A stretch of 64,000 nt of DNA from an uncultured Desulfobacter sp. (GCA_963665095.1 OY762069.1:2720001-2784000); one strand, 5' to 3'; shown: positions 1-64,000, counted from the first letter of the stretch. Notes: generated by a model not told the origin, from the letters alone. Program-made: numbers and translations.

Positions 1-405
1 AGCTCTGGAGAGCCGGGTCTGGCACTCAAGGGGTTCGGCAATGATATCCCGTACGGTCATGCGGGGATTCAGGGAGGCATAAGGGTCCTGGAAAATCAGC
101 TGCATATGTTTTCTCAAGGGTTTGAACTGCCGTCGGGATAACCGGGTCAGCTCCAGGGTGTGTCCGTCCGGACTAAAGGTGATACTGCCGTCCGTGGCCG
201 TTAACGCACCGAGCATGGCCCGGCCGATGGTGGTTTTACCGGATCCGCTTTCGCCCACAAGGCCGAGGGTTTCACCTTTGTTCAGGGAAAAACTGACCCC
301 GTCCACAGCCTTGACATGGCCTTTGACCTGCCTGAGCAGCCCCTTGGAATATACCGGGAAATGGACCTTTAAATTCTTGATCCGAATTAACTCATCTGCA
401 TCCAT
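1..405 (-). CDS. Oligopeptide/dipeptide ABC transporter ATP-binding subunit (DppF/OppF-like), runs off the window start
   Basis: Manual translation from ATG at 405: MDADELIRIKNLKVHFPVYSKG...KAVDGVSFSLNKGETLGLVGESGSGKTT (Walker A); last gene of the ABC operon. Confidence 0.9.
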   Translation of the reverse strand, partial: MDADELIRIKNLKVHFPVYSKGLLRQVKGHVKAVDGVSFSLNKGETLGLVGESGSGKTTIGRAMLGALTATDGSITFSPDGHTLELTRLSRRQFKPLRKHMQLIFQDPYASLNPRMTVRDIIAEPLECQTRLSRA

Positions 406-428
406 CACATTCTATCCTTATCTTAATA

Positions 429-584
429 TAGTGCCTGAACAAAAACCTCGTGTTTGGTGTTTGGACGAAAAGGTGCCCAGATGCAAGGCGCAAGCAAAGC
501 TGCAACCGGAGCGTACTCCAGTACGTGAGGATTGCAGCTTTGTGCAGCAACGCCGCAGGTGGGTGACTTTTCGTTCAAACACTA
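429..584. repeat. ERIC-like palindromic intergenic repeat / MITE, copy 1
   Basis: TA at both ends; imperfect terminal IRs TAGTGCCTGAACAAAAA / TTTTCGTTCAAACACTA; core CAAGGC..GGAGCGTAC..GTACGTGAGG..CAACGC; related copies at 3973 and 44287. Confidence 0.75.
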
Positions 585-1691
585 ATATAAAAAGCAGCGG
601 ACAAACCGTTTATTGCCCATACTGGTCCGCGGCGGCATGGACCGGTTGCACTGTCCCGGCATAAATCTGGGACACCGGGGATGGAACGGACACCCCGAGG
701 GACGTTCCAGCGGACTTGGGATATCTCCCGGCACCGGGGTCAGCCGTTTTTTAAGCCGGTCCAGCCGCGGTATGGCGTCCAGCAACCCCTGGGTATAGGG
801 ATGTTTGGGGTCCCGGATCAGATCTTCGGTGTGCCCTCTTTCCACAATAATGCCTGAATACATGACAGCCACGGCATCTGCCACCCGGGCAATGAGCCCC
901 ATGTCATGGGTGATAAAAATCACAGACATGGAAAACTCCTTTTGCAGATCCTTGATCAGCTCAATGATCTGGGCCTGGATGGTCACATCCAGGGCTGTGG
1001 TAGGCTCGTCAGCCACCAGAATTTTGGGCCGGGTGGCCAGGGCCACGGCAATCATGGCCCGCTGGCGCATGCCACCGGACAGTTCATGGGGATACTGGTT
1101 CACCCGCATGCCGGCATTGGATATTCCCACACGCGCCAGCATGTCCACAGCAACGTCCCGGGCCTGATTTCTGGTCATCCGCTTCTTTCCGGCGGAATCC
1201 ACCGCAGCGGACAATGCTTCAGTAATCTGAGCCCCCACCGTGGCCGTGGCAGCCAGGGGACTGTTCCCCCCGGCTCTGTGCTGCCGCACAGCTTCCACAA
1301 TCTGGTTGCCAATGGTATATACCGGTGAGAATGAGGCCATGGGCTCCTGGAAAATCATACCGATCTCTCCGCCCCGGATCTGCCGGATGGCTTTGCTGTT
1401 GGGGGAGAGGGCATTGAGATTGACAGGGTTGTCCGGCCCGTTGTTATAAAACAGAATCCGGGACTGGGGATCCACCACCGCGTTTCTGGGCAGAAGTTTG
1501 ACCATGGCCCGGGTGGATACACTTTTACCCGAACCGCTTTCCCCCACAATGCCCAGGGTTCTTCCCCGCCGCACCTCAAAAGAGACCCCGTCCACCGGGG
1601 TGATCAGCCCTTCATCCGTATGAAAGGAGACCCGAAGATCCTTTACATCCACCAGCAGATCTGCATCAGGCCGTGTTGAAACGTTTTCCAT
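582..1691 (-). CDS. Oligopeptide ABC transporter ATP-binding subunit (DppD/OppD-like)
   Basis: GIVGESGSGKS, LSGGMRQR, ADEPTTALDVT, C-terminal GCPFHPRC; likely start ATG 1691 (MENVSTRPD). Confidence 0.93.
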   Translation of the reverse strand: MENVSTRPDADLLVDVKDLRVSFHTDEGLITPVDGVSFEVRRGRTLGIVGESGSGKSVSTRAMVKLLPRNAVVDPQSRILFYNNGPDNPVNLNALSPNSKAIRQIRGGEIGMIFQEPMASFSPVYTIGNQIVEAVRQHRAGGNSPLAATATVGAQITEALSAAVDSAGKKRMTRNQARDVAVDMLARVGISNAGMRVNQYPHELSGGMRQRAMIAVALATRPKILVADEPTTALDVTIQAQIIELIKDLQKEFSMSVIFITHDMGLIARVADAVAVMYSGIIVERGHTEDLIRDPKHPYTQGLLDAIPRLDRLKKRLTPVPGDIPSPLERPSGCPFHPRCPRFMPGQCNRSMPPRTSMGNKRFVRCFLY

Positions 1692-1702
1692 ATTTAAAAC
1701 TA

Positions 1703-2863
1703 TTATCCCTGGGTAACGGAATAGGGATCTGCCGCATCCCGTAATCCATCCCCTAAAATGGTAAATGCCAGTACTGCCACCACCACAAACACTGCCGGAA
1801 TAAAAAACCATGGTGCCTGTTCTATGGCCCGGATGTTCTGGGCGTCCTGAAGCAGAATTCCCCAGGAGACACTGGGGGGACGAAGTCCTAACCCGATAAA
1901 GCTTAGGGCGGTCTCGCTTAGAATCATATAGGGAAAGCTGATGATGAGATCCACAATGATGTAGGAGGTGAAGCTGGGCAGAAGGTGACGGGTGATGATC
2001 CGGCCGGCCGACGCCCCGGACAGTTCAGCAGCCAGGACAAAATCTTCGCTGCGCTGGCTGAGCAGGTGGCTTCTGATACGCCGGGCCAGGGTGGGCCAGC
2101 CAATGAGCCCGAAGATCATGGTCATGGCAAAATAGACCTGGTCATTGGACCACTCCTTGGGAAAGGCGGCGGCCAGGCCCATGTACAGAGGAATGATGGG
2201 AATTACCCTGACAATCTCAGTCACTCTCTGGATGACATAGTCCACGGTGCCACCGGCATAGCCGGCAATGCCGCCAATGATCAGCGCCAGGACAAAGGCG
2301 GTAAACACCCCTAAAATGCCGATGGATAAAGAGGTACCCGTGGCAAAAAGGGTTCGGGAATACAGATCCCGGCCCAGCTCGTCTGTGCCGAAGAGATGAA
2401 TTTTTCCGTTTTCCACCCCGAACAGATGGATGTCCGTGTCTATAAGCCCCCACATCCGGTAGGATTCACCAGACACAAAAAATTGTATGTACCAGCGCGT
2501 GTCCGGGTCCTTCACGGCGATTTTACGAAGAGTCACCGGATCACGCCTGGTTGTCACACCCTGGACAAAGGGACGCAAAGAAAATCCCTTGTGGTCAAAG
2601 AACCTGGGAAGCTGGGGGCCGCCCTGCAGATAGGACATATCTCTGGTGGTAACGCCATAGGGCGCCATGAATCCGGAAAAAAGCCCGCAGAACCCCATGA
2701 CAAAAAGGACAAGGGCCCCGGCCATGGCAAGCCTGTGCTTTTTAAACCGCCACCAGACCAGCTGCCACTGGGAAGCGGTATAATATTTTAATTTCCCGGC
2801 ATCTTCCGCTCGTTTGGGTTCAAGGGGGATATGGCCGACTGTGGCTGCATCTGTTGCACTCAT
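1703..2863 (-). CDS. Oligopeptide ABC transporter permease (DppC/OppC-like)
   Basis: HLFGTDELGRDLYSR, EAA-like loop, ETALSFIGLG, GDGLRDAADP. Confidence 0.93.
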   Translation of the reverse strand: MSATDAATVGHIPLEPKRAEDAGKLKYYTASQWQLVWWRFKKHRLAMAGALVLFVMGFCGLFSGFMAPYGVTTRDMSYLQGGPQLPRFFDHKGFSLRPFVQGVTTRRDPVTLRKIAVKDPDTRWYIQFFVSGESYRMWGLIDTDIHLFGVENGKIHLFGTDELGRDLYSRTLFATGTSLSIGILGVFTAFVLALIIGGIAGYAGGTVDYVIQRVTEIVRVIPIIPLYMGLAAAFPKEWSNDQVYFAMTMIFGLIGWPTLARRIRSHLLSQRSEDFVLAAELSGASAGRIITRHLLPSFTSYIIVDLIISFPYMILSETALSFIGLGLRPPSVSWGILLQDAQNIRAIEQAPWFFIPAVFVVVAVLAFTILGDGLRDAADPYSVTQG

Positions 2864-2868
2864 GTTTT

Positions 2869-3864
2869 TTACGCTCCCTCCAGCTGAATTCTTGGGTCCA
2901 GGGCTGCCAAGGCAATGTCAGACACAAAATTCATCACCACGATGAAAAAGGTAAGCATGAGCAGGATGGCGCCTGCCACATACATATCAAGATCCAGGTA
3001 GGACTGGATAAGCAGTTCTCCCAACTCCGGCAGCCCAAGGACCAGCGCCACAATGGGCAGCTCAGAAAAGATCCGGTTCACGTCAAACCCAATGGTGGAA
3101 ACCACAGGATTGATGGCCAGGCGGGCTGGATACTTGAGCAGCACCTTCCATTCAGGAAGCCCCCTTGCCCTTGCTGCGGTCACTGAGAGTCGGTTCAGCT
3201 CGTCCAGCATGGTGGCTCGCACGGTCTGCAGCTGCAGGGCCGTGGCAGACCAGGCCAGAACAACGGCCGGAATCACCAGATGCTTGAGCATGTCCACCAT
3301 CTTGGCAAAACTGAAGGCGGCTTTTTCAAATTCCGGGGAAAAAAGACCGCCCACACTGGTGTCAAACATGGTCACCGCCACATAGAGCATTAACAGGGCT
3401 AAAAGAAAATTGGGCAACGCCAGGCCCAGATAGGAGAGGACAGTCAAAGAGTAGTCCACGGCAGAGTGCCGGTGGACTGCTGCATAAATGGCAATGGGAA
3501 TGGAGATCAGATAGGTCAGAATCAGGGTGGCATACAAAATGGCAAGGGTCATCCACAGGCGCTGACCAATGACGTTGTTCACGCTTGTTTCAAAGGCAAA
3601 GGATTCACCAAAATCAAAATGGGTGACAATACCTGACACCCACTGCAGATAGCGCTGCCAGGCCGGCCTGTCCAGACCGAAATCTTTGCGGATATTGTCG
3701 ATATCCGACTGGGTCACATTAATCCCGGTACCGGAATATTTCCGGAATGCATACCGGTCCGCATAATCCCCGGGCGGCAGCTCCATAATAATAAACACCG
3801 TAATGGAGACAAAAAACATGGTCATCACAAGACCAAACACCCGATGCGCTATAAATCGAAACAT
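2869..3864 (-). CDS. Oligopeptide ABC transporter permease (DppB/OppB-like)
   Basis: LPPGD, FGLDRP, DFGES, ARARGL, C-terminal LDPRI. Confidence 0.93.
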   Translation of the reverse strand: MFRFIAHRVFGLVMTMFFVSITVFIIMELPPGDYADRYAFRKYSGTGINVTQSDIDNIRKDFGLDRPAWQRYLQWVSGIVTHFDFGESFAFETSVNNVIGQRLWMTLAILYATLILTYLISIPIAIYAAVHRHSAVDYSLTVLSYLGLALPNFLLALLMLYVAVTMFDTSVGGLFSPEFEKAAFSFAKMVDMLKHLVIPAVVLAWSATALQLQTVRATMLDELNRLSVTAARARGLPEWKVLLKYPARLAINPVVSTIGFDVNRIFSELPIVALVLGLPELGELLIQSYLDLDMYVAGAILLMLTFFIVVMNFVSDIALAALDPRIQLEGA

Positions 3865-3972
3865 AAAACCAATCTTTAATTATAGTTAAAACTTCCAGCT
3901 CACCCCACCCAGAGCGAAAACCAATCCAAATGAAAGGCGCAAGCCTTGAATTTGGACATGTAAAACCGTCCC

Positions 3973-4097
3973 GGGCGGGACGAGAATCTGTCCATATGCA
4001 AGGCGCAAGCGCGTCCGGAACCGCAGCGTACATCAAGTACGTGAGGATTCCGGACGCGCGCAGCAACGCCGCAGATGGGCAGATTATTGTTCCGCCA
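3973..4097. repeat. ERIC-like palindromic intergenic repeat, copy 2
   Basis: Same core as 429-584, but with different complementary stems (GCGTCCGGAA/TTCCGGACGC); abuts the stop codon of the binding-protein gene. Confidence 0.75.
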
Positions 4098-6146
4098 TTA
4101 TTTCAAAAACCATTGGTAGGATCTGTAGGGATAGGTCCAGTAGTAGTCGTAGCTTTTAGCCCTGAACGTCTTATAGTTACCAAGGTCATCACGATACATA
4201 ACTGGATTGACCACCTCACCCACCGTACCGATCTTCCAAAGATTCTTCACATGGATATCCACAATCTGTTTGCCAAGTTTGTTGGACTCCGGAGTATTCA
4301 AGGGATACTGCATAAATTTTTCAGTCAGTTCATACAGTTTTTTCACGTCTGCAGGCGGTTCAACCCCGTCCTTTCCGCCGGATGTTTTCCAGGCAGCCCA
4401 GCCAAAACCAGTGCCCGGGTTAAAATAATCCCCAAAGGGCGGGATCATGGCGGTGACATCCTGGGAGATGGCCGGAGCGGAAATGCCGTCGTTTTTCCAG
4501 GTGGTCACCTCGAGCTCGTTGTTGTTTGCACCGGCCCGGTACTCATCAGAAGAGACCTCTTTAAGGTCAATGCGCACGCCAACAGCAGCCCAGTAATCCC
4601 GTGCCAGTTCGTGCAGTCTTACAGGGGTGCCCTGGTTGGAATAAAGCAGTCGGATCACAAGGGGTTTTCCGTCAGGACGTTCCAGAATACCGTCATTGTC
4701 TTTATCCGTAAGCCCCATCTCTTTGAGAAGCGCTTTTGATTTTTCGGGGTCATACTGAATGAACGCATTTTTCTGTTCATCTGTAATAAAGGATACGGTG
4801 GCAGGCTCAGCAGGAGTACTCTGCATGGGGGTGCCCTGGCCGAGGAAGACAATCTCATTGATCTCGTCACGGTTCAGGGCCAGGGACATGGCCTGGCGGA
4901 ACCGAAGGTCATTGAAAATCCTGGCCAGGACAGGATCCTTTACCGTGGTGTTAAAAGAGTAGAAAACATTCTCGCCCAGGGCCGGGGCCAGATACACATG
5001 GTAATCCCCCTTTTTCTCGTTTTCCTTAAGCAGGGGAAAGTCCTCAATGAACACGGCCTGCTCTTTAAAGGTGACTTCACCGTTGGTGATTTTCAGATTC
5101 TGGACTTCTTTGTCTTTTACATACTGTTCGTCAATCTCACTGATATAAGGAAGCTGGTTGCCGGCGGTGTCCACAATGTGGAAATAGGGATTGGCCACCA
5201 TGTGACGGCCTGTGGCGGTATCATCCACTACAATATGAGATTCGAGTGTCGGCACCACCTGTTTGTCAAAGCCGGACAAAAGCGGGGTGGGTACATCTTT
5301 CCAGTCAGATCCGCTGTAGTATTTTTTTAAGAGCTCCGCCGCATTTTTCAATCCCTTTTCCCTGGCCAGGTTTTCGGCATCGGCGTTATATTTCGGCATG
5401 AATTTTTTTAAAAAATGCATGGGCTGAAAGGGCTGGCCGAAATCCACGGCAAACCGGTTCAAGATACCCGGGGTGGGCACAGGGAAGGTAAATTTAACGG
5501 TCAGATCATCAAGGGCTGTTACTTTCATAGGTTTGCCGGCAAACAACCAGCGATCCGGAGTTTTTTCGTAAACATCCTTGTTCAGGATCAGATCGTTGTA
5601 CCAGAACACAATGTCTTTGGCGGTAAACGGTTCACCGTCAGACCATTTATGACCTTTTCTTAAGGTAATGGTCAGCTCGGTGAAGTCGCTGTTCCATTTC
5701 CAGGCCTTGGCCACGTTGGGAACAATGGTTTTCAAATCATCATGGTAGCGGACCAGATTGACGTGGCGGATGGACAGAAGATCCGAGGTGCCGGACTCCG
5801 TGGCTTTGGAAAGGCCTTTCAGCACGCCGCCGTATTTTCCGATTTCATGATACGGGGCCACCACCAGGGGCTCTTCAGGCAGCCGGTCTTTGACTGCGGG
5901 TAAAGAGGCAGGATTGCCTGTGATCATTTTATTGTACTTTGCAATATCCGGATTCTGGTTAAAAGAGAGTTTTGCTTTGGCCTGGGATTCAAATTCCCTG
6001 AGTTCAAACTGGCAGGGGAATTTGGATGAAAAGCCGTTCATGTTGTCGGCTGTCACGGAAGGAGCGGCCTGGACACCTGTGGCACCCAGAAACCACAACG
6101 CCCCTGCCGCAGCAATGGTGCGGGCAATCGCTTTTGTGAATCTCAT
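4098..6146 (-). CDS. ABC transporter periplasmic substrate-binding protein, family 5 (OppA/DppA-like)
   Basis: Signal peptide (likely start MRFTKAIA at 6146), LPAVKDRLPEEP, LRKGHKWSDGEPFTAKD, RFRQAMSLALNRDEI. Confidence 0.92.
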   Translation of the reverse strand: MRFTKAIARTIAAAGALWFLGATGVQAAPSVTADNMNGFSSKFPCQFELREFESQAKAKLSFNQNPDIAKYNKMITGNPASLPAVKDRLPEEPLVVAPYHEIGKYGGVLKGLSKATESGTSDLLSIRHVNLVRYHDDLKTIVPNVAKAWKWNSDFTELTITLRKGHKWSDGEPFTAKDIVFWYNDLILNKDVYEKTPDRWLFAGKPMKVTALDDLTVKFTFPVPTPGILNRFAVDFGQPFQPMHFLKKFMPKYNADAENLAREKGLKNAAELLKKYYSGSDWKDVPTPLLSGFDKQVVPTLESHIVVDDTATGRHMVANPYFHIVDTAGNQLPYISEIDEQYVKDKEVQNLKITNGEVTFKEQAVFIEDFPLLKENEKKGDYHVYLAPALGENVFYSFNTTVKDPVLARIFNDLRFRQAMSLALNRDEINEIVFLGQGTPMQSTPAEPATVSFITDEQKNAFIQYDPEKSKALLKEMGLTDKDNDGILERPDGKPLVIRLLYSNQGTPVRLHELARDYWAAVGVRIDLKEVSSDEYRAGANNNELEVTTWKNDGISAPAISQDVTAMIPPFGDYFNPGTGFGWAAWKTSGGKDGVEPPADVKKLYELTEKFMQYPLNTPESNKLGKQIVDIHVKNLWKIGTVGEVVNPVMYRDDLGNYKTFRAKSYDYYWTYPYRSYQWFLK

Positions 6147-6512
6147 GGTTTTACACCTCTTAGTTTTGTTTTTTAAATTGTTTGCACATCCCTGCACCAC
6201 GTTCGAGAATCAAGCTGTCACATGGTTTCGGGTTGCTATATTCAGGCAGTTTGAGGATATGGATGCAGAATTAGACAATGATTAGTCATTTATTTTGGTT
6301 TCATTACCAATAACTATAAAAATCTATAGAACCCAAAGCGTTCCTTATACCCAGACCTAAGCGTTCATAAGGAAAACTTTGAGTATTATAAGTTCGTATA
6401 ACTTACCCTAATGCGATAAAAATAATGGGCTAATCCCGGCCTAACCCGACCGGTGTAATTTTTTTTTTGTATTCAGGCCAACCTAAATATTTTAACCCTT
6501 TAACAGTAACCT

Positions 6513-7418
6513 ATGGAACAAATCTCCATCCAGCAGATACGGGTTCTGGATGCTGTGGCCAGGGAAAAAAACTTTTCCAGGGCTGCCCAGCGTCTGGGCA
6601 TCAGCCAGCCGGCAGTCTCCCTCCAGCTTCGGGAACTGCAAAAGCGACACGGGGTAAAGCTGTACACCCGAAGGGGCAAGGAAATTCACTTAAGCGACCT
6701 GGGCATGGACCTGGTAACCACCGGGCGCAAGGTTTTAGGCCTGCTCAGTGAAATGAACAATACCCTGAAGGAGTCCGCCGGGCTGTTATCCGGCAGGATT
6801 CACATCGGGCTCTCCTGCCACTATTTTGTCAAAGGCCTTTTGGCCAGGTATATGACACAATATCCCGGCATTAAAGTCCGGGCCAGTATCGGGCACTCCG
6901 CCTATCTTCTGGAAGAGGTGGCCGCCTGCCGGATGGATATTGCGGAAGTTACAGCCCTGTCTCCTGTTTCAGGACTGCACTGTTTTGACTACAGCCGGCA
7001 ACAGATCATTTTGTTTGTGGCAACCCACCACCCCTGGGCTGAAAGGAAGCGTCTCTCCATTCATGAACTGCATGGAGAAAAGATGGTGGCCCTGGACAAC
7101 GAGTCCATGACCCGCAAAATTTTTAATACCCTTTTGGAAAAACATCAGGTAGAACCCAATATCGTCCTGGAGCTGGACAACTGGGAGACCATGAAAGAGG
7201 TGGTGGCGGCCGGCATTGGTTTCGGCATTGCCCAGGAAGATGAATTTGGTCCGGACCCGCACCTGGTCAAAATTCCGCTGGAAGATGCCGCGTGCAGTGC
7301 CGTTCAATATTTTGTCTGCCTGCCTGAATACAAAGACCTGAAAGCCATTGCCGCGTTTCTGGATATCGCCCAGAAGGAAAAAGAGCTAAGGCGCCTGACA
7401 AAAGCCGGCATCACTTGA
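6513..7418 (+). CDS. LysR-family regulator associated with aminoethylphosphonate catabolism
   Basis: N-terminal HTH NFSRAAQRLGISQPAVSLQLRELQ; directly upstream of phnX-phnW. Confidence 0.9.
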   Translation: MEQISIQQIRVLDAVAREKNFSRAAQRLGISQPAVSLQLRELQKRHGVKLYTRRGKEIHLSDLGMDLVTTGRKVLGLLSEMNNTLKESAGLLSGRIHIGLSCHYFVKGLLARYMTQYPGIKVRASIGHSAYLLEEVAACRMDIAEVTALSPVSGLHCFDYSRQQIILFVATHHPWAERKRLSIHELHGEKMVALDNESMTRKIFNTLLEKHQVEPNIVLELDNWETMKEVVAAGIGFGIAQEDEFGPDPHLVKIPLEDAACSAVQYFVCLPEYKDLKAIAAFLDIAQKEKELRRLTKAGIT

Positions 7419-7471
7419 AATTAATAAAATCCGGAGATCTGCCGGACTCATTCACTATGAAAGGAAATATA

Positions 7472-8326
7472 ATGACTCCGTTTATCAGAAAAAATTCATA
7501 TGCCGGCCCGGTTCAGGCCGTGGTACTGGACTGGGCAGGCACGGCCGTTGACCATGGATGCATGGCACCTGCCGCCGTATTTGTTGAGGTATTCAAATCC
7601 TTTGACATTGATGTGACCACGCAACAGGCCCGGATGTTCATGGGGGTTGAAAAAAAGGAGCATATCCGGAAAATGTGCGCCCTTGAACAGGTATCTGCAG
7701 CGTGGCAGGCAAAATACGGGAAAGCACCGGATGAAACGGATATCCAGATCCTTTATGACAAAACGTTTTCCCTGATGAACAAGGCCATTGCCGACAATGC
7801 CGAGCCCATTGAGGGCGTCATTGAAACCATGGATAAGTTACGGGCCATGGGGATTAAAGTGGGATCATCCACCGGCTACGTTTCCGGGATGATGGATGTG
7901 CTGGTGCCGCTGGCCGAAGAAAAAGGCTACCGCCCGGATGCCGTGTTCTGTTCCTCGGATGCCCCTGCGGGCAGGCCATGGCCCTGGATGTGCTACCTGA
8001 ATGCCATTACGTTAGGGGTGTATCCCATGGAGGCCATGGTGAAAATCGGTGATACTGTGGCAGACATTGAAGAGGGACTCAACGCCGGCATGTGGACCAT
8101 AGGTGTAACACGCACCGGCAATGAATTAGGCCTGCCGGCCGCACAGGTTGCAGAACTTGATCCGGAAACGCTGACACAGCGGCTGTCCGGGATTGAGGCC
8201 CGGTTCAGGCAGGCAGGGGTCCATTATGTCATCGAAAGTGCAGCGGATGTCCTGCCGGTGATTGAAGAGATCAACTCATGCCTTGCCAAGGGCCAGCTGC
8301 CGGGCCCCAACGGCGGTGTCAGGTAA
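7472..8326 (+). CDS. phnX: Phosphonoacetaldehyde hydrolase (phosphonatase, HAD family)
   Basis: LDWAGTAVDHG motif, MGVEKKEHIR (Schiff-base Lys region), GRPWPWM, KIGDTVADIEEGLNAGMW. Confidence 0.95.
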   Translation: MTPFIRKNSYAGPVQAVVLDWAGTAVDHGCMAPAAVFVEVFKSFDIDVTTQQARMFMGVEKKEHIRKMCALEQVSAAWQAKYGKAPDETDIQILYDKTFSLMNKAIADNAEPIEGVIETMDKLRAMGIKVGSSTGYVSGMMDVLVPLAEEKGYRPDAVFCSSDAPAGRPWPWMCYLNAITLGVYPMEAMVKIGDTVADIEEGLNAGMWTIGVTRTGNELGLPAAQVAELDPETLTQRLSGIEARFRQAGVHYVIESAADVLPVIEEINSCLAKGQLPGPNGGVR

Positions 8327-8347
8327 CAGATAGAGCAGGAAAGAATT

Positions 8348-9463
8348 ATGGACGAAAATCAGCTTCCTGATAATCCTTACCTTTTGCTGACCCCGGGCCC
8401 CTTAAGCACAACCAAAACGGTGAAAGCAGCCATGTTGAGAGACTGGTGCACCTGGGACCAGGATTACAACGACATTGTCCAGGATATCCGGCACCGGCTT
8501 ACGGCCATGGCCACCCGGTCGCAAGGGTACACAACCATACTCATGCAGGGATCCGGTACCTTCTGCGTGGAGGCGGCCATTACCACAGCAGTCCCCGCTG
8601 ACGGCCGGCTCCTGATTCTTGCCAATGGTGCCTACGGGCTTCGCATGGGGAAAATCGCTGATATCCAGGGCCTGGACCATCAGATCCTGGACTCCGGAGA
8701 GCTGGCACAGCCGGACCTGCATCTACTGGATGACACCCTGGCCCGGGATCCTGCCATCACCCATGTGGCAGCCGTGCATTGCGAGACCACCACCGGCATG
8801 CTCAACCCGGCAAAGGAGATCGGCCAGATCGTTAAAAAACATGGCCGCATCTTTATCCTGGATGCCATGAGCAGTTTTGGCGGCGTGCCCATGGATATGG
8901 AGGAGATGGGCGCCGATTTCTTGATTTCCAGCGCCAACAAATGCATCCAGGGCGTACCGGGCTTTGGCTTTGTCATTGCCAGACAACAGATTCTGGCACA
9001 AACCAGAGGCCGGGCCAGGGCCTTAAGCCTGGATCTTTATGACCAGTGGCAGACCATGGAACAGGGCCAGGGCAAATGGCGGTTTACATCGCCCACCCAT
9101 GTAGTCCGTGCCTTTGCCAGGGCTTTGGATGAACTGGATGAAGAGGGCGGAGTCCTGGCCCGGTGGGAAAGATATGCATCCAATAATGTATTGCTCATAG
9201 AAAACATGAAGGCCCTTGGCTTTGCGCCGCTTCTTCCCCGGACCTGCCAGTCGCCTTTTATAACGGCATTTATAAATCCCGACCATCCGGCGTTTGAATT
9301 CAAGCGGTTCTACGAACTGCTCAAGGAACAAAAGTTTGTCATATATCCTGGCAAGGTAACTGCCCTGGACACCTTCCGCATCGGAAATATAGGCGATGTC
9401 CACACCCGGGATATCCAGGATTTGACCCGGGCCGTGAAAAAAGCTATGTTCTGGACTAATTGA
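8348..9463 (+). CDS. phnW: 2-aminoethylphosphonate:pyruvate transaminase
   Basis: LLTPGPL, HCETTTG, DAMSSFGG, SSANKCIQGVPG (PLP Lys), WRFTSPTH. Confidence 0.96.
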   Translation: MDENQLPDNPYLLLTPGPLSTTKTVKAAMLRDWCTWDQDYNDIVQDIRHRLTAMATRSQGYTTILMQGSGTFCVEAAITTAVPADGRLLILANGAYGLRMGKIADIQGLDHQILDSGELAQPDLHLLDDTLARDPAITHVAAVHCETTTGMLNPAKEIGQIVKKHGRIFILDAMSSFGGVPMDMEEMGADFLISSANKCIQGVPGFGFVIARQQILAQTRGRARALSLDLYDQWQTMEQGQGKWRFTSPTHVVRAFARALDELDEEGGVLARWERYASNNVLLIENMKALGFAPLLPRTCQSPFITAFINPDHPAFEFKRFYELLKEQKFVIYPGKVTALDTFRIGNIGDVHTRDIQDLTRAVKKAMFWTN

Positions 9464-9525
9464 AATTTAACTCAAACAGCAAGACAGGATACCCCTAAAG
9501 GCCCTGAAAATCCTAAAGAGAATTC

Positions 9526-9975
9526 ATGAAAAAAAATAAAGCGCCTTCCCCGGTACCAAAGGGCACCTATCTCATTGTCATGAGCCTTGACCGGGGCCGG
9601 ACTATTCCTGTGGGACGCCTGGGACCTGTTCATTTTAAAAAGGGGCATTACGTATACGTGGGCAGTGCCTTTGGTCCCGGCGGTCTGAAGGCGCGCCTGA
9701 ATCATCATCTCTCCCCCAAAACAAAACAGCACTGGCATATGGATTACCTGAACCTTCCTGTAAGGGAGATCCGGGTGTCTGATCACGAAACAAAACTTGA
9801 ACATGAATGGGCGCAAAAGCTTTCACAAAGTGCCGGCGGAATCGTCCCGGGATTTGGCTGTTCAGACTGCAGCTGCCCATCCCATCTGTTTTATTTTAAA
9901 ACGCTTAAGGCATGGGAAACTGCCCTGGCCAGGCTGTCCGCTGAATATCAGATCTCCTGCTGGACCACGCGATAA
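9526..9975 (+). CDS. DUF123 / GIY-YIG (Uri) nuclease-family protein
   Basis: GTY..., GHYVYVGSA, HWHMDYL, PGFGCSDCSCPSHLFY. Confidence 0.85.
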   Translation: MKKNKAPSPVPKGTYLIVMSLDRGRTIPVGRLGPVHFKKGHYVYVGSAFGPGGLKARLNHHLSPKTKQHWHMDYLNLPVREIRVSDHETKLEHEWAQKLSQSAGGIVPGFGCSDCSCPSHLFYFKTLKAWETALARLSAEYQISCWTTR

Positions 9976-10219
9976 ACCCATTCCCATTGCATCGTTTGCC
10001 ATGAATGATTCTCTCCAATCCGTTTCTTTTTTGCACTGACCAGATAACGCAGCCATACAGAAAATTCGCCCCACTGTGAATGAAACTGCACAACAGGGGA
10101 AACCCTGTCAAATCTGCCATGGGCCTGGAGGAACTCGCAAGTATATTCATGGGACAGATAAGCCATCTGAATATTAAATACCGTTTGTCGCGGGCACGAT
10201 TATTTGCTAAACGTTCAAT

Positions 10220-12217
10220 ATGAAACTAGTACACTACTTAAAATTATCCTTCCCTGCTGTAAGTATTATACTAAGTTTTTGTATCATCCTGCTGGTCGCA
10301 CAAAACCTTTCGGCCATGGAAAAAGAAATCTATAAAATAGGGATCCCGACAGACAAAGCGCCCTACTCCTTTACCGCCTGGTCCAAAAGCGGAATAAAGC
10401 TTCGGGGGGCCTATATTGATGTCATGACCCAGATTGCCCATCACATGGGTGTAGAATTCCAGTATGTGAAATCCGGCAATCCAACAATGATGATACAGCT
10501 TTTCAATGAAAAGAAGATCGATATCATAGGCATGACCCTGGAACAGGTCTTTCCTTATCATATTAAAAATTTAACTACGATCCCGGTAGGCCTTAACATG
10601 ACCTCCTGGATCTTTGTCAACCATTGTTGTAAAACCATTGTCTGCCAGAAAGACCTGCCCGGCAAACGGGTTTCCATCATCGGCTTTGAGGCGCTTGGGT
10701 TATGGCCCTATGACATGTTAGACGTGTCTGACATTTTCCCGGTCCAGACACCTCTGGAAGGGCTGACCCTGTTAAACGAGGGGCGGATACACGCCTTTAT
10801 TGCACCGTCAGAAGAGATTGCCAGCTACATTATTCACAAACATGGTTTTGAAAACGTGCGCAGGGTCGGCCTTGCCCTGAGAAAAATACCACTGGCCCTT
10901 TCCCTGGACAGAGAAGATACCCGGTTAACAGGCCGGCTGCTTGAAGCCATAGGGAAAACCATGTCATCAGGTATTATCCGCCAGATCGAAGAAAAATGGT
11001 ATGGGGTTGAGTTTAAACGCTCCTTTTTTGAAAAATACAGCCGTCTTGTTTTTTCTGTCATTGGGTTTACGGTGCTGGTTCTGGGCCTTGTTGTTATCTG
11101 GAACAATGAGTTGAAAAGGCAGGTAAAAAAAATCACGGCCCAGTATCGAACATCGGAAAACAGGTCCCGAAACCTGATCGAATCATCACCGGATATGATA
11201 TTTGTTGTGGACCGGGCAGCCAGAATCTATAATATGAACAGGGAGGCACAGGCTTTGATGCCAAAAGGGCTTGCCAAAGGGTTTCTTCCCCGCCTGACGG
11301 ATATGGTTCCCCCTGCAGACAAAAAATCAATTTCACTCTTCCTGGAAACCGTATTCTCCACAAACCGGGCAACCAAAGAGCTCCGGTTCAAAAGGCCCGA
11401 TTCAGGGTACAGGGAGATTGATGTTGCCGCCACCCTGCTTCCCTCGGAGCCCGGTGAAGAACCAAGAGCCTGTTTGTTTGCCAGAGATGTCACCCGGAAA
11501 AACCGGATTGAACGGGACCTGGTTCAAGCCGACCGCATGGCCCTGATCGGGCAGATGGCTGCGGATATTGCCCATGAGATTAACAATCCGATCGGTATCG
11601 TCAGAGCAAACATTGATGTGATCCTCGCCCGGGGCTGGTATACACCGGAAGCAAAGGAGTTTTTAGAGTCCTGCAAACGAAATACCGACCGCGCCGGTAA
11701 ATTTACAAAGGATCTTCTGGCAATGGCCAGGCCAAAGGATCCGGAGATGGCGGAACTGAACCTGTGGGAACTGGTCAACGCCACCATTGAAATCATGGGT
11801 GCCCAGTTAAAAAATGTCACCATCCAGAAGCAGACCAGGGGAGGTCCTGCACAAATTATCGGTGACCGCAACCTGTTACAGCAGGTTCTGGTCAACCTTC
11901 TTTTAAATGCCGCCGCCGCCACCAAAAAAGTAGCCGTCCCTGAAATAAAAATTACCAGCTGCGTCCCCAGCGGGCTTGACATGGTTTGTCTCAGAATTGA
12001 AGATAATGGAATCGGCATCCCCAAACAGCATTTAACAGAAATTTTTGAGCCTTTTTTCACACAGGGCAAAAAAGAGGGCTTCGGCCTTGGCCTTTTTATT
12101 TCCAAAAGAATTATAGAAAACCACAACGGCATGATTTACGCTGAGTCCGAGGTGGGTGTCGGCACCCAGATGGTCATCGAACTACCTTTGATTATAACAG
12201 ATCCTTTCACTTCCTGA
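10220..12217 (+). CDS. Sensor histidine kinase with periplasmic solute-binding domain and PAS domain
   Basis: Signal/TM, SBP_bac_3-like region ending IEEKWYG, TM, PAS (ESSPDMIFVVD), H-box IAHEINNP, N/G boxes DNGIGI and GFGLGL. Confidence 0.92.
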   Translation: MKLVHYLKLSFPAVSIILSFCIILLVAQNLSAMEKEIYKIGIPTDKAPYSFTAWSKSGIKLRGAYIDVMTQIAHHMGVEFQYVKSGNPTMMIQLFNEKKIDIIGMTLEQVFPYHIKNLTTIPVGLNMTSWIFVNHCCKTIVCQKDLPGKRVSIIGFEALGLWPYDMLDVSDIFPVQTPLEGLTLLNEGRIHAFIAPSEEIASYIIHKHGFENVRRVGLALRKIPLALSLDREDTRLTGRLLEAIGKTMSSGIIRQIEEKWYGVEFKRSFFEKYSRLVFSVIGFTVLVLGLVVIWNNELKRQVKKITAQYRTSENRSRNLIESSPDMIFVVDRAARIYNMNREAQALMPKGLAKGFLPRLTDMVPPADKKSISLFLETVFSTNRATKELRFKRPDSGYREIDVAATLLPSEPGEEPRACLFARDVTRKNRIERDLVQADRMALIGQMAADIAHEINNPIGIVRANIDVILARGWYTPEAKEFLESCKRNTDRAGKFTKDLLAMARPKDPEMAELNLWELVNATIEIMGAQLKNVTIQKQTRGGPAQIIGDRNLLQQVLVNLLLNAAAATKKVAVPEIKITSCVPSGLDMVCLRIEDNGIGIPKQHLTEIFEPFFTQGKKEGFGLGLFISKRIIENHNGMIYAESEVGVGTQMVIELPLIITDPFTS

Positions 12218-12300
12218 ATCAAATCCAAACCTGAACCTTTTTCCGGAAAACGGTTCCTGCCCCCCCCCTGAACCACACTTCTTCCCCATGGTGTTTCCCC

Positions 12301-12350
12301 TGTGCTTTAAGGAGCACACCATTGCCTGAATGTGTGCATCTGACCGCACA
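12301..12350. promoter_or_regulatory. Tandem palindromic enhancer-like sites TGTGC-N8-GCACA (12301-12318, 12333-12350)
   Basis: Two perfect copies 32 bp apart, about 100 bp upstream of a sigma54-like promoter; degenerate copies at 10075, 24007, 24135 and 24166. Confidence 0.65.
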
Positions 12351-12424
12351 GACCGTATTGTATGTCATCCTTTACAGCCCGTTTTCCCCATTACTTTAAG
12401 GGAGTTAGATTTTAAAATATCACG

Positions 12425-12440
12425 TGGTACGATTTTTGTA
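12425..12440 (+). promoter_or_regulatory. Putative sigma54 (-24/-12) promoter
   Basis: TGGTACGATTTTTGTA versus consensus TGGCACGNNNNTTGCW; GG-N10 spacing kept, -12 is GT rather than GC. Confidence 0.55.
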
Positions 12441-12533
12441 ATCGTATGTTCCATGCGTTTATGAGCGTGAACACAGAAGTGAACGTTGACACAGAACCGG
12501 CGAACAAAACGAGTTTAATGAGGTAAAAAATTA

Positions 12534-15467
12534 ATGAATCTGAAGTGTAAAACCCAAACAATGAAAAACGCTCAATTGTTGTTCATATTTTTGCTGGTCT
12601 TTTTTCTGGGCTGGGCCGAACCAGGTATAGCGTCGGCGCCAAAAGATCCCCACGGACTGCAGCCGGCAGACGACATGGTGTTCCTTCCCAAACTTGCCGG
12701 CCTGCGGAACAAGACCTACAAGAACCAGTCCGGCAAGAAAAAGGCCCTGTCCGAAGCCCTTGTCCTTCGCCAGAGCAAAATAGAAAACAACAAGGCACAG
12801 GTATCGCCCGGAGGGCTGTTCTACATCTCGGAAACCAGCAATGATGCCCAGCCTTTTCACAGGGATCCGTTCCTTATTTTAGGAGAGCACTGTTACCTGG
12901 TGGATTTGTCCACAGATACCCATATAGTAAGGAATTTCAAGGTAAACATCGGGGACAGGGAACCGGTGAAGGATACTGGATACCGGATCTGGTACGACTA
13001 TGCCACGGATCACTATGAAAAACCATACGGCGAGTTTGCCCTGATTGCGCCTTCCGGGGGCTGGCCCCTGGAATTTCCGATATCCTCTTCTTTTCCCGGC
13101 AGGCAGGAGACCCGGGACTTGAATTCCGGTGAGGGATATGTGGACCAGCTGATCAAATTTTACCTGGATAAGGATTATTACTACGGGGCCATGCATTTTA
13201 AAGCCAGAGACATTGGTTTTGAAACAGCTGAATTTGAACGCTTTGAATTTCCCGCCATCACAAAGGCTACCTTTTCAATGCACCGCCCCATTTTCCTGGA
13301 CCTCCGCCAGGAGGATTATCGGCTCTACTTTGATAAAAGAATTTACGCATTCCGGCGGGCCGACGGATTTCTTGTCCGGGTGACCGATTTTTTCGGGAAA
13401 AAGGTATTTGCAGAAAAACTGGTCAAGCCGGTGACGGGACAAGGGTATAAGACCCTGATGTCGGAAAAGGATAAATACCATCTGACCATACCAAAGCTGG
13501 ATATCCGCATTGAAATTATGATCCAGCCGGAATTTATGAAAAATTCCGATTTCATGCCCTGGTCAACGGGAAAATCTCACGGATTCGGCAAGGGTGTACT
13601 GAACTTTGTGGTGTACCGGAAGCTGATCAAGGTTGAAAACGGACGCGCCTGGCCCCTGGATGACCGCTACAATGTGCGGCTCGAACCCAGCATGCTCACG
13701 GGAATGCTCAAACGACTGGTCATTGAAAACGCCCAGCCCGTTGTTTTTGACAATGAACATCCTACTTTTGACGGACCGGTAAAGTGGTCGGATATATACA
13801 ACAGGCCGGCATTCCAGGTCACGGCAGATAATTTCGAAGACAACCTGGTTAAAAATCTCTATGTCAGAGACTACTACATGATGCGTACGGACAACATGGT
13901 ATTCTGGGAAAAAGAGGGCCGGGAAAACATCGATTTTTTTGTGGGCTCATCACCCGTGCTGGAACCTATCCTGGAGGATACCTTTCTGACCCGCCTGGCA
14001 GACCCATCCTTTGGCGTGGTGGTGGAAAAATCCCATTTCACCTCTTATCCCAAAGCAATCAGTGATGCCTCCTTTTACGAGCCTGACCATACGGCCCCCT
14101 TTGTACCCCGCCTCAAAGGGCTGAAAAGGAAATTTGTCAGAAACAGAAAAAAGGAACGGCTGATCTCATCGGAGAGCGTGTTTATCCGGGGCAGTTACGT
14201 TGACTGGCGGAGAAATCAGATTATCATCCCGCCGGCAGGACTGTGCTACTCCACCAGAAATGCCAGAAATATCAGAACCCTGGCCGGGGAGTCCTTTTTC
14301 ATGCTGGGAAAACAGGCCTATCTGACCTCTTTCAAGTCATCCACTTTTGTTAAAAAAAATTTTGACGTGGATTTCTGGAAAAACCAGCCCATGGATGGCG
14401 GTAACCTCATGTACTGGCAGGATGAACTGTTAGGCGTCCGGAACAAGGCCCTGCGCATGACCGGTTTTCACTACCTGGATGACAGGCCGGTATCTGAGCT
14501 GAGTCTGATGAAATATTCAGGTAACCGGTGGGGGGCACATTTTCTCATGGCCCAGGGCCTGGACCCTGAAGGCGGAAACCGGTATCACCTGCCTGAAATC
14601 TTCGCTGAGGGATCCACCTGGATTATTCCGGAATATACGGGATCGAACTATATCAAAATCAAAGAGTTCGGCACGCCTTCCATCGAAGCCATCAGCTTTA
14701 CCTATACCAAACCCCGGGAAGCGGTTCTTGGCGCAGGAGATGAGGCCAGACTGGGTAAATACAGACTGGTGTGTACATTCATTGACATAGAGGCCGGCAC
14801 CATCGGCCTGGAATTAAAGGATGAGACCGGCAGTATCGTGGCATCCAAAATTCTGGGCCCCCTGGATGAGGGAGCTCTGCAACTGCTGCCCCAGCACCAG
14901 ACAGTGGCCAAGTCCATGCAGTTCATGTTTGAAGACCTGCAGGCGGAGCTGGACATTCTTACCCCCTTTAAAAAAGGAAAGGCTCAACTCTATCTTTTCA
15001 CGGATATTGAATTCCTGGAAAGAGATACCCCTTTCAATTTCGACAACCGCTTTATGGTCCGGCCGGATGTGTGCGGGCATTGCTATCAGCTCAACGAGGT
15101 TCTTTTGGATAATCCGGAACCGATTATCCTGGACATGAAAAACCCGGTTTACGATGGCCCCAGACGTGAAGACGGCACCCCGTTGTTCCGTATTGTCATT
15201 GACGATTTCGACGGTGAGATGCTCCATGCCTGGCACATGGAGACCGATGACGGGGACGGTATTGAAAAAACCGAAAACCTGGCGTTCAGGCCAAGGAACA
15301 ACCTGGATGTACTGGTGGGGGTCACCGGCACCACCGAAGGCTTTTTAAGGTTATCCATGCTGCCCCGCTTAGGATTTATCGAATCCTGGCGGACCAGTGC
15401 CAAAGCATCTGCAACCAAACTGTCCGGATCGGTTAACACCGGCGGTAGTGCCCATATCAGACGATAG
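12534..15467 (+). CDS. Large secreted hypothetical protein with two homologous halves and a CGHC motif
   Basis: 977-aa ORF, signal peptide; internal repeat (FLPKLAGL..PGGLFY vs FVPRLKGL..PAGLCY; RENIDFFVG vs RNNLDVLVG); RPDVCGHCYQ. Confidence 0.8.
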   Translation: MNLKCKTQTMKNAQLLFIFLLVFFLGWAEPGIASAPKDPHGLQPADDMVFLPKLAGLRNKTYKNQSGKKKALSEALVLRQSKIENNKAQVSPGGLFYISETSNDAQPFHRDPFLILGEHCYLVDLSTDTHIVRNFKVNIGDREPVKDTGYRIWYDYATDHYEKPYGEFALIAPSGGWPLEFPISSSFPGRQETRDLNSGEGYVDQLIKFYLDKDYYYGAMHFKARDIGFETAEFERFEFPAITKATFSMHRPIFLDLRQEDYRLYFDKRIYAFRRADGFLVRVTDFFGKKVFAEKLVKPVTGQGYKTLMSEKDKYHLTIPKLDIRIEIMIQPEFMKNSDFMPWSTGKSHGFGKGVLNFVVYRKLIKVENGRAWPLDDRYNVRLEPSMLTGMLKRLVIENAQPVVFDNEHPTFDGPVKWSDIYNRPAFQVTADNFEDNLVKNLYVRDYYMMRTDNMVFWEKEGRENIDFFVGSSPVLEPILEDTFLTRLADPSFGVVVEKSHFTSYPKAISDASFYEPDHTAPFVPRLKGLKRKFVRNRKKERLISSESVFIRGSYVDWRRNQIIIPPAGLCYSTRNARNIRTLAGESFFMLGKQAYLTSFKSSTFVKKNFDVDFWKNQPMDGGNLMYWQDELLGVRNKALRMTGFHYLDDRPVSELSLMKYSGNRWGAHFLMAQGLDPEGGNRYHLPEIFAEGSTWIIPEYTGSNYIKIKEFGTPSIEAISFTYTKPREAVLGAGDEARLGKYRLVCTFIDIEAGTIGLELKDETGSIVASKILGPLDEGALQLLPQHQTVAKSMQFMFEDLQAELDILTPFKKGKAQLYLFTDIEFLERDTPFNFDNRFMVRPDVCGHCYQLNEVLLDNPEPIILDMKNPVYDGPRREDGTPLFRIVIDDFDGEMLHAWHMETDDGDGIEKTENLAFRPRNNLDVLVGVTGTTEGFLRLSMLPRLGFIESWRTSAKASATKLSGSVNTGGSAHIRR

Positions 15468-15482
15468 AAAGGAAAATTCATT

Positions 15483-16649
15483 ATGCCAACCACTGTCTCA
15501 TCCGCTCCGGGCAGCTACAATCAGAGAAGACGATCCTTTCTGAGTTCTCTGTACACATTTAAAGAAGCACTTCCCGGTCTTCTGGCCATGCTTTTCATAG
15601 CGGTATTTGCCAACAACATGCCCGGGGTTCCCAATGCCTTTACCCTGCAGAACCTGTTCCGATGGATGGATGGCGTTGCCGGTCCTTTTAACCATCAGCC
15701 CCTGTTTCAGATCCTGAATTCAAACTTTGTCTGGAATCCCCTGCTTTTAGGGCTTATTATCGGAAACCTGTTTGGTGTGCCGGATATCTGGAAACGGGGT
15801 TTAAGCTATATCCACCTGCTCATGCCTTTGGGGATCATCATGCTGGCGCCCCATTTCATGGTTTTCCATGCCTTCAAGATCGGGGTTCTGCCCATTCTTA
15901 TCTGCACCCTGGCTCTGTTCGCCACAGCCAGTATTACCCTCTATGTAACCAAATGGATGAACCTGGATGACCGTCACGGATCCATTATCGCAGGCGGCCT
16001 TGCCACAGGGGATCCCCATGCCTGCGCCATCCTCATGCCTTTGATCAAAGCACCGGGGGCCCAGGTGGTCAATGCAGTCTTCGGGGTGATCACATGGGGG
16101 CTGATCGCCATGGTCCTGGTTCCCCTATTCGGGCAGATGATGGGTATTCCTGAGAAATATCTGGGGCTTGCTGCAGTGACGGCGGTGGGGAACGGCCACC
16201 AGGCCCTGTATGCCGGTTATGCAGCCGGGTACGAAGCCGGGCGGTATGCCTGCTGGTTTGATGTGGGGCGTCATGTCATCATGCCTTCGGGATTCATCTA
16301 TGTGTTCACGGTAATGTTTATCAGAAAACTGAAAAACAGAAATAACCCGGAAATCAGAGCCACCCGGGGCATAAAAACCTTCCCGATCTGGCTGGGTGTA
16401 TTTATTTTCTGCTGGATACTGTCTTGTCTCCATCTGTTTAAGGAACCGGCCCATCATGCCATATTCAACATGGTCAGATGGGATTTCTCCCTGGCAGCCG
16501 CGGCCTTAGGCTTAAGCCTGTCCTTTAAGGATATCGCCAGGGCCGGCATTAAAGGGTTTCTGGTAACGGCCATTTCAGGATCCATCCGGATCGTGCTGGT
16601 TCTTGGGACAATTTTAATCTGTTTTAAGGCGGGATGGTTTCCGGCCTGA
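15483..16649 (+). CDS. YeiH-like (putative sulfate exporter family) multipass membrane protein
   Basis: About 10 hydrophobic segments, LLLGLIIGN, FPIWLGVF, AAAALGLSLSFKDIARAGIKGF typical of the YeiH/UPF0324 C-terminus. Confidence 0.7.
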   Translation: MPTTVSSAPGSYNQRRRSFLSSLYTFKEALPGLLAMLFIAVFANNMPGVPNAFTLQNLFRWMDGVAGPFNHQPLFQILNSNFVWNPLLLGLIIGNLFGVPDIWKRGLSYIHLLMPLGIIMLAPHFMVFHAFKIGVLPILICTLALFATASITLYVTKWMNLDDRHGSIIAGGLATGDPHACAILMPLIKAPGAQVVNAVFGVITWGLIAMVLVPLFGQMMGIPEKYLGLAAVTAVGNGHQALYAGYAAGYEAGRYACWFDVGRHVIMPSGFIYVFTVMFIRKLKNRNNPEIRATRGIKTFPIWLGVFIFCWILSCLHLFKEPAHHAIFNMVRWDFSLAAAALGLSLSFKDIARAGIKGFLVTAISGSIRIVLVLGTILICFKAGWFPA

Positions 16650-16662
16650 GGGGCGAATCGCT

Positions 16663-16815
16663 ATGGAAAGAAATATGCACACCACAGATGAAGCAGGGTT
16701 TGACTATATGGCCAACACAGGCATGGAAGAACAGGACAGGGATACATGCGGCATGGCCATTGCGCTGATCATTATGACTGTTCTGACCATCTGCCAATAT
16801 CTGGGGCTGTACTAA
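16663..16815 (+). CDS. Small (50 aa) single-TM hypothetical protein
   Basis: Manual translation MERNMHTTDEAGFDYMANTGMEEQDRDTCGMAIALIIMTVLTICQYLGLY; operon-like spacing; below the ORF-track cut-off. Confidence 0.5.
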   Translation: MERNMHTTDEAGFDYMANTGMEEQDRDTCGMAIALIIMTVLTICQYLGLY

Positions 16816-16828
16816 CCATTAATAGATT

Positions 16829-17041
16829 TTGGAGCGTTTGTTTATGTTTTCCGCAATTATTTTTGTCTGCCTCATGCTCCTGCTTTTTCTGGCCGGCGGG
16901 GCAGCCGTTCACATGGGAGTATTTAAATCCCACAAACAGGGAAAATCCCTGGCATCAAAAACCATTACCGGGATCCTGTCCTATGGGTTTTCCGCTGTGT
17001 TCTGGTTTTTCAGTTATACCCATTTTTATCTGGGCTGGTAG
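16829..17041 (+). CDS. Small two-TM hypothetical membrane protein
   Basis: 70-aa ORF with two hydrophobic stretches, co-oriented within the cluster. Confidence 0.55.
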   Translation: MERLFMFSAIIFVCLMLLLFLAGGAAVHMGVFKSHKQGKSLASKTITGILSYGFSAVFWFFSYTHFYLGW

Positions 17042-17141
17042 GGGGGCCGTGTTCAGGCCGGGCCGGCCGCGGGCACCTATTGGAACAACAGGTTACTATT
17101 TAACATCTGCCCATGGAAACCGGGCAGCAGAAAGGTGAAAA

Positions 17142-17444
17142 ATGACATTAGAAAAATGGATTGTAGCTCTTCTTGTAAGCGTATTTCTTCTTGTGAACAC
17201 AGGCTTAGGGGTTGCATCGGACGACAAGGCCGGGAAGATAAATTTGAACACGGCCACCAAGGAACAACTCATTGGTCTGGGCATGGATGAGGATACCGCC
17301 AATGCCGTACTGGAGCACAGAAAAGAAAACGGAGAATTTGTGGATATTGAGGAACTGCTCGATATAGAGGGCATTGATAATAATATGATCCGGCAGCTTA
17401 AAAAGAAAATCTATATAGAGGGTGTCAAGGGATGCAATTGTTAA
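17142..17444 (+). CDS. Secreted helix-hairpin-helix (ComEA/HHH_3-like) protein 1, C-terminal GCNC
   Basis: Signal peptide, KINLNTATKEQL, HRKENGEFVDIEELLDIEGI. Confidence 0.85.
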   Translation: MTLEKWIVALLVSVFLLVNTGLGVASDDKAGKINLNTATKEQLIGLGMDEDTANAVLEHRKENGEFVDIEELLDIEGIDNNMIRQLKKKIYIEGVKGCNC

Positions 17445-17469
17445 GCACTTTATCCGGAGAAAAACAGCT

Positions 17470-18618
17470 ATGAATACAAATAGACGATACAGATTTTATA
17501 TTGCCCTTGCGCTTCTGGCTTTCCCCCTTTGGGTGAATGCCGAAATTTTGGGGAATTACATGGGATACGAGGCCTGCATCAAATGCCATGAAGAAATTGT
17601 CCAGGGCTGGAAAACCACGCCCCATGCCAATGCGTTTGAAACGCTTAAGGAACAGGGCGAGGAGAAACAGTCCATCCCCGGGTGTTTCAAATGTCATGTG
17701 GTGGGCTTTGAAGAAGATGGCGGTTTTGTGGATATGGCACTTACCCCGGAATTAAAAGATGTCCAGTGTGAAAACTGCCATGGGCCGGCCAGAAAGCACG
17801 TTGAAAGTGAAGGGAATCCGGATCTTATCATTGGATCTCCAAACGAAGCTTCCTGCCGGATCTGCCATACCACAGGCCAGGATAAAAACTTTGACTTTAA
17901 GAAAAAAAGTCAGTGGGTCCACGCCGCAAAGGGTGCCGATGGAAAAATGGGAAAGACCCAGGCCAAGGCCGTTGAAATTCTGAATTTCAGTGAAACCCGG
18001 GTGGAATTTGGCAACATGGTTGAAGGGGACATTGTTAAAAAAAAGGTAACCGTGACCAACACGGGAAACAAGACCGTCACACTGACCAACCTGACCACGT
18101 CGTGTGCGTGCACGTCGGCTACACTGGGTAAGCGTGAACTTCAACCCAGGGAATCCACGGAGCTGGAAATTACCTACTATACCTATAAATTTCCCGGCAA
18201 ATTTGCCAAATTTATTACCGTATTTACTGACATCCCGGGCAAGGACCAGTACCGGGTGGACATCAACGGTTTTGTCAAGGCCATTCCCATGGGCGTGCTT
18301 GAGGTCCAGCCAAGAAAAATCGCCCTGGGTGAAAATCTGAAAACCGGCACGCCCCTGCCCTTTACCATATCAATCACCAATACAGGGGATGCAGAGATGA
18401 AAATTACCAAAATTGTATCCAAAAAAAGAAAAACCCTGTTTTTTGATTCTGACCGAACCGGGGAATTAATTATTAAACCGGGTGACACAGCCAATATTGA
18501 CACTGAAGTTATCTACGACAGCAAAGGACGGATGCTTGACTATATCATGATTCACTCCAATGCCCGAAACGTTACCTCACAAGGATATAAGGTAATATTG
18601 ACAGGAACGTTTGAATAA
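17470..18618 (+). CDS. Tetraheme c-type cytochrome (c554-like) fused to DUF1573/Ig-like domains
   Basis: Signal peptide; four CxxCH (CIKCH, CFKCH, CENCH, CRICH); then NTGNKTVTL..TTSCACT and a second NTGDAEMKI Ig-like domain. Confidence 0.88.
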   Translation: MNTNRRYRFYIALALLAFPLWVNAEILGNYMGYEACIKCHEEIVQGWKTTPHANAFETLKEQGEEKQSIPGCFKCHVVGFEEDGGFVDMALTPELKDVQCENCHGPARKHVESEGNPDLIIGSPNEASCRICHTTGQDKNFDFKKKSQWVHAAKGADGKMGKTQAKAVEILNFSETRVEFGNMVEGDIVKKKVTVTNTGNKTVTLTNLTTSCACTSATLGKRELQPRESTELEITYYTYKFPGKFAKFITVFTDIPGKDQYRVDINGFVKAIPMGVLEVQPRKIALGENLKTGTPLPFTISITNTGDAEMKITKIVSKKRKTLFFDSDRTGELIIKPGDTANIDTEVIYDSKGRMLDYIMIHSNARNVTSQGYKVILTGTFE

Positions 18619-18703
18619 AAGTACCACTTAACGCGTCCCCTTTGCTTTATCCGGATCCGGAAAAGCAAAGGGGATAACATGCTGAAAGGAGTTGATAAGA
18701 AAA

Positions 18704-20149
18704 ATGAAACGCAGAGAATTTATTAAAGGTATTGCCGCAACGGCTGTAACCCTGGCTGCGAGCAATCCACTTAAACTATTGGCCTTCCCCACGGTTTTTC
18801 CCCACGGAACCACCATCTACAATCCTGAAAAATGCTTTAACGGATACACCCTGTTCGGCACTGAAGTGGTTGACCAGGGCACGGTTCTCATTAACATGAA
18901 CGGAGAGGTCGTCAGGCAATGGAAAGATATCTGTCAGGCGGAACACCCGCCAAAGCTTCTCAAGGGTGGATTTATCGCCGGAACCAGAAGGCCTGAGCCC
19001 GGGAAAAAAGGCAGGATCTGGAACGACGAACATTCTACAGATCTGGTTGTGGCTGACTGGGACGGTAAAGCAGTCAGAACCATACCCAGGGCCGGGATGC
19101 ATCATGATTACCAGTTTGAAGGCAACTCCGTGGGATATCATATCCCGGGTATGCCCGTGGAAAATCACAAGGGAAAAATGCTGATCCTCTCCCACAAAAT
19201 GGTGGAGAACAAGGATATATCGGACAAGCTGCTCTATGACGACTATATCGCCGAGATAGATGCTCAGGGTAAAATCACCTGGGACTGGCTGGCCTCCGAT
19301 CATTTCCATGAAATGAATTTTCCCGAAGAATTCAAAAAAACCATGCGCGAATACCCCACCTTTTCCATGACCCGGACCCCGGGAGTCAAGGGCGGGGACT
19401 GGATTCACGTGAATTCCGCGTCCTGGCTTGGCCCCAACAAATGGTACGACGAGGACCCGGTCGCATACAAGGTTTTTCATCCGGACAATATTATCATCTC
19501 AAACCGCCAGACCAATACCTCATGCATCATCGAAAAAAGTACGGGAAAAGTGGTGTGGCAGATAGGTCCCTATTACTATCCCGATTCGGTGTGGGAATTC
19601 GGCGGAAAAGAATACAAACGGGCCTATCGGCGCCTGGAGCAGATTATCGGCCAGCACCACACCCACATGATCCCCAAAGGACTGCCCGGAGAGGGCAACA
19701 TCCTGATATACGACAATGGGGGATATGCGGGTTACGGCCCCAGAAATCCAGGTGCCCATTACGGATGGTCAGATGCCAGAAGGGATTACTCCCGGGTCAT
19801 TGAGTTTGACCCCAGAACCCTGAAAATGGTCTGGGAACATTCGGCCATGGTCATGGGCATGCGGAACAAGTACCAGTTCTATTCCGACTACGTTTCCAGT
19901 GCCCAGCGGCTGCCCAACGGCAACACCTTAATTACAAACGGTGCCGTGGGACAGCTTCAGGAGGTCACCCCGGATCATGAGATTGTCTGGGAGTACATCA
20001 GTCCCTACTATAACCAAAAAGGGAAATACAACCTGGTGTACCGGGCCTACCGGGTGCCCTATGATTATGTGCCCCAGCTCGGTGCCCAGAAACAAAAGGC
20101 CGTGGTTCCCCCGGACAATACCCGGTTCAGAATTAACCCCCAGGGATAA
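18704..20149 (+). CDS. Arylsulfate sulfotransferase (ASST)-family protein 1, Tat-exported
   Basis: MKRREFIK twin-arginine signal; HHD, DWIHVNS, ISNR, GQHH, YDNGG, SSAQRLPNGNTLI, VYRAYR. Confidence 0.88.
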   Translation: MKRREFIKGIAATAVTLAASNPLKLLAFPTVFPHGTTIYNPEKCFNGYTLFGTEVVDQGTVLINMNGEVVRQWKDICQAEHPPKLLKGGFIAGTRRPEPGKKGRIWNDEHSTDLVVADWDGKAVRTIPRAGMHHDYQFEGNSVGYHIPGMPVENHKGKMLILSHKMVENKDISDKLLYDDYIAEIDAQGKITWDWLASDHFHEMNFPEEFKKTMREYPTFSMTRTPGVKGGDWIHVNSASWLGPNKWYDEDPVAYKVFHPDNIIISNRQTNTSCIIEKSTGKVVWQIGPYYYPDSVWEFGGKEYKRAYRRLEQIIGQHHTHMIPKGLPGEGNILIYDNGGYAGYGPRNPGAHYGWSDARRDYSRVIEFDPRTLKMVWEHSAMVMGMRNKYQFYSDYVSSAQRLPNGNTLITNGAVGQLQEVTPDHEIVWEYISPYYNQKGKYNLVYRAYRVPYDYVPQLGAQKQKAVVPPDNTRFRINPQG

Positions 20150-20223
20150 TTTCCCCCAGGAATCAATTGTGAGGCAAAGACCCTGGAATAAAAGAAAACG
20201 ATAGTTTAAATCAGGAGGGCAAC

Positions 20224-20565
20224 ATGTTTAAACCCGCACGACTTCTTACATATGGCATTTTCTGTTTTTTGGCAGTTCTTCTGTTTAGCCCGGCCATGGC
20301 AGGAGATGGCATTATCAGCCTGAACAAGGCAGATCTTCAAGAGATCAAAGCACTGTTTGTTGATGAACTCGATCTTCCCGAAGAGCTTGCAAGGTCCCTT
20401 GTGGAATATCGCAAGGCCAACGGTAGCTTCAAATCACCCGAGGACCTGATCAAGGTGCCGGGTATGACCCAGGATTTTATCGAAGAGATCAACCCGCAGC
20501 TCATTGACAATGACGTGGTTTACGATCCGGATGCAGAACCGGCACTGGCGCCTTCGAAATGCTGA
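20224..20565 (+). CDS. Secreted HhH protein 2, C-terminal PALAPSKC
   Basis: Signal peptide, ISLNKA, YRKANGSFKSPEDLIKVPGM. Confidence 0.82.
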   Translation: MFKPARLLTYGIFCFLAVLLFSPAMAGDGIISLNKADLQEIKALFVDELDLPEELARSLVEYRKANGSFKSPEDLIKVPGMTQDFIEEINPQLIDNDVVYDPDAEPALAPSKC

Positions 20566-20613
20566 ACCAGAAGTGCTGAACCAAGGTTGAACTGAAATTT
20601 AAAGGAGAACATA

Positions 20614-20952
20614 ATGAAATCATTAACCGGAAAAATATTTTTTGCACTGCTCTTCATGGCCGTCACCTTTATTTCGTCCGGTGCTCAGGCTGGCGTAGAG
20701 GATGACTTTATCAGTTTTAATACGGCCCCGGCATCGGAATTCCTGAAAATTCAAATTGTACAGGTCCCTGAGGCCGTAGCCAACGCCATTGTCAAGTACC
20801 GGGAAGCAAACGGCCCCTACAAAACCCCTGAAGATCTCAAAAAGGTCCCCGGAATGACGGATGACCTGTTCGATGCCCTTGATCCCATCGAGGAAGAGGG
20901 AGACATCGTGTTTGAAAAAGCCGGCGGCCCCGGCGGGATGAACGCTTATTAA
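20614..20952 (+). CDS. Secreted HhH protein 3, C-terminal AGGPGGMNAY
   Basis: Signal peptide, ISFNTA, YREANGPYKTPEDLKKVPGM; paralogue of the 20224 protein. Confidence 0.82.
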   Translation: MKSLTGKIFFALLFMAVTFISSGAQAGVEDDFISFNTAPASEFLKIQIVQVPEAVANAIVKYREANGPYKTPEDLKKVPGMTDDLFDALDPIEEEGDIVFEKAGGPGGMNAY

Positions 20953-21029
20953 TCTAACATACGGATGGGGATGTATGAGGCAATGCCCCTGCGGCAAAAA
21001 CTCATACGCCCCAATCAAGGAGAACATAT

Positions 21030-22394
21030 ATGAAAAAGAAAGTTCTGCTGCCCCTGCTCCTTGTCTTTGCCTGGATGAGCACGGCCAGTGCATATGAAGC
21101 TTTTACCGGCCCCACCGGGGTCCTTCACTGGGACAAAAAAAAGGCCTATGAAGGGTATACCTTGTTTGCCCCCATGGTCAACTGCACGACCACCTACCTT
21201 ATAGATATGGAGGGCAATGTTGTCCATACCTGGGAAAGCAAATTTCCTCCCGGACTCTATGCCGAGCTTCTTCCCAACGGAAATCTGCTCAGGGCAGCCA
21301 CGCTTCCCAGAAAATCCAAAAAGGGATACTGCGGAATCGGCGGTGCCGGCGGACTGATCGAAGAGATCGACTGGGACGGAAATGTGGTGTGGCGGTACAA
21401 ACTATGGGAAAAGAACAAGGAAATTCAGCACCATACTTTTTACCGGCTGCCCAACGGCAACACCATGATCCTTGCCTGGGAAGTAAAGCCCATACAGGAA
21501 GGCATTGATAAAGGAAGGGACCCTGCCACCCTGCCCGATAAACCGGTGACCCAGAAGGGTGTGCCCATGGACGACTGGTGGGTGGATTTTGTCCGGGAAG
21601 TAGATCCGGCCGGCAACACGGTCTGGGAATGGCATGTGTGGGATCATGTCGGCACAGGACCCGACCAGCTGGACATCAACTACAAGCTGCCTGATCCTGT
21701 TGGACTGACCTATCCCAACTGGGACTGGAGCCATTTCAACACCATTGATTATATTCCGGAAACCGATCAGGTGGTATTAAACTCCAGAAACTTTGCCGAG
21801 TTCTACTTCATCAACCACAAAACCGGTAAAATCGAGTACCGGTGGGGTAACCCTTCTGCCTATGGCAAGGGGAAAAGACCTTCCTGGTATGACAACGGAG
21901 ATCAGAAGGTGTTTGGCACCCATTGCTCCACAGTCCTTGAAAACGGAAATATCCTGCTTTTTGATAACGGATCCGAAGGTCCTGAGGAGAGACGGTCGGC
22001 CGTGTTTGAGATCAACCCCAAGACCGATGAGGTGGTATGGAAATTTGAACCCAAGCATACCAGCAGTTTCTTCTCCTACCGCCAGGGCGCGGCCCAGAGG
22101 CTTCCCAACGGGAATACCCTGGTTACCTCCACCCATGGGGGACATTTGTTTGAAATCAACAAACGGGGGGATGTGGTCTGGGATTATGTCAGCCCGGTAT
22201 TCAGCGGGAAAATGAAATGCGTGGCAGAAGATGATGACGCTTTCGACCGGAAATACCACCAGAACGGCATGACCAACATGATTCACCGGGCATACCGTTA
22301 CGGTGCGGATTATCCGGGGCTGAAAGGGAAAGACCTGAGTCAGAAAACGCCCATGGTCAAAGACTGCCCCGCATTTTTTAAGACATATAAATAA
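21030..22394 (+). CDS. ASST-family protein 2 (Sec signal)
   Basis: GYTLF, QHH, DWSHFNT, LNSRN, GTH, FDNG, GAAQRLPNGNTL, IHRAYR. Confidence 0.88.
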   Translation: MKKKVLLPLLLVFAWMSTASAYEAFTGPTGVLHWDKKKAYEGYTLFAPMVNCTTTYLIDMEGNVVHTWESKFPPGLYAELLPNGNLLRAATLPRKSKKGYCGIGGAGGLIEEIDWDGNVVWRYKLWEKNKEIQHHTFYRLPNGNTMILAWEVKPIQEGIDKGRDPATLPDKPVTQKGVPMDDWWVDFVREVDPAGNTVWEWHVWDHVGTGPDQLDINYKLPDPVGLTYPNWDWSHFNTIDYIPETDQVVLNSRNFAEFYFINHKTGKIEYRWGNPSAYGKGKRPSWYDNGDQKVFGTHCSTVLENGNILLFDNGSEGPEERRSAVFEINPKTDEVVWKFEPKHTSSFFSYRQGAAQRLPNGNTLVTSTHGGHLFEINKRGDVVWDYVSPVFSGKMKCVAEDDDAFDRKYHQNGMTNMIHRAYRYGADYPGLKGKDLSQKTPMVKDCPAFFKTYK

Positions 22395-22436
22395 CCGTTG
22401 GAAACATGTAAGGAAACGTTTTTTGTTATCTTTAAA

Positions 22437-22480
22437 GAACGCCGGTTCTCCTGATAAAGGCGGACCGGTGTTCTGCTTTG
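22437..22480 (+). terminator. Probable intrinsic terminator after ASST2
   Basis: GAACGCCGGTTC..GGACCGGTGTTC hairpin followed by TGCTTT. Confidence 0.5.
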
Positions 22481-22629
22481 AACAACGCTTTTGAGGATTT
22501 CATCTTGATAACCGGATGATCATAATCGTAATATGAAAGTGAAGTAAATATGTGCGTTTTGAGCGGCAACTGACCTGGTTATTTTTTGATGATGAATAAC
22601 AGCAGCCTGAAGCAGAGGAGAAAAATCCT

Positions 22630-23985
22630 ATGAAATATAATGTATTATTCATTGATGACGAAAAGGATTTTTTAACAGCTCTCAAGGGGTATTTTACCAT
22701 AAACTATGAAGTGCAGACGGCTGAATCAGGGGCTAAAGGACTGAGCCTTCTGGAGCAGACCCAGTTTGATGCTGTAGTTACGGATATGTCCATGCCCGGA
22801 GGAATGGATGGACTTGACGTGATCAGGGAAATCAGAAAAACAGACCCCCTTCTTCCCATTATCATCATGACAGGCGTTGGCACCATTAAAAATGCCGTTG
22901 AAGCCATCCAGCAGGGCGCCTTTCATTATATTACCAAACCCTTTGGTTCTGATGAGCTTGAAATCACCCTGCGCCGGGCCATTGAGAGCGGCCAGCTTCA
23001 CCGGCGGCTTGCCAGACAGGAAGGCGAATCCAGGAAGGACAACGATTATGTCTTCGGCTCAAGCCGTCAGATACAAGATATCATGCAGACAATTGACAAG
23101 GTGTCCGACTCTGATGCACCCATCCTTCTTTTGGGAGAAACCGGAACCGGAAAGTCCATGATAGCCAAACATATCCACAAGACAAGTACCCGGAAAGACA
23201 AGCCTTTGTTCACCATCGACTGTGCTGCCCTGGCAGAGACCCTTCTGGAAAGTGAACTCTTTGGGCATGTCAAAGGTGCTTTTACAGGCGCCGTCTCAGC
23301 CAAGCGCGGACTGTTGGAAGAGGCGTATGGCGGTACCATCCTGCTGGATGAAATCGGGGAGCTTTCCCCGTCCACCCAGGTCAAACTGCTCCGCGCAGTC
23401 CAGGAACTTGAAATCCGGCCGGTGGGGGGTAACCGGCCGGTGAGTATAGATGTCCGGTTTATATCGGCAACCAGCCGGAATCTGGAGGATGAAATAGAAA
23501 AAAACCTATTCAGAAAGGATCTATATTTCCGTCTGGCTGTTATCTCCTTAACCCTGCCCCCCCTAAGGCAAAGGAAATTTGATATTCCCCAGTTTGTGGC
23601 CCATTTCCTGGAAAAATTTAACCAACGGTACAAAAAAAGGATTACCCGGCTTGAACCCTCCGTCCTCCAGGACCTTCAACAATTGCCCTGGAAGGGAAAC
23701 ATCCGGGAACTGGAAAATACCATGGAGCGGATGGTGCTGCTGGCGGACCGTGACGTGGTCACCCGGGATCTGTTATATTTTTGTGATAAAAATAATTGTT
23801 GCCAGGAAACGGACACGCCCAACGACCACATCTCCTCCTTAAAAGAAGTGGTCCAGGATGCTGAAAGCCTGGCCATAAAGCAGGCCCTTGAGCTGACACA
23901 GGGCAACCGGACCCTGGCAGCCAAGCTTTTAGGTATCGGAAGGCGTACCCTCTACGTCAAGATGGAAACCTACGGAATTAACTGA
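22630..23985 (+). CDS. Sigma54-dependent response regulator (NtrC/AtoC type)
   Basis: Receiver domain (IDDE, TDMSMPG), GETGTGKS, GAFTGA, WKGNIRELEN, C-terminal Fis HTH. Confidence 0.95.
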   Translation: MKYNVLFIDDEKDFLTALKGYFTINYEVQTAESGAKGLSLLEQTQFDAVVTDMSMPGGMDGLDVIREIRKTDPLLPIIIMTGVGTIKNAVEAIQQGAFHYITKPFGSDELEITLRRAIESGQLHRRLARQEGESRKDNDYVFGSSRQIQDIMQTIDKVSDSDAPILLLGETGTGKSMIAKHIHKTSTRKDKPLFTIDCAALAETLLESELFGHVKGAFTGAVSAKRGLLEEAYGGTILLDEIGELSPSTQVKLLRAVQELEIRPVGGNRPVSIDVRFISATSRNLEDEIEKNLFRKDLYFRLAVISLTLPPLRQRKFDIPQFVAHFLEKFNQRYKKRITRLEPSVLQDLQQLPWKGNIRELENTMERMVLLADRDVVTRDLLYFCDKNNCCQETDTPNDHISSLKEVVQDAESLAIKQALELTQGNRTLAAKLLGIGRRTLYVKMETYGIN

Positions 23986-24300
23986 TCTGCAACCATATTT
24001 TTAAACTGTGCAAATCCGCGCGCAACTTTCCTGACAGCCGCACTCCCCTTGCCTTGCTTTTTTGCAGAATACTAGTAGATTACGATGGATGGTTCCATCC
24101 GGTTTCTTATAATTCCCTGCCGATCACCCACATCTGTGTATAATCCTGCACTCCCCAAAAGCGAATGTGCCGGAATCGATACTACTTCTTTCATCAGGCG
24201 GGGAAAGCCCTGCTTTCAATGGGGTTCATTCCAAAAAATACCGTTAGAATATTCTATCATCTCAACATATTAGAATAACGTTAGGCTGATCCAGGAGCAG

Positions 24301-24316
24301 TGGCATACCCCTTGCT
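24301..24316 (+). promoter_or_regulatory. Sigma54 (-24/-12) promoter for the porin-ASST3 operon
   Basis: TGGCATACCCCTTGCT, exact GG-N10-GC; degenerate TGTGC-N8-GCACA sites upstream at 24007, 24135 and 24166. Confidence 0.8.
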
Positions 24317-24448
24317 AAGTTATGGGTAATCAAGGACTAACGGAACATTTTAAACGCGATGTTGCAGGATGTTCCATTGAGGCGAGAGCCAAAGCCTCCC
24401 GAGGGGGGGTGTGTATTTCAGTTTACTTTTACTTTACACGGAGGAGAG

Positions 24449-25738
24449 ATGAAAAAGTCTTTTATTGCGACCTTAGCTTTGATTTGCTGCATGGTGTGGT
24501 CGGTCCCTGCATTTGCCGTGGATTTTGAGTATGGCGGTTATTGGAGGACACGTGCTTATACCATGAACGGATTCACCGGAGACGGTGATGATGAATCCCT
24601 TGATATGTCCAAGGTGGATGCCAGGGGACGGTTATGGACCAAACACATTATCAACGAGGAAACATCCTGGACAAACCGGATCGAGTTCAACGTGATCTGG
24701 GGGGATGAAGACAATGGCGGGGGCATTGCCACCGACGGTACAGACTATATCCGGTTCAAACACTCTTATATGGATTATGACACCACCGTATTTAATACAG
24801 ACATGCACTTAAGAATGGGTCTTCAGGGATTTACAGTGGCCAACGGCATGCTGTTTGATGATGATTTCGCCGGCCTGATCCTTTCCCACGAAGGCAGTAC
24901 CGCCACCCACAGATTCATCTGGATGAAAGTATTTGAAGGCAGCACGCTTTCCGGAGAATATGAAGAGGACCTGGAGGACCTGGATGTTGATTTCCTCGGG
25001 TTATCCTCCACTTTTAACTTCATGAACGATGCCCTGGCCCTGAACGCCTACGTCTTTTACCTGACCTCCGACGACGGCCGGGAGTGGTCTGCCACCACCG
25101 GAAACCAGGAGATCAGCGTTTATTATCTTGGCGCAGATATCAAGTACACCCTTGACAGCGGAAACATCTGGGGGGTTCTCCTGTATGAAGGCGGTTCCGC
25201 AGATGTTGTCAATTCAGATGTCGAATATGATATGAAGGCCTATATTGCAGCCCTTGGCGGAGAAATGAATCTGGGCAAAGTGGGCATCCATGGTCAGGTA
25301 TTCTATGCCAGCGGCGATGACGACCTCAGTGACACGGATGTAACAGGCTTTTACGTGCCAAGGGGCCAAAGCTACTACTGGTCTGAAATCATGGGCATGG
25401 GTGTATTTGATTACACAGCCAGCAGCGGTTCCCCGGCAGATACCATCTCCAATGTTGTTGCCGGCAACTTGGGTATCAGCTATGAGGTATCCCAGGACTT
25501 AAGCCTTACCGGCGATATCTGGCACGCCCGGCATGCAGATACCAACGTACTGGTCACAGAAAAGACGCTGGGTACGGAAATTGACCTTCGGGCCGATTAT
25601 AAAATCAATGAAGACCTCAACCTGGTCGTGGTGGGGGCATACCTGTTTGCCGATGATGCAACCACCATGGGTGCCGATGACGCGTCTGATGTCTATGAAA
25701 TCGGCATGCAGTTATCCTTTAGTTTCAGTACCCTCTAA
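24449..25738 (+). CDS. Outer-membrane beta-barrel porin (deltaproteobacterial type)
   Basis: RBS GGAGG, signal peptide, GGYWRTR, LGTEIDLRADYKI, GAYLFA, amphipathic terminal strand QLSFSF. Confidence 0.75.
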   Translation: MKKSFIATLALICCMVWSVPAFAVDFEYGGYWRTRAYTMNGFTGDGDDESLDMSKVDARGRLWTKHIINEETSWTNRIEFNVIWGDEDNGGGIATDGTDYIRFKHSYMDYDTTVFNTDMHLRMGLQGFTVANGMLFDDDFAGLILSHEGSTATHRFIWMKVFEGSTLSGEYEEDLEDLDVDFLGLSSTFNFMNDALALNAYVFYLTSDDGREWSATTGNQEISVYYLGADIKYTLDSGNIWGVLLYEGGSADVVNSDVEYDMKAYIAALGGEMNLGKVGIHGQVFYASGDDDLSDTDVTGFYVPRGQSYYWSEIMGMGVFDYTASSGSPADTISNVVAGNLGISYEVSQDLSLTGDIWHARHADTNVLVTEKTLGTEIDLRADYKINEDLNLVVVGAYLFADDATTMGADDASDVYEIGMQLSFSFSTL

Positions 25739-25759
25739 TCACATGAAAGGAATCATCAC

Positions 25760-27685
25760 ATGAAAAAAATCCTTTTGGTGCTGACTGTGACTTTGATGGC
25801 CTCGGCAGCCTATGCTGCATCCCAGTTCTACAGCGCCACCGAATTGAACTACCACAACCCGGATACAGCCTATCAAGGGTATACCCTGTTTCATTCCATG
25901 AACGGGGAACAGACCACCTTCCTCATTGACATGGAAGGCCAGGTGGTCCATGCCTGGCCCATGGATGCTGACAAGTGGTCCATATCCAACAGTGTTCATT
26001 TTTATGAAAACGGGCTTCTTTTGAGGACCCAGACGCCCCAGTACGTGGGCAAATTCAAACTGGGATCCAGTGGTGGCAATCCCATGCTCGGAACCGTTTA
26101 TAAATTTTTAGACTGGGATAACAATGAAGTTTATTCCGTACGCCATCCTTTGCACAAGGATCCCACCGAAGCAGAGCTCCAACAGATATTCGGCCTTACT
26201 GATGATCAGATGAATGATCAGACAGCCATTGATGCGGCAGTGGCAGCCATGACCACAGCCCAGCAAGAAGAGATCAAGGCGCTTATCGACTACCGGGAAC
26301 ACCATGACGCAAAGATGATCTGGAATAAAAACTTAGGCAAATACACCATCATGTTTATTGCCAATAAAAAATTAACCGAGGAAGAGGTGCTCAACGCTGG
26401 TCAGGACCCTGATCTTGTGGATGTATCCACGATCTCTTCCTATCCCCACCTGGTTGATACGGACGTGATCGCTGAAGTCGATATCCAGACCGGAGAGCTG
26501 ATCTGGCAATGGTGGAGCGGGGATCATCTGATCCAGAACTACAGCGAGACTGCGGACAACTATGCCCAGGATATTGCAGACTGGTACTATGATGGGGATC
26601 TGCAGGAAGCCCATTACCACCGTCTGGATATCAATCATAAAAACAATCAGGGAATTTTCGGCCTGCGGGAAGACTTTTTTCACACCAACTCCTTTGACTA
26701 CAATGCCGATCGGGACGAGGTGGTATTGAATTCCAGGACATTCTCCGAATTTTTCGTCATTGACCATTCCAAGACCACAGAAGAGCTCAAGGGTAAAGCA
26801 GGCGACTTTTTATGGCGGTTCGGATCGCCCAGCAACTATTCATCCAAAGACCAGCTCGGAGAGGACCACGCGGATGTGGTTGCCTATCCCGGGGCCCGGG
26901 ACGCGTCTCTGGACCAGATTTACGGCGCCCACGACATTCACTGGATTCCAGAGGGGGAACCCGGTGCCGGCCATTTTATGATCTATGACAACGGTATTTT
27001 CCGTCCTGTATACCAGAACTCTGCCGTGCTGGAGATCAACCCCTACGATGACAACGGCAATTACATCCGGGAGCTGGATGCCGGCTACAAAACCAGCATG
27101 ATGCTCTATCCGGGAGCTATTGGCGCTGGCACATTTATGTACGGGTCCTATTTCAGTACAACCGTTAATTACATGAAGCCCTCCAACCTCATCACCTGGG
27201 CGTTTACCAGCAACTCCTGGAATTTTTTCGGCCCCCATATTTCAGGGTGCCAGCGTCTGGCCAATGGAAACACCCTGATCTGTGACGGCCCCAACGGCCA
27301 TTTCTTTGAAGTGACCACAGAGGGCCGGGTGGTCTGGGAGTACACAAGTCCTCTGTATGGAAGCACCATGTCCATGCCCGCCCTGAAAATCTTCGGAGAC
27401 CAGACCAGCATGTATATCGGCGCCACCACAAACAGCGGATTGACCTATGACGGGCAGGAGATCATCGGTGGCAGCGGCTTCTTTAACAGTGTTTTCCGCG
27501 CCTACCGGTATGGAACGGATTTTGCCGGTTTTTCCGGTAAGAATCTCGTGCCCATGGGTACGGTTGTGGAATATATGCAAAATGATGGAACACCATCATT
27601 CACCGGATTCGGATTCGGCGGAGGGATAGGCGGTTCCGGCGGTTCCGGCGGCGGTGGTGCCGGCGGTTCCGGCGGTGGATACTAA
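25760..27685 (+). CDS. ASST-family protein 3 with insertions and a Gly-rich C-terminal tail ending in Tyr
   Basis: GYTLF, EHHD, DFFHTNS, LNSRT, GAHD, YDNG, ISGCQRLANGNTLI, VFRAYRY; tail GGGIGGSGGSGGGGAGGSGGGY. Confidence 0.85.
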   Translation: MKKILLVLTVTLMASAAYAASQFYSATELNYHNPDTAYQGYTLFHSMNGEQTTFLIDMEGQVVHAWPMDADKWSISNSVHFYENGLLLRTQTPQYVGKFKLGSSGGNPMLGTVYKFLDWDNNEVYSVRHPLHKDPTEAELQQIFGLTDDQMNDQTAIDAAVAAMTTAQQEEIKALIDYREHHDAKMIWNKNLGKYTIMFIANKKLTEEEVLNAGQDPDLVDVSTISSYPHLVDTDVIAEVDIQTGELIWQWWSGDHLIQNYSETADNYAQDIADWYYDGDLQEAHYHRLDINHKNNQGIFGLREDFFHTNSFDYNADRDEVVLNSRTFSEFFVIDHSKTTEELKGKAGDFLWRFGSPSNYSSKDQLGEDHADVVAYPGARDASLDQIYGAHDIHWIPEGEPGAGHFMIYDNGIFRPVYQNSAVLEINPYDDNGNYIRELDAGYKTSMMLYPGAIGAGTFMYGSYFSTTVNYMKPSNLITWAFTSNSWNFFGPHISGCQRLANGNTLICDGPNGHFFEVTTEGRVVWEYTSPLYGSTMSMPALKIFGDQTSMYIGATTNSGLTYDGQEIIGGSGFFNSVFRAYRYGTDFAGFSGKNLVPMGTVVEYMQNDGTPSFTGFGFGGGIGGSGGSGGGGAGGSGGGY

Positions 27686-27712
27686 TACCGACCTGAAGAC
27701 CCCATCAACCTG

Positions 27713-27755
27713 ATAACCGGGCGCTGCACAATGATGTGCAGCGCCCGTTATTTTT
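27713..27755 (+). terminator. Intrinsic terminator ending the ASST cluster
   Basis: CGGGCGCTGCACA-ATGA-TGTGCAGCGCCCG followed by TTATTTTT. Confidence 0.8.
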
Positions 27756-28447
27756 ATAAGATGATCTTGTTTTTACGAATCACATGGGCCGGCAAACAGT
27801 CAAACAAATGGATCTTAAAGCACATAGTTCCGGATTTGTAAAATTGATTCGATTCATCAGTCAAATCAAACAATAAAAACCTTTGAAAATGTTGCCATCG
27901 TTACGGTGGTGTCTGAAATCCGCAGGGTCTTTGGAAAAATTCATTCTACTGTAAATCTTTGTTTTACAAGAGTCTGGCAAAAACAGAACAATGACGTGTA
28001 CAAATTGATTGCTGTCTATTCAAGCTTAGTTGAAATATAGTTGAACAGACCGCGAACAAACAGCTTGAGAGGCAGGGACCGAAAAAACCGGCCAGGCCTT
28101 TCTAAAATATGTGGTTAAAAGCATGATTTCTTTTGCTGAATAGTTACAAATATTAAAGATATGCGGACAAAAGGTGTTAACCCTGTCATGGCCGGTAATT
28201 GACGCCATGCTAATGACCAGGACCCCAATCCTGAAAATATCCGCGCCACACCCGGGGCTTATCCGGATTTCAAGTCCTATCTGGAAGACAGGGACATGTC
28301 CCTGATGTATTCCCATAGGGTCATGAATCTTCAAAAATTGTTTCCCTATGTCCCGGATGGGCTCAATGATATTTAAGGATAGGAACTTCCTTTTTTCATA
28401 GCAAGGTATAGCAAATCATGACAAGATCATCAAGAGCCTGAAATATG

Positions 28448-28497
28448 GCCCCAGCCGAGCGTAGCTACAACATGCTGTAGCTACGCTCGGCTGGGGC
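28448..28497. repeat. Perfect 22-bp inverted repeat with a 6-nt loop
   Basis: GCCCCAGCCGAGCGTAGCTACA-ACATGC-TGTAGCTACGCTCGGCTGGGGC, just downstream of an IS91-like relic. Confidence 0.85.
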
Positions 28498-28650
28498 TCC
28501 GGTGTCAAAGCGGTTGTGGGGATAAAAAACAACTTTGGAAAACGCAGAATATAAAGTCGGGTTGTATGCACCTAAAAAAGGAATAGCATCTATCTTTTAG
28601 GCTGATTCTGGACAGACCTCACCGGAAACCCCGCAAAACACTCAAAAAAT

Positions 28651-29025
28651 TCAGTTCCAGTAGTCGGCTGCCGGGATTTGGGGCACGCAGTGAAGCTTGC
28701 GCTCATCGGATAAGTCGTAAACCAAATCAGGAATATAGTCGGAAGTGACAGGTTGCGGCGGATCATGGTTACGGATATCCCAAAGCCCAAGATGACGCAA
28801 TATTTTTTCGATGATGTCAAGTTCTTCGATGAAACTGATGATGTGCATCTGTCCCCAGCATTTTGGACAGATCAGCGGGTCCATTTCATAAACTTTCTGA
28901 ATCAGCCTGGCCCAGTTTTGCCGAGATTCTTTGGATGACATCGCATTTGGAATAACAGCAGGAATGTCATCATCCACCTCCGCCTTTTTCCTCATACCCC
29001 GAGATTTGTTCGAATAATAACCATA
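28651..29025 (-). pseudogene. IS91-like (HUH) transposase, C-terminal part, separated from its upstream part by a RIT element
   Basis: YYSNKSRGMRKK..WARLIQKVYEMDPLICPKC..IEKILRHLGLW. Confidence 0.8.
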
Positions 29026-29122
29026 TTATGCGGAGTTCAAAATTATGCTGAGTTCATTTGAAATATCCAGTATTGAAGCAAGTCAACAAATTATGAACTC
29101 AGCATAATAGCACAGCGATTAA

Positions 29123-30127
29123 TCAAAGGTTTTCAAGGAAGGCAAGCACTGAATCTTTTGCCTTGTAGCGAACATTTTCCAATGATGGGTCTTGTACCTT
29201 TTTGAGTGCTTGTTCTTTCATTTTCAAATCAGCTTCAACATACATATGGGTAGTAGCTGGACTTTCATGACCCAGCCAAAGGGCGATGACTGTAATATCA
29301 ACTCCAGACTGAAGCAAGTGCATTGCTGTTGTGTGGCGGACAGTATGGGGTGATATTTTTCGGTGCCGGAGAGCAGGGAACTGTTCAGAAGCTTTGGTCA
29401 CTGCAAGCCGAAGTCGGTACTCAACACCGGATCGGGTAAGCGGTTTACCATTGCGGTTGGGAAAGACAGGGGCACTGCCCTTCAGAGTCAACCGAGAGCA
29501 CCAGTTTTTCATATGTTTCGCAGTGCTTCTCCATAGCGGGATGGATCTTTGCTTGCGGCCCTTACCATGAATGACAACAAATGCGCTATTTTCAAGATAA
29601 ACATCTTGATATTGTAAGCGGGTTACTTCAGAAACTCGCGCACCTGTATTATAAAATGTCATGAACATAATATAATCACGATGTCCGCTAAAAGTTGATT
29701 TGTCCGGCGATGTAATGATGGCTTCCATTTCTTCTGGTGAAAGATATTCAAAAGGTGGCCGGTCAAATCGTTTCAATGGAATAGCCAGAACTGTTCGTAT
29801 AGTGGAAAGAGCCTCAATATTCCGATATGATGCATAATTCAAAAAAGAGCGAATAGCAGCTAACCTGATATTTCTGCTTCTTGGAGTGTTGCCTCTCTCA
29901 TTTTCAAGATAGTCCAAAAAATCAAGCACCAACGGAGCATCAATATCTGTTAATTCAAACGATGCCGGTTTTTTGTTTATCCTTTCTTGTGTGTATTGTA
30001 GAAATACTCGAAATGTGTCCCGATAACTGGCAATGGTCTGTGGACTAGCATTTTGCTGTGTTATCAGTCTTTGGCAAAAAAAGTCTTGTATTAACGCGGA
30101 GAAGCTGATTTCAAGTTCATTGTTCAT
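29123..30127 (-). CDS. Tyrosine recombinase RitC-like
   Basis: TGARVSE, GKGRKQR, HTVRH, LGHESPATTHMY; likely start MNNELEIS at 30127. Confidence 0.92.
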   Translation of the reverse strand: MNNELEISFSALIQDFFCQRLITQQNASPQTIASYRDTFRVFLQYTQERINKKPASFELTDIDAPLVLDFLDYLENERGNTPRSRNIRLAAIRSFLNYASYRNIEALSTIRTVLAIPLKRFDRPPFEYLSPEEMEAIITSPDKSTFSGHRDYIMFMTFYNTGARVSEVTRLQYQDVYLENSAFVVIHGKGRKQRSIPLWRSTAKHMKNWCSRLTLKGSAPVFPNRNGKPLTRSGVEYRLRLAVTKASEQFPALRHRKISPHTVRHTTAMHLLQSGVDITVIALWLGHESPATTHMYVEADLKMKEQALKKVQDPSLENVRYKAKDSVLAFLENL

Positions 30128-31064
30128 ATGCCGTCCCTCCCGTAAAATTTTCAAATTTATTTGAAACTGCCGTAAGGAGAGCTGGAACAGCACTGATGTA
30201 CCAATATGTATCTGTCACCTGGGCGTGCCCCAAGTAAACGCTTAAAGCAAATATCATTTGATCCAATTTTTTGCCTTCATCAACCCATTTCATTAACCTT
30301 TTGACAGCGAAAGTGTGACGGAAATCATGAATTCTCGGCAGTCTTTTGCCTGTACCTGTCCAGCCCAGAGACAGGCGCAGCTTCATAAAAACGTATAACA
30401 CCTGGCGATAATTTAGCGAGATTCCCTTTTCACTGATAAAAAATTTTTCTGCTGTTGCCTCAGGATGACAGACGTTCCGGAAAGTTAAATATTCCTGCAG
30501 TGCCTGTGATGTTGAAGTGCTAATCGGGACCAATCTTGATTTTTTGAATTTTGTCTGGACTACAGTGATGATGTCCGTTTTCAAATCAATATTTCCCCTG
30601 GACAAATTGAGAGCTTCCGAGATCCTCAACCCGGTACTTAAAAGCAAACCAAAAAGAGTAGTATAGGTGTGAGGCTGCAAACCGTTGGCCGGTTTGAGCA
30701 GTGATGCCGCTTGTAATAAGGCGGTTATTTCTTCATCCGAATATATATGGGGTGACAACCGTCGCTTGGAAGAGCCAAGCAAGCCTTTTGGTGGGATCTC
30801 AGTGTGGGGATCAAAAAGGAACCGATATTTTGCAAAGCGTCGTACCACGTCATAGCGTCTTGCCCAATAAACAGGCTCTGTGCTTTTTGTTCGTTTTGCC
30901 CACCGTACCACAATTTTTGTTGTGATCGGTCCTCTGTAGCCGATTTGATCAGCATAGCAGGCAAAAAGGAGCAACTCTGTACCCTCACCACGCATCTGAT
31001 ATCCACAGTTTCGTTTAAATTTCAGATAATCTTGAGCAAGTTCAGTCATGGTTGCTATTTTCAT
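30117..31064 (-). CDS. Tyrosine recombinase RitB-like
   Basis: TGLRISEAL, TKFKKSRLVP, HDFRHTFAV, YLGHAQVTDTYWY. Confidence 0.92.
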   Translation of the reverse strand: MKIATMTELAQDYLKFKRNCGYQMRGEGTELLLFACYADQIGYRGPITTKIVVRWAKRTKSTEPVYWARRYDVVRRFAKYRFLFDPHTEIPPKGLLGSSKRRLSPHIYSDEEITALLQAASLLKPANGLQPHTYTTLFGLLLSTGLRISEALNLSRGNIDLKTDIITVVQTKFKKSRLVPISTSTSQALQEYLTFRNVCHPEATAEKFFISEKGISLNYRQVLYVFMKLRLSLGWTGTGKRLPRIHDFRHTFAVKRLMKWVDEGKKLDQMIFALSVYLGHAQVTDTYWYISAVPALLTAVSNKFENFTGGTAYEQ

Positions 31065-31975
31065 GATACCCTCCCGCTATCAATCGGCCAAGGCAGAGCC
31101 ACTTCTGAAAGCATCGGGATATCGACTTTTGTGTAAATCACAGTAGTGTCGATGCTTTTGTGTCGCAAAATATCGGCTATTTCTTTTATACTTACGCCTT
31201 GCTGAATCATATGGGTGGCAACTGTATGGCGAAGAATATGTGAGCCGTAAGAAGGAAGCTGAAGTCCGGCGCGTTTAAAAGAACGCCTTATGACAGCACC
31301 AACTGCACTTCCGGTAACCGCAGTGCCCAAGGGGTGACAGTGACGGACAAATACCCTACGTTCGGGTGTGGCAGGCCGACCTTTTTTTAAATAGGCAACT
31401 ATAGCTTCGCCGACATCTACTGGTAACGGGAGTTCATCCGTTCTACGACCTTTCCCCGCAGATAACCGGATAACTCCCGAATGCCAATCAATATCATCAA
31501 GCAGAAGATTCGCTACTTCATTCCGCCGTAGACCCAAACGAGATAGGCAAAGAGCGATAGCATAGCCCCGAAGACCATTTGCCTTTTTCCGGTCAAAAGA
31601 AGACAAAAACACTTCCAACTGATCTTGAGTTAAATATTGGGGTATATGGGCCAATTTCCAATCGGCGATTGCAGGAACTGCACACGCAACCCTGTCTTCA
31701 CATAGCCCCCTAAATATTAGAAATCTAAAAAAACTGCGTAAAGCATTTGTCATTGCTTTGAGCGTTGGAATGTTGTGAATTTTTTTTTGATCCATCATGT
31801 ATTTGATGACATCAACCGGCGATAGTTCAGCCAGTCGATCTTCAGAAAAATGGTCAGATTTCTCACATAAAAATTTTTGTGCATACCGTGAATACTGATG
31901 CTTCGTCTTCTCTTTAACTCCGGAGACTTGTAATAAAAATTTTTCGAAATCATTTACTATTGCGTAATGATCCAT
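31061..31975 (-). CDS. Tyrosine recombinase RitA-like (short, 304 aa)
   Basis: LGLRRNEV, LDDIDW, HILRHTVAT, LRHKSIDTTVIYTKVD. Confidence 0.9.
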   Translation of the reverse strand: MDHYAIVNDFEKFLLQVSGVKEKTKHQYSRYAQKFLCEKSDHFSEDRLAELSPVDVIKYMMDQKKIHNIPTLKAMTNALRSFFRFLIFRGLCEDRVACAVPAIADWKLAHIPQYLTQDQLEVFLSSFDRKKANGLRGYAIALCLSRLGLRRNEVANLLLDDIDWHSGVIRLSAGKGRRTDELPLPVDVGEAIVAYLKKGRPATPERRVFVRHCHPLGTAVTGSAVGAVIRRSFKRAGLQLPSYGSHILRHTVATHMIQQGVSIKEIADILRHKSIDTTVIYTKVDIPMLSEVALPWPIDSGRVS

Positions 31976-32150
31976 AGTTCTCTCCCCCCTGATTTTTATA
32001 TGTTAACGATTATTATTATGCTGAGTTAGGAGAGATATAATGGCAAGTTTATTTTAGAAATTCAGTCTATTACAGGAGGTGAGAATATTAACTAAACATA
32101 ATTTTGAACTCCGCATAATATGGTTTATGCAAAGCTTTGCATAAACCATA

Positions 32151-32278
32151 GTAACGGACCGTCTGCTCATATCGGCCGGGAATATGCGTCACCAGCCTGG
32201 CCAGCCAATCCAGAGCGTTGAAAGTCTTCCTGAACTTCCTGTCTTTCGATGTATAGACGACTTTGGCGGTAAGACCTG
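32151..32278 (-). pseudogene. IS91-like transposase, upstream fragment
   Basis: AKVVYTSKD..FNALDWLARLVTHIPGRYEQTVRYYG; continues into the 28651-29025 fragment when the RIT element is removed. Confidence 0.8.
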
Positions 32279-32404
32279 TGCGCCGGGTCAGGCAGACCCG
32301 GCACACAAGGTTTACTGGGGATTATTTATCTATTTTGCATTGAAAGCCTGGTGTATCCAAAGGATAGGAACTTCCTTTATCCTTTGGCAAGACCTTTAAC
32401 CCGG

Positions 32405-32613
32405 TTAAGGCAGAAGCGTTGCCCTATGGCGGGTAATAATAAACTGCCGGTCCGTTCCAACGGCAACCTGCCATACCTGGTGTACGGTCATGTCATAGGA
32501 CTGTCCGTCATAGGTTCTGGCCTGCCACCGGATATCAAGGTTGACTGAAAATCCTTTTTTCTGGGAGCCTGTGACTGCCAGGCCGGACAGAAAGTGGCTG
32601 TTCCACTGGATGG
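32405..32613 (-). pseudogene. 3' half of a secreted hypothetical gene split by a transposon
   Basis: TIQWNSHFLSG..ATLLP continues in frame from ..RQVIDTI at 35712 across the GATGG duplication. Confidence 0.8.
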
Positions 32614-32906
32614 TGTTGAGTCGCATTTTATCCTGACTTAAATTTTCTAATTATTTTGAACAGATTAAATCTTTTCCATATTATTTAAGACAGCTACAGA
32701 AGTCGCTGCGCTCCTTCTCAGTAGGTTTTTAAGGCATAGGCAGAACAGCTTGAATAAAGCAGAAAGGGGAAGCAGGTAATCCCCACTTCCCCTGGCGCAT
32801 TATTCAATGCTGCCTGCTTCCGGCTATCCCTTACCAGGTTGCTCCTCAGCAGAGCCCGGCTCCGTTTCACCGAAATCGTAATATTCTGCTCTATGGCTGT
32901 TTTTTC

Positions 32907-33716
32907 TTAAAAAATCTCCGATGAAGCAATGCGGACATGCTCTGCAGATACCGTCATTGATTTTTCTGCCGCAGCAGCAATCAATGAGCCTCTGGCAAGA
33001 TTATTCGCCTTTCGTAAAAGGCCGCCGGAGCCTTGATGAATCGCAGTCACCGCCTGGTCAGAAAAAAAGTTGGTGTCAACACCGCATAGTTTTAAATGAT
33101 GGATCAGGTAAGTTTTCATTCCAGCCACATCCAGACCATCCAGATGGCTTTTAGCCACAATCCTGGATGCAAACGGGATTGACGTCCGGTACTGAAGCTT
33201 ATCTATCAATGTCGGCTGACCTGCAAGGATCACAGGCAGCCAGGGCATGGCGTCTTTTTCAAATTGAACCAGGGTGTGAAGTTCGGCAAAGACTTCCATG
33301 CGAAGCAGAGATGCCTCATCTATAATCAAAACGGTTTTGATCTTTTTTCCCAGGACGAATTCACGTATTTCATTTTTAATAATGGAGATCATAACAGCGC
33401 GGGACGTCGATGTCCGCTCTATGCCCAGTTCTTCAACAATCTGCCGGTAAAGTTCCATGATGGAACCGCTTGAGGCCGTAACATAAAAGACTTTGTATTC
33501 CGAAGGGTGTAGGGATGAGGCGGCATACCTTAAGGCGGTGGACTTTCCGCTGCCCACATCCCCTGTGATAACCGCACTGCAGCCAAGTCTTAAGGAATAA
33601 TCAATCCGATTTTTAACGCCCGAGACCTCCGGGGTGACCAGGATATCATTGATTTCTATCTGTGCCGGGAAGGCCTCCCTATATAAGCCAAAAAAGGTAC
33701 GATACATTTCACTCAT
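32907..33716 (-). CDS. ExeA-family AAA ATPase (transposition helper)
   Basis: TGDVGSGKST, LIIDEA, ILAGQP. Confidence 0.9.
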   Translation of the reverse strand: MSEMYRTFFGLYREAFPAQIEINDILVTPEVSGVKNRIDYSLRLGCSAVITGDVGSGKSTALRYAASSLHPSEYKVFYVTASSGSIMELYRQIVEELGIERTSTSRAVMISIIKNEIREFVLGKKIKTVLIIDEASLLRMEVFAELHTLVQFEKDAMPWLPVILAGQPTLIDKLQYRTSIPFASRIVAKSHLDGLDVAGMKTYLIHHLKLCGVDTNFFSDQAVTAIHQGSGGLLRKANNLARGSLIAAAAEKSMTVSAEHVRIASSEIF

Positions 33717-34969
33717 AACAGTTGCCCTCCCTTGTAATTTGAGGGTTCAGGCATAATCCGGATATCATTTTCGTTCCAGCGGTGCCGCTTGACCCGACAG
33801 TTCACAGCAAGGTCCACCGGGGTTAACAAGCCATAAGACTTTGCTTTATAGATAACTTCAGCCTGCAAAGGGGTGTCCTCATGGTACTTTACATCCACAT
33901 GTCTGCCGATCAGCGCAACCGGGGCCTCAAACATGTTGCCGTCAAGGGTGATGGTTCGGTCCTTTGCCACCTTGCGCCGGGCGGTTTTGCGGAAGTGGTC
34001 TTTCAGATCCGGTGGGGCGGTACGGATGCACTCCATGGCCGAGGTAAATCTTTTAAACGGTGATTCGCCTGTGGAACTGTGTTTACGCTGATGGTACTCA
34101 TTATGAAGCCACTTCTCAAACGCCCCATTCAGATCATCCAGGGTCTTACCTGTAAATCTTTGCAGAAACTGAAGCCGAACCGTTCTGAACCAGCGCTCGA
34201 TTTTACCTTTCCCCTGGGGTTTATATGGCCTTGCATGGATTAAAGCGATGGACAGAGACGCGGCTACATATTTTAAATGATGGGATCTGAACGCAGGACC
34301 GTTATCTACATACAGCTTGCGGGGAAGCCCGCGGCTCAAAAAAGCTTGCTCCAGTACCATAAGATAGGTCTTCAGATTCTCAGATAAATAAAAACCTGCA
34401 GCCGTAACCAGCCTGGAATGATCGTCCATAATGGCAATCAGGTACGTTTTTCTTTGCTTATCCTGAACCAGGACTGTAGGGCCGTGCATGACGTCGCTTT
34501 GCCACATATCATTGGGGTGCGGGGCTTCAAACTTTCTTCTATCCTCTGGCCGGGCCGTGTTCATTAGCCCCCGGCCGCGTAAAAAACGGTATACACTGGA
34601 TGGACTGTATGTCTGGCATGTAGTTTTTTGAAGTGAACAGATCAATGTATCGACTGTCGCATCAGGCTGGTCTAACCGGAGTTTGATTAGTTGAGATGCA
34701 GTCTCGTCATCGAATACCCTTGATTTTCCCTGGTCTGAACGGTCTTTGGGGTAAAGAGATTCTATTCGACCGTTATACTGCCGGACCCATCCCAGAATCG
34801 TACTTCTGGAAAGCCTGGTCCTTCCAGAATACGGGATGGACCATTTGCGGGCGCATTTCTGCTGTAAAATTCGTTCTTTTTCACCGTAATCAAAATTTGT
34901 TCCGGTCACAAATTCACAAATGACCCCAAACCTGAACACGGCAACCTCTTTTTTCTGATTTTCTGTCAT
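33713..34969 (-). CDS. DDE integrase/transposase (rve core, Mu-transposase-like C-terminus)
   Basis: WQSDVMHG, DDHSR, YVDNGPAF, GKGKIERWF. Confidence 0.93.
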   Translation of the reverse strand: MTENQKKEVAVFRFGVICEFVTGTNFDYGEKERILQQKCARKWSIPYSGRTRLSRSTILGWVRQYNGRIESLYPKDRSDQGKSRVFDDETASQLIKLRLDQPDATVDTLICSLQKTTCQTYSPSSVYRFLRGRGLMNTARPEDRRKFEAPHPNDMWQSDVMHGPTVLVQDKQRKTYLIAIMDDHSRLVTAAGFYLSENLKTYLMVLEQAFLSRGLPRKLYVDNGPAFRSHHLKYVAASLSIALIHARPYKPQGKGKIERWFRTVRLQFLQRFTGKTLDDLNGAFEKWLHNEYHQRKHSSTGESPFKRFTSAMECIRTAPPDLKDHFRKTARRKVAKDRTITLDGNMFEAPVALIGRHVDVKYHEDTPLQAEVIYKAKSYGLLTPVDLAVNCRVKRHRWNENDIRIMPEPSNYKGGQLL

Positions 34970-35072
34970 ACTTCCTCCTTAAAATTTGGTTCTAAGGGCT
35001 TGTATGACAGTATGATCCTTCGGTAAATCACAGCCTTCGGTAGGGTGGTTTAAACCTGATCCAGCCCCATGG

Positions 35073-35519
35073 TTAAATTGAACTGGTAACCGGGATTTTA
35101 CCCATACCGATTAGCTTGATAAAACCAGCAACCACACCTTTGTCCCAACTGTTGGACAGGTAGGCCGCTATATTTCGTTTCAATGCAGTAAACCAAAAAT
35201 GCTGTCGACTCCAGGAGAGTTCCGGCAGATACCGGTCTGTGTATAGACGACTCATAATGCTGGTAAGGATTTGCCAGATACTGGCCTGGAACCTCTTGAA
35301 AAAACCATATGGCTTCAATTTGAATACGGTTTTGCAATAGGGGCAGCGATATCGCTTCAAATACACCCCTTGATCAAATCCATCAAAAAAGGAGAGTACA
35401 AAGCCGTGTCCCCACAGCCTGGAGTCGTTGCAATGTGGACATCGTGACGGTTTTGGCCATGTAAAATTTTTGCCCTGCTTGAAAATTTGCTTGATATCAG
35501 CTTTGACCTTTATTATCAT
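35073..35519 (-). CDS. Transposon-associated Cys-rich protein (DUF6431-like)
   Basis: CPHC..LWGHG..RYRCPYC; first gene of the transposon. Confidence 0.75.
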   Translation of the reverse strand: MIIKVKADIKQIFKQGKNFTWPKPSRCPHCNDSRLWGHGFVLSFFDGFDQGVYLKRYRCPYCKTVFKLKPYGFFKRFQASIWQILTSIMSRLYTDRYLPELSWSRQHFWFTALKRNIAAYLSNSWDKGVVAGFIKLIGMGKIPVTSSI

Positions 35520-35711
35520 TTTTATGGTTGTTTTGGGATTTTATAAATCCCGGTCTTAAGGGCGAGGCTCTGCAAAGCTTTTCGCCCTTTTCATTTTTGT
35601 CAGAATGCTTTGATCAGAACCTGTACAGGATAATTTGAGAAAAATGGAACTTTGTCAATTTAATATGAAAAATTTGGCGGGTTTTTGTTCAGGTTATTTC
35701 GGGAATCTACA

Positions 35712-36020
35712 GATGGTGTCAATCACCTGCCGGTACCATATTAAAAAGTCCTTAACGCTTTTAATGGGAAAATCGGGAAACGCCATATCCACCCGGGCCG
35801 GGTCAAGATGGGATGTAAAATATTCAGGTTCTTTCTGGTGGTCAAAGCCTGCAAACCAGTTATAAACAAATGCTTTGACATCATTTTCACTATAATTGTT
35901 TCTGGCTTCAAGACTATAGGTCCGGGTACTTTTCCCAAAGGCTGCTGCCGGAAAAACCAGAACCATGGCAGTTAAAATCAAGAGCCCCTTTTTTTTGATA
36001 TTTTTTAAACACATTGCCAA
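35712..36020 (-). pseudogene. 5' half of the secreted hypothetical gene split by the transposon
   Basis: Signal peptide, VKAFVYNWFAGFDHQ..WYRQVIDTI. Confidence 0.8.
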
Positions 36021-36053
36021 TCCTTTTTTTTAAAATAATGGTTGAAGAAAAAA

Positions 36054-37034
36054 CTATTCCATGGAAGCAACAATTTTGCCCCGGACATGTCTGTTGGATA
36101 ACCGGGTCAAGGCATCGGGAACATCTGAAAGAGAGATGACCTTTGTCAGCATGGAAGAGATCTTTTTTTGCGCCATAAAATCCATCATTTCCCGGCCCAT
36201 TTGGGCAAGATCCTTCTGGGACGGGATATCCCCGGAAAGATGCGCCCCGCCCAACGCGCTTTCATGAATGGAGATTGCCCTGGTAAAAGGGGTGATCCGG
36301 GTGAAATCCGGCAGCCCGTCAACGCAGGCCAGGTGGCCGCCAAATGCCAGCCGTTCAAGGTCCTTTGTGGCGGCCTGGCTGCCAATGGTGTTGATGGCCG
36401 CATCAACACCCCGGCCGTTGGTGATCTCCAGAACCCTTGCTGTGACGTCTTCCTGGCTGTAATCAATGCAGTGATCCGCCCCCAGAGCCCGGACCGCTTC
36501 AAAATTGGCTTTTGAGCAGGTGGTGATGATTGTCAGCCCAAGCTGGCCGGCAAGCTGGATGGCAAAGCCGCCCACCCCGCCGGCACCGCCATGGATAAGG
36601 ATGGTCTGGCCTTTGGCAGGTTTGATTTTCCGGCTTAAAATCTGCCAGGCTGTAAACCCTGCACAGGGAATGGCTGCGGCATCTTCAAAGGAGATATCTT
36701 CGACAACAGGTGCCAGGATATGGGTTGGTGCCAGTGCATAGGTTGCATATCCGCCGGGCCTGGCAAGATTGCCATGGTAGTAAACCCGGTCGCCAACCTT
36801 AAACCCCAAGTTTTCCCCGTCAATTTCAGCAATAACACCAGCCACGTCAAGACCCAGGATATGGGGCCATGACCATGCATCATTGCCGTTGGCCGCAGTT
36901 TTGTAGTCAACCGGGTTTAACCCCACAGCCTTGACCTCTATCAATGCATGACCGGCTTCAACAACCGGTTTTGAAACCTCGGCAAGTGCCAGGGTGTCAG
37001 GGGGGCCGGGCTGGTTTAATACAAGTGCCTTCAT
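36054..37034 (-). CDS. NADPH:quinone oxidoreductase / MDR-family dehydrogenase
   Basis: VGLNPVDYK, ILGLDVAG, IHGGAGGVGGFAIQLA, RGKIV. Confidence 0.92.
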   Translation of the reverse strand: MKALVLNQPGPPDTLALAEVSKPVVEAGHALIEVKAVGLNPVDYKTAANGNDAWSWPHILGLDVAGVIAEIDGENLGFKVGDRVYYHGNLARPGGYATYALAPTHILAPVVEDISFEDAAAIPCAGFTAWQILSRKIKPAKGQTILIHGGAGGVGGFAIQLAGQLGLTIITTCSKANFEAVRALGADHCIDYSQEDVTARVLEITNGRGVDAAINTIGSQAATKDLERLAFGGHLACVDGLPDFTRITPFTRAISIHESALGGAHLSGDIPSQKDLAQMGREMMDFMAQKKISSMLTKVISLSDVPDALTRLSNRHVRGKIVASME

Positions 37035-37081
37035 AATGAAAATATCCCTTTTTAAGTTTAATGAATTAAAAATTCTAATGA

Positions 37082-37657
37082 TTATTTTTTCAATGCTTTT
37101 CCCTCATGCCACGGCTTTCCGATCCGCTGCCCCAGGGACCAGTAATCCACCTGCATGAAATCAAAAAGAATGGGGTCTATTTTTTCAAGATCCGGTTTAT
37201 CCCCGTTAAGACAGGCCTCATCCACGTATGTATTGACGATTTCGCCAATAAATATTTCATGAACGCCTATGGCAATGGTCCGGGAAAGGCGCAACTCCAT
37301 TGATACCGGGCATTCACTGATCAACGGTGCATGGTCAAGGGTGCCTCTTTCCACAGTAAAAACATCTGACTTGTCTGTTTTTTTACCTGAAACAATACCC
37401 ACAAAATCGGTTTGTTTCAGCAACTGCCTGGAGGGGATGTTAATGCTGAACTGTTCATGTTCATGGATGCCCTTGTTGGTATAGTGGGCACGGTTCACGC
37501 CAATGGATAAAAATCCCGGGATATCCCCTGATGCATGGTTCATGATTCCCACATGGGCAATGGTCAAAAAGTTGGGTTTGCCAGCCACATCCGCTCCCAC
37601 AATTGTTGTCAGGGAGGGGTATAGCGCGTTTGCCGGGCCAATGTTTTTTCGTTTCAT
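37082..37657 (-). CDS. Flavin reductase-like (flavoredoxin) protein
   Basis: FSINIPS, GIVSG..DKS, APLISECPVSME, HEIFIGEI. Confidence 0.9.
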   Translation of the reverse strand: MKRKNIGPANALYPSLTTIVGADVAGKPNFLTIAHVGIMNHASGDIPGFLSIGVNRAHYTNKGIHEHEQFSINIPSRQLLKQTDFVGIVSGKKTDKSDVFTVERGTLDHAPLISECPVSMELRLSRTIAIGVHEIFIGEIVNTYVDEACLNGDKPDLEKIDPILFDFMQVDYWSLGQRIGKPWHEGKALKK

Positions 37658-37687
37658 TTTCAGACCTCTTTATGGGTTGTAAAATTG

Positions 37688-37701
37688 GTTGTACATACAA
37701 A
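37688..37701. promoter_or_regulatory. Putative MarR operator GTTGTACATACAAA (second copy at 38222-38235)
   Basis: Identical quasi-palindrome (TTGTA-CA-TACAA) just upstream of both the flavin reductase and marR starts. Confidence 0.7.
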
Positions 37702-37773
37702 CTATCAACTGCATTTAATTTTTGCAGAAACGATTTAAATGATTCAGGTACAAAAGCCTTTCCTCTATTATTT

Positions 37774-38208
37774 TTATCCGTGCTGCAATTTCCTGCCGGC
37801 TTCAAGGCAAAGGCGGGTCAGTTCATCTCCATTTTCTTTGCCCAGAATGCGGCTGTACCGCTCGTAAAGATTTGCCCAGACCTCCTGGATACTTTCTTTA
37901 AGGGCAATGCCTTTTGGGGTTGGGTATATGTAAGTTTTGCGGCCCTGAACATCCTTGGTCAAAAGCTGTCGTCTCACCAGGGCGTCAATAAACCGTGAAA
38001 TCGTTGACGGTGCAAGGTTCATCCCTTCACAGATCTCTTTTTGTGAGATGCCGGGGGATTCAATGGCAAAGGTGAGCAAAAACGCATAGGACGGCGTCAT
38101 GCCAATGCCGGCAAACTCCTCTTCCCCCATTCTTGAGATGTCACGGGCCAGGCTGTTGGCCGTAAAAAACAGGCAGCATTCCAGGGGATTATTTTTTTTG
38201 CATTCCAT
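37774..38208 (-). CDS. MarR-family transcriptional regulator
   Basis: CCLFFTANSLAR, PGISQKEI, LAPSTISRFIDAL, TPKG. Confidence 0.9.
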   Translation of the reverse strand: MECKKNNPLECCLFFTANSLARDISRMGEEEFAGIGMTPSYAFLLTFAIESPGISQKEICEGMNLAPSTISRFIDALVRRQLLTKDVQGRKTYIYPTPKGIALKESIQEVWANLYERYSRILGKENGDELTRLCLEAGRKLQHG

Positions 38209-38470
38209 ATCAATTTCCTTAGTTGTACATACAAATAAAGCATTTCCCTGCCTGTGTCAATACCGGAAAGCGACCGGACCCAGGACCAAGAGGGGTAAAT
38301 TAATGTAACATCTGTGATGATAATGCATTTTGCGTAATCACTAAAAGAGTCATGAAATATTCGGGCTTGGGCCTTAGCTCTGGATTTGGGTCCGGCCTTG
38401 TCAGATCTGGTCATATAGCTCCAAAAACCAAAGTCTGTGGTGAACAGATACAGATAAGAACTTGCTTTTA

Positions 38471-38886
38471 TCCGCCCTGGATGTATCCATCCAGGCCCAG
38501 ATTATCAATCTTCTCATTGACCTCCAGCAGGAATTCGATCTCTCCTATATTATCATCTCCCATGACCTTGCCGTGGTGGAATACATCTGTGATAGAATCG
38601 CCGTCATGTACATCGGCAAAATCGTTGAATTTACAACCTATGATAGATTGTACAGCGACCCCAGGCACCCCTATACCCAGGCTTTGCTCTCCGCAATCCC
38701 TCAACCGAATACAGGGGCAAAAAAACAGAGGATTGTCCTGGAAGGAGATGTGCCCAGCCCCATTAATCCCCCTTCGGGGTGTCGTTTCCACCCCCGGTAT
38801 CCCCGGGCAATGGAAATCTGTAAACAAAAAGAACCCGAACTGGCCGATACCGGCTCAGGCCACCAGGTCGCCTGCCACCTGTACTA
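38471..38886 (+). pseudogene. Orphan C-terminal fragment of an oligopeptide ABC ATPase
   Basis: Starts at [10 protein letters not shown]; no Walker A or N-terminus; GCRFHPR..VACHLY. Confidence 0.8.
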
Positions 38887-38947
38887 TCCCCGGCATTATA
38901 CACCCAGGAGAACTGAAACTAAAAATTTAAAAGTTACATACAGTGGG

Positions 38948-39964
<1,017 letters not shown>

Positions 39965-40344
39965 TCATGGTCTGAATGCACTCCATTCTATACAACGGTC
40001 AAGTTCTGCATCATATTTTTTTACAAAGCTGTCAAGTAATGTTTTTCTACGGTATTTTGAAATCCCCACCATATTGTATTTGCATGCCCATCGGCTGTGG
40101 GATAAACTTAGATCGTTATTCATGAAAGCCTTTCCTTTGTGAATTTGAGCGGTTCACTGCTGGAAGGGCTTTCATTTATTCCCGTAAATGTCAAACTCTG
40201 ATGAGTCCCACGGCAAATAAGTGCAATTACTTTCGATCATCATTGACATGCTACTTTTTATCAATAGAGGCAAGGGATCTTTTTCATAACAAAAAAAAAT
40301 TTCAAGTTTGATGCCTACAGGACCTATGGCGGGGATGCCCGGCG

Positions 40345-41425
40345 GGGGCATTCGCCGAAAAAAGGGATGTAGCAGGACAGAGGCAAAAGGACAGTCGGTA
40401 TCAGAAATCTCCAAAGCAAATATGAAAATTCCAAAATTTAAGCTGATTTTAAGCGCACCTCACCAGAAACCCCGCGTACAGTGAAAATCAATTCCAATAC
40501 TCAACCGCCGGAATTTGAGAGTCTGAAAAGTCATAAACCAACTCAGGAATGGGCTAAGAAATAACCGCCTGCGGTGGATCATGGTTGTGAATATCCCCTA
40601 AGCCCAGGTGACGCAGAATTTTTTCTATAACATCGAGATTTTCCACAAAAGAAATCAGTTTCATTTGACCCTGACATTTTGGGCAAACCAAAGGATCAAC
40701 TTCATGAATTCTTTGGATTAACCTGGCCCAATTCTGCCTTGCTTCTTTTGAAGACATCTTATTTTGCATAATTGTCGGGATTGTGTTATCAGTTTTGCGC
40801 CTTCTTTCTCATCCCCCTGGACTTGTTAGGCACGAAGTGAAGCTTTAGCGCTCAAAGTAACCATATTAACGAACGGTATGCTCGTATCTTCCTGGAATAT
40901 GTGTCACCAACCTGGTAAGCCAATCCAAAGCATAACCTGAAGGTCAGAAACTTAAACATCTTTTTGGATTTTCCGTCTTTGGCGGTATAAATAATTTTAG
41001 CAACACCATCATCAGATTTTTCGGCCGGAATATATCCTAAAGGGCAGAAACTATACCAGTCTTTCCTGGGAGGCACGCAGTGAAGCTTCAGCGCTCAACA
41101 GGCTCGAATGATATATCTTGCCAGGTTGCCAAGCCCGACTTTATCATCAGGCTCAATTCTGCCTCCGATATAAACATTAAACCCCGAGTGATGCCAAGAT
41201 AGCATGTTTTCAAGCTTCTGCCCTTCAGGGTATGATGGCATCATTGATTTCCCCCTCTTTCTTGAGCATTTTCAGCACCTCATACTGAAATGCTTCTTCC
41301 AGGTCTTCAAGCATAAATATCGGAGCAGTCTGAAAGCTGCCGTCTTTTAAGAAGCAACCATCTGAAACTATGGCGTGAAGATGGGGATTGAAATTTAGAA
41401 GGTCGCCATAGGTCTGCACTGCAAT
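40345..41425 (-). mobile_element. Degraded IS91-like element (transposase relic plus downstream end)
   Basis: Fragments FNPHLHAIV (HUH), KIIYTAKD, WARLIQRIHEVDPLVCPKC; near-identical to 58147-58830 and 63557-64000. Confidence 0.85.
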
Positions 41426-41516
41426 AGAGGTGAAGCCTGCCCCGGATGGGATGGGCTACTTTTCCCCGTAACAAATCTGGGTTAACCCCACAATGCTTGT
41501 TTTTACGCGGATATTT

Positions 41517-41870
41517 TTAAAGCCGGCCTGTTTCATCATGGCGGACGACCGTATCCGGGTATATGTTCAGACCGTACAGCCAGCCCATGGAGATCCGGGT
41601 TAAAAGGCTTTTGCCCGCTGTGACCATGGAAAACCGCCCCCCCGGTGCAAGTACCCGGAAAATCTCAGACAGGGCTTCATTGGGGTGTTTAACAAAGAAA
41701 AACATATTGGCACTGGCACAGGCGGTGAACTGTCCGGTCTTCCAGGGCAGTGATTCAGCACTTCCCTGGAGGATCTCATAAGGGTGCCCACCGCCATTCC
41801 CGGAATCATCCATGTCTGAAAACGGGCCAGCATGGCCTGCATATAAGCCGGATCCGTTCCCTTACCCAGA
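41517..41870 (-). pseudogene. SAM-dependent methyltransferase remnant
   Basis: LQGSAESLPWKTGQF..ALSEIFRVLAPGGRF; frameshifted and incomplete. Confidence 0.65.
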
Positions 41871-42042
41871 AGATACCGGCTGTAGGCATCCGGGTTTATC
41901 ACCAGCATGATATAAGACCCCATGGGATTCAGGGAAAATAACAAAAAGGACAAAACATTTAAGGTCTTTTTCCGGTAATTGCCAAGCTTTGCCACAAAAT
42001 CTGCCCTAAAGGCCAGAACCGGACAGACCAGTGCCCTTGCAC

Positions 42043-44079
42043 CTAAAACCGATACCTGAAGGTTAATCCAAAGGTTCTTGGATCACCGTTTCTGCCCCAC
42101 CACTGACCATTCATTTCAAAAGCCCGGGTGGCATATGCCTGATCAAACAGGTTGTTGGCCCACACATAAACATCAAAACTGTCTGCCTCGTATCCGGCCT
42201 TTAAATCAACAATCTGATAGCTGTCCTGGGATTTTTCATTATCTGCCTCATAATAGATGGTGCCTGTGCCGTTGAGTTCGGCATTGACCATCCAATGCCC
42301 AAGGAAACGGTATGCTGCCCCCAGACCATAGGTATGGGACGGGGAGTTGGGGATATCCTTTCCTGAATAGTTTACACCGCCATTGGTATATTCATCAAAG
42401 GTGGCATCCACATACCCCAGGCTGCCGTACACCTCAAGCCCTGTAAGGGGGCGAAGGATCAGTTCTATTTCCAGGCCTTTGCTGGTGGCGCTAGCAGCAT
42501 TGTCTATGACGTAGTCAGGGTAAGACGGCTGTTCCACCTGGAGATCCTCCCAGTTAATGTAAAACAGCGCAGCATTGAGCTGGACCCGGTTATGGGCCAG
42601 TTCACTTTTAAAACCCAGTTCATAATTCCAGGTATATTCGGAATCATAGGCCTTTCCCGGATCTGATCCCAGGTTGAAGCCCCCGCTTTTAAACCCTTTG
42701 CTCACACTGGTATAGGGCCTGAAATGATCTGTTATATGATAGGTCAGGGCAAATTTTGGCAACAGGGCATCAAAATCTTTGTCAGAGGAGCCCGTACAAG
42801 GGGTGTAGCCCACCATTGCACCGCCCTTCCACTGGTAATCAAAATCTTTTTGTTCGTATTCATACCGTAAACCGGCCGTGACCACCCATTTTTTAATGGT
42901 GTAATCAATCTGTCCGAATAGAGCCGCACCAGTGCTGTCTGTATCACCGTATTGTTCGGCAGACACATTATAGGGAATGGCATCATATACAATGCTTTGA
43001 TCATCCTGTGATGAAAACAGGTACACACCGGTTGTCCATTTCCATGCCCCGGCGGACCGGGAATTTAACCGCAGTTCCTGGGTATAAAGTTTTCTGTCCA
43101 TGCCGCTCTTAAGCAAATATAAATCAGAGTCTGTGAAATCCACATCATTTCCATTGGTGGTATCACTGTTCAAGGCTGTGGTAATGGATGTCAGCCTGAC
43201 ATTTTCCATGTCAAAGGCAACTTTCAACGACACATTGGAAAAGTCCTTATCCACATAGCCGGAATCATTCACACTGACATCAAAATCACTGTCCTGGGTC
43301 TTGTCAAAGGTGGTGAACTCCGAATAGTTGGAATCATATTTTTGCAAATTGATTTTCAGGTCTGCGGTCAGTTTTTCACTGGGGGTGTAGCGCAAGGAGA
43401 TTCTGCCGTCATAGTTTTTCTTTTCATCCACTTCATCGTCATTGTCCACGGTATTGGTAAAATAACCGTCAGACCCCATATATCTTCCGGCCAGGCGAAG
43501 AAAAAGCTTGTCTTTGACAAGGGCGCCACCGCCAAAAAGCTCGGTTTCAAGGGTGTTATAATTGGCGTAGGACAAAGAAAGCCCACCGCTCCAAGGGTTT
43601 TCAGGGGCCCTGGTGATAATATTGATGACACCGGCTTCGGTGTTTTTCCCATACAAGGTGCCCTGGGGGCCACGCAGAACTTCAATGCGCTCTACATCCA
43701 TGAGGTTGATGTCTGCGGAAGGATAAAACACGTCATCCACAAAAAAACCAAACACATCACCACCGGTCATGAACGAAGAAATACCCCGGACCGATGCAAT
43801 ATTCTGGAACAGTCCCACAGGCCCCATTTTGGTCATGTGCATGTTGGGCATGCGCTGGAATAATTTTTCAGTTGTATCAATGGACCGGTCCAGGATCGCC
43901 ACGTCATCAATTACAGTGATGCTCATGGGGATTTCCTGGGCGTTCTCTTCTGTTTTATTGGCTGTAACCGTGATGCTGTCTATGGCCACCGGATCTTTTG
44001 AGTCCCCTGCTGTTGCACCGGTCCCGGAACTTAAAACCAGGCCGGCTGCAAGCATTACACAAAAAGCTTTACAATTCAT
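42043..44079 (-). CDS. TonB-dependent outer-membrane receptor (siderophore-receptor-like)
   Basis: TonB box ITVTA, ERIEVLRGPQGTLYG, GFKSGGFN, NNLFD, terminal YRF. Confidence 0.93.
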   Translation of the reverse strand: MNCKAFCVMLAAGLVLSSGTGATAGDSKDPVAIDSITVTANKTEENAQEIPMSITVIDDVAILDRSIDTTEKLFQRMPNMHMTKMGPVGLFQNIASVRGISSFMTGGDVFGFFVDDVFYPSADINLMDVERIEVLRGPQGTLYGKNTEAGVINIITRAPENPWSGGLSLSYANYNTLETELFGGGALVKDKLFLRLAGRYMGSDGYFTNTVDNDDEVDEKKNYDGRISLRYTPSEKLTADLKINLQKYDSNYSEFTTFDKTQDSDFDVSVNDSGYVDKDFSNVSLKVAFDMENVRLTSITTALNSDTTNGNDVDFTDSDLYLLKSGMDRKLYTQELRLNSRSAGAWKWTTGVYLFSSQDDQSIVYDAIPYNVSAEQYGDTDSTGAALFGQIDYTIKKWVVTAGLRYEYEQKDFDYQWKGGAMVGYTPCTGSSDKDFDALLPKFALTYHITDHFRPYTSVSKGFKSGGFNLGSDPGKAYDSEYTWNYELGFKSELAHNRVQLNAALFYINWEDLQVEQPSYPDYVIDNAASATSKGLEIELILRPLTGLEVYGSLGYVDATFDEYTNGGVNYSGKDIPNSPSHTYGLGAAYRFLGHWMVNAELNGTGTIYYEADNEKSQDSYQIVDLKAGYEADSFDVYVWANNLFDQAYATRAFEMNGQWWGRNGDPRTFGLTFRYRF

Positions 44080-44286
44080 CTCCCATCTCCTCTTCACTTA
44101 TCAGTTTACCGATATAAAATAAGCAAAAACTAACTCAAAAATAGAAAAAAGGGCGGGTATCCCGTGCAAACCCGCCGGTCATCTGCTGATCTTTTATGAA
44201 CCTATCCTATCCATACCATGGCAGGTAAAACACAGCCTTGTATCTAAGGGTTTGGTTTTGGTACCAACGGGGCAGTCATGAAGAGC

Positions 44287-44440
44287 TGATGGCGTCGTAA
44301 AAAGTCTCCACCTACTGCGTTATGGAGCCTGACCAGATGCTCGACATACTACATGTATGCCTTCACACCTGGCCAGCCCCCATGCCTTGTAGGGGAAGAT
44401 TTTTACTTAGCCATCGGTTGGACTTTTTACGGGATTATCA
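44287..44440. repeat. ERIC-like palindromic repeat, copy 3 (reverse orientation, diverged)
   Basis: TGATGGCGTCGTAAAAAGTC..TGCGTT..CATAC-TACAT-GTATG..GCCTTG..TTTTTACTTAGCCATC..GACTTTTTACGGGATTATCA. Confidence 0.6.
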
Positions 44441-44476
44441 GATTTGATCCGGCCAGATTCTTCGTTGGCTCAGAAT

Positions 44477-44722
44477 TTAATGCTTTTGGTCGTCCTTGAT
44501 TTCCTGGAGGCCAAGTTTGTATTCGTGGTAGGATGGGACTTCATTTTCAATCCGGTTCGGGGCAGGACCGTTTTTCCATTGCTGTTCACTAACATTAATG
44601 TCATAGATCCCCTGGTAAATCTGCTCCGCCGAAATAAACTGTTTTTGTGAAACGCAGGAAGCCAATACCATGAGACCCATGAAAGCAAACAGTACAATTA
44701 TTTTTTTAAAAACGCAGGACAT
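44477..44722 (-). CDS. Small putative lipoprotein
   Basis: Hydrophobic signal with lipobox-like LASC. Confidence 0.6.
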   Translation of the reverse strand: MSCVFKKIIVLFAFMGLMVLASCVSQKQFISAEQIYQGIYDINVSEQQWKNGPAPNRIENEVPSYHEYKLGLQEIKDDQKH

Positions 44723-44754
44723 GGCAGCCCTCCTTTTTTCTTTAAGGCATTGTG

Positions 44755-44991
44755 CTATTTATTTTTTTGCACTTCCTGGGTTTCAGGATCATTAAAATAT
44801 TCCATAATATCGCCGGGTTGGCAGTCCAGGTGACGACATATGGCATCAAGGGTTGAAAACCGGATGGCCTTAGCTTTACCTGTTTTCAAAATGGAAAGGT
44901 TTTGTGCCGTAATACCGATTTTTTCGGCCAGAGTGTTGGATTTAAGTTTACGCCGGGCCAGCATGACATCAAGGTTAATGCGAATGGTCAT
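44755..44991 (-). CDS. XRE/Cro-family HTH regulator (YozG-like)
   Basis: LAEKIGIT..NLSILKTGKAKAIRFSTL..CQPGDI. Confidence 0.93.
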   Translation of the reverse strand: MTIRINLDVMLARRKLKSNTLAEKIGITAQNLSILKTGKAKAIRFSTLDAICRHLDCQPGDIMEYFNDPETQEVQKNK

Positions 44992-45001
44992 AACGCCTCG
45001 C

Positions 45002-45559
45002 TTAAACAGTTAAACTGTGTTCTTCCTGTAACCGGCATCCCTCCTGCATCACCCGGGCAATGGTTGCCAGAATATATCCCACGATAAGCAGGGAGACATC
45101 CTGGCCTTCCAGGCCAATACTGATCATACGCTCCCCCTGGGGATGATGCAGGGTTAATATGACACTTAAAAGTGAATCGGTGATAATGTTTGCAACGCAA
45201 AACAGGATAAGCGTTCTGGATAGGGCCTGAAGACAGGTGACATTTTCGGATTGAAAAATCTGGCCTTCCTGGTACATCCGAAATAACCCGATCAATTTAA
45301 TGATACCGAAAATCGTTATCCCTGCCGGAACCATGGTTATGACAAACCCTGCCAAACGGGTTGACACGGGCAGTGGAAGCCGGACAAATTCAGGAAGTAT
45401 TTCCTGCTGAATCGGTCCTGGCAAATGGTTGATAAACAGCCAGATCAAGCAGACTGCCAGGGGAATAAACCCGCAGCATACTTTAAGGACCAATATAATC
45501 TTTCTGCTGGATTCACTGATGATCTCTTTATTCTTTGTTTTGCTGGAGCAAGTGTTCAT
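45002..45559 (-). CDS. DUF2975-family membrane protein
   Basis: Four TMs, GQIFQSENV, C-terminal LQEEHSLTV; usual partner of YozG-like regulators. Confidence 0.85.
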   Translation of the reverse strand: MNTCSSKTKNKEIISESSRKIILVLKVCCGFIPLAVCLIWLFINHLPGPIQQEILPEFVRLPLPVSTRLAGFVITMVPAGITIFGIIKLIGLFRMYQEGQIFQSENVTCLQALSRTLILFCVANIITDSLLSVILTLHHPQGERMISIGLEGQDVSLLIVGYILATIARVMQEGCRLQEEHSLTV

Positions 45560-45773
45560 AAGAATGTTTCCTTTTTCGATAAATATTGTTCATGCTTGGG
45601 TTCCTTTTAGCACAGATCTAAAACGAAAAACAATAAGAAATTATCGAAAAACAATAAAAATCACAATTACAAAATAGATTAACTCAATTTTATAACGGCC
45701 ACGGGCCGACCTGACACATCAGCTGCCAGGCTCCGGAACTCATTGAAACTTTGGTATAAAATGATCCGGCAAT

Positions 45774-46190
45774 TTATTCAGTAAATTTTTCCATTGCCTG
45801 TGACGTTGTAAATACAGCCATTCCTGTTTTCATAGCTCCAAACCCCAGTTTTTTATAAAAACCTTCCATGCCGGGGGTTGCATAAAGAATGATATTACAA
45901 CCCGGAAGTTGATCTAAAATGGTTTGAATTATAATTTTGCCAATCCCTTTTCCCTGGGCTTCGGGCAAGACAGCAACGTCATAAATTGCACCTTGATATT
46001 CACCATCGGATATTGCCCTTCCAAAACCGATCAACTGCGATTTTTCAAAAATAAAGACCGTTGAATGACTGGCTTCAAAAGCTCTTTTATGGACTTCGGG
46101 TTCATGGTAAGCCATTCCGACTTCTTTTAGTAAGGCAGATACAAGTTGCCAATCAATTTCAAAGCAATCCGTTTTTATTTTTAGTTCCAT
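45774..46190 (-). CDS. GNAT-family acetyltransferase
   Basis: LIGFGRAISDG, DVAVLPEAQGKGIG, FYKKLGF. Confidence 0.93.
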   Translation of the reverse strand: MELKIKTDCFEIDWQLVSALLKEVGMAYHEPEVHKRAFEASHSTVFIFEKSQLIGFGRAISDGEYQGAIYDVAVLPEAQGKGIGKIIIQTILDQLPGCNIILYATPGMEGFYKKLGFGAMKTGMAVFTTSQAMEKFTE

Positions 46191-46263
46191 GTTTTATACT
46201 AGTGTATAATTTCTTAGCATAATTATTATAAACAGCCTTCACGCTTTTTTTTGTCAGATGGGT

Positions 46264-46896
46264 TCATTTATTTGATGATGTTGCAAGCAATGCCCCAAAC
46301 CCGACAAATAAAGTTCCGCTTATTCTATTGACTATTCTGATTCGTCCAGGTTTTGATATCCATCCTTTAGCGCGATCCGCCACCATCGAGTACAACAATA
46401 AAAAGGAAAATGAAAAAGCCATCAGTATTGCTATAAGAGCTGAAAACTGAGGATACAATGAGCTTTTATGGTTTATGAACTGGGGGAACAAAGCCGTAAG
46501 AAAAACAATCGCCTTTGGATTACTGACTGCCACTAAAAAAGCCTGGAAAAATAACTTTTGGGACGAAATACTTTTTCCCCCGGATAATTCATTACAAATT
46601 TCAAGGGCTGTATGTTTTTGAAAAATCATTTTGAGTCCCAAATAAATTAGATATGAGGCACCCAAATATTTTACAATACTATATACGAGAACGGACATTT
46701 TCAGTATGGCCCCAAGGCCTGTAATGGCGATAACGCCTAAACAGAACAAGCCAACGATATTTCCGAGTGCAGCAAATATGGTCTTCTTCCACCCGTACAA
46801 CAACGAATTTGTGGTGATAAAAAGTACGGCAGGCCCAGGTGTTGCCGTGGCTGCGAAAACGAATGTTAAATACACTATCCATAAATGAACTGTCAT
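46264..46896 (-). CDS. LysE/RhtB-family exporter
   Basis: TPGPAV, GASYLIYLG, SNPKAIVF..FPQF. Confidence 0.93.
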   Translation of the reverse strand: MTVHLWIVYLTFVFAATATPGPAVLFITTNSLLYGWKKTIFAALGNIVGLFCLGVIAITGLGAILKMSVLVYSIVKYLGASYLIYLGLKMIFQKHTALEICNELSGGKSISSQKLFFQAFLVAVSNPKAIVFLTALFPQFINHKSSLYPQFSALIAILMAFSFSFLLLYSMVADRAKGWISKPGRIRIVNRISGTLFVGFGALLATSSNK

Positions 46897-47233
46897 TATG
46901 TTTTTCCTCTCCTTAAGAATCATTTCCGGGGAATAACGACTCACCCTGGATACGGTGTCTGCTTATGTTCTTTTTTAAACCATGCCGCCGCAAATCCAAT
47001 AACTAAAGCAGAAAATAACTTTTAAAACTACAGCAATTTTTGAAAAATTCAAAATATATTTTCTTACATCGTTTTCGCTAAAGTCCATATGGAATAAAAA
47101 TAAAAAAAGCATTTATTAGTTTTTCGGAGTTGTGCCACCAAATAATTCTAAAAACTTGAAATGGTAGGAATCGAAAATCCTGTGATACACGTAATATTGC
47201 TCGCCGGTTTGGGGATTTAAAAAGTGTGGAAGT

Positions 47234-47250
47234 ACAGGGATAGTCCGGGG
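47234..47250. repeat. 17-bp motif ACAGGGA(T/A)AGTCCGGGG; same-orientation copies at 47234, 48055, 50538 and 52446
   Basis: Four copies, each followed 36-38 bp later by (G/A)TAGTCT; they delimit unrelated gene blocks. Confidence 0.8.
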
Positions 47251-47454
47251 ACGCTGGCCGACCGGAAAACGGGACCTGGCTGAAGGGTAGTCTTCACCTC
47301 CCAAAAACTCAGTTTGATCTTACCAACATATATAATGCAGAAAAAACGACCCAAAGTACGCCTGTGAAAAATTAAAATCATGAGGTATATTAAAAAAGAG
47401 AGGTTTTTGCGGTATCATTACCGAAAACGGTTAACATAAAGACAGGACGTTGCA

Positions 47455-47703
47455 ATGCCGGAAATTACGAGGTTTTACGGAATCATTATCAAACTTTTTT
47501 TTGGGGACCATCCACCACCACGCTTTCATGCTGTGTATGGTGAATACCTCGCACTTTTCGATATCAACTCTTTAAACGTGATTGAAGGGGATCTTCCGCC
47601 AAGGGCCAGAAAATTAGTTTTGGAATGGGCTGAAAAATATCAGGCTGAATTAAAGACAATCTGGGAAACTCAAGAATTTAAAAAATTACCACCTTTGGAG
47701 TGA
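47455..47703 (+). CDS. DUF4160-family protein (putative toxin of a DUF4160/DUF2442 pair)
   Basis: MPEITRFYGIII..DHPPPRFHAVYGE..GDLPPRA..LVLEWA. Confidence 0.88.
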   Translation: MPEITRFYGIIIKLFFGDHPPPRFHAVYGEYLALFDINSLNVIEGDLPPRARKLVLEWAEKYQAELKTIWETQEFKKLPPLE

Positions 47704-47972
47704 TTTTAAAAATGATTGTACCTAAAATAAAAACTGCAGTCGTGGCAGATCAAAATACTCTCGTTATTACGTTTGTTAACGAAGAGGTAAAAAAATACAA
47801 TATCAGCAAGCTGTTAACTAATGAAATGTTTTCACCTCTTAAAAATCAGGCATTTTTTAGAAATGTTAAAGTGGAGCCAGGCGGATATGCTGTATATTGG
47901 AATGATATGATTGATATTAGTGAATATGAATTATGGAAAAACGGAATTTCGGAAAACCCTTCAAACGCCTAA
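47700..47972 (+). CDS. DUF2442-family protein (putative antitoxin partner)
   Basis: LVITFVN..FSPLKNQAFFRNVKVEPGGYAVYWNDMIDI. Confidence 0.85.
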   Translation: MILKMIVPKIKTAVVADQNTLVITFVNEEVKKYNISKLLTNEMFSPLKNQAFFRNVKVEPGGYAVYWNDMIDISEYELWKNGISENPSNA

Positions 47973-48054
47973 TTACTTCTAACAATTAGTTTCCTGAACA
48001 GAGAGCCATCAATGACACAATCAGATTTATAATGTTTTTCAACACACCTGAATT

Positions 48055-48239
48055 ACAGGGAAAGTCCGGGGTGATTTTCACCTGGAAGATGGTCTTTGTC
48101 TTAGAGGTAGTCTGCTCTTTTGAAAAAAGCGAGCCCTACCAGTTGCAAAGTTCACTGTCGTCGGGTTCAACCCCCTGATTATTTTTTGGGGAATTGATCG
48201 CTGTATTCAAAATTTTGCAGGTCCGGTTAAATAGACATA
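48055..48239. repeat. 185-bp direct repeat (second copy 52446-52630)
   Basis: Near-identical (one mismatch seen) non-coding sequence that begins with the 17-bp motif. Confidence 0.9.
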
Positions 48240-48273
48240 GTCAACACCCAACTTCAACTATCCGTAATGCTTG

Positions 48274-48891
48274 TCAATCTAAGAGTTCACTTGCTAATTC
48301 TTTCAGGAGCCGATCTGCCCACGGAGATGCTTCCAGGATCTTTTGAGGATCTATATTTTCAAGAATACTAAATGAATGTGCACCTTTACCGTATCGTCCT
48401 TTTTGGGTGGCACTGGTTGCAGATTTGAGTCCATCGAATATATCGTCTTTTGAGATCACTTCAATCTTGGTTTGTTTCGGCAGGGCATTTTTATTAAAAT
48501 TTTGTCCAAAAAATTTTATCAGAGTTTCTTTGTCAGCTAAAAACCATGATTCCATGACCTGAACCATTAGGTGGGCTTGACGCTCTGACGCGTTCTCCGG
48601 TTTATCCCAATCGTCCCTTTGTTTTAAGTGGGACCATGGTCTATCCATATGTTGAGTGTTGACTGAAGATTCAGCATCAACCAACAGGAAAGCCATATCA
48701 CCATCTTTAGAAAAATTAACTGCGGTACAAAAATCATCGAATGCATTTTGTCGACTCCCACATGCAATGAGCTTGGGCATGTGTCCTTTAAATCCTGCTT
48801 TTTCAAAAAATTTGGAAAATGCTTTTCTACAGGCTGTTTTTAATTTTTTCTGATCTCCTCCGCCCTCTATATATATTTTTACTTGCCCCAT
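48274..48891 (-). CDS. DUF4276-family (RloB/TOPRIM-like) protein
   Basis: KIYIEGGG, LLVDAE, LMVQVMESWFLAD, YGKG. Confidence 0.85.
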   Translation of the reverse strand: MGQVKIYIEGGGDQKKLKTACRKAFSKFFEKAGFKGHMPKLIACGSRQNAFDDFCTAVNFSKDGDMAFLLVDAESSVNTQHMDRPWSHLKQRDDWDKPENASERQAHLMVQVMESWFLADKETLIKFFGQNFNKNALPKQTKIEVISKDDIFDGLKSATSATQKGRYGKGAHSFSILENIDPQKILEASPWADRLLKELASELLD

Positions 48892-48896
48892 TATCT

Positions 48897-50072
48897 CTAC
48901 CAGCGATTACCGCCGATCTCCCCTTTCCGCCATAATTCTCCCAAAGAGTACTTTTCCAGCCAAGCTTTCAGATCTATGGACTCCAAACGCTGTAAGCGAG
49001 TCCGCCCTTCCCGTTTTTCACATACGAGAACTGTTTCTGGCGTTTCTGTTAATTCATCCACCAAGGCTTCAGAATGTGTGGTCACTATCAACTGAGTACG
49101 GTTGGATGCTTCTTTCAAAAGGTTAGCAATGATCGGGATGATATCGGTATGGATACCGAGTTCTGGTTCTTCAATGCATATCAACGGTGGTGGTGAGGGG
49201 TGACACAGGATAGCTAACAAGCAGAGGAATCTCAATGTTCCATCGGAAAGGCGTGTCGCAGGAATTGAAAAATCGCCTTCTGTTAGAAATAGTTGGACGC
49301 TTCCTCCCTCTATGCTTACATCAAAGTCTTCAATTCCTTCATAGAAATCATTAAGTAAATTTATGATTTGGCGCTTTACTTTGGGATTTCTTTTAAAATT
49401 GTTCAAAACTAAGCCTAAATTACGGCAGTCCGGTTCAAGATATTCATTGGGGGCATCTATATCCTGCGGTAACCGTAACAATGCCTGACGGCCAAAAGTC
49501 CATTCCCTATATATACGTATTTTTTTAAGCTGTTCTCCCAACCAGGTCAATTCCGGATACTGATCTGGGTCTTTTCTCTGTGAAAGAATCGATTGTTCCG
49601 GATCTATGGTTTCACGTTGCAGCGTTCGTCTTTCTTGCTTGATGTTGATCACAGGGTAATTATTCTCATATTTATAATAAAAATATGGAATTTCCTCTCC
49701 TGGGTTGGGTTCAGAATTTTCTATGACCTCATCAAAAACTTCAAATCTCTGATTAACGGCGGTGAAATGCATAGCGTGACGCAGTAATTTCCCACTCCGG
49801 ATATAATCTTCGCACACCAAGTTTGTTTCTATTTTTGCTATTGGATCACTCTCTCCTTTCCAGAGCCAATCCTTAGTGCCTCCGCCTTTCCGGATGGCTT
49901 GCTTCAAATCTGTCGGCATGGCTTGGAATAGACTGATAATTTCTATCAGGTTAGACTTACCTGAACCATTAGGTCCGATTATCACGTTCAGTGCTTCCAG
50001 AGGAATATTTCCGTCTGAGCCAAATGAAAGAGTATTCTCTATGGATAATTCTTTTATAAATATTTTTCCCAT
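48897..50072 (-). CDS. AAA_21/ABC-type ATPase
   Basis: IIGPNGSGKSN, LSDGTLRFL, ICIEEPELGIH, IVTTHS. Confidence 0.92.
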   Translation of the reverse strand: MGKIFIKELSIENTLSFGSDGNIPLEALNVIIGPNGSGKSNLIEIISLFQAMPTDLKQAIRKGGGTKDWLWKGESDPIAKIETNLVCEDYIRSGKLLRHAMHFTAVNQRFEVFDEVIENSEPNPGEEIPYFYYKYENNYPVINIKQERRTLQRETIDPEQSILSQRKDPDQYPELTWLGEQLKKIRIYREWTFGRQALLRLPQDIDAPNEYLEPDCRNLGLVLNNFKRNPKVKRQIINLLNDFYEGIEDFDVSIEGGSVQLFLTEGDFSIPATRLSDGTLRFLCLLAILCHPSPPPLICIEEPELGIHTDIIPIIANLLKEASNRTQLIVTTHSEALVDELTETPETVLVCEKREGRTRLQRLESIDLKAWLEKYSLGELWRKGEIGGNRW

Positions 50073-50748
50073 AAATTAATCCAAATCAAAAAATTAATTG
50101 ACAAACTTTGGTCAAACATAAACTTACACATCACCTAAATCAACTCATTTATACTGTTTTACTCCATTTTAGCAGTCGGTTGGTGAAATATTCTGAACCC
50201 GCTCTATAGAAACTTACTTTCTTCGGTAAATTTTTCATCATGAAGTGAATCAACCATGCTTGTATAACCTTTACCTCACCCCAAGTGTGTACTTATGGTA
50301 TCATTGAAGGTCGAAACCCTTGTTAACAAAAGCGTTCAATCCTTTTTCCAGTCCTTCAGCTACCCACAATTATAGGGCGAGCTATAGCGTTTGTAGTCTC
50401 CATATCCTTATCATAAAGGCCTGGCACAAGATATGGTATTTTCAATTGACAAACCATAGCGCAGTGATCGGCGCAGGACCGAGTCGTTCAATGTGGATTA
50501 AAAAATGTTTTGGGTGTGCTGTGAAAAGCCCGGAGTGACAGGGATAGTCCGGGGTGCCCTTCTATTTAAAAAAACGGATATCATCAGACGAATAGTCTTC
50601 ACTGTCCAGATAATTTCTTGACTGGCAAAATCAAAGACATTCATGTAAAAAGTTCTGAATCTCCTTTCATGATGTATTGTTGGTAAAGAGGCAACAGTTT
50701 TGATGAACTTAAGGGGCTTTAATCAGAATTAGAGTACTCTATTAATGG

Positions 50749-51678
50749 ATGAATATGGGACCAATTTCAAAAAAAATTATTGCTGGGCTGAAAAAAGCAA
50801 AAAACAAAAAAATAATAAATTTCAAGGAGTTAAAAGAAGCCAAGACACACGCGGAAAATCTTGAAAAAACGATCATATCAAAAGAAGATCTGGGCAAACA
50901 TGATCCTATCCATGCTATGTATATTTATGCCCAAAATAAAGTATCAGTTCTCGTCGAACAGCTATCCGGCTTATCGGCTGTGTCAAAATTAACAAACATT
51001 TTAGAGCAAGCTGATGAGACTTATATGCCCTCCTTTCCGCCTCAAAGTCCAGTTACACAATCGTACTTCACATGCTGGGGATTTTTTGATCTTTCCGTAG
51101 GGATTAAAAAAGAATCATTTGGCACGATACTCCTCGACGTTTTACGGACAATCAAAGCAGATCCAGGATTGATTACAATAATTGAGTGTATGCAAAGTTC
51201 AAGGATGGGGATATTTGTCCATAAGGGAATCCAGGATCGATATGTTATTTTAGAAGAACTAATTACCGGGGAAGAACATAAACTGATAGTTCCGAGCGGT
51301 TACCAGGGAAAAAAAGATGACATATGGTATGTTAGGGTGATGCCTGCTCCATTTCCGGAGCTGAATTATGGGTATTCTGTCGCATTTACCACCCCGTATA
51401 TTATTGTCGATTTGAATGGTCAGATTGGGGCTTCAGCTAACCGCGAGAATTGGGAAGCGTTTTTTGACCGGAACCTGAAAGCATCAAATGATAAAGACCG
51501 AATAAATGCATATGAATCCTTTATGAAACATGGAGAAAACAAGTTCTATTGGAACGAATATATCATTGAAGGATATGTTAATTATCAGTCGGATATAATT
51601 TTTCTTGCAGGTTTCCCAGATATCCCTTTGAGCATGCCCCTTTCCGTCGAAAGTCAGAAAGAACGGGGAGAGTTGTAA
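50749..51678 (+). CDS. Hypothetical protein (309 aa)
   Basis: Long AT-rich ORF; YMPSFPPQSPVTQSYFTCWGFFD; no family recognised. Confidence 0.7.
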   Translation: MNMGPISKKIIAGLKKAKNKKIINFKELKEAKTHAENLEKTIISKEDLGKHDPIHAMYIYAQNKVSVLVEQLSGLSAVSKLTNILEQADETYMPSFPPQSPVTQSYFTCWGFFDLSVGIKKESFGTILLDVLRTIKADPGLITIIECMQSSRMGIFVHKGIQDRYVILEELITGEEHKLIVPSGYQGKKDDIWYVRVMPAPFPELNYGYSVAFTTPYIIVDLNGQIGASANRENWEAFFDRNLKASNDKDRINAYESFMKHGENKFYWNEYIIEGYVNYQSDIIFLAGFPDIPLSMPLSVESQKERGEL

Positions 51679-51744
51679 CGATGAGAACTATAAACAGAAC
51701 AGCAATCACTATCATCCCCAAACAACCATACAAGGAGTAGTGGA

Positions 51745-52401
51745 ATGCCCAAGAAGAGGAAAATAAGAAAGATTCATGCTTCTTCAAGAAAAAACAGTGC
51801 ACAACAACTTAAGATCCTCGAATATGACATATCATATGATCCTATACAAGATAAAAATTACAATAAGTTACCAGACCACATAAAGGATAAAATTGATAAC
51901 TTTTATTATTTGATACAGAAAAATCCTGATCCAGCAACAATTTCTGATTTAGAAAGTTTAATAGAAAAATTTCCCAGCGTCCCGATGCTATATAATTATC
52001 TTAGCGTAGCATACTCTCGTTTAAAAAATAGGGAAAAAATTTTAGAGATTGTCGAGAAAAATTATCGTATGAATCCTGATTATTTATTCGCTCGTTTAAA
52101 CTATGCAGAAGTTTGTATCCAGAACGGTGATTATGAAAAAATAGCGGAGATATTTGATCATAAATTCGACTTGCAATTACTTTACCCAAAACGGAAAAAA
52201 TTTCATATATCAGAAGTTGCAAATTTCATGGGGATTATGGGGGTCTATTTTTTTAGAATGGACAAGCGAGAAATAGCTGAAAACCATTATAAAATTCTTG
52301 CAGAAATAGCTGATGATTACCCGATAACAAAAAAACTACATAAACAATTGCATCCTGGTTTTTTAAAACGAATGATTAAAAGTATGATCGGGAAGCATTA
52401 A
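51745..52401 (+). CDS. Hypothetical TPR-like helical protein
   Basis: LYNYLSVAY..NPDYLFARLNYAE TPR-like pattern. Confidence 0.7.
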   Translation: MPKKRKIRKIHASSRKNSAQQLKILEYDISYDPIQDKNYNKLPDHIKDKIDNFYYLIQKNPDPATISDLESLIEKFPSVPMLYNYLSVAYSRLKNREKILEIVEKNYRMNPDYLFARLNYAEVCIQNGDYEKIAEIFDHKFDLQLLYPKRKKFHISEVANFMGIMGVYFFRMDKREIAENHYKILAEIADDYPITKKLHKQLHPGFLKRMIKSMIGKH

Positions 52402-52662
52402 CAAATTACTGTAAAATCATAGGCTATTTGATGTATTCCTGATTAACAGGGAAAGTCCGGGGTAATTTTCACCTGGAAGATGGTCTTTGTCTTAGAGGTA
52501 GTCTGCTCTTTTGAAAAAAGCGAGCCCTACCAGTTGCAAAGTTCACTGTCGTCGGGTTCAACCCCCTGATTATTTTTTGGGGAATTGATCGCTGTATTCA
52601 AAATTTTGCAGGTCCGGTTAAATAGACATATCTGTCGCCATGCTATTCCTCAATAATTTTGA

Positions 52663-52742
52663 TTTTAACGCCAAGGCTCACAGGTGCCGTTTTGGGAGCA
52701 CCGCATAAGGTCGGGCATCCTTGTGCCGTTGTTCGTTATCAT
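52663..52742 (-). other. Degenerate integron attC-like site
   Basis: On the minus strand it follows a stop codon: GATAAC..GGCACAAGGATGCC..GGCACCTGTGAGCC..GTTAAAAT, then GAGG and an ATG. Confidence 0.45.
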
Positions 52743-53100
52743 AACCTATTGTGATTTTGGTTTAAATGCCATGTTATCCATCCAACTATCCCAATTTATA
52801 TGGCCATCATCAAAATCGATGTACCGCATCATAGCCAAGGGTAAAAGCCCTTGAAAGGGTGAATAATATTTCGATAATTCTAATTTAATGAACGAACCAT
52901 GAACATTGACTGTCAGGGCCGTCTTGAAAATGCAGCCAAATCCCCGGTTTGAAAATGTATGTTCTTAGCTGGTTTTTCTTCTCTTAAAAATCAAATTTAA
53001 AAATTTCGTCTTCTTCATTTTTTTCCTTTCTTTGCCCTCTGCTTTTTTCCGTACATACTGATCTTATTCATGTCTGATTTGAATCGGAGGCAATATGTAG

Positions 53101-53667
53101 ATGGGACTACTCAAGAAAAGAAGGTGCCGAAATTGTAGAAGATTATTCGCTCCTAATCCAAGAAATATAGACTCTCAAAAATACTGTTCCAGATCTGAGT
53201 GCAGAAAAGCCAGCAAAAGGTGCAGCCAGAAAAAATGGCTGAACAAGCCTGAAAATCGAAACTACTTTTGTGGGCCTGCCCATGTTGAACGTGTTCAGGA
53301 ATGGAGAAAGAAGAATCCCGGATATTGGAAGAAGACCAAAAGCCCAGATACGTTACAAGACTCGATATTGCCCCAACAGGCTGAAAATAAACAGGATTCA
53401 ACGCAATTCATGGACAATGCGTTACAAGATTTCTTACGGGCGCAACCTCCTGTCATTATAGGGTTAATCGCCAACTTTACAGGCAGTGCGTTACAAGATG
53501 ACATCGCTTCCACGCTCCTTCGTATGAAAAAATACGGGCAAGACATTTTATGTTCACAACCCCAAAAAGAAGGAGAGCAAAATGATTGCAAAGGCCCCCA
53601 TTTTACCATCCAGGGTTCGAAAAACACCCCAAAGCTTCAGTTGGATCGATCATCGCCTGGTGCGTGA
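53101..53667 (+). CDS. IS21-internal Cys-rich hypothetical protein
   Basis: CRNC..QKYCSRSEC..VERVQEWRKKNPGYW. Confidence 0.75.
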   Translation: MGLLKKRRCRNCRRLFAPNPRNIDSQKYCSRSECRKASKRCSQKKWLNKPENRNYFCGPAHVERVQEWRKKNPGYWKKTKSPDTLQDSILPQQAENKQDSTQFMDNALQDFLRAQPPVIIGLIANFTGSALQDDIASTLLRMKKYGQDILCSQPQKEGEQNDCKGPHFTIQGSKNTPKLQLDRSSPGA

Positions 53668-53968
53668 ACGGCACATTGACAGGTGTACACACTCCCAGTC
53701 CGCCCTATATCTGTTTCTGGTGTGTGTGGCCGACAGTCAAGGCATCAGCTACTATGGAGATAAGGCGATCATGGATCGGCTGTGCATGGATTCTGATGGC
53801 CTGAAGACAGCACGTTCCGGGTTAATACAGAATGGGCTGATTGCCTGGCAGAGACCTATTTACCAGGTGCTTGCCCTTGACCCTGCTCCTGGTAAATCAA
53901 AACGGCACGGCTCCATGCTGCGTCTTTCAGATATTCTAAAAGCAGCAGCGGAGGGCAACCATGATTGA
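53582..53968 (+). CDS. IS21-internal hypothetical protein (possible winged HTH)
   Basis: FSWIDHRLVR..LYLFLVCVADSQGISYY..YQVLAL; overlaps the istA start. Confidence 0.75.
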   Translation: MIAKAPILPSRVRKTPQSFSWIDHRLVRERHIDRCTHSQSALYLFLVCVADSQGISYYGDKAIMDRLCMDSDGLKTARSGLIQNGLIAWQRPIYQVLALDPAPGKSKRHGSMLRLSDILKAAAEGNHD

Positions 53969-55436
53969 TTACGAAACCTATGTTCAAATCAGAAATTACT
54001 TTACCCGAGACGGCCTGACATACAGCCAGATTGCCAATGCCCTTGATCTGGACCCCAGGACAGTTGCCAGGTGGGCCAACCTGAAAAGGTACCAGCCCAG
54101 ACAGTCAGCCCCCAGAGAAAGCAAGCTTGATCCGTATAAGAACGCCATCCTGCATATGCTTGAAAAACATCCCTACAGTTCCCGCCAGATATTTCAACGA
54201 ATCACCCAGGATGGTTTTGCCGGGGGCATCACCATTGTTGAGGATTATGTCAGGAAGGTGCGGCCGCCCAAAACAAAGGCGTATTTGAAACTGAGTTTTG
54301 CTCCGGGTGAAGCTGCCCAGGTGGACTGGGGTTCTTATAGTACAGTAAGGGTGGGCAACACGACCCGGCGGTTGAGCTTTTTTGTGATGGTGATGTGCCA
54401 CAGCCGCATGATGTACGTTGAGTTCACGGTCTCCCAGACCATGGAGCATTTTTTAGGCTGCCACCAGAATGCATTTGAGTTTTTTGGAAAGGTGCCGGAA
54501 AAGGTCATGGTGGACAATCTCAAATCCGCTGTTCTAAAAAGACTGCTGGGGAAAGCCCCGGTCTTCAACCCCAGATACCTTGATTTTGCAGATTATTACG
54601 GATTTACAATTGTTCCCTGTAATGTGCGCAAGGGTAATGAAAAAGGCCGGGTTGAAAATGCTGTGGGCTATGTCAAAAAGAATCTGCTCAACGGTCTTGA
54701 AATCCCTGATTTTAAGATCATGGAGCCCACCTGCAAACACTGGCTTGATACTGTCGCCAATGTCAGAACCCACGGAGAGACCGGTCAAAAGCCCGCAGAG
54801 ATGTATGCCCTGGAATTGCCCCACCTATACCCTCTGCCGTCAGAACCCTATGATATCGGTGTGGTAAAGCAGGTACGGGCTTCAAGACAGTACAGGGTAG
54901 TCATCGATACAAATGCTTACACAGTACCCGCCCAGCTGGCAGGGGTGGCTTTGACTGCCAAGCTTTACCCTGATCGGATCTGCTTTTACCATGAAGACAA
55001 GTTGGTTGCCCGCCATGTCAGATCCTATGGCCGCAAAAACGACCTTGAAGATCCTGATCACTCTAAAATCCTTTTGAGCCAGCGCAAAAAGGCCAGAGAC
55101 CAGGCAATTTATATGCGTTTTTTAAGCCTCTCTGACAAGGCCCGGGAGTATTACAGGCAATTGCAGAACAGGCGGCTTAACGCCTCCCATCATGTACGGC
55201 AAATCGTGGCCTTGAGTGAAATCTACTCCCGGGAACAAGTTGCCATGGCCATTGAAGATGCCTTTAAGTTCTCTGCATTCTCATGTGAATACATCGCCAA
55301 CCTCCTTGAGCAGCGGGTTCGGTCTCCCCAGGAGCCCGGAGCCCTGCATGTTACACATAAAGCAGATTTACTGAACCTGACAATCCAGGAGCCTGATCTT
55401 AATATTTATACCGCCATAGGAGATAAAAATGCCTGA
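53961..55436 (+). CDS. istA: IS21 transposase
   Basis: SKLDPYK, PGEAAQVDWG, DNLKSAV, KGRVENAVGY. Confidence 0.95.
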   Translation: MIDYETYVQIRNYFTRDGLTYSQIANALDLDPRTVARWANLKRYQPRQSAPRESKLDPYKNAILHMLEKHPYSSRQIFQRITQDGFAGGITIVEDYVRKVRPPKTKAYLKLSFAPGEAAQVDWGSYSTVRVGNTTRRLSFFVMVMCHSRMMYVEFTVSQTMEHFLGCHQNAFEFFGKVPEKVMVDNLKSAVLKRLLGKAPVFNPRYLDFADYYGFTIVPCNVRKGNEKGRVENAVGYVKKNLLNGLEIPDFKIMEPTCKHWLDTVANVRTHGETGQKPAEMYALELPHLYPLPSEPYDIGVVKQVRASRQYRVVIDTNAYTVPAQLAGVALTAKLYPDRICFYHEDKLVARHVRSYGRKNDLEDPDHSKILLSQRKKARDQAIYMRFLSLSDKAREYYRQLQNRRLNASHHVRQIVALSEIYSREQVAMAIEDAFKFSAFSCEYIANLLEQRVRSPQEPGALHVTHKADLLNLTIQEPDLNIYTAIGDKNA

Positions 55437-56163
55437 TCTTGAGAAATGCCTGTCCCACTTAAAACTACCTTATATCAGGGAAAACTATGAGTCAGTGGCT
55501 ACCCTGGCTGCCCAGAAGCAATGGAGCCACGTTCAATATCTATCAGAGCTTGCCAGGCATGAATCACTACTGCGCCATGATAAAACCATCCAGCGCCGTA
55601 TCCGTATGGCCAAGTTCCCGGTAATCAAAACCCTGGACCAGTTCAACTGGTCATGGCCCAGAAAAATCAATCAGGCTCAGATCCAGAATCTGTTCAGACT
55701 CAAGTTCATTGAAGAAAAGGGTAACATTATCGTGATCGGCCCGGTCGGTGTTGGGAAAACACATATTGCGACTGCTTTAGGTTACCAGGCCTGCCTGAAA
55801 AACCATACGGTTCTGTTCTCTTCTGCCATTGATATCGTCAACAATCTGGTGGCAGCCCAGAAGGCGGGTCAGTTAAAGCAGGAACTGAGAAAATACCTCA
55901 AGCCAACTTTGTTGATCATGGATGAACTGGGCTACCTGCCCATTGACAAGATTGGGGCAGACCTGTTGTTCCAAATTATCAGTCAGCGCTATGAGCAAGG
56001 AGCCATCATAATAACCACAAACCGGGTGTTCAAAGATTGGCCGGAGATCTTCAACAATGACATGACATTAACATCAGCTTTGCTGGACAGGCTTCTTCAC
56101 CACACCGAGCCTGTGGTCATTGAGGGTAAGAGTTTTAGAATGAAAGATGTGACGGAAGAATAA
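55429..56163 (+). CDS. istB: IS21 ATP-binding helper protein
   Basis: GPVGVGKTHIA, LIMDELGYLP, LLDRLLHH, GKSFR. Confidence 0.95.
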   Translation: MPDLEKCLSHLKLPYIRENYESVATLAAQKQWSHVQYLSELARHESLLRHDKTIQRRIRMAKFPVIKTLDQFNWSWPRKINQAQIQNLFRLKFIEEKGNIIVIGPVGVGKTHIATALGYQACLKNHTVLFSSAIDIVNNLVAAQKAGQLKQELRKYLKPTLLIMDELGYLPIDKIGADLLFQIISQRYEQGAIIITTNRVFKDWPEIFNNDMTLTSALLDRLLHHTEPVVIEGKSFRMKDVTEE

Positions 56164-56395
56164 CAAAGCCGAGGCCGGTCTACATGCATCTGGAGGCCGG
56201 CCCTTTAATCGCCTACATTTTTAAACCGGGAGATTTATGACATGTTCACGCCCCGCCTGACATCCAGGGCCGTGATTCAGCACTTCCCTGGAGGATCTCA
56301 AGCCGGTTTTGGTCCACCACGGCAGGTTTGGGTTTGGTACCAACGGGGCAGTCATGCAAATTTCATCCGGCCTAACTTGGGCCTTGGACCCAAAT

Positions 56396-57757
56396 CTAAA
56401 TTCTGGAATTTTGACCTGTGGAAAGGCCACGGGTTTTGATGTGAAAACGAAGCATCATGAGCAATGCTGAGGCGGTCAGACTGATAAGCAGGCCGTACCA
56501 GATGCCATGGATTCCAAAGCCCCACCAAAAGGCCAGGGCATAGCCTGCGGGCAGGCCAATGATCCAATAGGCCGCCAGGGTCAAAACAGTGGGGACTTTC
56601 ATGTCAGTGAGCCCCCTGAGAATGCCGATGCCCACGGCCTGGGTTCCGTCTGAAACCTGAAAAAAGGCCACAATGATCAACAAAGAGGCAGTCAGGTGTA
56701 TGACCTGGGGGTCGGCCACATAGAATTTTGGCAGGGCAGCCCTGAACAGAATAAAAATCAGGCCGGCCAGACCCATGAAAACCGCACAAAGAATCACGGC
56801 GGAAAAGCCTGCCGCCCGGACGCCGGGGACATCTTTCTGGCCCAGGGCATGGGATACCCGGATGGTGCCGGCACCTGAAATACCCATGGCGCCCATAAAG
56901 GAAATGGATGCCAGGTTCAGGGCAATCTGGTGGGCGGCCAGTTCTTTCACCCCCATCCAGCCCGCAATCACGTAAGAGACCGTAAAGGCTGAGACCTCGA
57001 AAAAATACTGAAATGCCCCGGAAACACCGATCCCCAATAGACGTTTCATCAAGGCAATATCGATTTTCTTAAATCTTAAACTGGGGTCAAACCGCTTAAG
57101 GGAAGGAGCGGTCATGACCATGATCATGAGGCCTGCGGCCATGAAGGCCCGGGATGAAAAGGTGGCAATGCCTGCACCGGTAAGGCCTAAGGCCGGGGCT
57201 CCCAGATTCCCGTAGATAAAAACCCAGTTAACAAAGATATTTACCAGGTTGGCGGCCAGGGTGATGACCATGGCCGGTTTAAGAAAGCTTACGCCTTCGG
57301 CAAATTGGCGAAAGGACTGAAAAAGCATCAACGGCAGCATGGACAGCCCCAGGACTTCCATATAGACAACTGCCGGCTCCACAATGGCTTCGGGCTGATT
57401 GAGAACCCGGATGGTCCGGGCAGCCAGGAACGTGACAAGACACAGTATCACCCCGGTAACCATGTTCAAAAGCAGCCCCTGGCGAAGGATTACTCCGCAG
57501 TCTTTGTCCCTGCCTGCCCCCATGGCAATGGCCGTAAGGGGGGTAACAGCCATGGATATTCCAATACCTGTCACCATGATCAGGATAAACAGGCCGTTGC
57601 CGATACCTGCTGCCGCAAGGGCATCCGTTCCCAGCCGGCCCACCATGATATTGTCTGTCACGGACATGGCAAGCTGTCCGATCTGTCCCACAATCATGGG
57701 GGTGGCTAAAAAAATGGTCTGTTTGATCTGCCGGATGTACATCGCAATATTTCTCAT
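56396..57757 (-). CDS. MATE-family efflux transporter (NorM-like)
   Basis: DNIMVGRLGTDALAA, LAAHQIA, FFQVSDGTQ..GILRG. Confidence 0.93.
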   Translation of the reverse strand: MRNIAMYIRQIKQTIFLATPMIVGQIGQLAMSVTDNIMVGRLGTDALAAAGIGNGLFILIMVTGIGISMAVTPLTAIAMGAGRDKDCGVILRQGLLLNMVTGVILCLVTFLAARTIRVLNQPEAIVEPAVVYMEVLGLSMLPLMLFQSFRQFAEGVSFLKPAMVITLAANLVNIFVNWVFIYGNLGAPALGLTGAGIATFSSRAFMAAGLMIMVMTAPSLKRFDPSLRFKKIDIALMKRLLGIGVSGAFQYFFEVSAFTVSYVIAGWMGVKELAAHQIALNLASISFMGAMGISGAGTIRVSHALGQKDVPGVRAAGFSAVILCAVFMGLAGLIFILFRAALPKFYVADPQVIHLTASLLIIVAFFQVSDGTQAVGIGILRGLTDMKVPTVLTLAAYWIIGLPAGYALAFWWGFGIHGIWYGLLISLTASALLMMLRFHIKTRGLSTGQNSRI

Positions 57758-57900
57758 TTTCCAAGGGGTCAGTCTTCAACAAAGGCTGCCATTAGATCCT
57801 ATAACTATTCATAAATCAATGATTATCCATATTGTTGTCATAAAGCCATATGGCTTGCCACTGTTGATTATTGGGTTCTAATAAAACGTTCTTGATAAAT

Positions 57901-57914
57901 ACCGACCAGTCGGT
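57901..57914. promoter_or_regulatory. Putative TetR operator ACCGACCAGTCGGT
   Basis: Palindrome between the divergent MATE and TetR genes. Confidence 0.6.
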
Positions 57915-57981
57915 CAATCTATTCACAACGAATCATATTTAATTGTATATACAATATTTTATTACCGGACCAAGGTCGGAA

Positions 57982-58149
57982 ATGACAAAAAGAGAAGAAA
58001 ACAAAGAGAAAAAACAAGCCGCGATTCTTGCTGCGGCCTTACGCGGTTTTTCGGAAAAAGGGTTTGCCGCAGCCAAAATCATTGACATTGCAACAGCAGC
58101 CAATGTGGGCAAAGGCACCATTTACGAATACTTCAGGAGCAACAGATAA
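57982..58149 (+). pseudogene. TetR-family regulator truncated after the HTH by an IS91-like relic
   Basis: ILAAALRGFSEKGF..IATAANVGKGTIYEYF, then an abrupt switch to IS sequence at about 58147. Confidence 0.85.
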
Positions 58150-58990
58150 GTTTCATTTGACCCTGACATTTTGGGCAAACCAAAGGATCAACTTCATAAA
58201 TTTTTTGGATTAACCTGGCCCAATTCTGCCTTGCTTCTTTTGAAGACATTTTATTTTGTATAATTGTCGGGATTGTGTTATCAGTTTTGCGCCTTCTTTC
58301 TCATCCCCCTGGACTTGTTAGGCACGAAGTGAAGCTTTAGCCCTCAAAGTGACCATAGTAACGAACGGTATGCTCGTATCTTCCTGGAATATGTGTCACC
58401 AACCTGGCAAGCCAATCCAAAGCATTAAACACTTTTTGGGATTTTTTGTCTTTGGCGGTATAAATAATTTTAGCAACACCATCATCAGATTTTTCTGCCG
58501 GAATATAGACCAGTCTTTCCTGAGAAAAACAGGCACGAATGATATATTTTGCTAAATTGCCAAGTCCTGCTTTATCATCAGGCTCAATTCTGTCTCCGAT
58601 ATAAACATTAAACCCGGAATGATGCCAGGAAAGCATGTTTTCAATGATGGCATCATTGATTTTCCCCTCTTTCTTGAGCATTTTCAGCACCTCATACTGA
58701 AATGCTTCTTCCAGGTCTTCAAGCATAAATATCGGAGCAGTCTGAAAGCTGCCGTCTTTTAAGAAACAACCGTCTGAAACTATGGCGTGAAGATGGGGAT
58801 TGAAATTTAGAAAGTCACCATAGGTCTGCACTGCAATACTGGCACCGGGAACAACTTCTCCATCCGGGACCGTAGATTTAAGGTAAGCTGTAAAACGCTC
58901 CATGCACATTTGGAAAGTTTTGCCAGTAAAGTGCGGTCATAAAGAAAATAAATTCGTAACCGTTTAGGGATGCTGAAAACCCAGTTTCTG
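58147..58990 (-). mobile_element. Degraded IS91-like transposase (frameshifted, premature stop)
   Basis: WVFSIPKRLR, QTYGDFLNFNPHLHAIV (HUH), SWHHSGFNV, LAKYIIR, VRYYG. Confidence 0.88.
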
Positions 58991-59544
58991 ACCTTTAGGT
59001 TATTGCCGGTATGGGACATCTTTTAAGACATTTGTCAACAGCCATTCTCCATATTCGACAACCCTTTTCTGATGACAGGATGGATGAAAAAAGAAAAAAT
59101 GCCAACAGCGCTCATGATCAGAGATTTTGCCCAGACCTGGATGGAAAGGGTGGTTACCTGTGGTTTTGCCTGTTCCATGGACAATCTCCTCCTTAGCAAA
59201 GATGATTTCGTTGTTATATTCACTTTTCCCGGGGAATGTACCGGAAGAAGCAGGTGTGCATGTAAAGTCAAAATCACATATTAGTTATGATAAGGTTAAT
59301 ATATAGCCATATAGTCTATCAAGGGAAAATATGCGCATTGTTTGCATATGAGAGAATAGAGGGGCTGCACTGTTTTTTTTAGACCGAAGGCGGGGGCGTG
59401 TCTGGAACGTCAAATTTTATTAATGAAATGGGATCCGGCAGGAAAAGCTGTTACGGATTGAACCTGTTAAAACCGACCAGGGCAGTTGGCGTGTGCCATC
59501 TGCTTTGGAAAAGAATGAATATATTACAAATAATATTCTTGAGT

Positions 59545-61578
59545 TCAGACCTTAAATATACCAACGCTGCTCTGAAGTTTTGACGCCAGTTCCGATAATG
59601 TTTTTACACTTTGATTCATATCTGTGCCCTCCATGGATATATCCCTGGAAATGGCACTGACGCCTGCAATATCTTCAGAGATTTCAGTTGCCGTGTGCGA
59701 ACTTTGTGCAATGTTCTGGCTGACCTCTCCCATGCCTGCGGAGGCCTGCTCAATATTTTCGGCCACCTGGGATGCCGATTTTGATTGCTCGTCCACGGCT
59801 TTGGCAATACTTGATACAATTTCAGATACATTTGAGATAATGTCTGTGATTTTTTCCACATCTTTTACCGTGTTGCCGGTGGAATCCTGAATCCCGGTAA
59901 TTTTCCGGGTAATTTCAAGGGTGGCTTTGGCCGTCTGGCTGGCCAGATCTTTTATTTCACTGGCCACAACCGCAAAGCCTTTGCCGGCCTCTCCGGCCCT
60001 GGCAGCCTCAATGGTCGCATTCAGGGCAAGAAGATTGGTCTGCTCTGCAATTTCTGTAATCACTTCGACCACGTTTCCGATTTCCTTTGCAGCCCCGCCT
60101 AAATTTTTCACCCTGGCAGATGCGGATTCTACCTGGGAAGAGGCCTCACCAGAGACATTCCGGGCGGTGTGACAGTCTAAAGCGATCTGGTTCAGCCTGG
60201 ATTTCATGGTGTCTGCGGCCTGGGAAACAGAGTCCAGGTTCACAGACGCCTGTTCTCCAGCTGCAGCCACAGAATTCATGCTCTGGCTCATCTCATCAGA
60301 TGCTGTTGCAGCGGATTGGGTCATAGCCGATAAATCATCCGAACTCTTGTCCAGTTTTTCAGAAGTCTGCTGCAGATGGCTGGATGCTTCTGACACAATA
60401 TTTGAGTCCTCCCGGATTTGCATCACAAGTTGATGAACCCGGTCCACAAATGCATTAAACCAGGTGACCACCTCTCCGATTTCATTTTGGGCCTCCACCT
60501 GAATCCGGCGTGTCAGATCCCCTTCACCCTGGGCAATGTCCTTTAAAGCCTCCACAACTTTCTCCAATGGTTTGATCAATTTGTGTAAAAAGAAGAACAA
60601 CACCAGCACGCTGATAATCAATATCCCGCCAAAAACTAACGGCTTGATAAAGGTAAGACGCTTTTCTATCCGGGCGGGGGCCGAATAATTTAGGACAAGC
60701 CAGTACCTGTAATGGTGCTGATTAACATCAACAACCTCAATGGGATACAGTTTAAAAGAACAGGGGGCAGATGTGCTTTGCATCGCCTGTTTTTGCCGGG
60801 GAAAAGTTTCGCCTGCAGCATTTGTTGCCGCATCTGGCGCAGATATTTCGTTTAAGTTAAGAACAAAGCTGGTATCTGATCCATCTACTTCTCTTTTTTC
60901 CGCCGGGATCTGTTCGAAAAAAGCGCTGTCAGAGGTGCCGGAAAAGATTGCGTCACTGCCCTGAAATCCCACATGCCCTTTAATGACTTTTGCAAAAGAA
61001 GCGGCCAGTTCCCTGACCGGTAATTCACAGGCGGCAATTCCTACAACTTCATCATCATCATTAATGACGGCAGTGGCAATAATAAAAACAACCTTTCCGT
61101 CGGCTTCAATGCAGGCCCCTTGATTTTCCCAGGTCTGGGCAGATTTGGCATATAATTTCCGCAGTCCGTCTGTTGAAAAAGTGCTGTCTTTGGCCAGGGC
61201 TTTTTGTTCTTCCTTGGAGAAAACAACACTGTTATTTTTGTCCAGTAAAACCAGTTTGCTGGTTTTTATGGCCTCGGAAAGGGTGATGAACATTCCTTCT
61301 ATAATGGCCCGGTTGCCCGTGTTTCTGTTGCCTTCCACATAGCTTATAACCTCTTCTGATCCTGCAAAGGTCTGAAGCGCATCGCTTGTTCTTTTAATGT
61401 GAGATTTTTCATTTTCCCGTCTGACATCATCAAAAACATGAATCATGAATTTATCTGAAAATTCGTCCCTTACTTCACTGGAAATATGGTCAAAAAAAGT
61501 GATCAATGTAGAGCAGACAAAAAGAATGCCTGCCACCCAGAAGGTGATTCTTAATTTAAGTGAACGCGATTTTTTCAT
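59545..61578 (-). CDS. Methyl-accepting chemotaxis protein
   Basis: Two TMs, HAMP (GEGDLTRRI), [30 protein letters not shown]. Confidence 0.96.
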
Positions 61579-61658
61579 TGGTACCTGTTTGGATTATTCG
61601 TAAAACGGTTACAGTCGGTTATTGCTTTATCAATTAACTACCTGTTATATTATGACTT

Positions 61659-62261
61659 TTAGTCGGCGACCTTACCCCGAAGGTATTTGGTAATCCGCCT
61701 TTTAAGTTTGGGATCTGATAGAATCCGTTTTTCAAGGTTGGGATATCCGCCCCTGAACCATACCACCTGGTCCACGGCAAGCCCGTATTCCTTGACGCTT
61801 CTCAGTGCAGCGTTATAGCTTCTATGGCATTTAGGCCCCTGGCAGAAGAAAATAGCTGTGACAGCATTCATATCCGGGTCAACCGTTTTCATGGCCGCTA
61901 TAAGTTTCTCCTTTGAAATGGCATTGGGGGTATCCGCCTTGGGAATTGGCACTCCCTCAAGGTCGCATACAAGGTTTACGGCATTTTTCGTGGTGCCTAT
62001 TTCCAGAAAAGATCCAGGCCTTGTGTCCACCCATAGATATTTCGCCTTTTTATCTTTTAACGCAGGAATGGCCTCTTCAATATCCCAGATGGCGATCCCC
62101 GAGGGGAGTGTTTTCAGGCCGGCATCTAAAAATTTTACCGGAATTTTTCCCTTGGCAACCTCTTCACACTCTTTGCATTCAGGGGCCGCGAAAATTAAAC
62201 CGGCCCATAACAGCAACATCAGACCTGCTACCGGAAATGAAACATAATGCTTTTTTAACAT
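61659..62261 (-). CDS. Secreted rhodanese-like domain protein
   Basis: Signal peptide, WVDTR, FFCQGPKCHRSYNAA, WFRGGY. Confidence 0.75.
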   Translation of the reverse strand: MLKKHYVSFPVAGLMLLLWAGLIFAAPECKECEEVAKGKIPVKFLDAGLKTLPSGIAIWDIEEAIPALKDKKAKYLWVDTRPGSFLEIGTTKNAVNLVCDLEGVPIPKADTPNAISKEKLIAAMKTVDPDMNAVTAIFFCQGPKCHRSYNAALRSVKEYGLAVDQVVWFRGGYPNLEKRILSDPKLKRRITKYLRGKVAD

Positions 62262-62696
62262 GGAAACCTCCTCGTGAAATAAAAATATTATTATTCTCTG
62301 AACAGTTCACAGATAGGCACAAAACAGATGCGTATCGTGGGTGTAACCAGACGGCAATATTAAAAGTCAGTTACAAATTGAAATAAAAAAAATGTATAAT
62401 GCTTCCCCCCCCCAAAACGCCCATACAAGAATAATTGTAGAAAATGATAATGAGTATTGTCTATGATCAGAGGGGTGCCTAATTTAAATAAGTAATAATG
62501 AGGAACACTTTTTTTGTCAAGAAATTCATTGAATGCAGGCGGATTTATAGAACAAATTAAATATTTCCCGGGAGTGACTTTTTTGTGAAAGGGGGGCAAA
62601 GGATATGTGTGTTCAAAGATAACGAACTGTTCTTAAAGATCCTTTTTATTTCAGGATTTGAAAGAACAGTTCGTTTTTTATGGCGTATTGGTGAAG

Positions 62697-63230
62697 TTAA
62701 GCTGTCCGGCCAAATTGTTCAAAGCTTACCTGATGATGCAGCAGGGTGTCTGCGGTATGCCCCTTTTTTTGCTCGGCCGGGTAACCGATGCCGATGACAG
62801 CCTCTACTTCAATATGCTCGGGCAGGTTGAGGGCTTTTGAAATATAGTCGGAACAGGAACGGCCATCCTTGTGGGTGCGCAACCGCATCTGGGCCCAGCA
62901 GGAACCCAGCCCTAAATCCTGGGCCGCCAGATGAATGATAATTGCTGCAATGGCACTGTCTTCGACCCATATATCTGTCTTTGTGGTGTCAGCACACACA
63001 ACAATGGCCAGGGGGGCATTTTTCAGAAATCCCGCCCCATGGGGCTTGGCCTGGGAGAGCTGATCAATTTTGGCTTTGTCCTCCACCACGACAAAGTGCC
63101 AGGGGTTGATCCCTCTTCCGCTGGGAGATCTTAAGCCTGCTTCAATAAGAAGATCCCGTTGTTCACGGGATACGGGCCTGTCTTCAAATTTCCGGATGCT
63201 TCTTCTTTTCTGTAACAGATCTATAAACAT
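62697..63230 (-). CDS. Nitroreductase-family protein
   Basis: RRSIRKF, SPSG..PWHFVVV, LGLGSCW, IGIGYP. Confidence 0.94.
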   Translation of the reverse strand: MFIDLLQKRRSIRKFEDRPVSREQRDLLIEAGLRSPSGRGINPWHFVVVEDKAKIDQLSQAKPHGAGFLKNAPLAIVVCADTTKTDIWVEDSAIAAIIIHLAAQDLGLGSCWAQMRLRTHKDGRSCSDYISKALNLPEHIEVEAVIGIGYPAEQKKGHTADTLLHHQVSFEQFGRTA

Positions 63231-63556
63231 GCTTACCTCTTCTTTGTTTTTATCTTTGTTTATTTTTGGGTGGTTGTACCAAAGATCGGCTTTGCGTCAA
63301 TATAATCATTTTTTTGGAAAGGCCACCAGGGTTGACCAAAATTGACAGGCGCAGGTATAGTTGTATGAATCAAGATTAAAAAAACAGTCTGGAGTTGGTA
63401 TGAAGATATTTGAAAATCAATGTATTACAAGACGGGCTTTTTTGACAACAGATACAGATAAGAACTTGCTTTTTGACTCAAGAAGTATAGAAAAATATTG
63501 GAAGCTTGAAATATGCCCCGCCGGGCCACAGGCACAACATGTTGTGCCTGTGGCCC

Positions 63557-64000
63557 GGCGGGGGCATTCGCCGAAAAAAGGGATGTAGCAGGACAGAGGG
63601 AAAAGAACAGCCTGTATCAGAAATCTCCAAAGCAAATATGAAAATTCCAAAATTTAAGCTGATTTTAAGCGCACCTCACCTAAAACCCCGCGTACAGTGA
63701 AAATCAATTCCAATACTCAACCACCGGAATTTTGAGAGTCTGAAAAGTCATAAACCAACTCAGAAATGGGCTCAGAAATAACCGCCTGCGGTGGATCATG
63801 GTTGTGAATATCCCATAAGCCCAGGTGACGCAGAATTTTTTCCATAACATCGAGATTTTCCACAAAAGAAATCAGTTTCATTTGACCCTGACATTTTGGG
63901 CAAACCAAAGGATCAACTTCATGAATTCTTTGGATTAACCTGGCAAGCCAATCCAAAGCATTAAACACTTTTTGGAATTTTTTGTCTTTGGCGGTATAAA
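63557..64000 (-). mobile_element. IS91-like relic with an internal deletion, continues beyond the window
   Basis: Near-identical to 40345-40730; WLARL fused directly to IQRIHEVDPLVCPKC. Confidence 0.85.

Follow-up and report, generated by a model that had tools for sequence, protein, structure and literature searches.

The gene cluster and its conservation

The DNA analysed here, hereafter the window, is a 64,000-nucleotide stretch from an uncultured Desulfobacter sp. in which 14 genes lie between positions 10220 and 27685, all of them intact and on the plus strand, as an earlier note on this sequence had claimed. Runs X1 and X3 both support the assembly with 0 differences: in X1, a possible source of this DNA, a single contig runs through the whole stretch, and in X3 it is covered by two contigs. 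The genes and the signals around them are:

10220..12217, +, sensor histidine kinase with periplasmic SBP_bac_3, PAS, HisKA and HATPase domains (Pfam); homologue in 16 of 23 full-length loci
12425..12440, +, sigma54 -24/-12-like site upstream of the large gene, 10/12 consensus positions
12534..15467, +, the large protein, secreted, 977 aa, with a ~430-aa module of no known family in two tandem copies
15483..16649, +, YeiH/PSE-like inner-membrane protein (PF03601), candidate sulfite transporter
16663..16815, +, small one-helix membrane protein, 50 aa; tblastn matches in 43/50 loci
16844..17041, +, small membrane protein, 65 aa; tblastn E ≤ 0.01 in 43/50 loci
17142..17444, +, HhH1, secreted, acidic, end G-C-N-C-stop; predicted dithiol electron shuttle
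17470..18618, +, tetraheme c554-type cytochrome fused to a tandem Ig (DUF1573) part; C212-A-C214 (18103-18111) is the Sec/Cys site
18692..20149, +, ASST1, Tat-type signal, H138/H239/N241/R272/H322; most conserved ASST, predicted Tyr-to-Cys transfer enzyme
20224..20565, +, HhH2, secreted, acidic, end P-S-K-C-stop; predicted S-sulfonate carrier
20614..20952, +, HhH3, secreted, acidic, end G-G-M-N-A-Y-stop; predicted free-standing Tyr-O-sulfate arm for the tail-less ASST2
21030..22394, +, ASST2, Sec-type signal, H135/H235/N237/R253/H298, no Tyr tail here; predicted substrate-loading enzyme
22630..23985, +, sigma54-dependent response regulator, NtrC type (Pfam); homologue in 20/23 full-length loci
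24301..24316, +, sigma54 -24/-12-like site upstream of porin-ASST3, 10/12 positions, GG and GC intact
24449..25738 (frame open from 24359), +, outer-membrane porin-like protein, accessory; weak Alginate_exp match
25760..27685, +, ASST3, Sec-type signal, H182/H308/N310/R326/H391, long Gly-rich arm with terminal Tyr; predicted accessory loading enzyme
27718..27747, +, intrinsic-terminator-like hairpin closing the cluster, 13 pairs (10 G-C) and a T-run

Pfam recovered the families proposed before, namely three ASSTs, three HHH_3 proteins, Cytochrome_C554 with DUF1573, PF03601, the kinase and the sigma54 regulator, but the earlier gene list was incomplete, having overlooked the two small membrane genes; the 50-aa protein has no Pfam or NCBIfam match. 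The gene-neighbourhood comparison that the note had proposed showed that the cluster recurs: we compared 50 loci from Desulfobacterota and Acidobacteriota, 23 of them of full length, and sampled 301 genomes. Sigma54-like scores of at least 10 were found upstream of the large gene in 28 of 40 loci, as opposed to 0 of 233 coding control windows.

The porin, which had been counted among the pathway genes, is not a conserved member. Its Alginate_exp match (E 8e-4) is below the Pfam cut-off, a 34% paralogue lies elsewhere in the genome, and the window porin has no match in any of the 50 loci. These loci also hold no close ASST3 homologue (the best reach about 24-30% over long alignments), and the porin-ASST3 pair is therefore regarded as an accessory unit here. 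A distant porin homologue sits between two ASST genes in locus L066.

ASST enzymes and C-terminal tails

All three ASSTs exceed the PF05935 cut-off (75, 84 and 57 bits vs 24.2), and the motif series that had been claimed for them, HH(D/T), D(W/F)xHxN(S/T), Arg and GxH, is present in each. The active-site residues of E. coli AssT, H252, H356, N358, R374 and H436, fall in conserved alignment columns and are kept in all three enzymes, which points to an AssT-like active site, a feature on which the earlier reading depended. The His436 column is kept in 31/31 aligned sequences and the His252 column in 28/31; the match to E. coli AssT covers only AssT residues 177-526, and opposite Thr501, which belongs to the sulfuryl site of AssT, the profile has a residue other than Thr (9KF4 has Gln there). 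No cysteine occurs among the invariant or near-invariant columns of the ASST alignments. As for export, the Tat signal reported for one ASST is indeed present on ASST1 here, but it is not universal, being found in 15 of 21 orthologue N-termini.

The decisive feature of the cluster is how its proteins end. The 77 HhH matches include 41 with a C-x-C end, 24 with P-S-K-C and 10 with Tyr (nine of the latter as M-x-x-Y), while 1985 background ORFs yielded three CxC ends and one MxxY end, and none of 20 ComEA-like controls ended in C or Y. P84, S85, K86 and C87 are invariant in 22/22 aligned PSKC-type proteins, and the HhH1-type gene mostly adjoins the redox module, where a locus has one. The HhH3 end, M-x-[A/S]-Y, is the same as the tails of ASST2 orthologues, a terminal Tyr being present in 15 of the 20 complete ones (at least 55% identity). 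A Gly-rich arm with terminal Tyr is found in 21/22 of the closest non-self ASST3 homologues (at least 40% identity), as opposed to a terminal Tyr in only 4/70 matches ranked 51-120. Overall, every full-length locus (23/23) has a terminal-Tyr arm, carried by an ASST, by an HhH protein or by some unrelated scaffold, such as a secreted protein of ~165 aa in loci with a tail-less ASST2 or a 188-aa protein in L069. Loci carry several divergent Tyr-tailed ASST paralogues.

ASST1 homologues, on the other hand, are never Tyr-tailed (0/20). A PSKC-tailed HhH gene follows ASST1 within 200 bp in 20 of 24 loci, the remaining four stopping at the locus edge, and top-tier matches to both occur in the same five of the 301 genomes; G028, a sampled carrier, has a top-tier match to neither.

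An entirely different role for the HhH proteins, as ComEA-like DNA binders in a locus for DNA uptake, is hardly credible. All three do exceed the HHH_3 cut-off (TIGR00426 and TIGR01259 stay below theirs) and ComEA structures are among their nearest PDB matches, but the GxG hairpin is found in 1/75 cluster-type proteins vs 18/20 ComEA-like controls, the proteins are acidic (median pI about 4.3), and a ComEA-like gene with KGIG is present separately in the same genome.

The large protein and the redox modules

The large protein has no Pfam, NCBIfam or PDB sequence match, and its family with UxxC matched no NCBIfam model. Its two halves align with each other (hhalign probability 99.9, E 7e-34), and the second module alone carries C847-G-H-C850 (15072-15083). 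CxHC is kept in 119 of 120 homologues, the sole miss being a partial protein; three single-module relatives have an in-frame TGA at the C847 position, and 21 of 150 representatives stop just short of it. Two of the three single-module Sec relatives have no ASST within their 18-kb surroundings, so that module is not specific to this chemistry.

A comparable site lies in the Ig part of the cytochrome fusion, where 24 aligned homologues have stop-x-C (13) or C-x-C (11), and all nine examined Ig homologues have a TGA followed about 16 nt downstream by a hairpin. This is the trait of the DUF1573/OS_HP2 selenoproteins, whose Sec motif lies in the DUF1573 domain according to the available part of PMC13188914; this genome has Cys, not Sec, and scores 52.8 bits with NF041425 (cut-off 100). 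The alignment of both Cys motifs with Sec points to redox catalysis rather than structure; the large protein is a predicted thiol/selenol redox protein and a candidate for the sulfite-releasing step.

It is quite improbable that the cluster instead serves envelope modification, with the large protein as an S-layer-like surface protein and the ASSTs sulfating either this protein or further targets at the surface. Its tandem duplication would fit, as would matches to PF07752 (Methanosarcina-type S-layer) in 1/32 orthologues and 1/25 distant relatives, but both matches are below the Pfam cut-off and the window protein has none. A mean column identity of 60% across families and the Sec-aligned CxxC suit an enzyme better, and the recurrent cluster members include no recognised glycosyltransferase or PAPS gene.

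The claimed tetraheme cytochrome-Ig fusion exists here (four CxxCH; PF13435 above cut-off; PDB 1BVB at E 6e-11; below the CycA equivalog cut-off), but it is not a fixed component. Most loci have the cytochrome and Ig protein as separate genes (L016 also has the fusion), and in other genomes the pair is swapped for a molybdoenzyme module. The duplicated large protein occurs in six carriers of the sample, one of them spread over two contigs; three have the molybdoenzyme within the locus and three have c554/Ig, the former being the only 3 of 301 genomes with a molybdoenzyme match at E ≤ 1e-100. Seven of the 23 full-length loci have neither module at the thresholds used, and a molybdoenzyme orthologue lies elsewhere in the genome in only three of five Mailhella-group genomes searched.

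CGHC is a dithiol-oxidoreductase-type motif. E. coli AssT requires the operon-encoded DsbL/DsbI (PMC13426309, available portion). Both points would fit an enlarged assT-dsbL-dsbI analogue, with ASSTs that only swap sulfate among small phenols and a disulfide-forming system, made up of the cytochrome and the Cys motifs, that folds them. We find this improbable given that the ASST columns lack conserved cysteines, that oxidative folding would have no use for a lone terminal Cys or for Tyr arms at the C-terminus, and that Pfam and NCBIfam gave no thioredoxin-fold or DsbB match among cluster proteins.

A proposed relay and its alternatives

The reading we prefer, to which we give about an even chance on these sequence features, is that the cluster encodes a periplasmic swinging-arm relay that takes an organic (probably aryl) sulfate ester and reductively releases sulfite for DsrAB. 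In a first step, the loading enzymes ASST2 and ASST3 would be sulfurylated on His by the donor and would pass the SO3 on to a C-terminal Tyr arm, either that of the enzyme itself or that of HhH3. ASST1 would then transfer the sulfuryl group of Tyr-O-sulfate onto HhH2, at its terminal Cys, and in the resulting Cys-S-SO3- the sulfur would be attacked in a third step by the CGHC of the large protein, which would free sulfite and become a disulfide. In a fourth, the CxC tail of HhH1 would re-reduce the large protein, with electrons from cytochrome c554 and the (U/C)xC Ig protein or from the molybdoenzyme/FeS/membrane-anchor complex. Finally, YeiH and the two small membrane proteins would carry sulfite inward to DsrAB, and the ligand-sensing kinase and sigma54 activator would provide induction. 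The net reaction would be ArOSO3- + 2e- -> ArOH + sulfite, bypassing Sat and Apr.

We infer these five steps from what is observed, namely the gene set, its conservation, catalytic residues, tails, Sec/Cys sites, the module swap and dsrA co-occurrence; we are least sure of the sequence in which steps 2-4 occur. The HhH and CGHC proteins, to which no role had been given before, appear to form the core, as tailed carriers and Sec/Cys redox protein. A terminal Tyr is a plausible acceptor because ASSTs sulfate tyrosine-containing peptides (PMC13426309, as far as available), while the literature, in part available as excerpts, yielded no precedent for a protein thiol receiving the sulfuryl group from sulfo-His or sulfo-Tyr.

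The donor could also be an S-SO3 or N-SO3 compound (thiosulfate, polythionate, S-sulfocysteine, sulfamate), with sulfite still the product. Cys-tipped carriers are reminiscent of SoxY, and the alternative redox module in L069, made of a Mo subunit, a 4Fe-4S subunit and NrfD, resembles PhsA/Psr-type complexes. The Mo subunit, however, scores far under the cut-off of PhsA model NF012032 (194 and 244 vs 694 bits), the Tyr arm of all 23 full-length loci implies an aryl-O-sulfate intermediate, which would be superfluous with an S-donor, and a general survey of recurrent neighbours recognised no rhodanese, TusA, DsrE or YeeE. We thus rate such a donor as unlikely, behind the reversal discussed next.

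All parts of the relay are direction-neutral and the Tyr-O to Cys-S step lies near equilibrium. The foremost alternative, though still unlikely, is an oxidative relay, in which YeiH exports sulfite that splits a periplasmic disulfide and so forms Cys-S-SO3-, from which the sulfuryl group is passed by the ASSTs, through Tyr arms, to phenols or other acceptors; this would amount to PAPS-free sulfation or detoxification, with electrons going to the cytochrome. YeiH has been linked to sulfite in Salmonella (PMC12880088, available part), and characterised YeiH proteins guard against sulfite and are interpreted as exporters, i.e., opposite to the inward direction proposed here. The protein of the window is by its scores a divergent subfamily (PF03601, 94 vs a cut-off of 24.5 bits; TIGR00698, 42 vs 232.6), and in 46 of 50 loci its gene comes directly 3' of the large gene, while the remaining four loci stop at a contig edge. 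A reversed relay would also suit sat-less carriers in which no APS/PAPS source was detected, but users of organosulfonate-derived sulfite such as Mailhella (PMC13219744, in part) would consume their own electron acceptor. Tyr-tailed ASST paralogues and a porin beside ASST3 suit varied incoming donors, although varied acceptors are also possible.

The link to sulfur oxyanions drawn in the earlier note holds, with dsrA in 44 of 50 carrier genomes, although this co-occurrence is tempered by dsrA being expected in most Desulfobacterota regardless. Eleven Mailhella-titled carriers, which form one related and partly incomplete group, have sat in 0, aprA in 0 and dsrA in 7, and a sat match is likewise absent from two carriers of 98% completeness. 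What speaks against the reductive relay is that the cluster is no commoner in genomes without sat (4/137 sat-positive vs 2/64 sat-negative). The earlier interpretation is supported in part, as to co-occurrence, AssT-like active site and sulfur-oxyanion link; the cytochrome can be swapped for a molybdoenzyme module, and the porin lacks conservation.

Comparison with known systems

Sox is a periplasmic multienzyme system in which the C-terminal cysteine of a small protein (SoxYZ) bears a sulfur oxyanion, the electrons being handled by c-type cytochromes or a molybdoenzyme. In its predicted roles the cluster is likewise periplasmic and multienzyme, with a Cys-tipped small carrier and cytochrome or molybdoenzyme electrons, but its carriers are HhH folds, it has an extra Tyr arm and ASSTs in place of SoxAX/SoxB, its predicted direction is reductive, and no cluster protein had a Pfam or NCBIfam match to SoxY/Z/A/X/B/C/D. 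In assimilatory APS/PAPS reduction by CysH and thioredoxin, the sulfuryl group forms a Cys S-sulfonate from which a dithiol frees sulfite, as also proposed here; CysH, however, is a single cytoplasmic enzyme with an ATP-activated nucleotide donor, the donor of the cluster being a predicted external ester, and no shared family was detected.

The AssT locus of E. coli CFT073 (PDB 3ELQ; PMC13426309, available portion) shares with the cluster the ASST propeller family, a periplasmic location (predicted for the cluster), five active-site residues and thiol-redox genes beside the ASST. Unlike that locus, the cluster has several ASST paralogues with an apparent division of labour, Tyr and Cys protein tails, a cytochrome or molybdoenzyme and a transporter, and no DsbL/DsbI match. 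Bilophila, Taurinivorans and Mailhella direct organosulfonate sulfite to DsrAB and do not respire sulfate, according to the accessible parts of PMC10507020 and PMC13219744; the route from organic sulfur to sulfite is alike and Mailhella genomes carry the cluster, but lyases cleave C-S bonds there, while the cluster would process O-sulfate esters in the periplasm. MccSep combines heme c and Sec in periplasmic sulfur reduction (bioRxiv 2025.11.18.688581, in part), unlike the cluster, whose Sec/Cys lies on the Ig domain rather than the heme site and is Cys in this genome.

Our literature search found no description of such a system. If our reading is true, the cluster would represent an undescribed pathway and give ASST enzymes a natural role, allowing sulfite respiration from sulfate esters without the ATP cost.

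Gene content and conservation of the cluster

The system lies in 14 genes, all intact and all on the plus strand, in the order sensor kinase, large secreted protein (BIG, 977 aa with a C847-G-H-C850 motif), YeiH-like protein, two small membrane proteins, the CxC-tailed secreted HHH_3 protein HhH1, a cytochrome c554-Ig fusion, the aryl-sulfotransferase-family (ASST) enzyme ASST1, the PSKC-tailed HhH2, the Tyr-tailed HhH3, ASST2, a sigma54 regulator, a porin and ASST3. Protein families were assigned with Pfam and NCBIfam, and signal peptides were judged by eye, without a predictor. An intact, co-oriented gene set had been described in the earlier note and stands, with the addition of the two small membrane proteins that it had overlooked.

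582-9463, left of the cluster: ABC transporter, LysR regulator and phosphonoacetaldehyde hydrolase / aminoethylphosphonate transaminase-like genes (by eye)
10220-27685, + strand: the 14-gene cluster
12534-15467, + strand: BIG
28651-34969, directly past the cluster terminator: three tyrosine-recombinase-like genes and a transposase and ATPase pair (by eye), 43-47% GC

The gene types at 582-9463 were not found among recurrent neighbours of the cluster in other loci. Contigs of sequencing runs X1 (possibly the source of this DNA) and X3 show zero differences from the window. At window 14300-14900, inside BIG, one contig from a near-identical strain in run X6 differs by 96 substitutions; the 40 listed fall mostly at 14304-14825, a compensating -1/+1 indel pair lies at 14876/14879, and the remaining long contigs differ from the window by at most one letter. 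The divergence inside BIG is possibly a local allele exchange. Predicted sigma70 promoters (27 vs 22.0) and terminators (25 vs 22.6) stand at chance level, and only a single strong hairpin was retained. A sigma54-like site lies upstream of BIG in 28/40 loci, compared with 0/233 coding windows, coding DNA being an imperfect control.

A BIG profile search of the genome collection returned 124 matching stretches, the best 80 of which gave 50 distinct loci. Within these loci from the best 80 of 124 matches, YeiH directly follows BIG in 46, each small membrane gene is found in 43 (E<=0.01), 41 have a CxC-tailed HhH and 36 an ASST; loci of at least 22 kb all have both YeiH (23/23) and an ASST (23/23). 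The porin, earlier proposed to be part of the pathway, has no match in any of these 50 loci and was rejected as a core member; Tat export was rejected as a required feature. By record title, carriers are Desulfobacterota of several families, gut Mailhella and Acidobacteriota. Two 22.8-kb loci, L056 and L061, share 96.5% DNA identity and are titled Desulfatiglandales and Anaerovoracaceae, respectively, and the L061 genome gave no dsrA, aprA or sat match. L061 may be a binning error or a recent transfer; it was retained in all counts and not accepted as evidence of a third phylum.

As a check without neighbourhood seeding, a sample of 301 genomes from the window's phylum was searched. Duplicated BIG occurs in six of them (one split across two contigs); two additional genomes have single-module BIG relatives, and one carrier has such a relative as its second copy. 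Top-tier matches to ASST1 are confined to five of the six BIG carriers, and full-length matches to PSKC-HhH to these five as well, in each case adjoining BIG; the sixth, G028, has a different ASST about 3 kb from BIG. The system was not found in the one same-family genome searched. The system is thus real and patchy, present in about 2% of the 301-genome sample, and the gene co-occurrence that the earlier note had suggested looking for is borne out.

Smaller related arrangements were seen as well. L066 8390-14390 (genome G079) combines a signal-less ASST1-like gene, a Na:sulfate symporter family transporter, a porin related to that of the window and a secreted ASST2-like gene; at L067 8209-17852 (genome G059), a signal-less ASST1-like gene lies near a TRAP-like transporter and glycine-cleavage-like genes (names by eye).

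Sulfotransferases and terminal tails

A profile of 31 cluster ASSTs matched PDB entries 9KF4/9KF6 (E 5e-18) and E. coli AssT, 3ELQ (E 5e-14). The AssT active site, given in PMC13426309 as His252, His356, Asn358, Arg374 and His436, matches conserved columns, and all five residues align in ASST1, ASST2 and ASST3, as anticipated for an AssT-like His/Arg site. Judged by domain and catalytic residues, the cluster enzymes are ASST-family members. The conserved member is ASST1, at 58-83% identity, and no ASST1 examined has a terminal Tyr (0/20). ASST2 orthologues have one in 15/20 cases at >=55% identity and 0/9 at 44-54%, and ASST3 ends in a Gly-rich arm with Tyr, as do 21/22 of its closest homologues. 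The window's genome has a fourth, distant ASST-like gene (C1:5134266-5135705), which lacks a Tyr tail.

Among 77 HhH matches, 41 end in C-x-C, 24 in P-S-K-C and 10 in Tyr, the others being one frameshift fragment and one with a run of N; the background consists of 1985 other ORFs, largely spurious frames, of which 3 end in CxC, 55 in C, 32 in Y and 1 in MxxY. A role in DNA uptake is very remote: the GxG hairpin is present in 1/75 HhH proteins, compared with 18/20 ComEA-like controls from other genomes, the HhH proteins are acidic (median pI ~4.3), and 0/20 controls have a terminal C or Y.

The terminal Tyr switches scaffold between loci. An M-x-[A/S]-Y end closes an acidic ASST2 tail in many loci and is found on HhH3 in the window, where ASST2 is tail-less; loci with neither a Tyr-tailed ASST2 nor HhH3 encode an unrelated secreted protein of ~165 aa with terminal Tyr (L022, L025, L056, L061, L063; L052 and L070 too), and secreted proteins of 160 aa (L036) and 188 aa (L069) each end in Tyr. 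At least one such arm occurs in 23/23 full-length loci from the best 80 of 124 matches. Because ASSTs sulfate Tyr-containing peptides (PMC13426309), the most natural interpretation of a free Tyr at the end of a flexible arm is that it would act as a built-in phenolic acceptor.

BIG and the redox modules

BIG is a tandem duplication whose CxHC motif is kept in 119/120 homologues. In three single-module relatives, an in-frame TGA falls exactly at the C847 position with the frame open on to the second Cys, and 21/150 database representatives terminate just before that position, the stop codons themselves being unseen. Single-module relatives with an in-frame TGA at CxxC (L006/L068, L008/L071, L009) have either a TonB-dependent receptor or an aldehyde:ferredoxin oxidoreductase as neighbour; at L006 and L009 upstream frames end P-D-x-G-C-stop. 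None of nine relatives scanned matched an NCBIfam model, the ESM Atlas gave no usable match for BIG or P0046, and a PDB sequence search with two BIG profiles returned nothing credible, Src/Hck kinase matches (E>=0.087) being taken as chance. BIG relatives look like a candidate selenoprotein family that neither Pfam nor NCBIfam models. Membership of BIG in an S-layer was rejected, and we regard envelope modification as very improbable.

The Ig domain, DUF1573, is a listed selenoprotein family in PMC13188914; its 24 homologues here read stop-x-C in 13 cases and C-x-C in 11, and all 9 examined show TGA together with a conserved hairpin. A small secreted protein directly follows the Ig gene at L016 16284-16703 and L070 16812-17198, with a PDZ domain (Pfam) in L016. 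The window's genome has a stand-alone c554-like cytochrome away from the cluster (C1:1938344-1938787). A Tat-type molybdoenzyme takes the place of c554/Ig in L053, L059, L069 (there with FeS and NrfD subunits) and two further sampled genomes; both modules share a locus in 0/50 cases from the best 80 of 124 matches. At E<=1e-100 it occurs in 3/301 genomes, all BIG carriers and always inside the BIG locus; it passed no NCBIfam cut-off. In a Mailhella genome, at L075 96-1226, the cluster-type molybdoenzyme is located away from BIG, preceded by a lipoate-ligase-like gene and followed by FeS and membrane subunits (by eye).

A proposed sulfuryl relay and its direction

Together, the parts suggest a relay from donor to ASST-His, Tyr, HhH2-Cys, BIG and sulfite. 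A sulfuryl donor would load the His of a loading ASST and then a Tyr arm, from which ASST1 would transfer the group to the Cys of HhH2; the CGHC of BIG would take over from that Cys, freeing sulfite, its thiols would be restored by the HhH1 CxC and the redox module, and YeiH would bring sulfite to DsrAB. Gene linkage is evidence for pairing ASST1 with HhH2, HhH1 with the redox module and BIG with YeiH, not for the order of steps. We give a reductive sulfate-ester pathway about an even chance.

Aryl sulfates and S-sulfocysteine alike have hydrolysis energies of about -60 kJ/mol. On these values, transfer from Tyr to Cys would lie close to equilibrium, with the chain drawn forward by the removal of sulfite; alkyl sulfates are expected to be poorer donors. 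A literature search found no paper with free energies of the proposed steps. The same values make a relay in the reverse direction feasible too, and YeiH has so far been characterised as protective or exporting (PMC12880088; bioRxiv 2026.04.22.720190), yet we consider reversal unlikely. Donation by S- or N-sulfonate compounds seems slightly less probable still.

Of the window's genome and 49 carriers, 44/50 have dsrA (41 above cut-off), 26 aprA and 28 sat; the window's own genome carries all three. Eleven Mailhella-titled records have sat in 0, aprA in 0 and dsrA in 7, and six more genomes, joined to Mailhella by synteny after the results were known, have 0, 0 and 6 (completeness given for neither group). 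In a separate 201-genome family sample, 2/6 carriers were 98% complete without a sat match, and carriers were not enriched among sat-less genomes (4/137 sat-positive vs 2/64 sat-negative). The system is therefore independent of APS/PAPS and no marker of sat loss. Supplement sheet S17 of PMC13219744, cited there for a Mailhella MAG, lists transcripts for three ASSTs, one HhH and one YeiH whose locus tags are not adjacent, and these were not tied to the cluster; the main text of PMC9888536 does not mention sulfotransferase.

Novelty and implications

In membership tests, the cluster differed from assT-dsbL-dsbI, Sox systems and competence machinery; a Dsb-like folding role is improbable. It would presumably work most like a Sox-type carrier arm with CysH-type sulfite release. 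A literature search, with most subscription journals and bioRxiv supplements outside its scope, found the gene set described nowhere. We conclude that this is a real, conserved periplasmic system, apparently undescribed.

More tentatively, at rather less than even odds, it may serve an undescribed anaerobic sulfate-ester respiration, in which a carrier relay passing through sulfuryl intermediates on His, Tyr-O and Cys-S would keep the group-transfer energy of aryl sulfates, an unmodelled Sec/Cys family would free sulfite, and DsrAB would receive it at no ATP cost; gut Mailhella unable to activate sulfate would then respire host phase-II conjugates, for instance p-cresyl or indoxyl sulfate, yielding H2S and phenols.

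According to PMC13426309 and PMC12809581, it is unknown for most bacterial ASSTs which donors and acceptors they use in nature and what role they have; the cluster supplies candidate natural acceptors, namely protein Tyr and Cys tails. If the reductive reading is true, sulfate esters would join organosulfonates as sources of electron acceptors, by a route bypassing sulfate activation, with a bearing on sediment sulfur cycling, gut H2S production and the deconjugation of host and drug metabolites.
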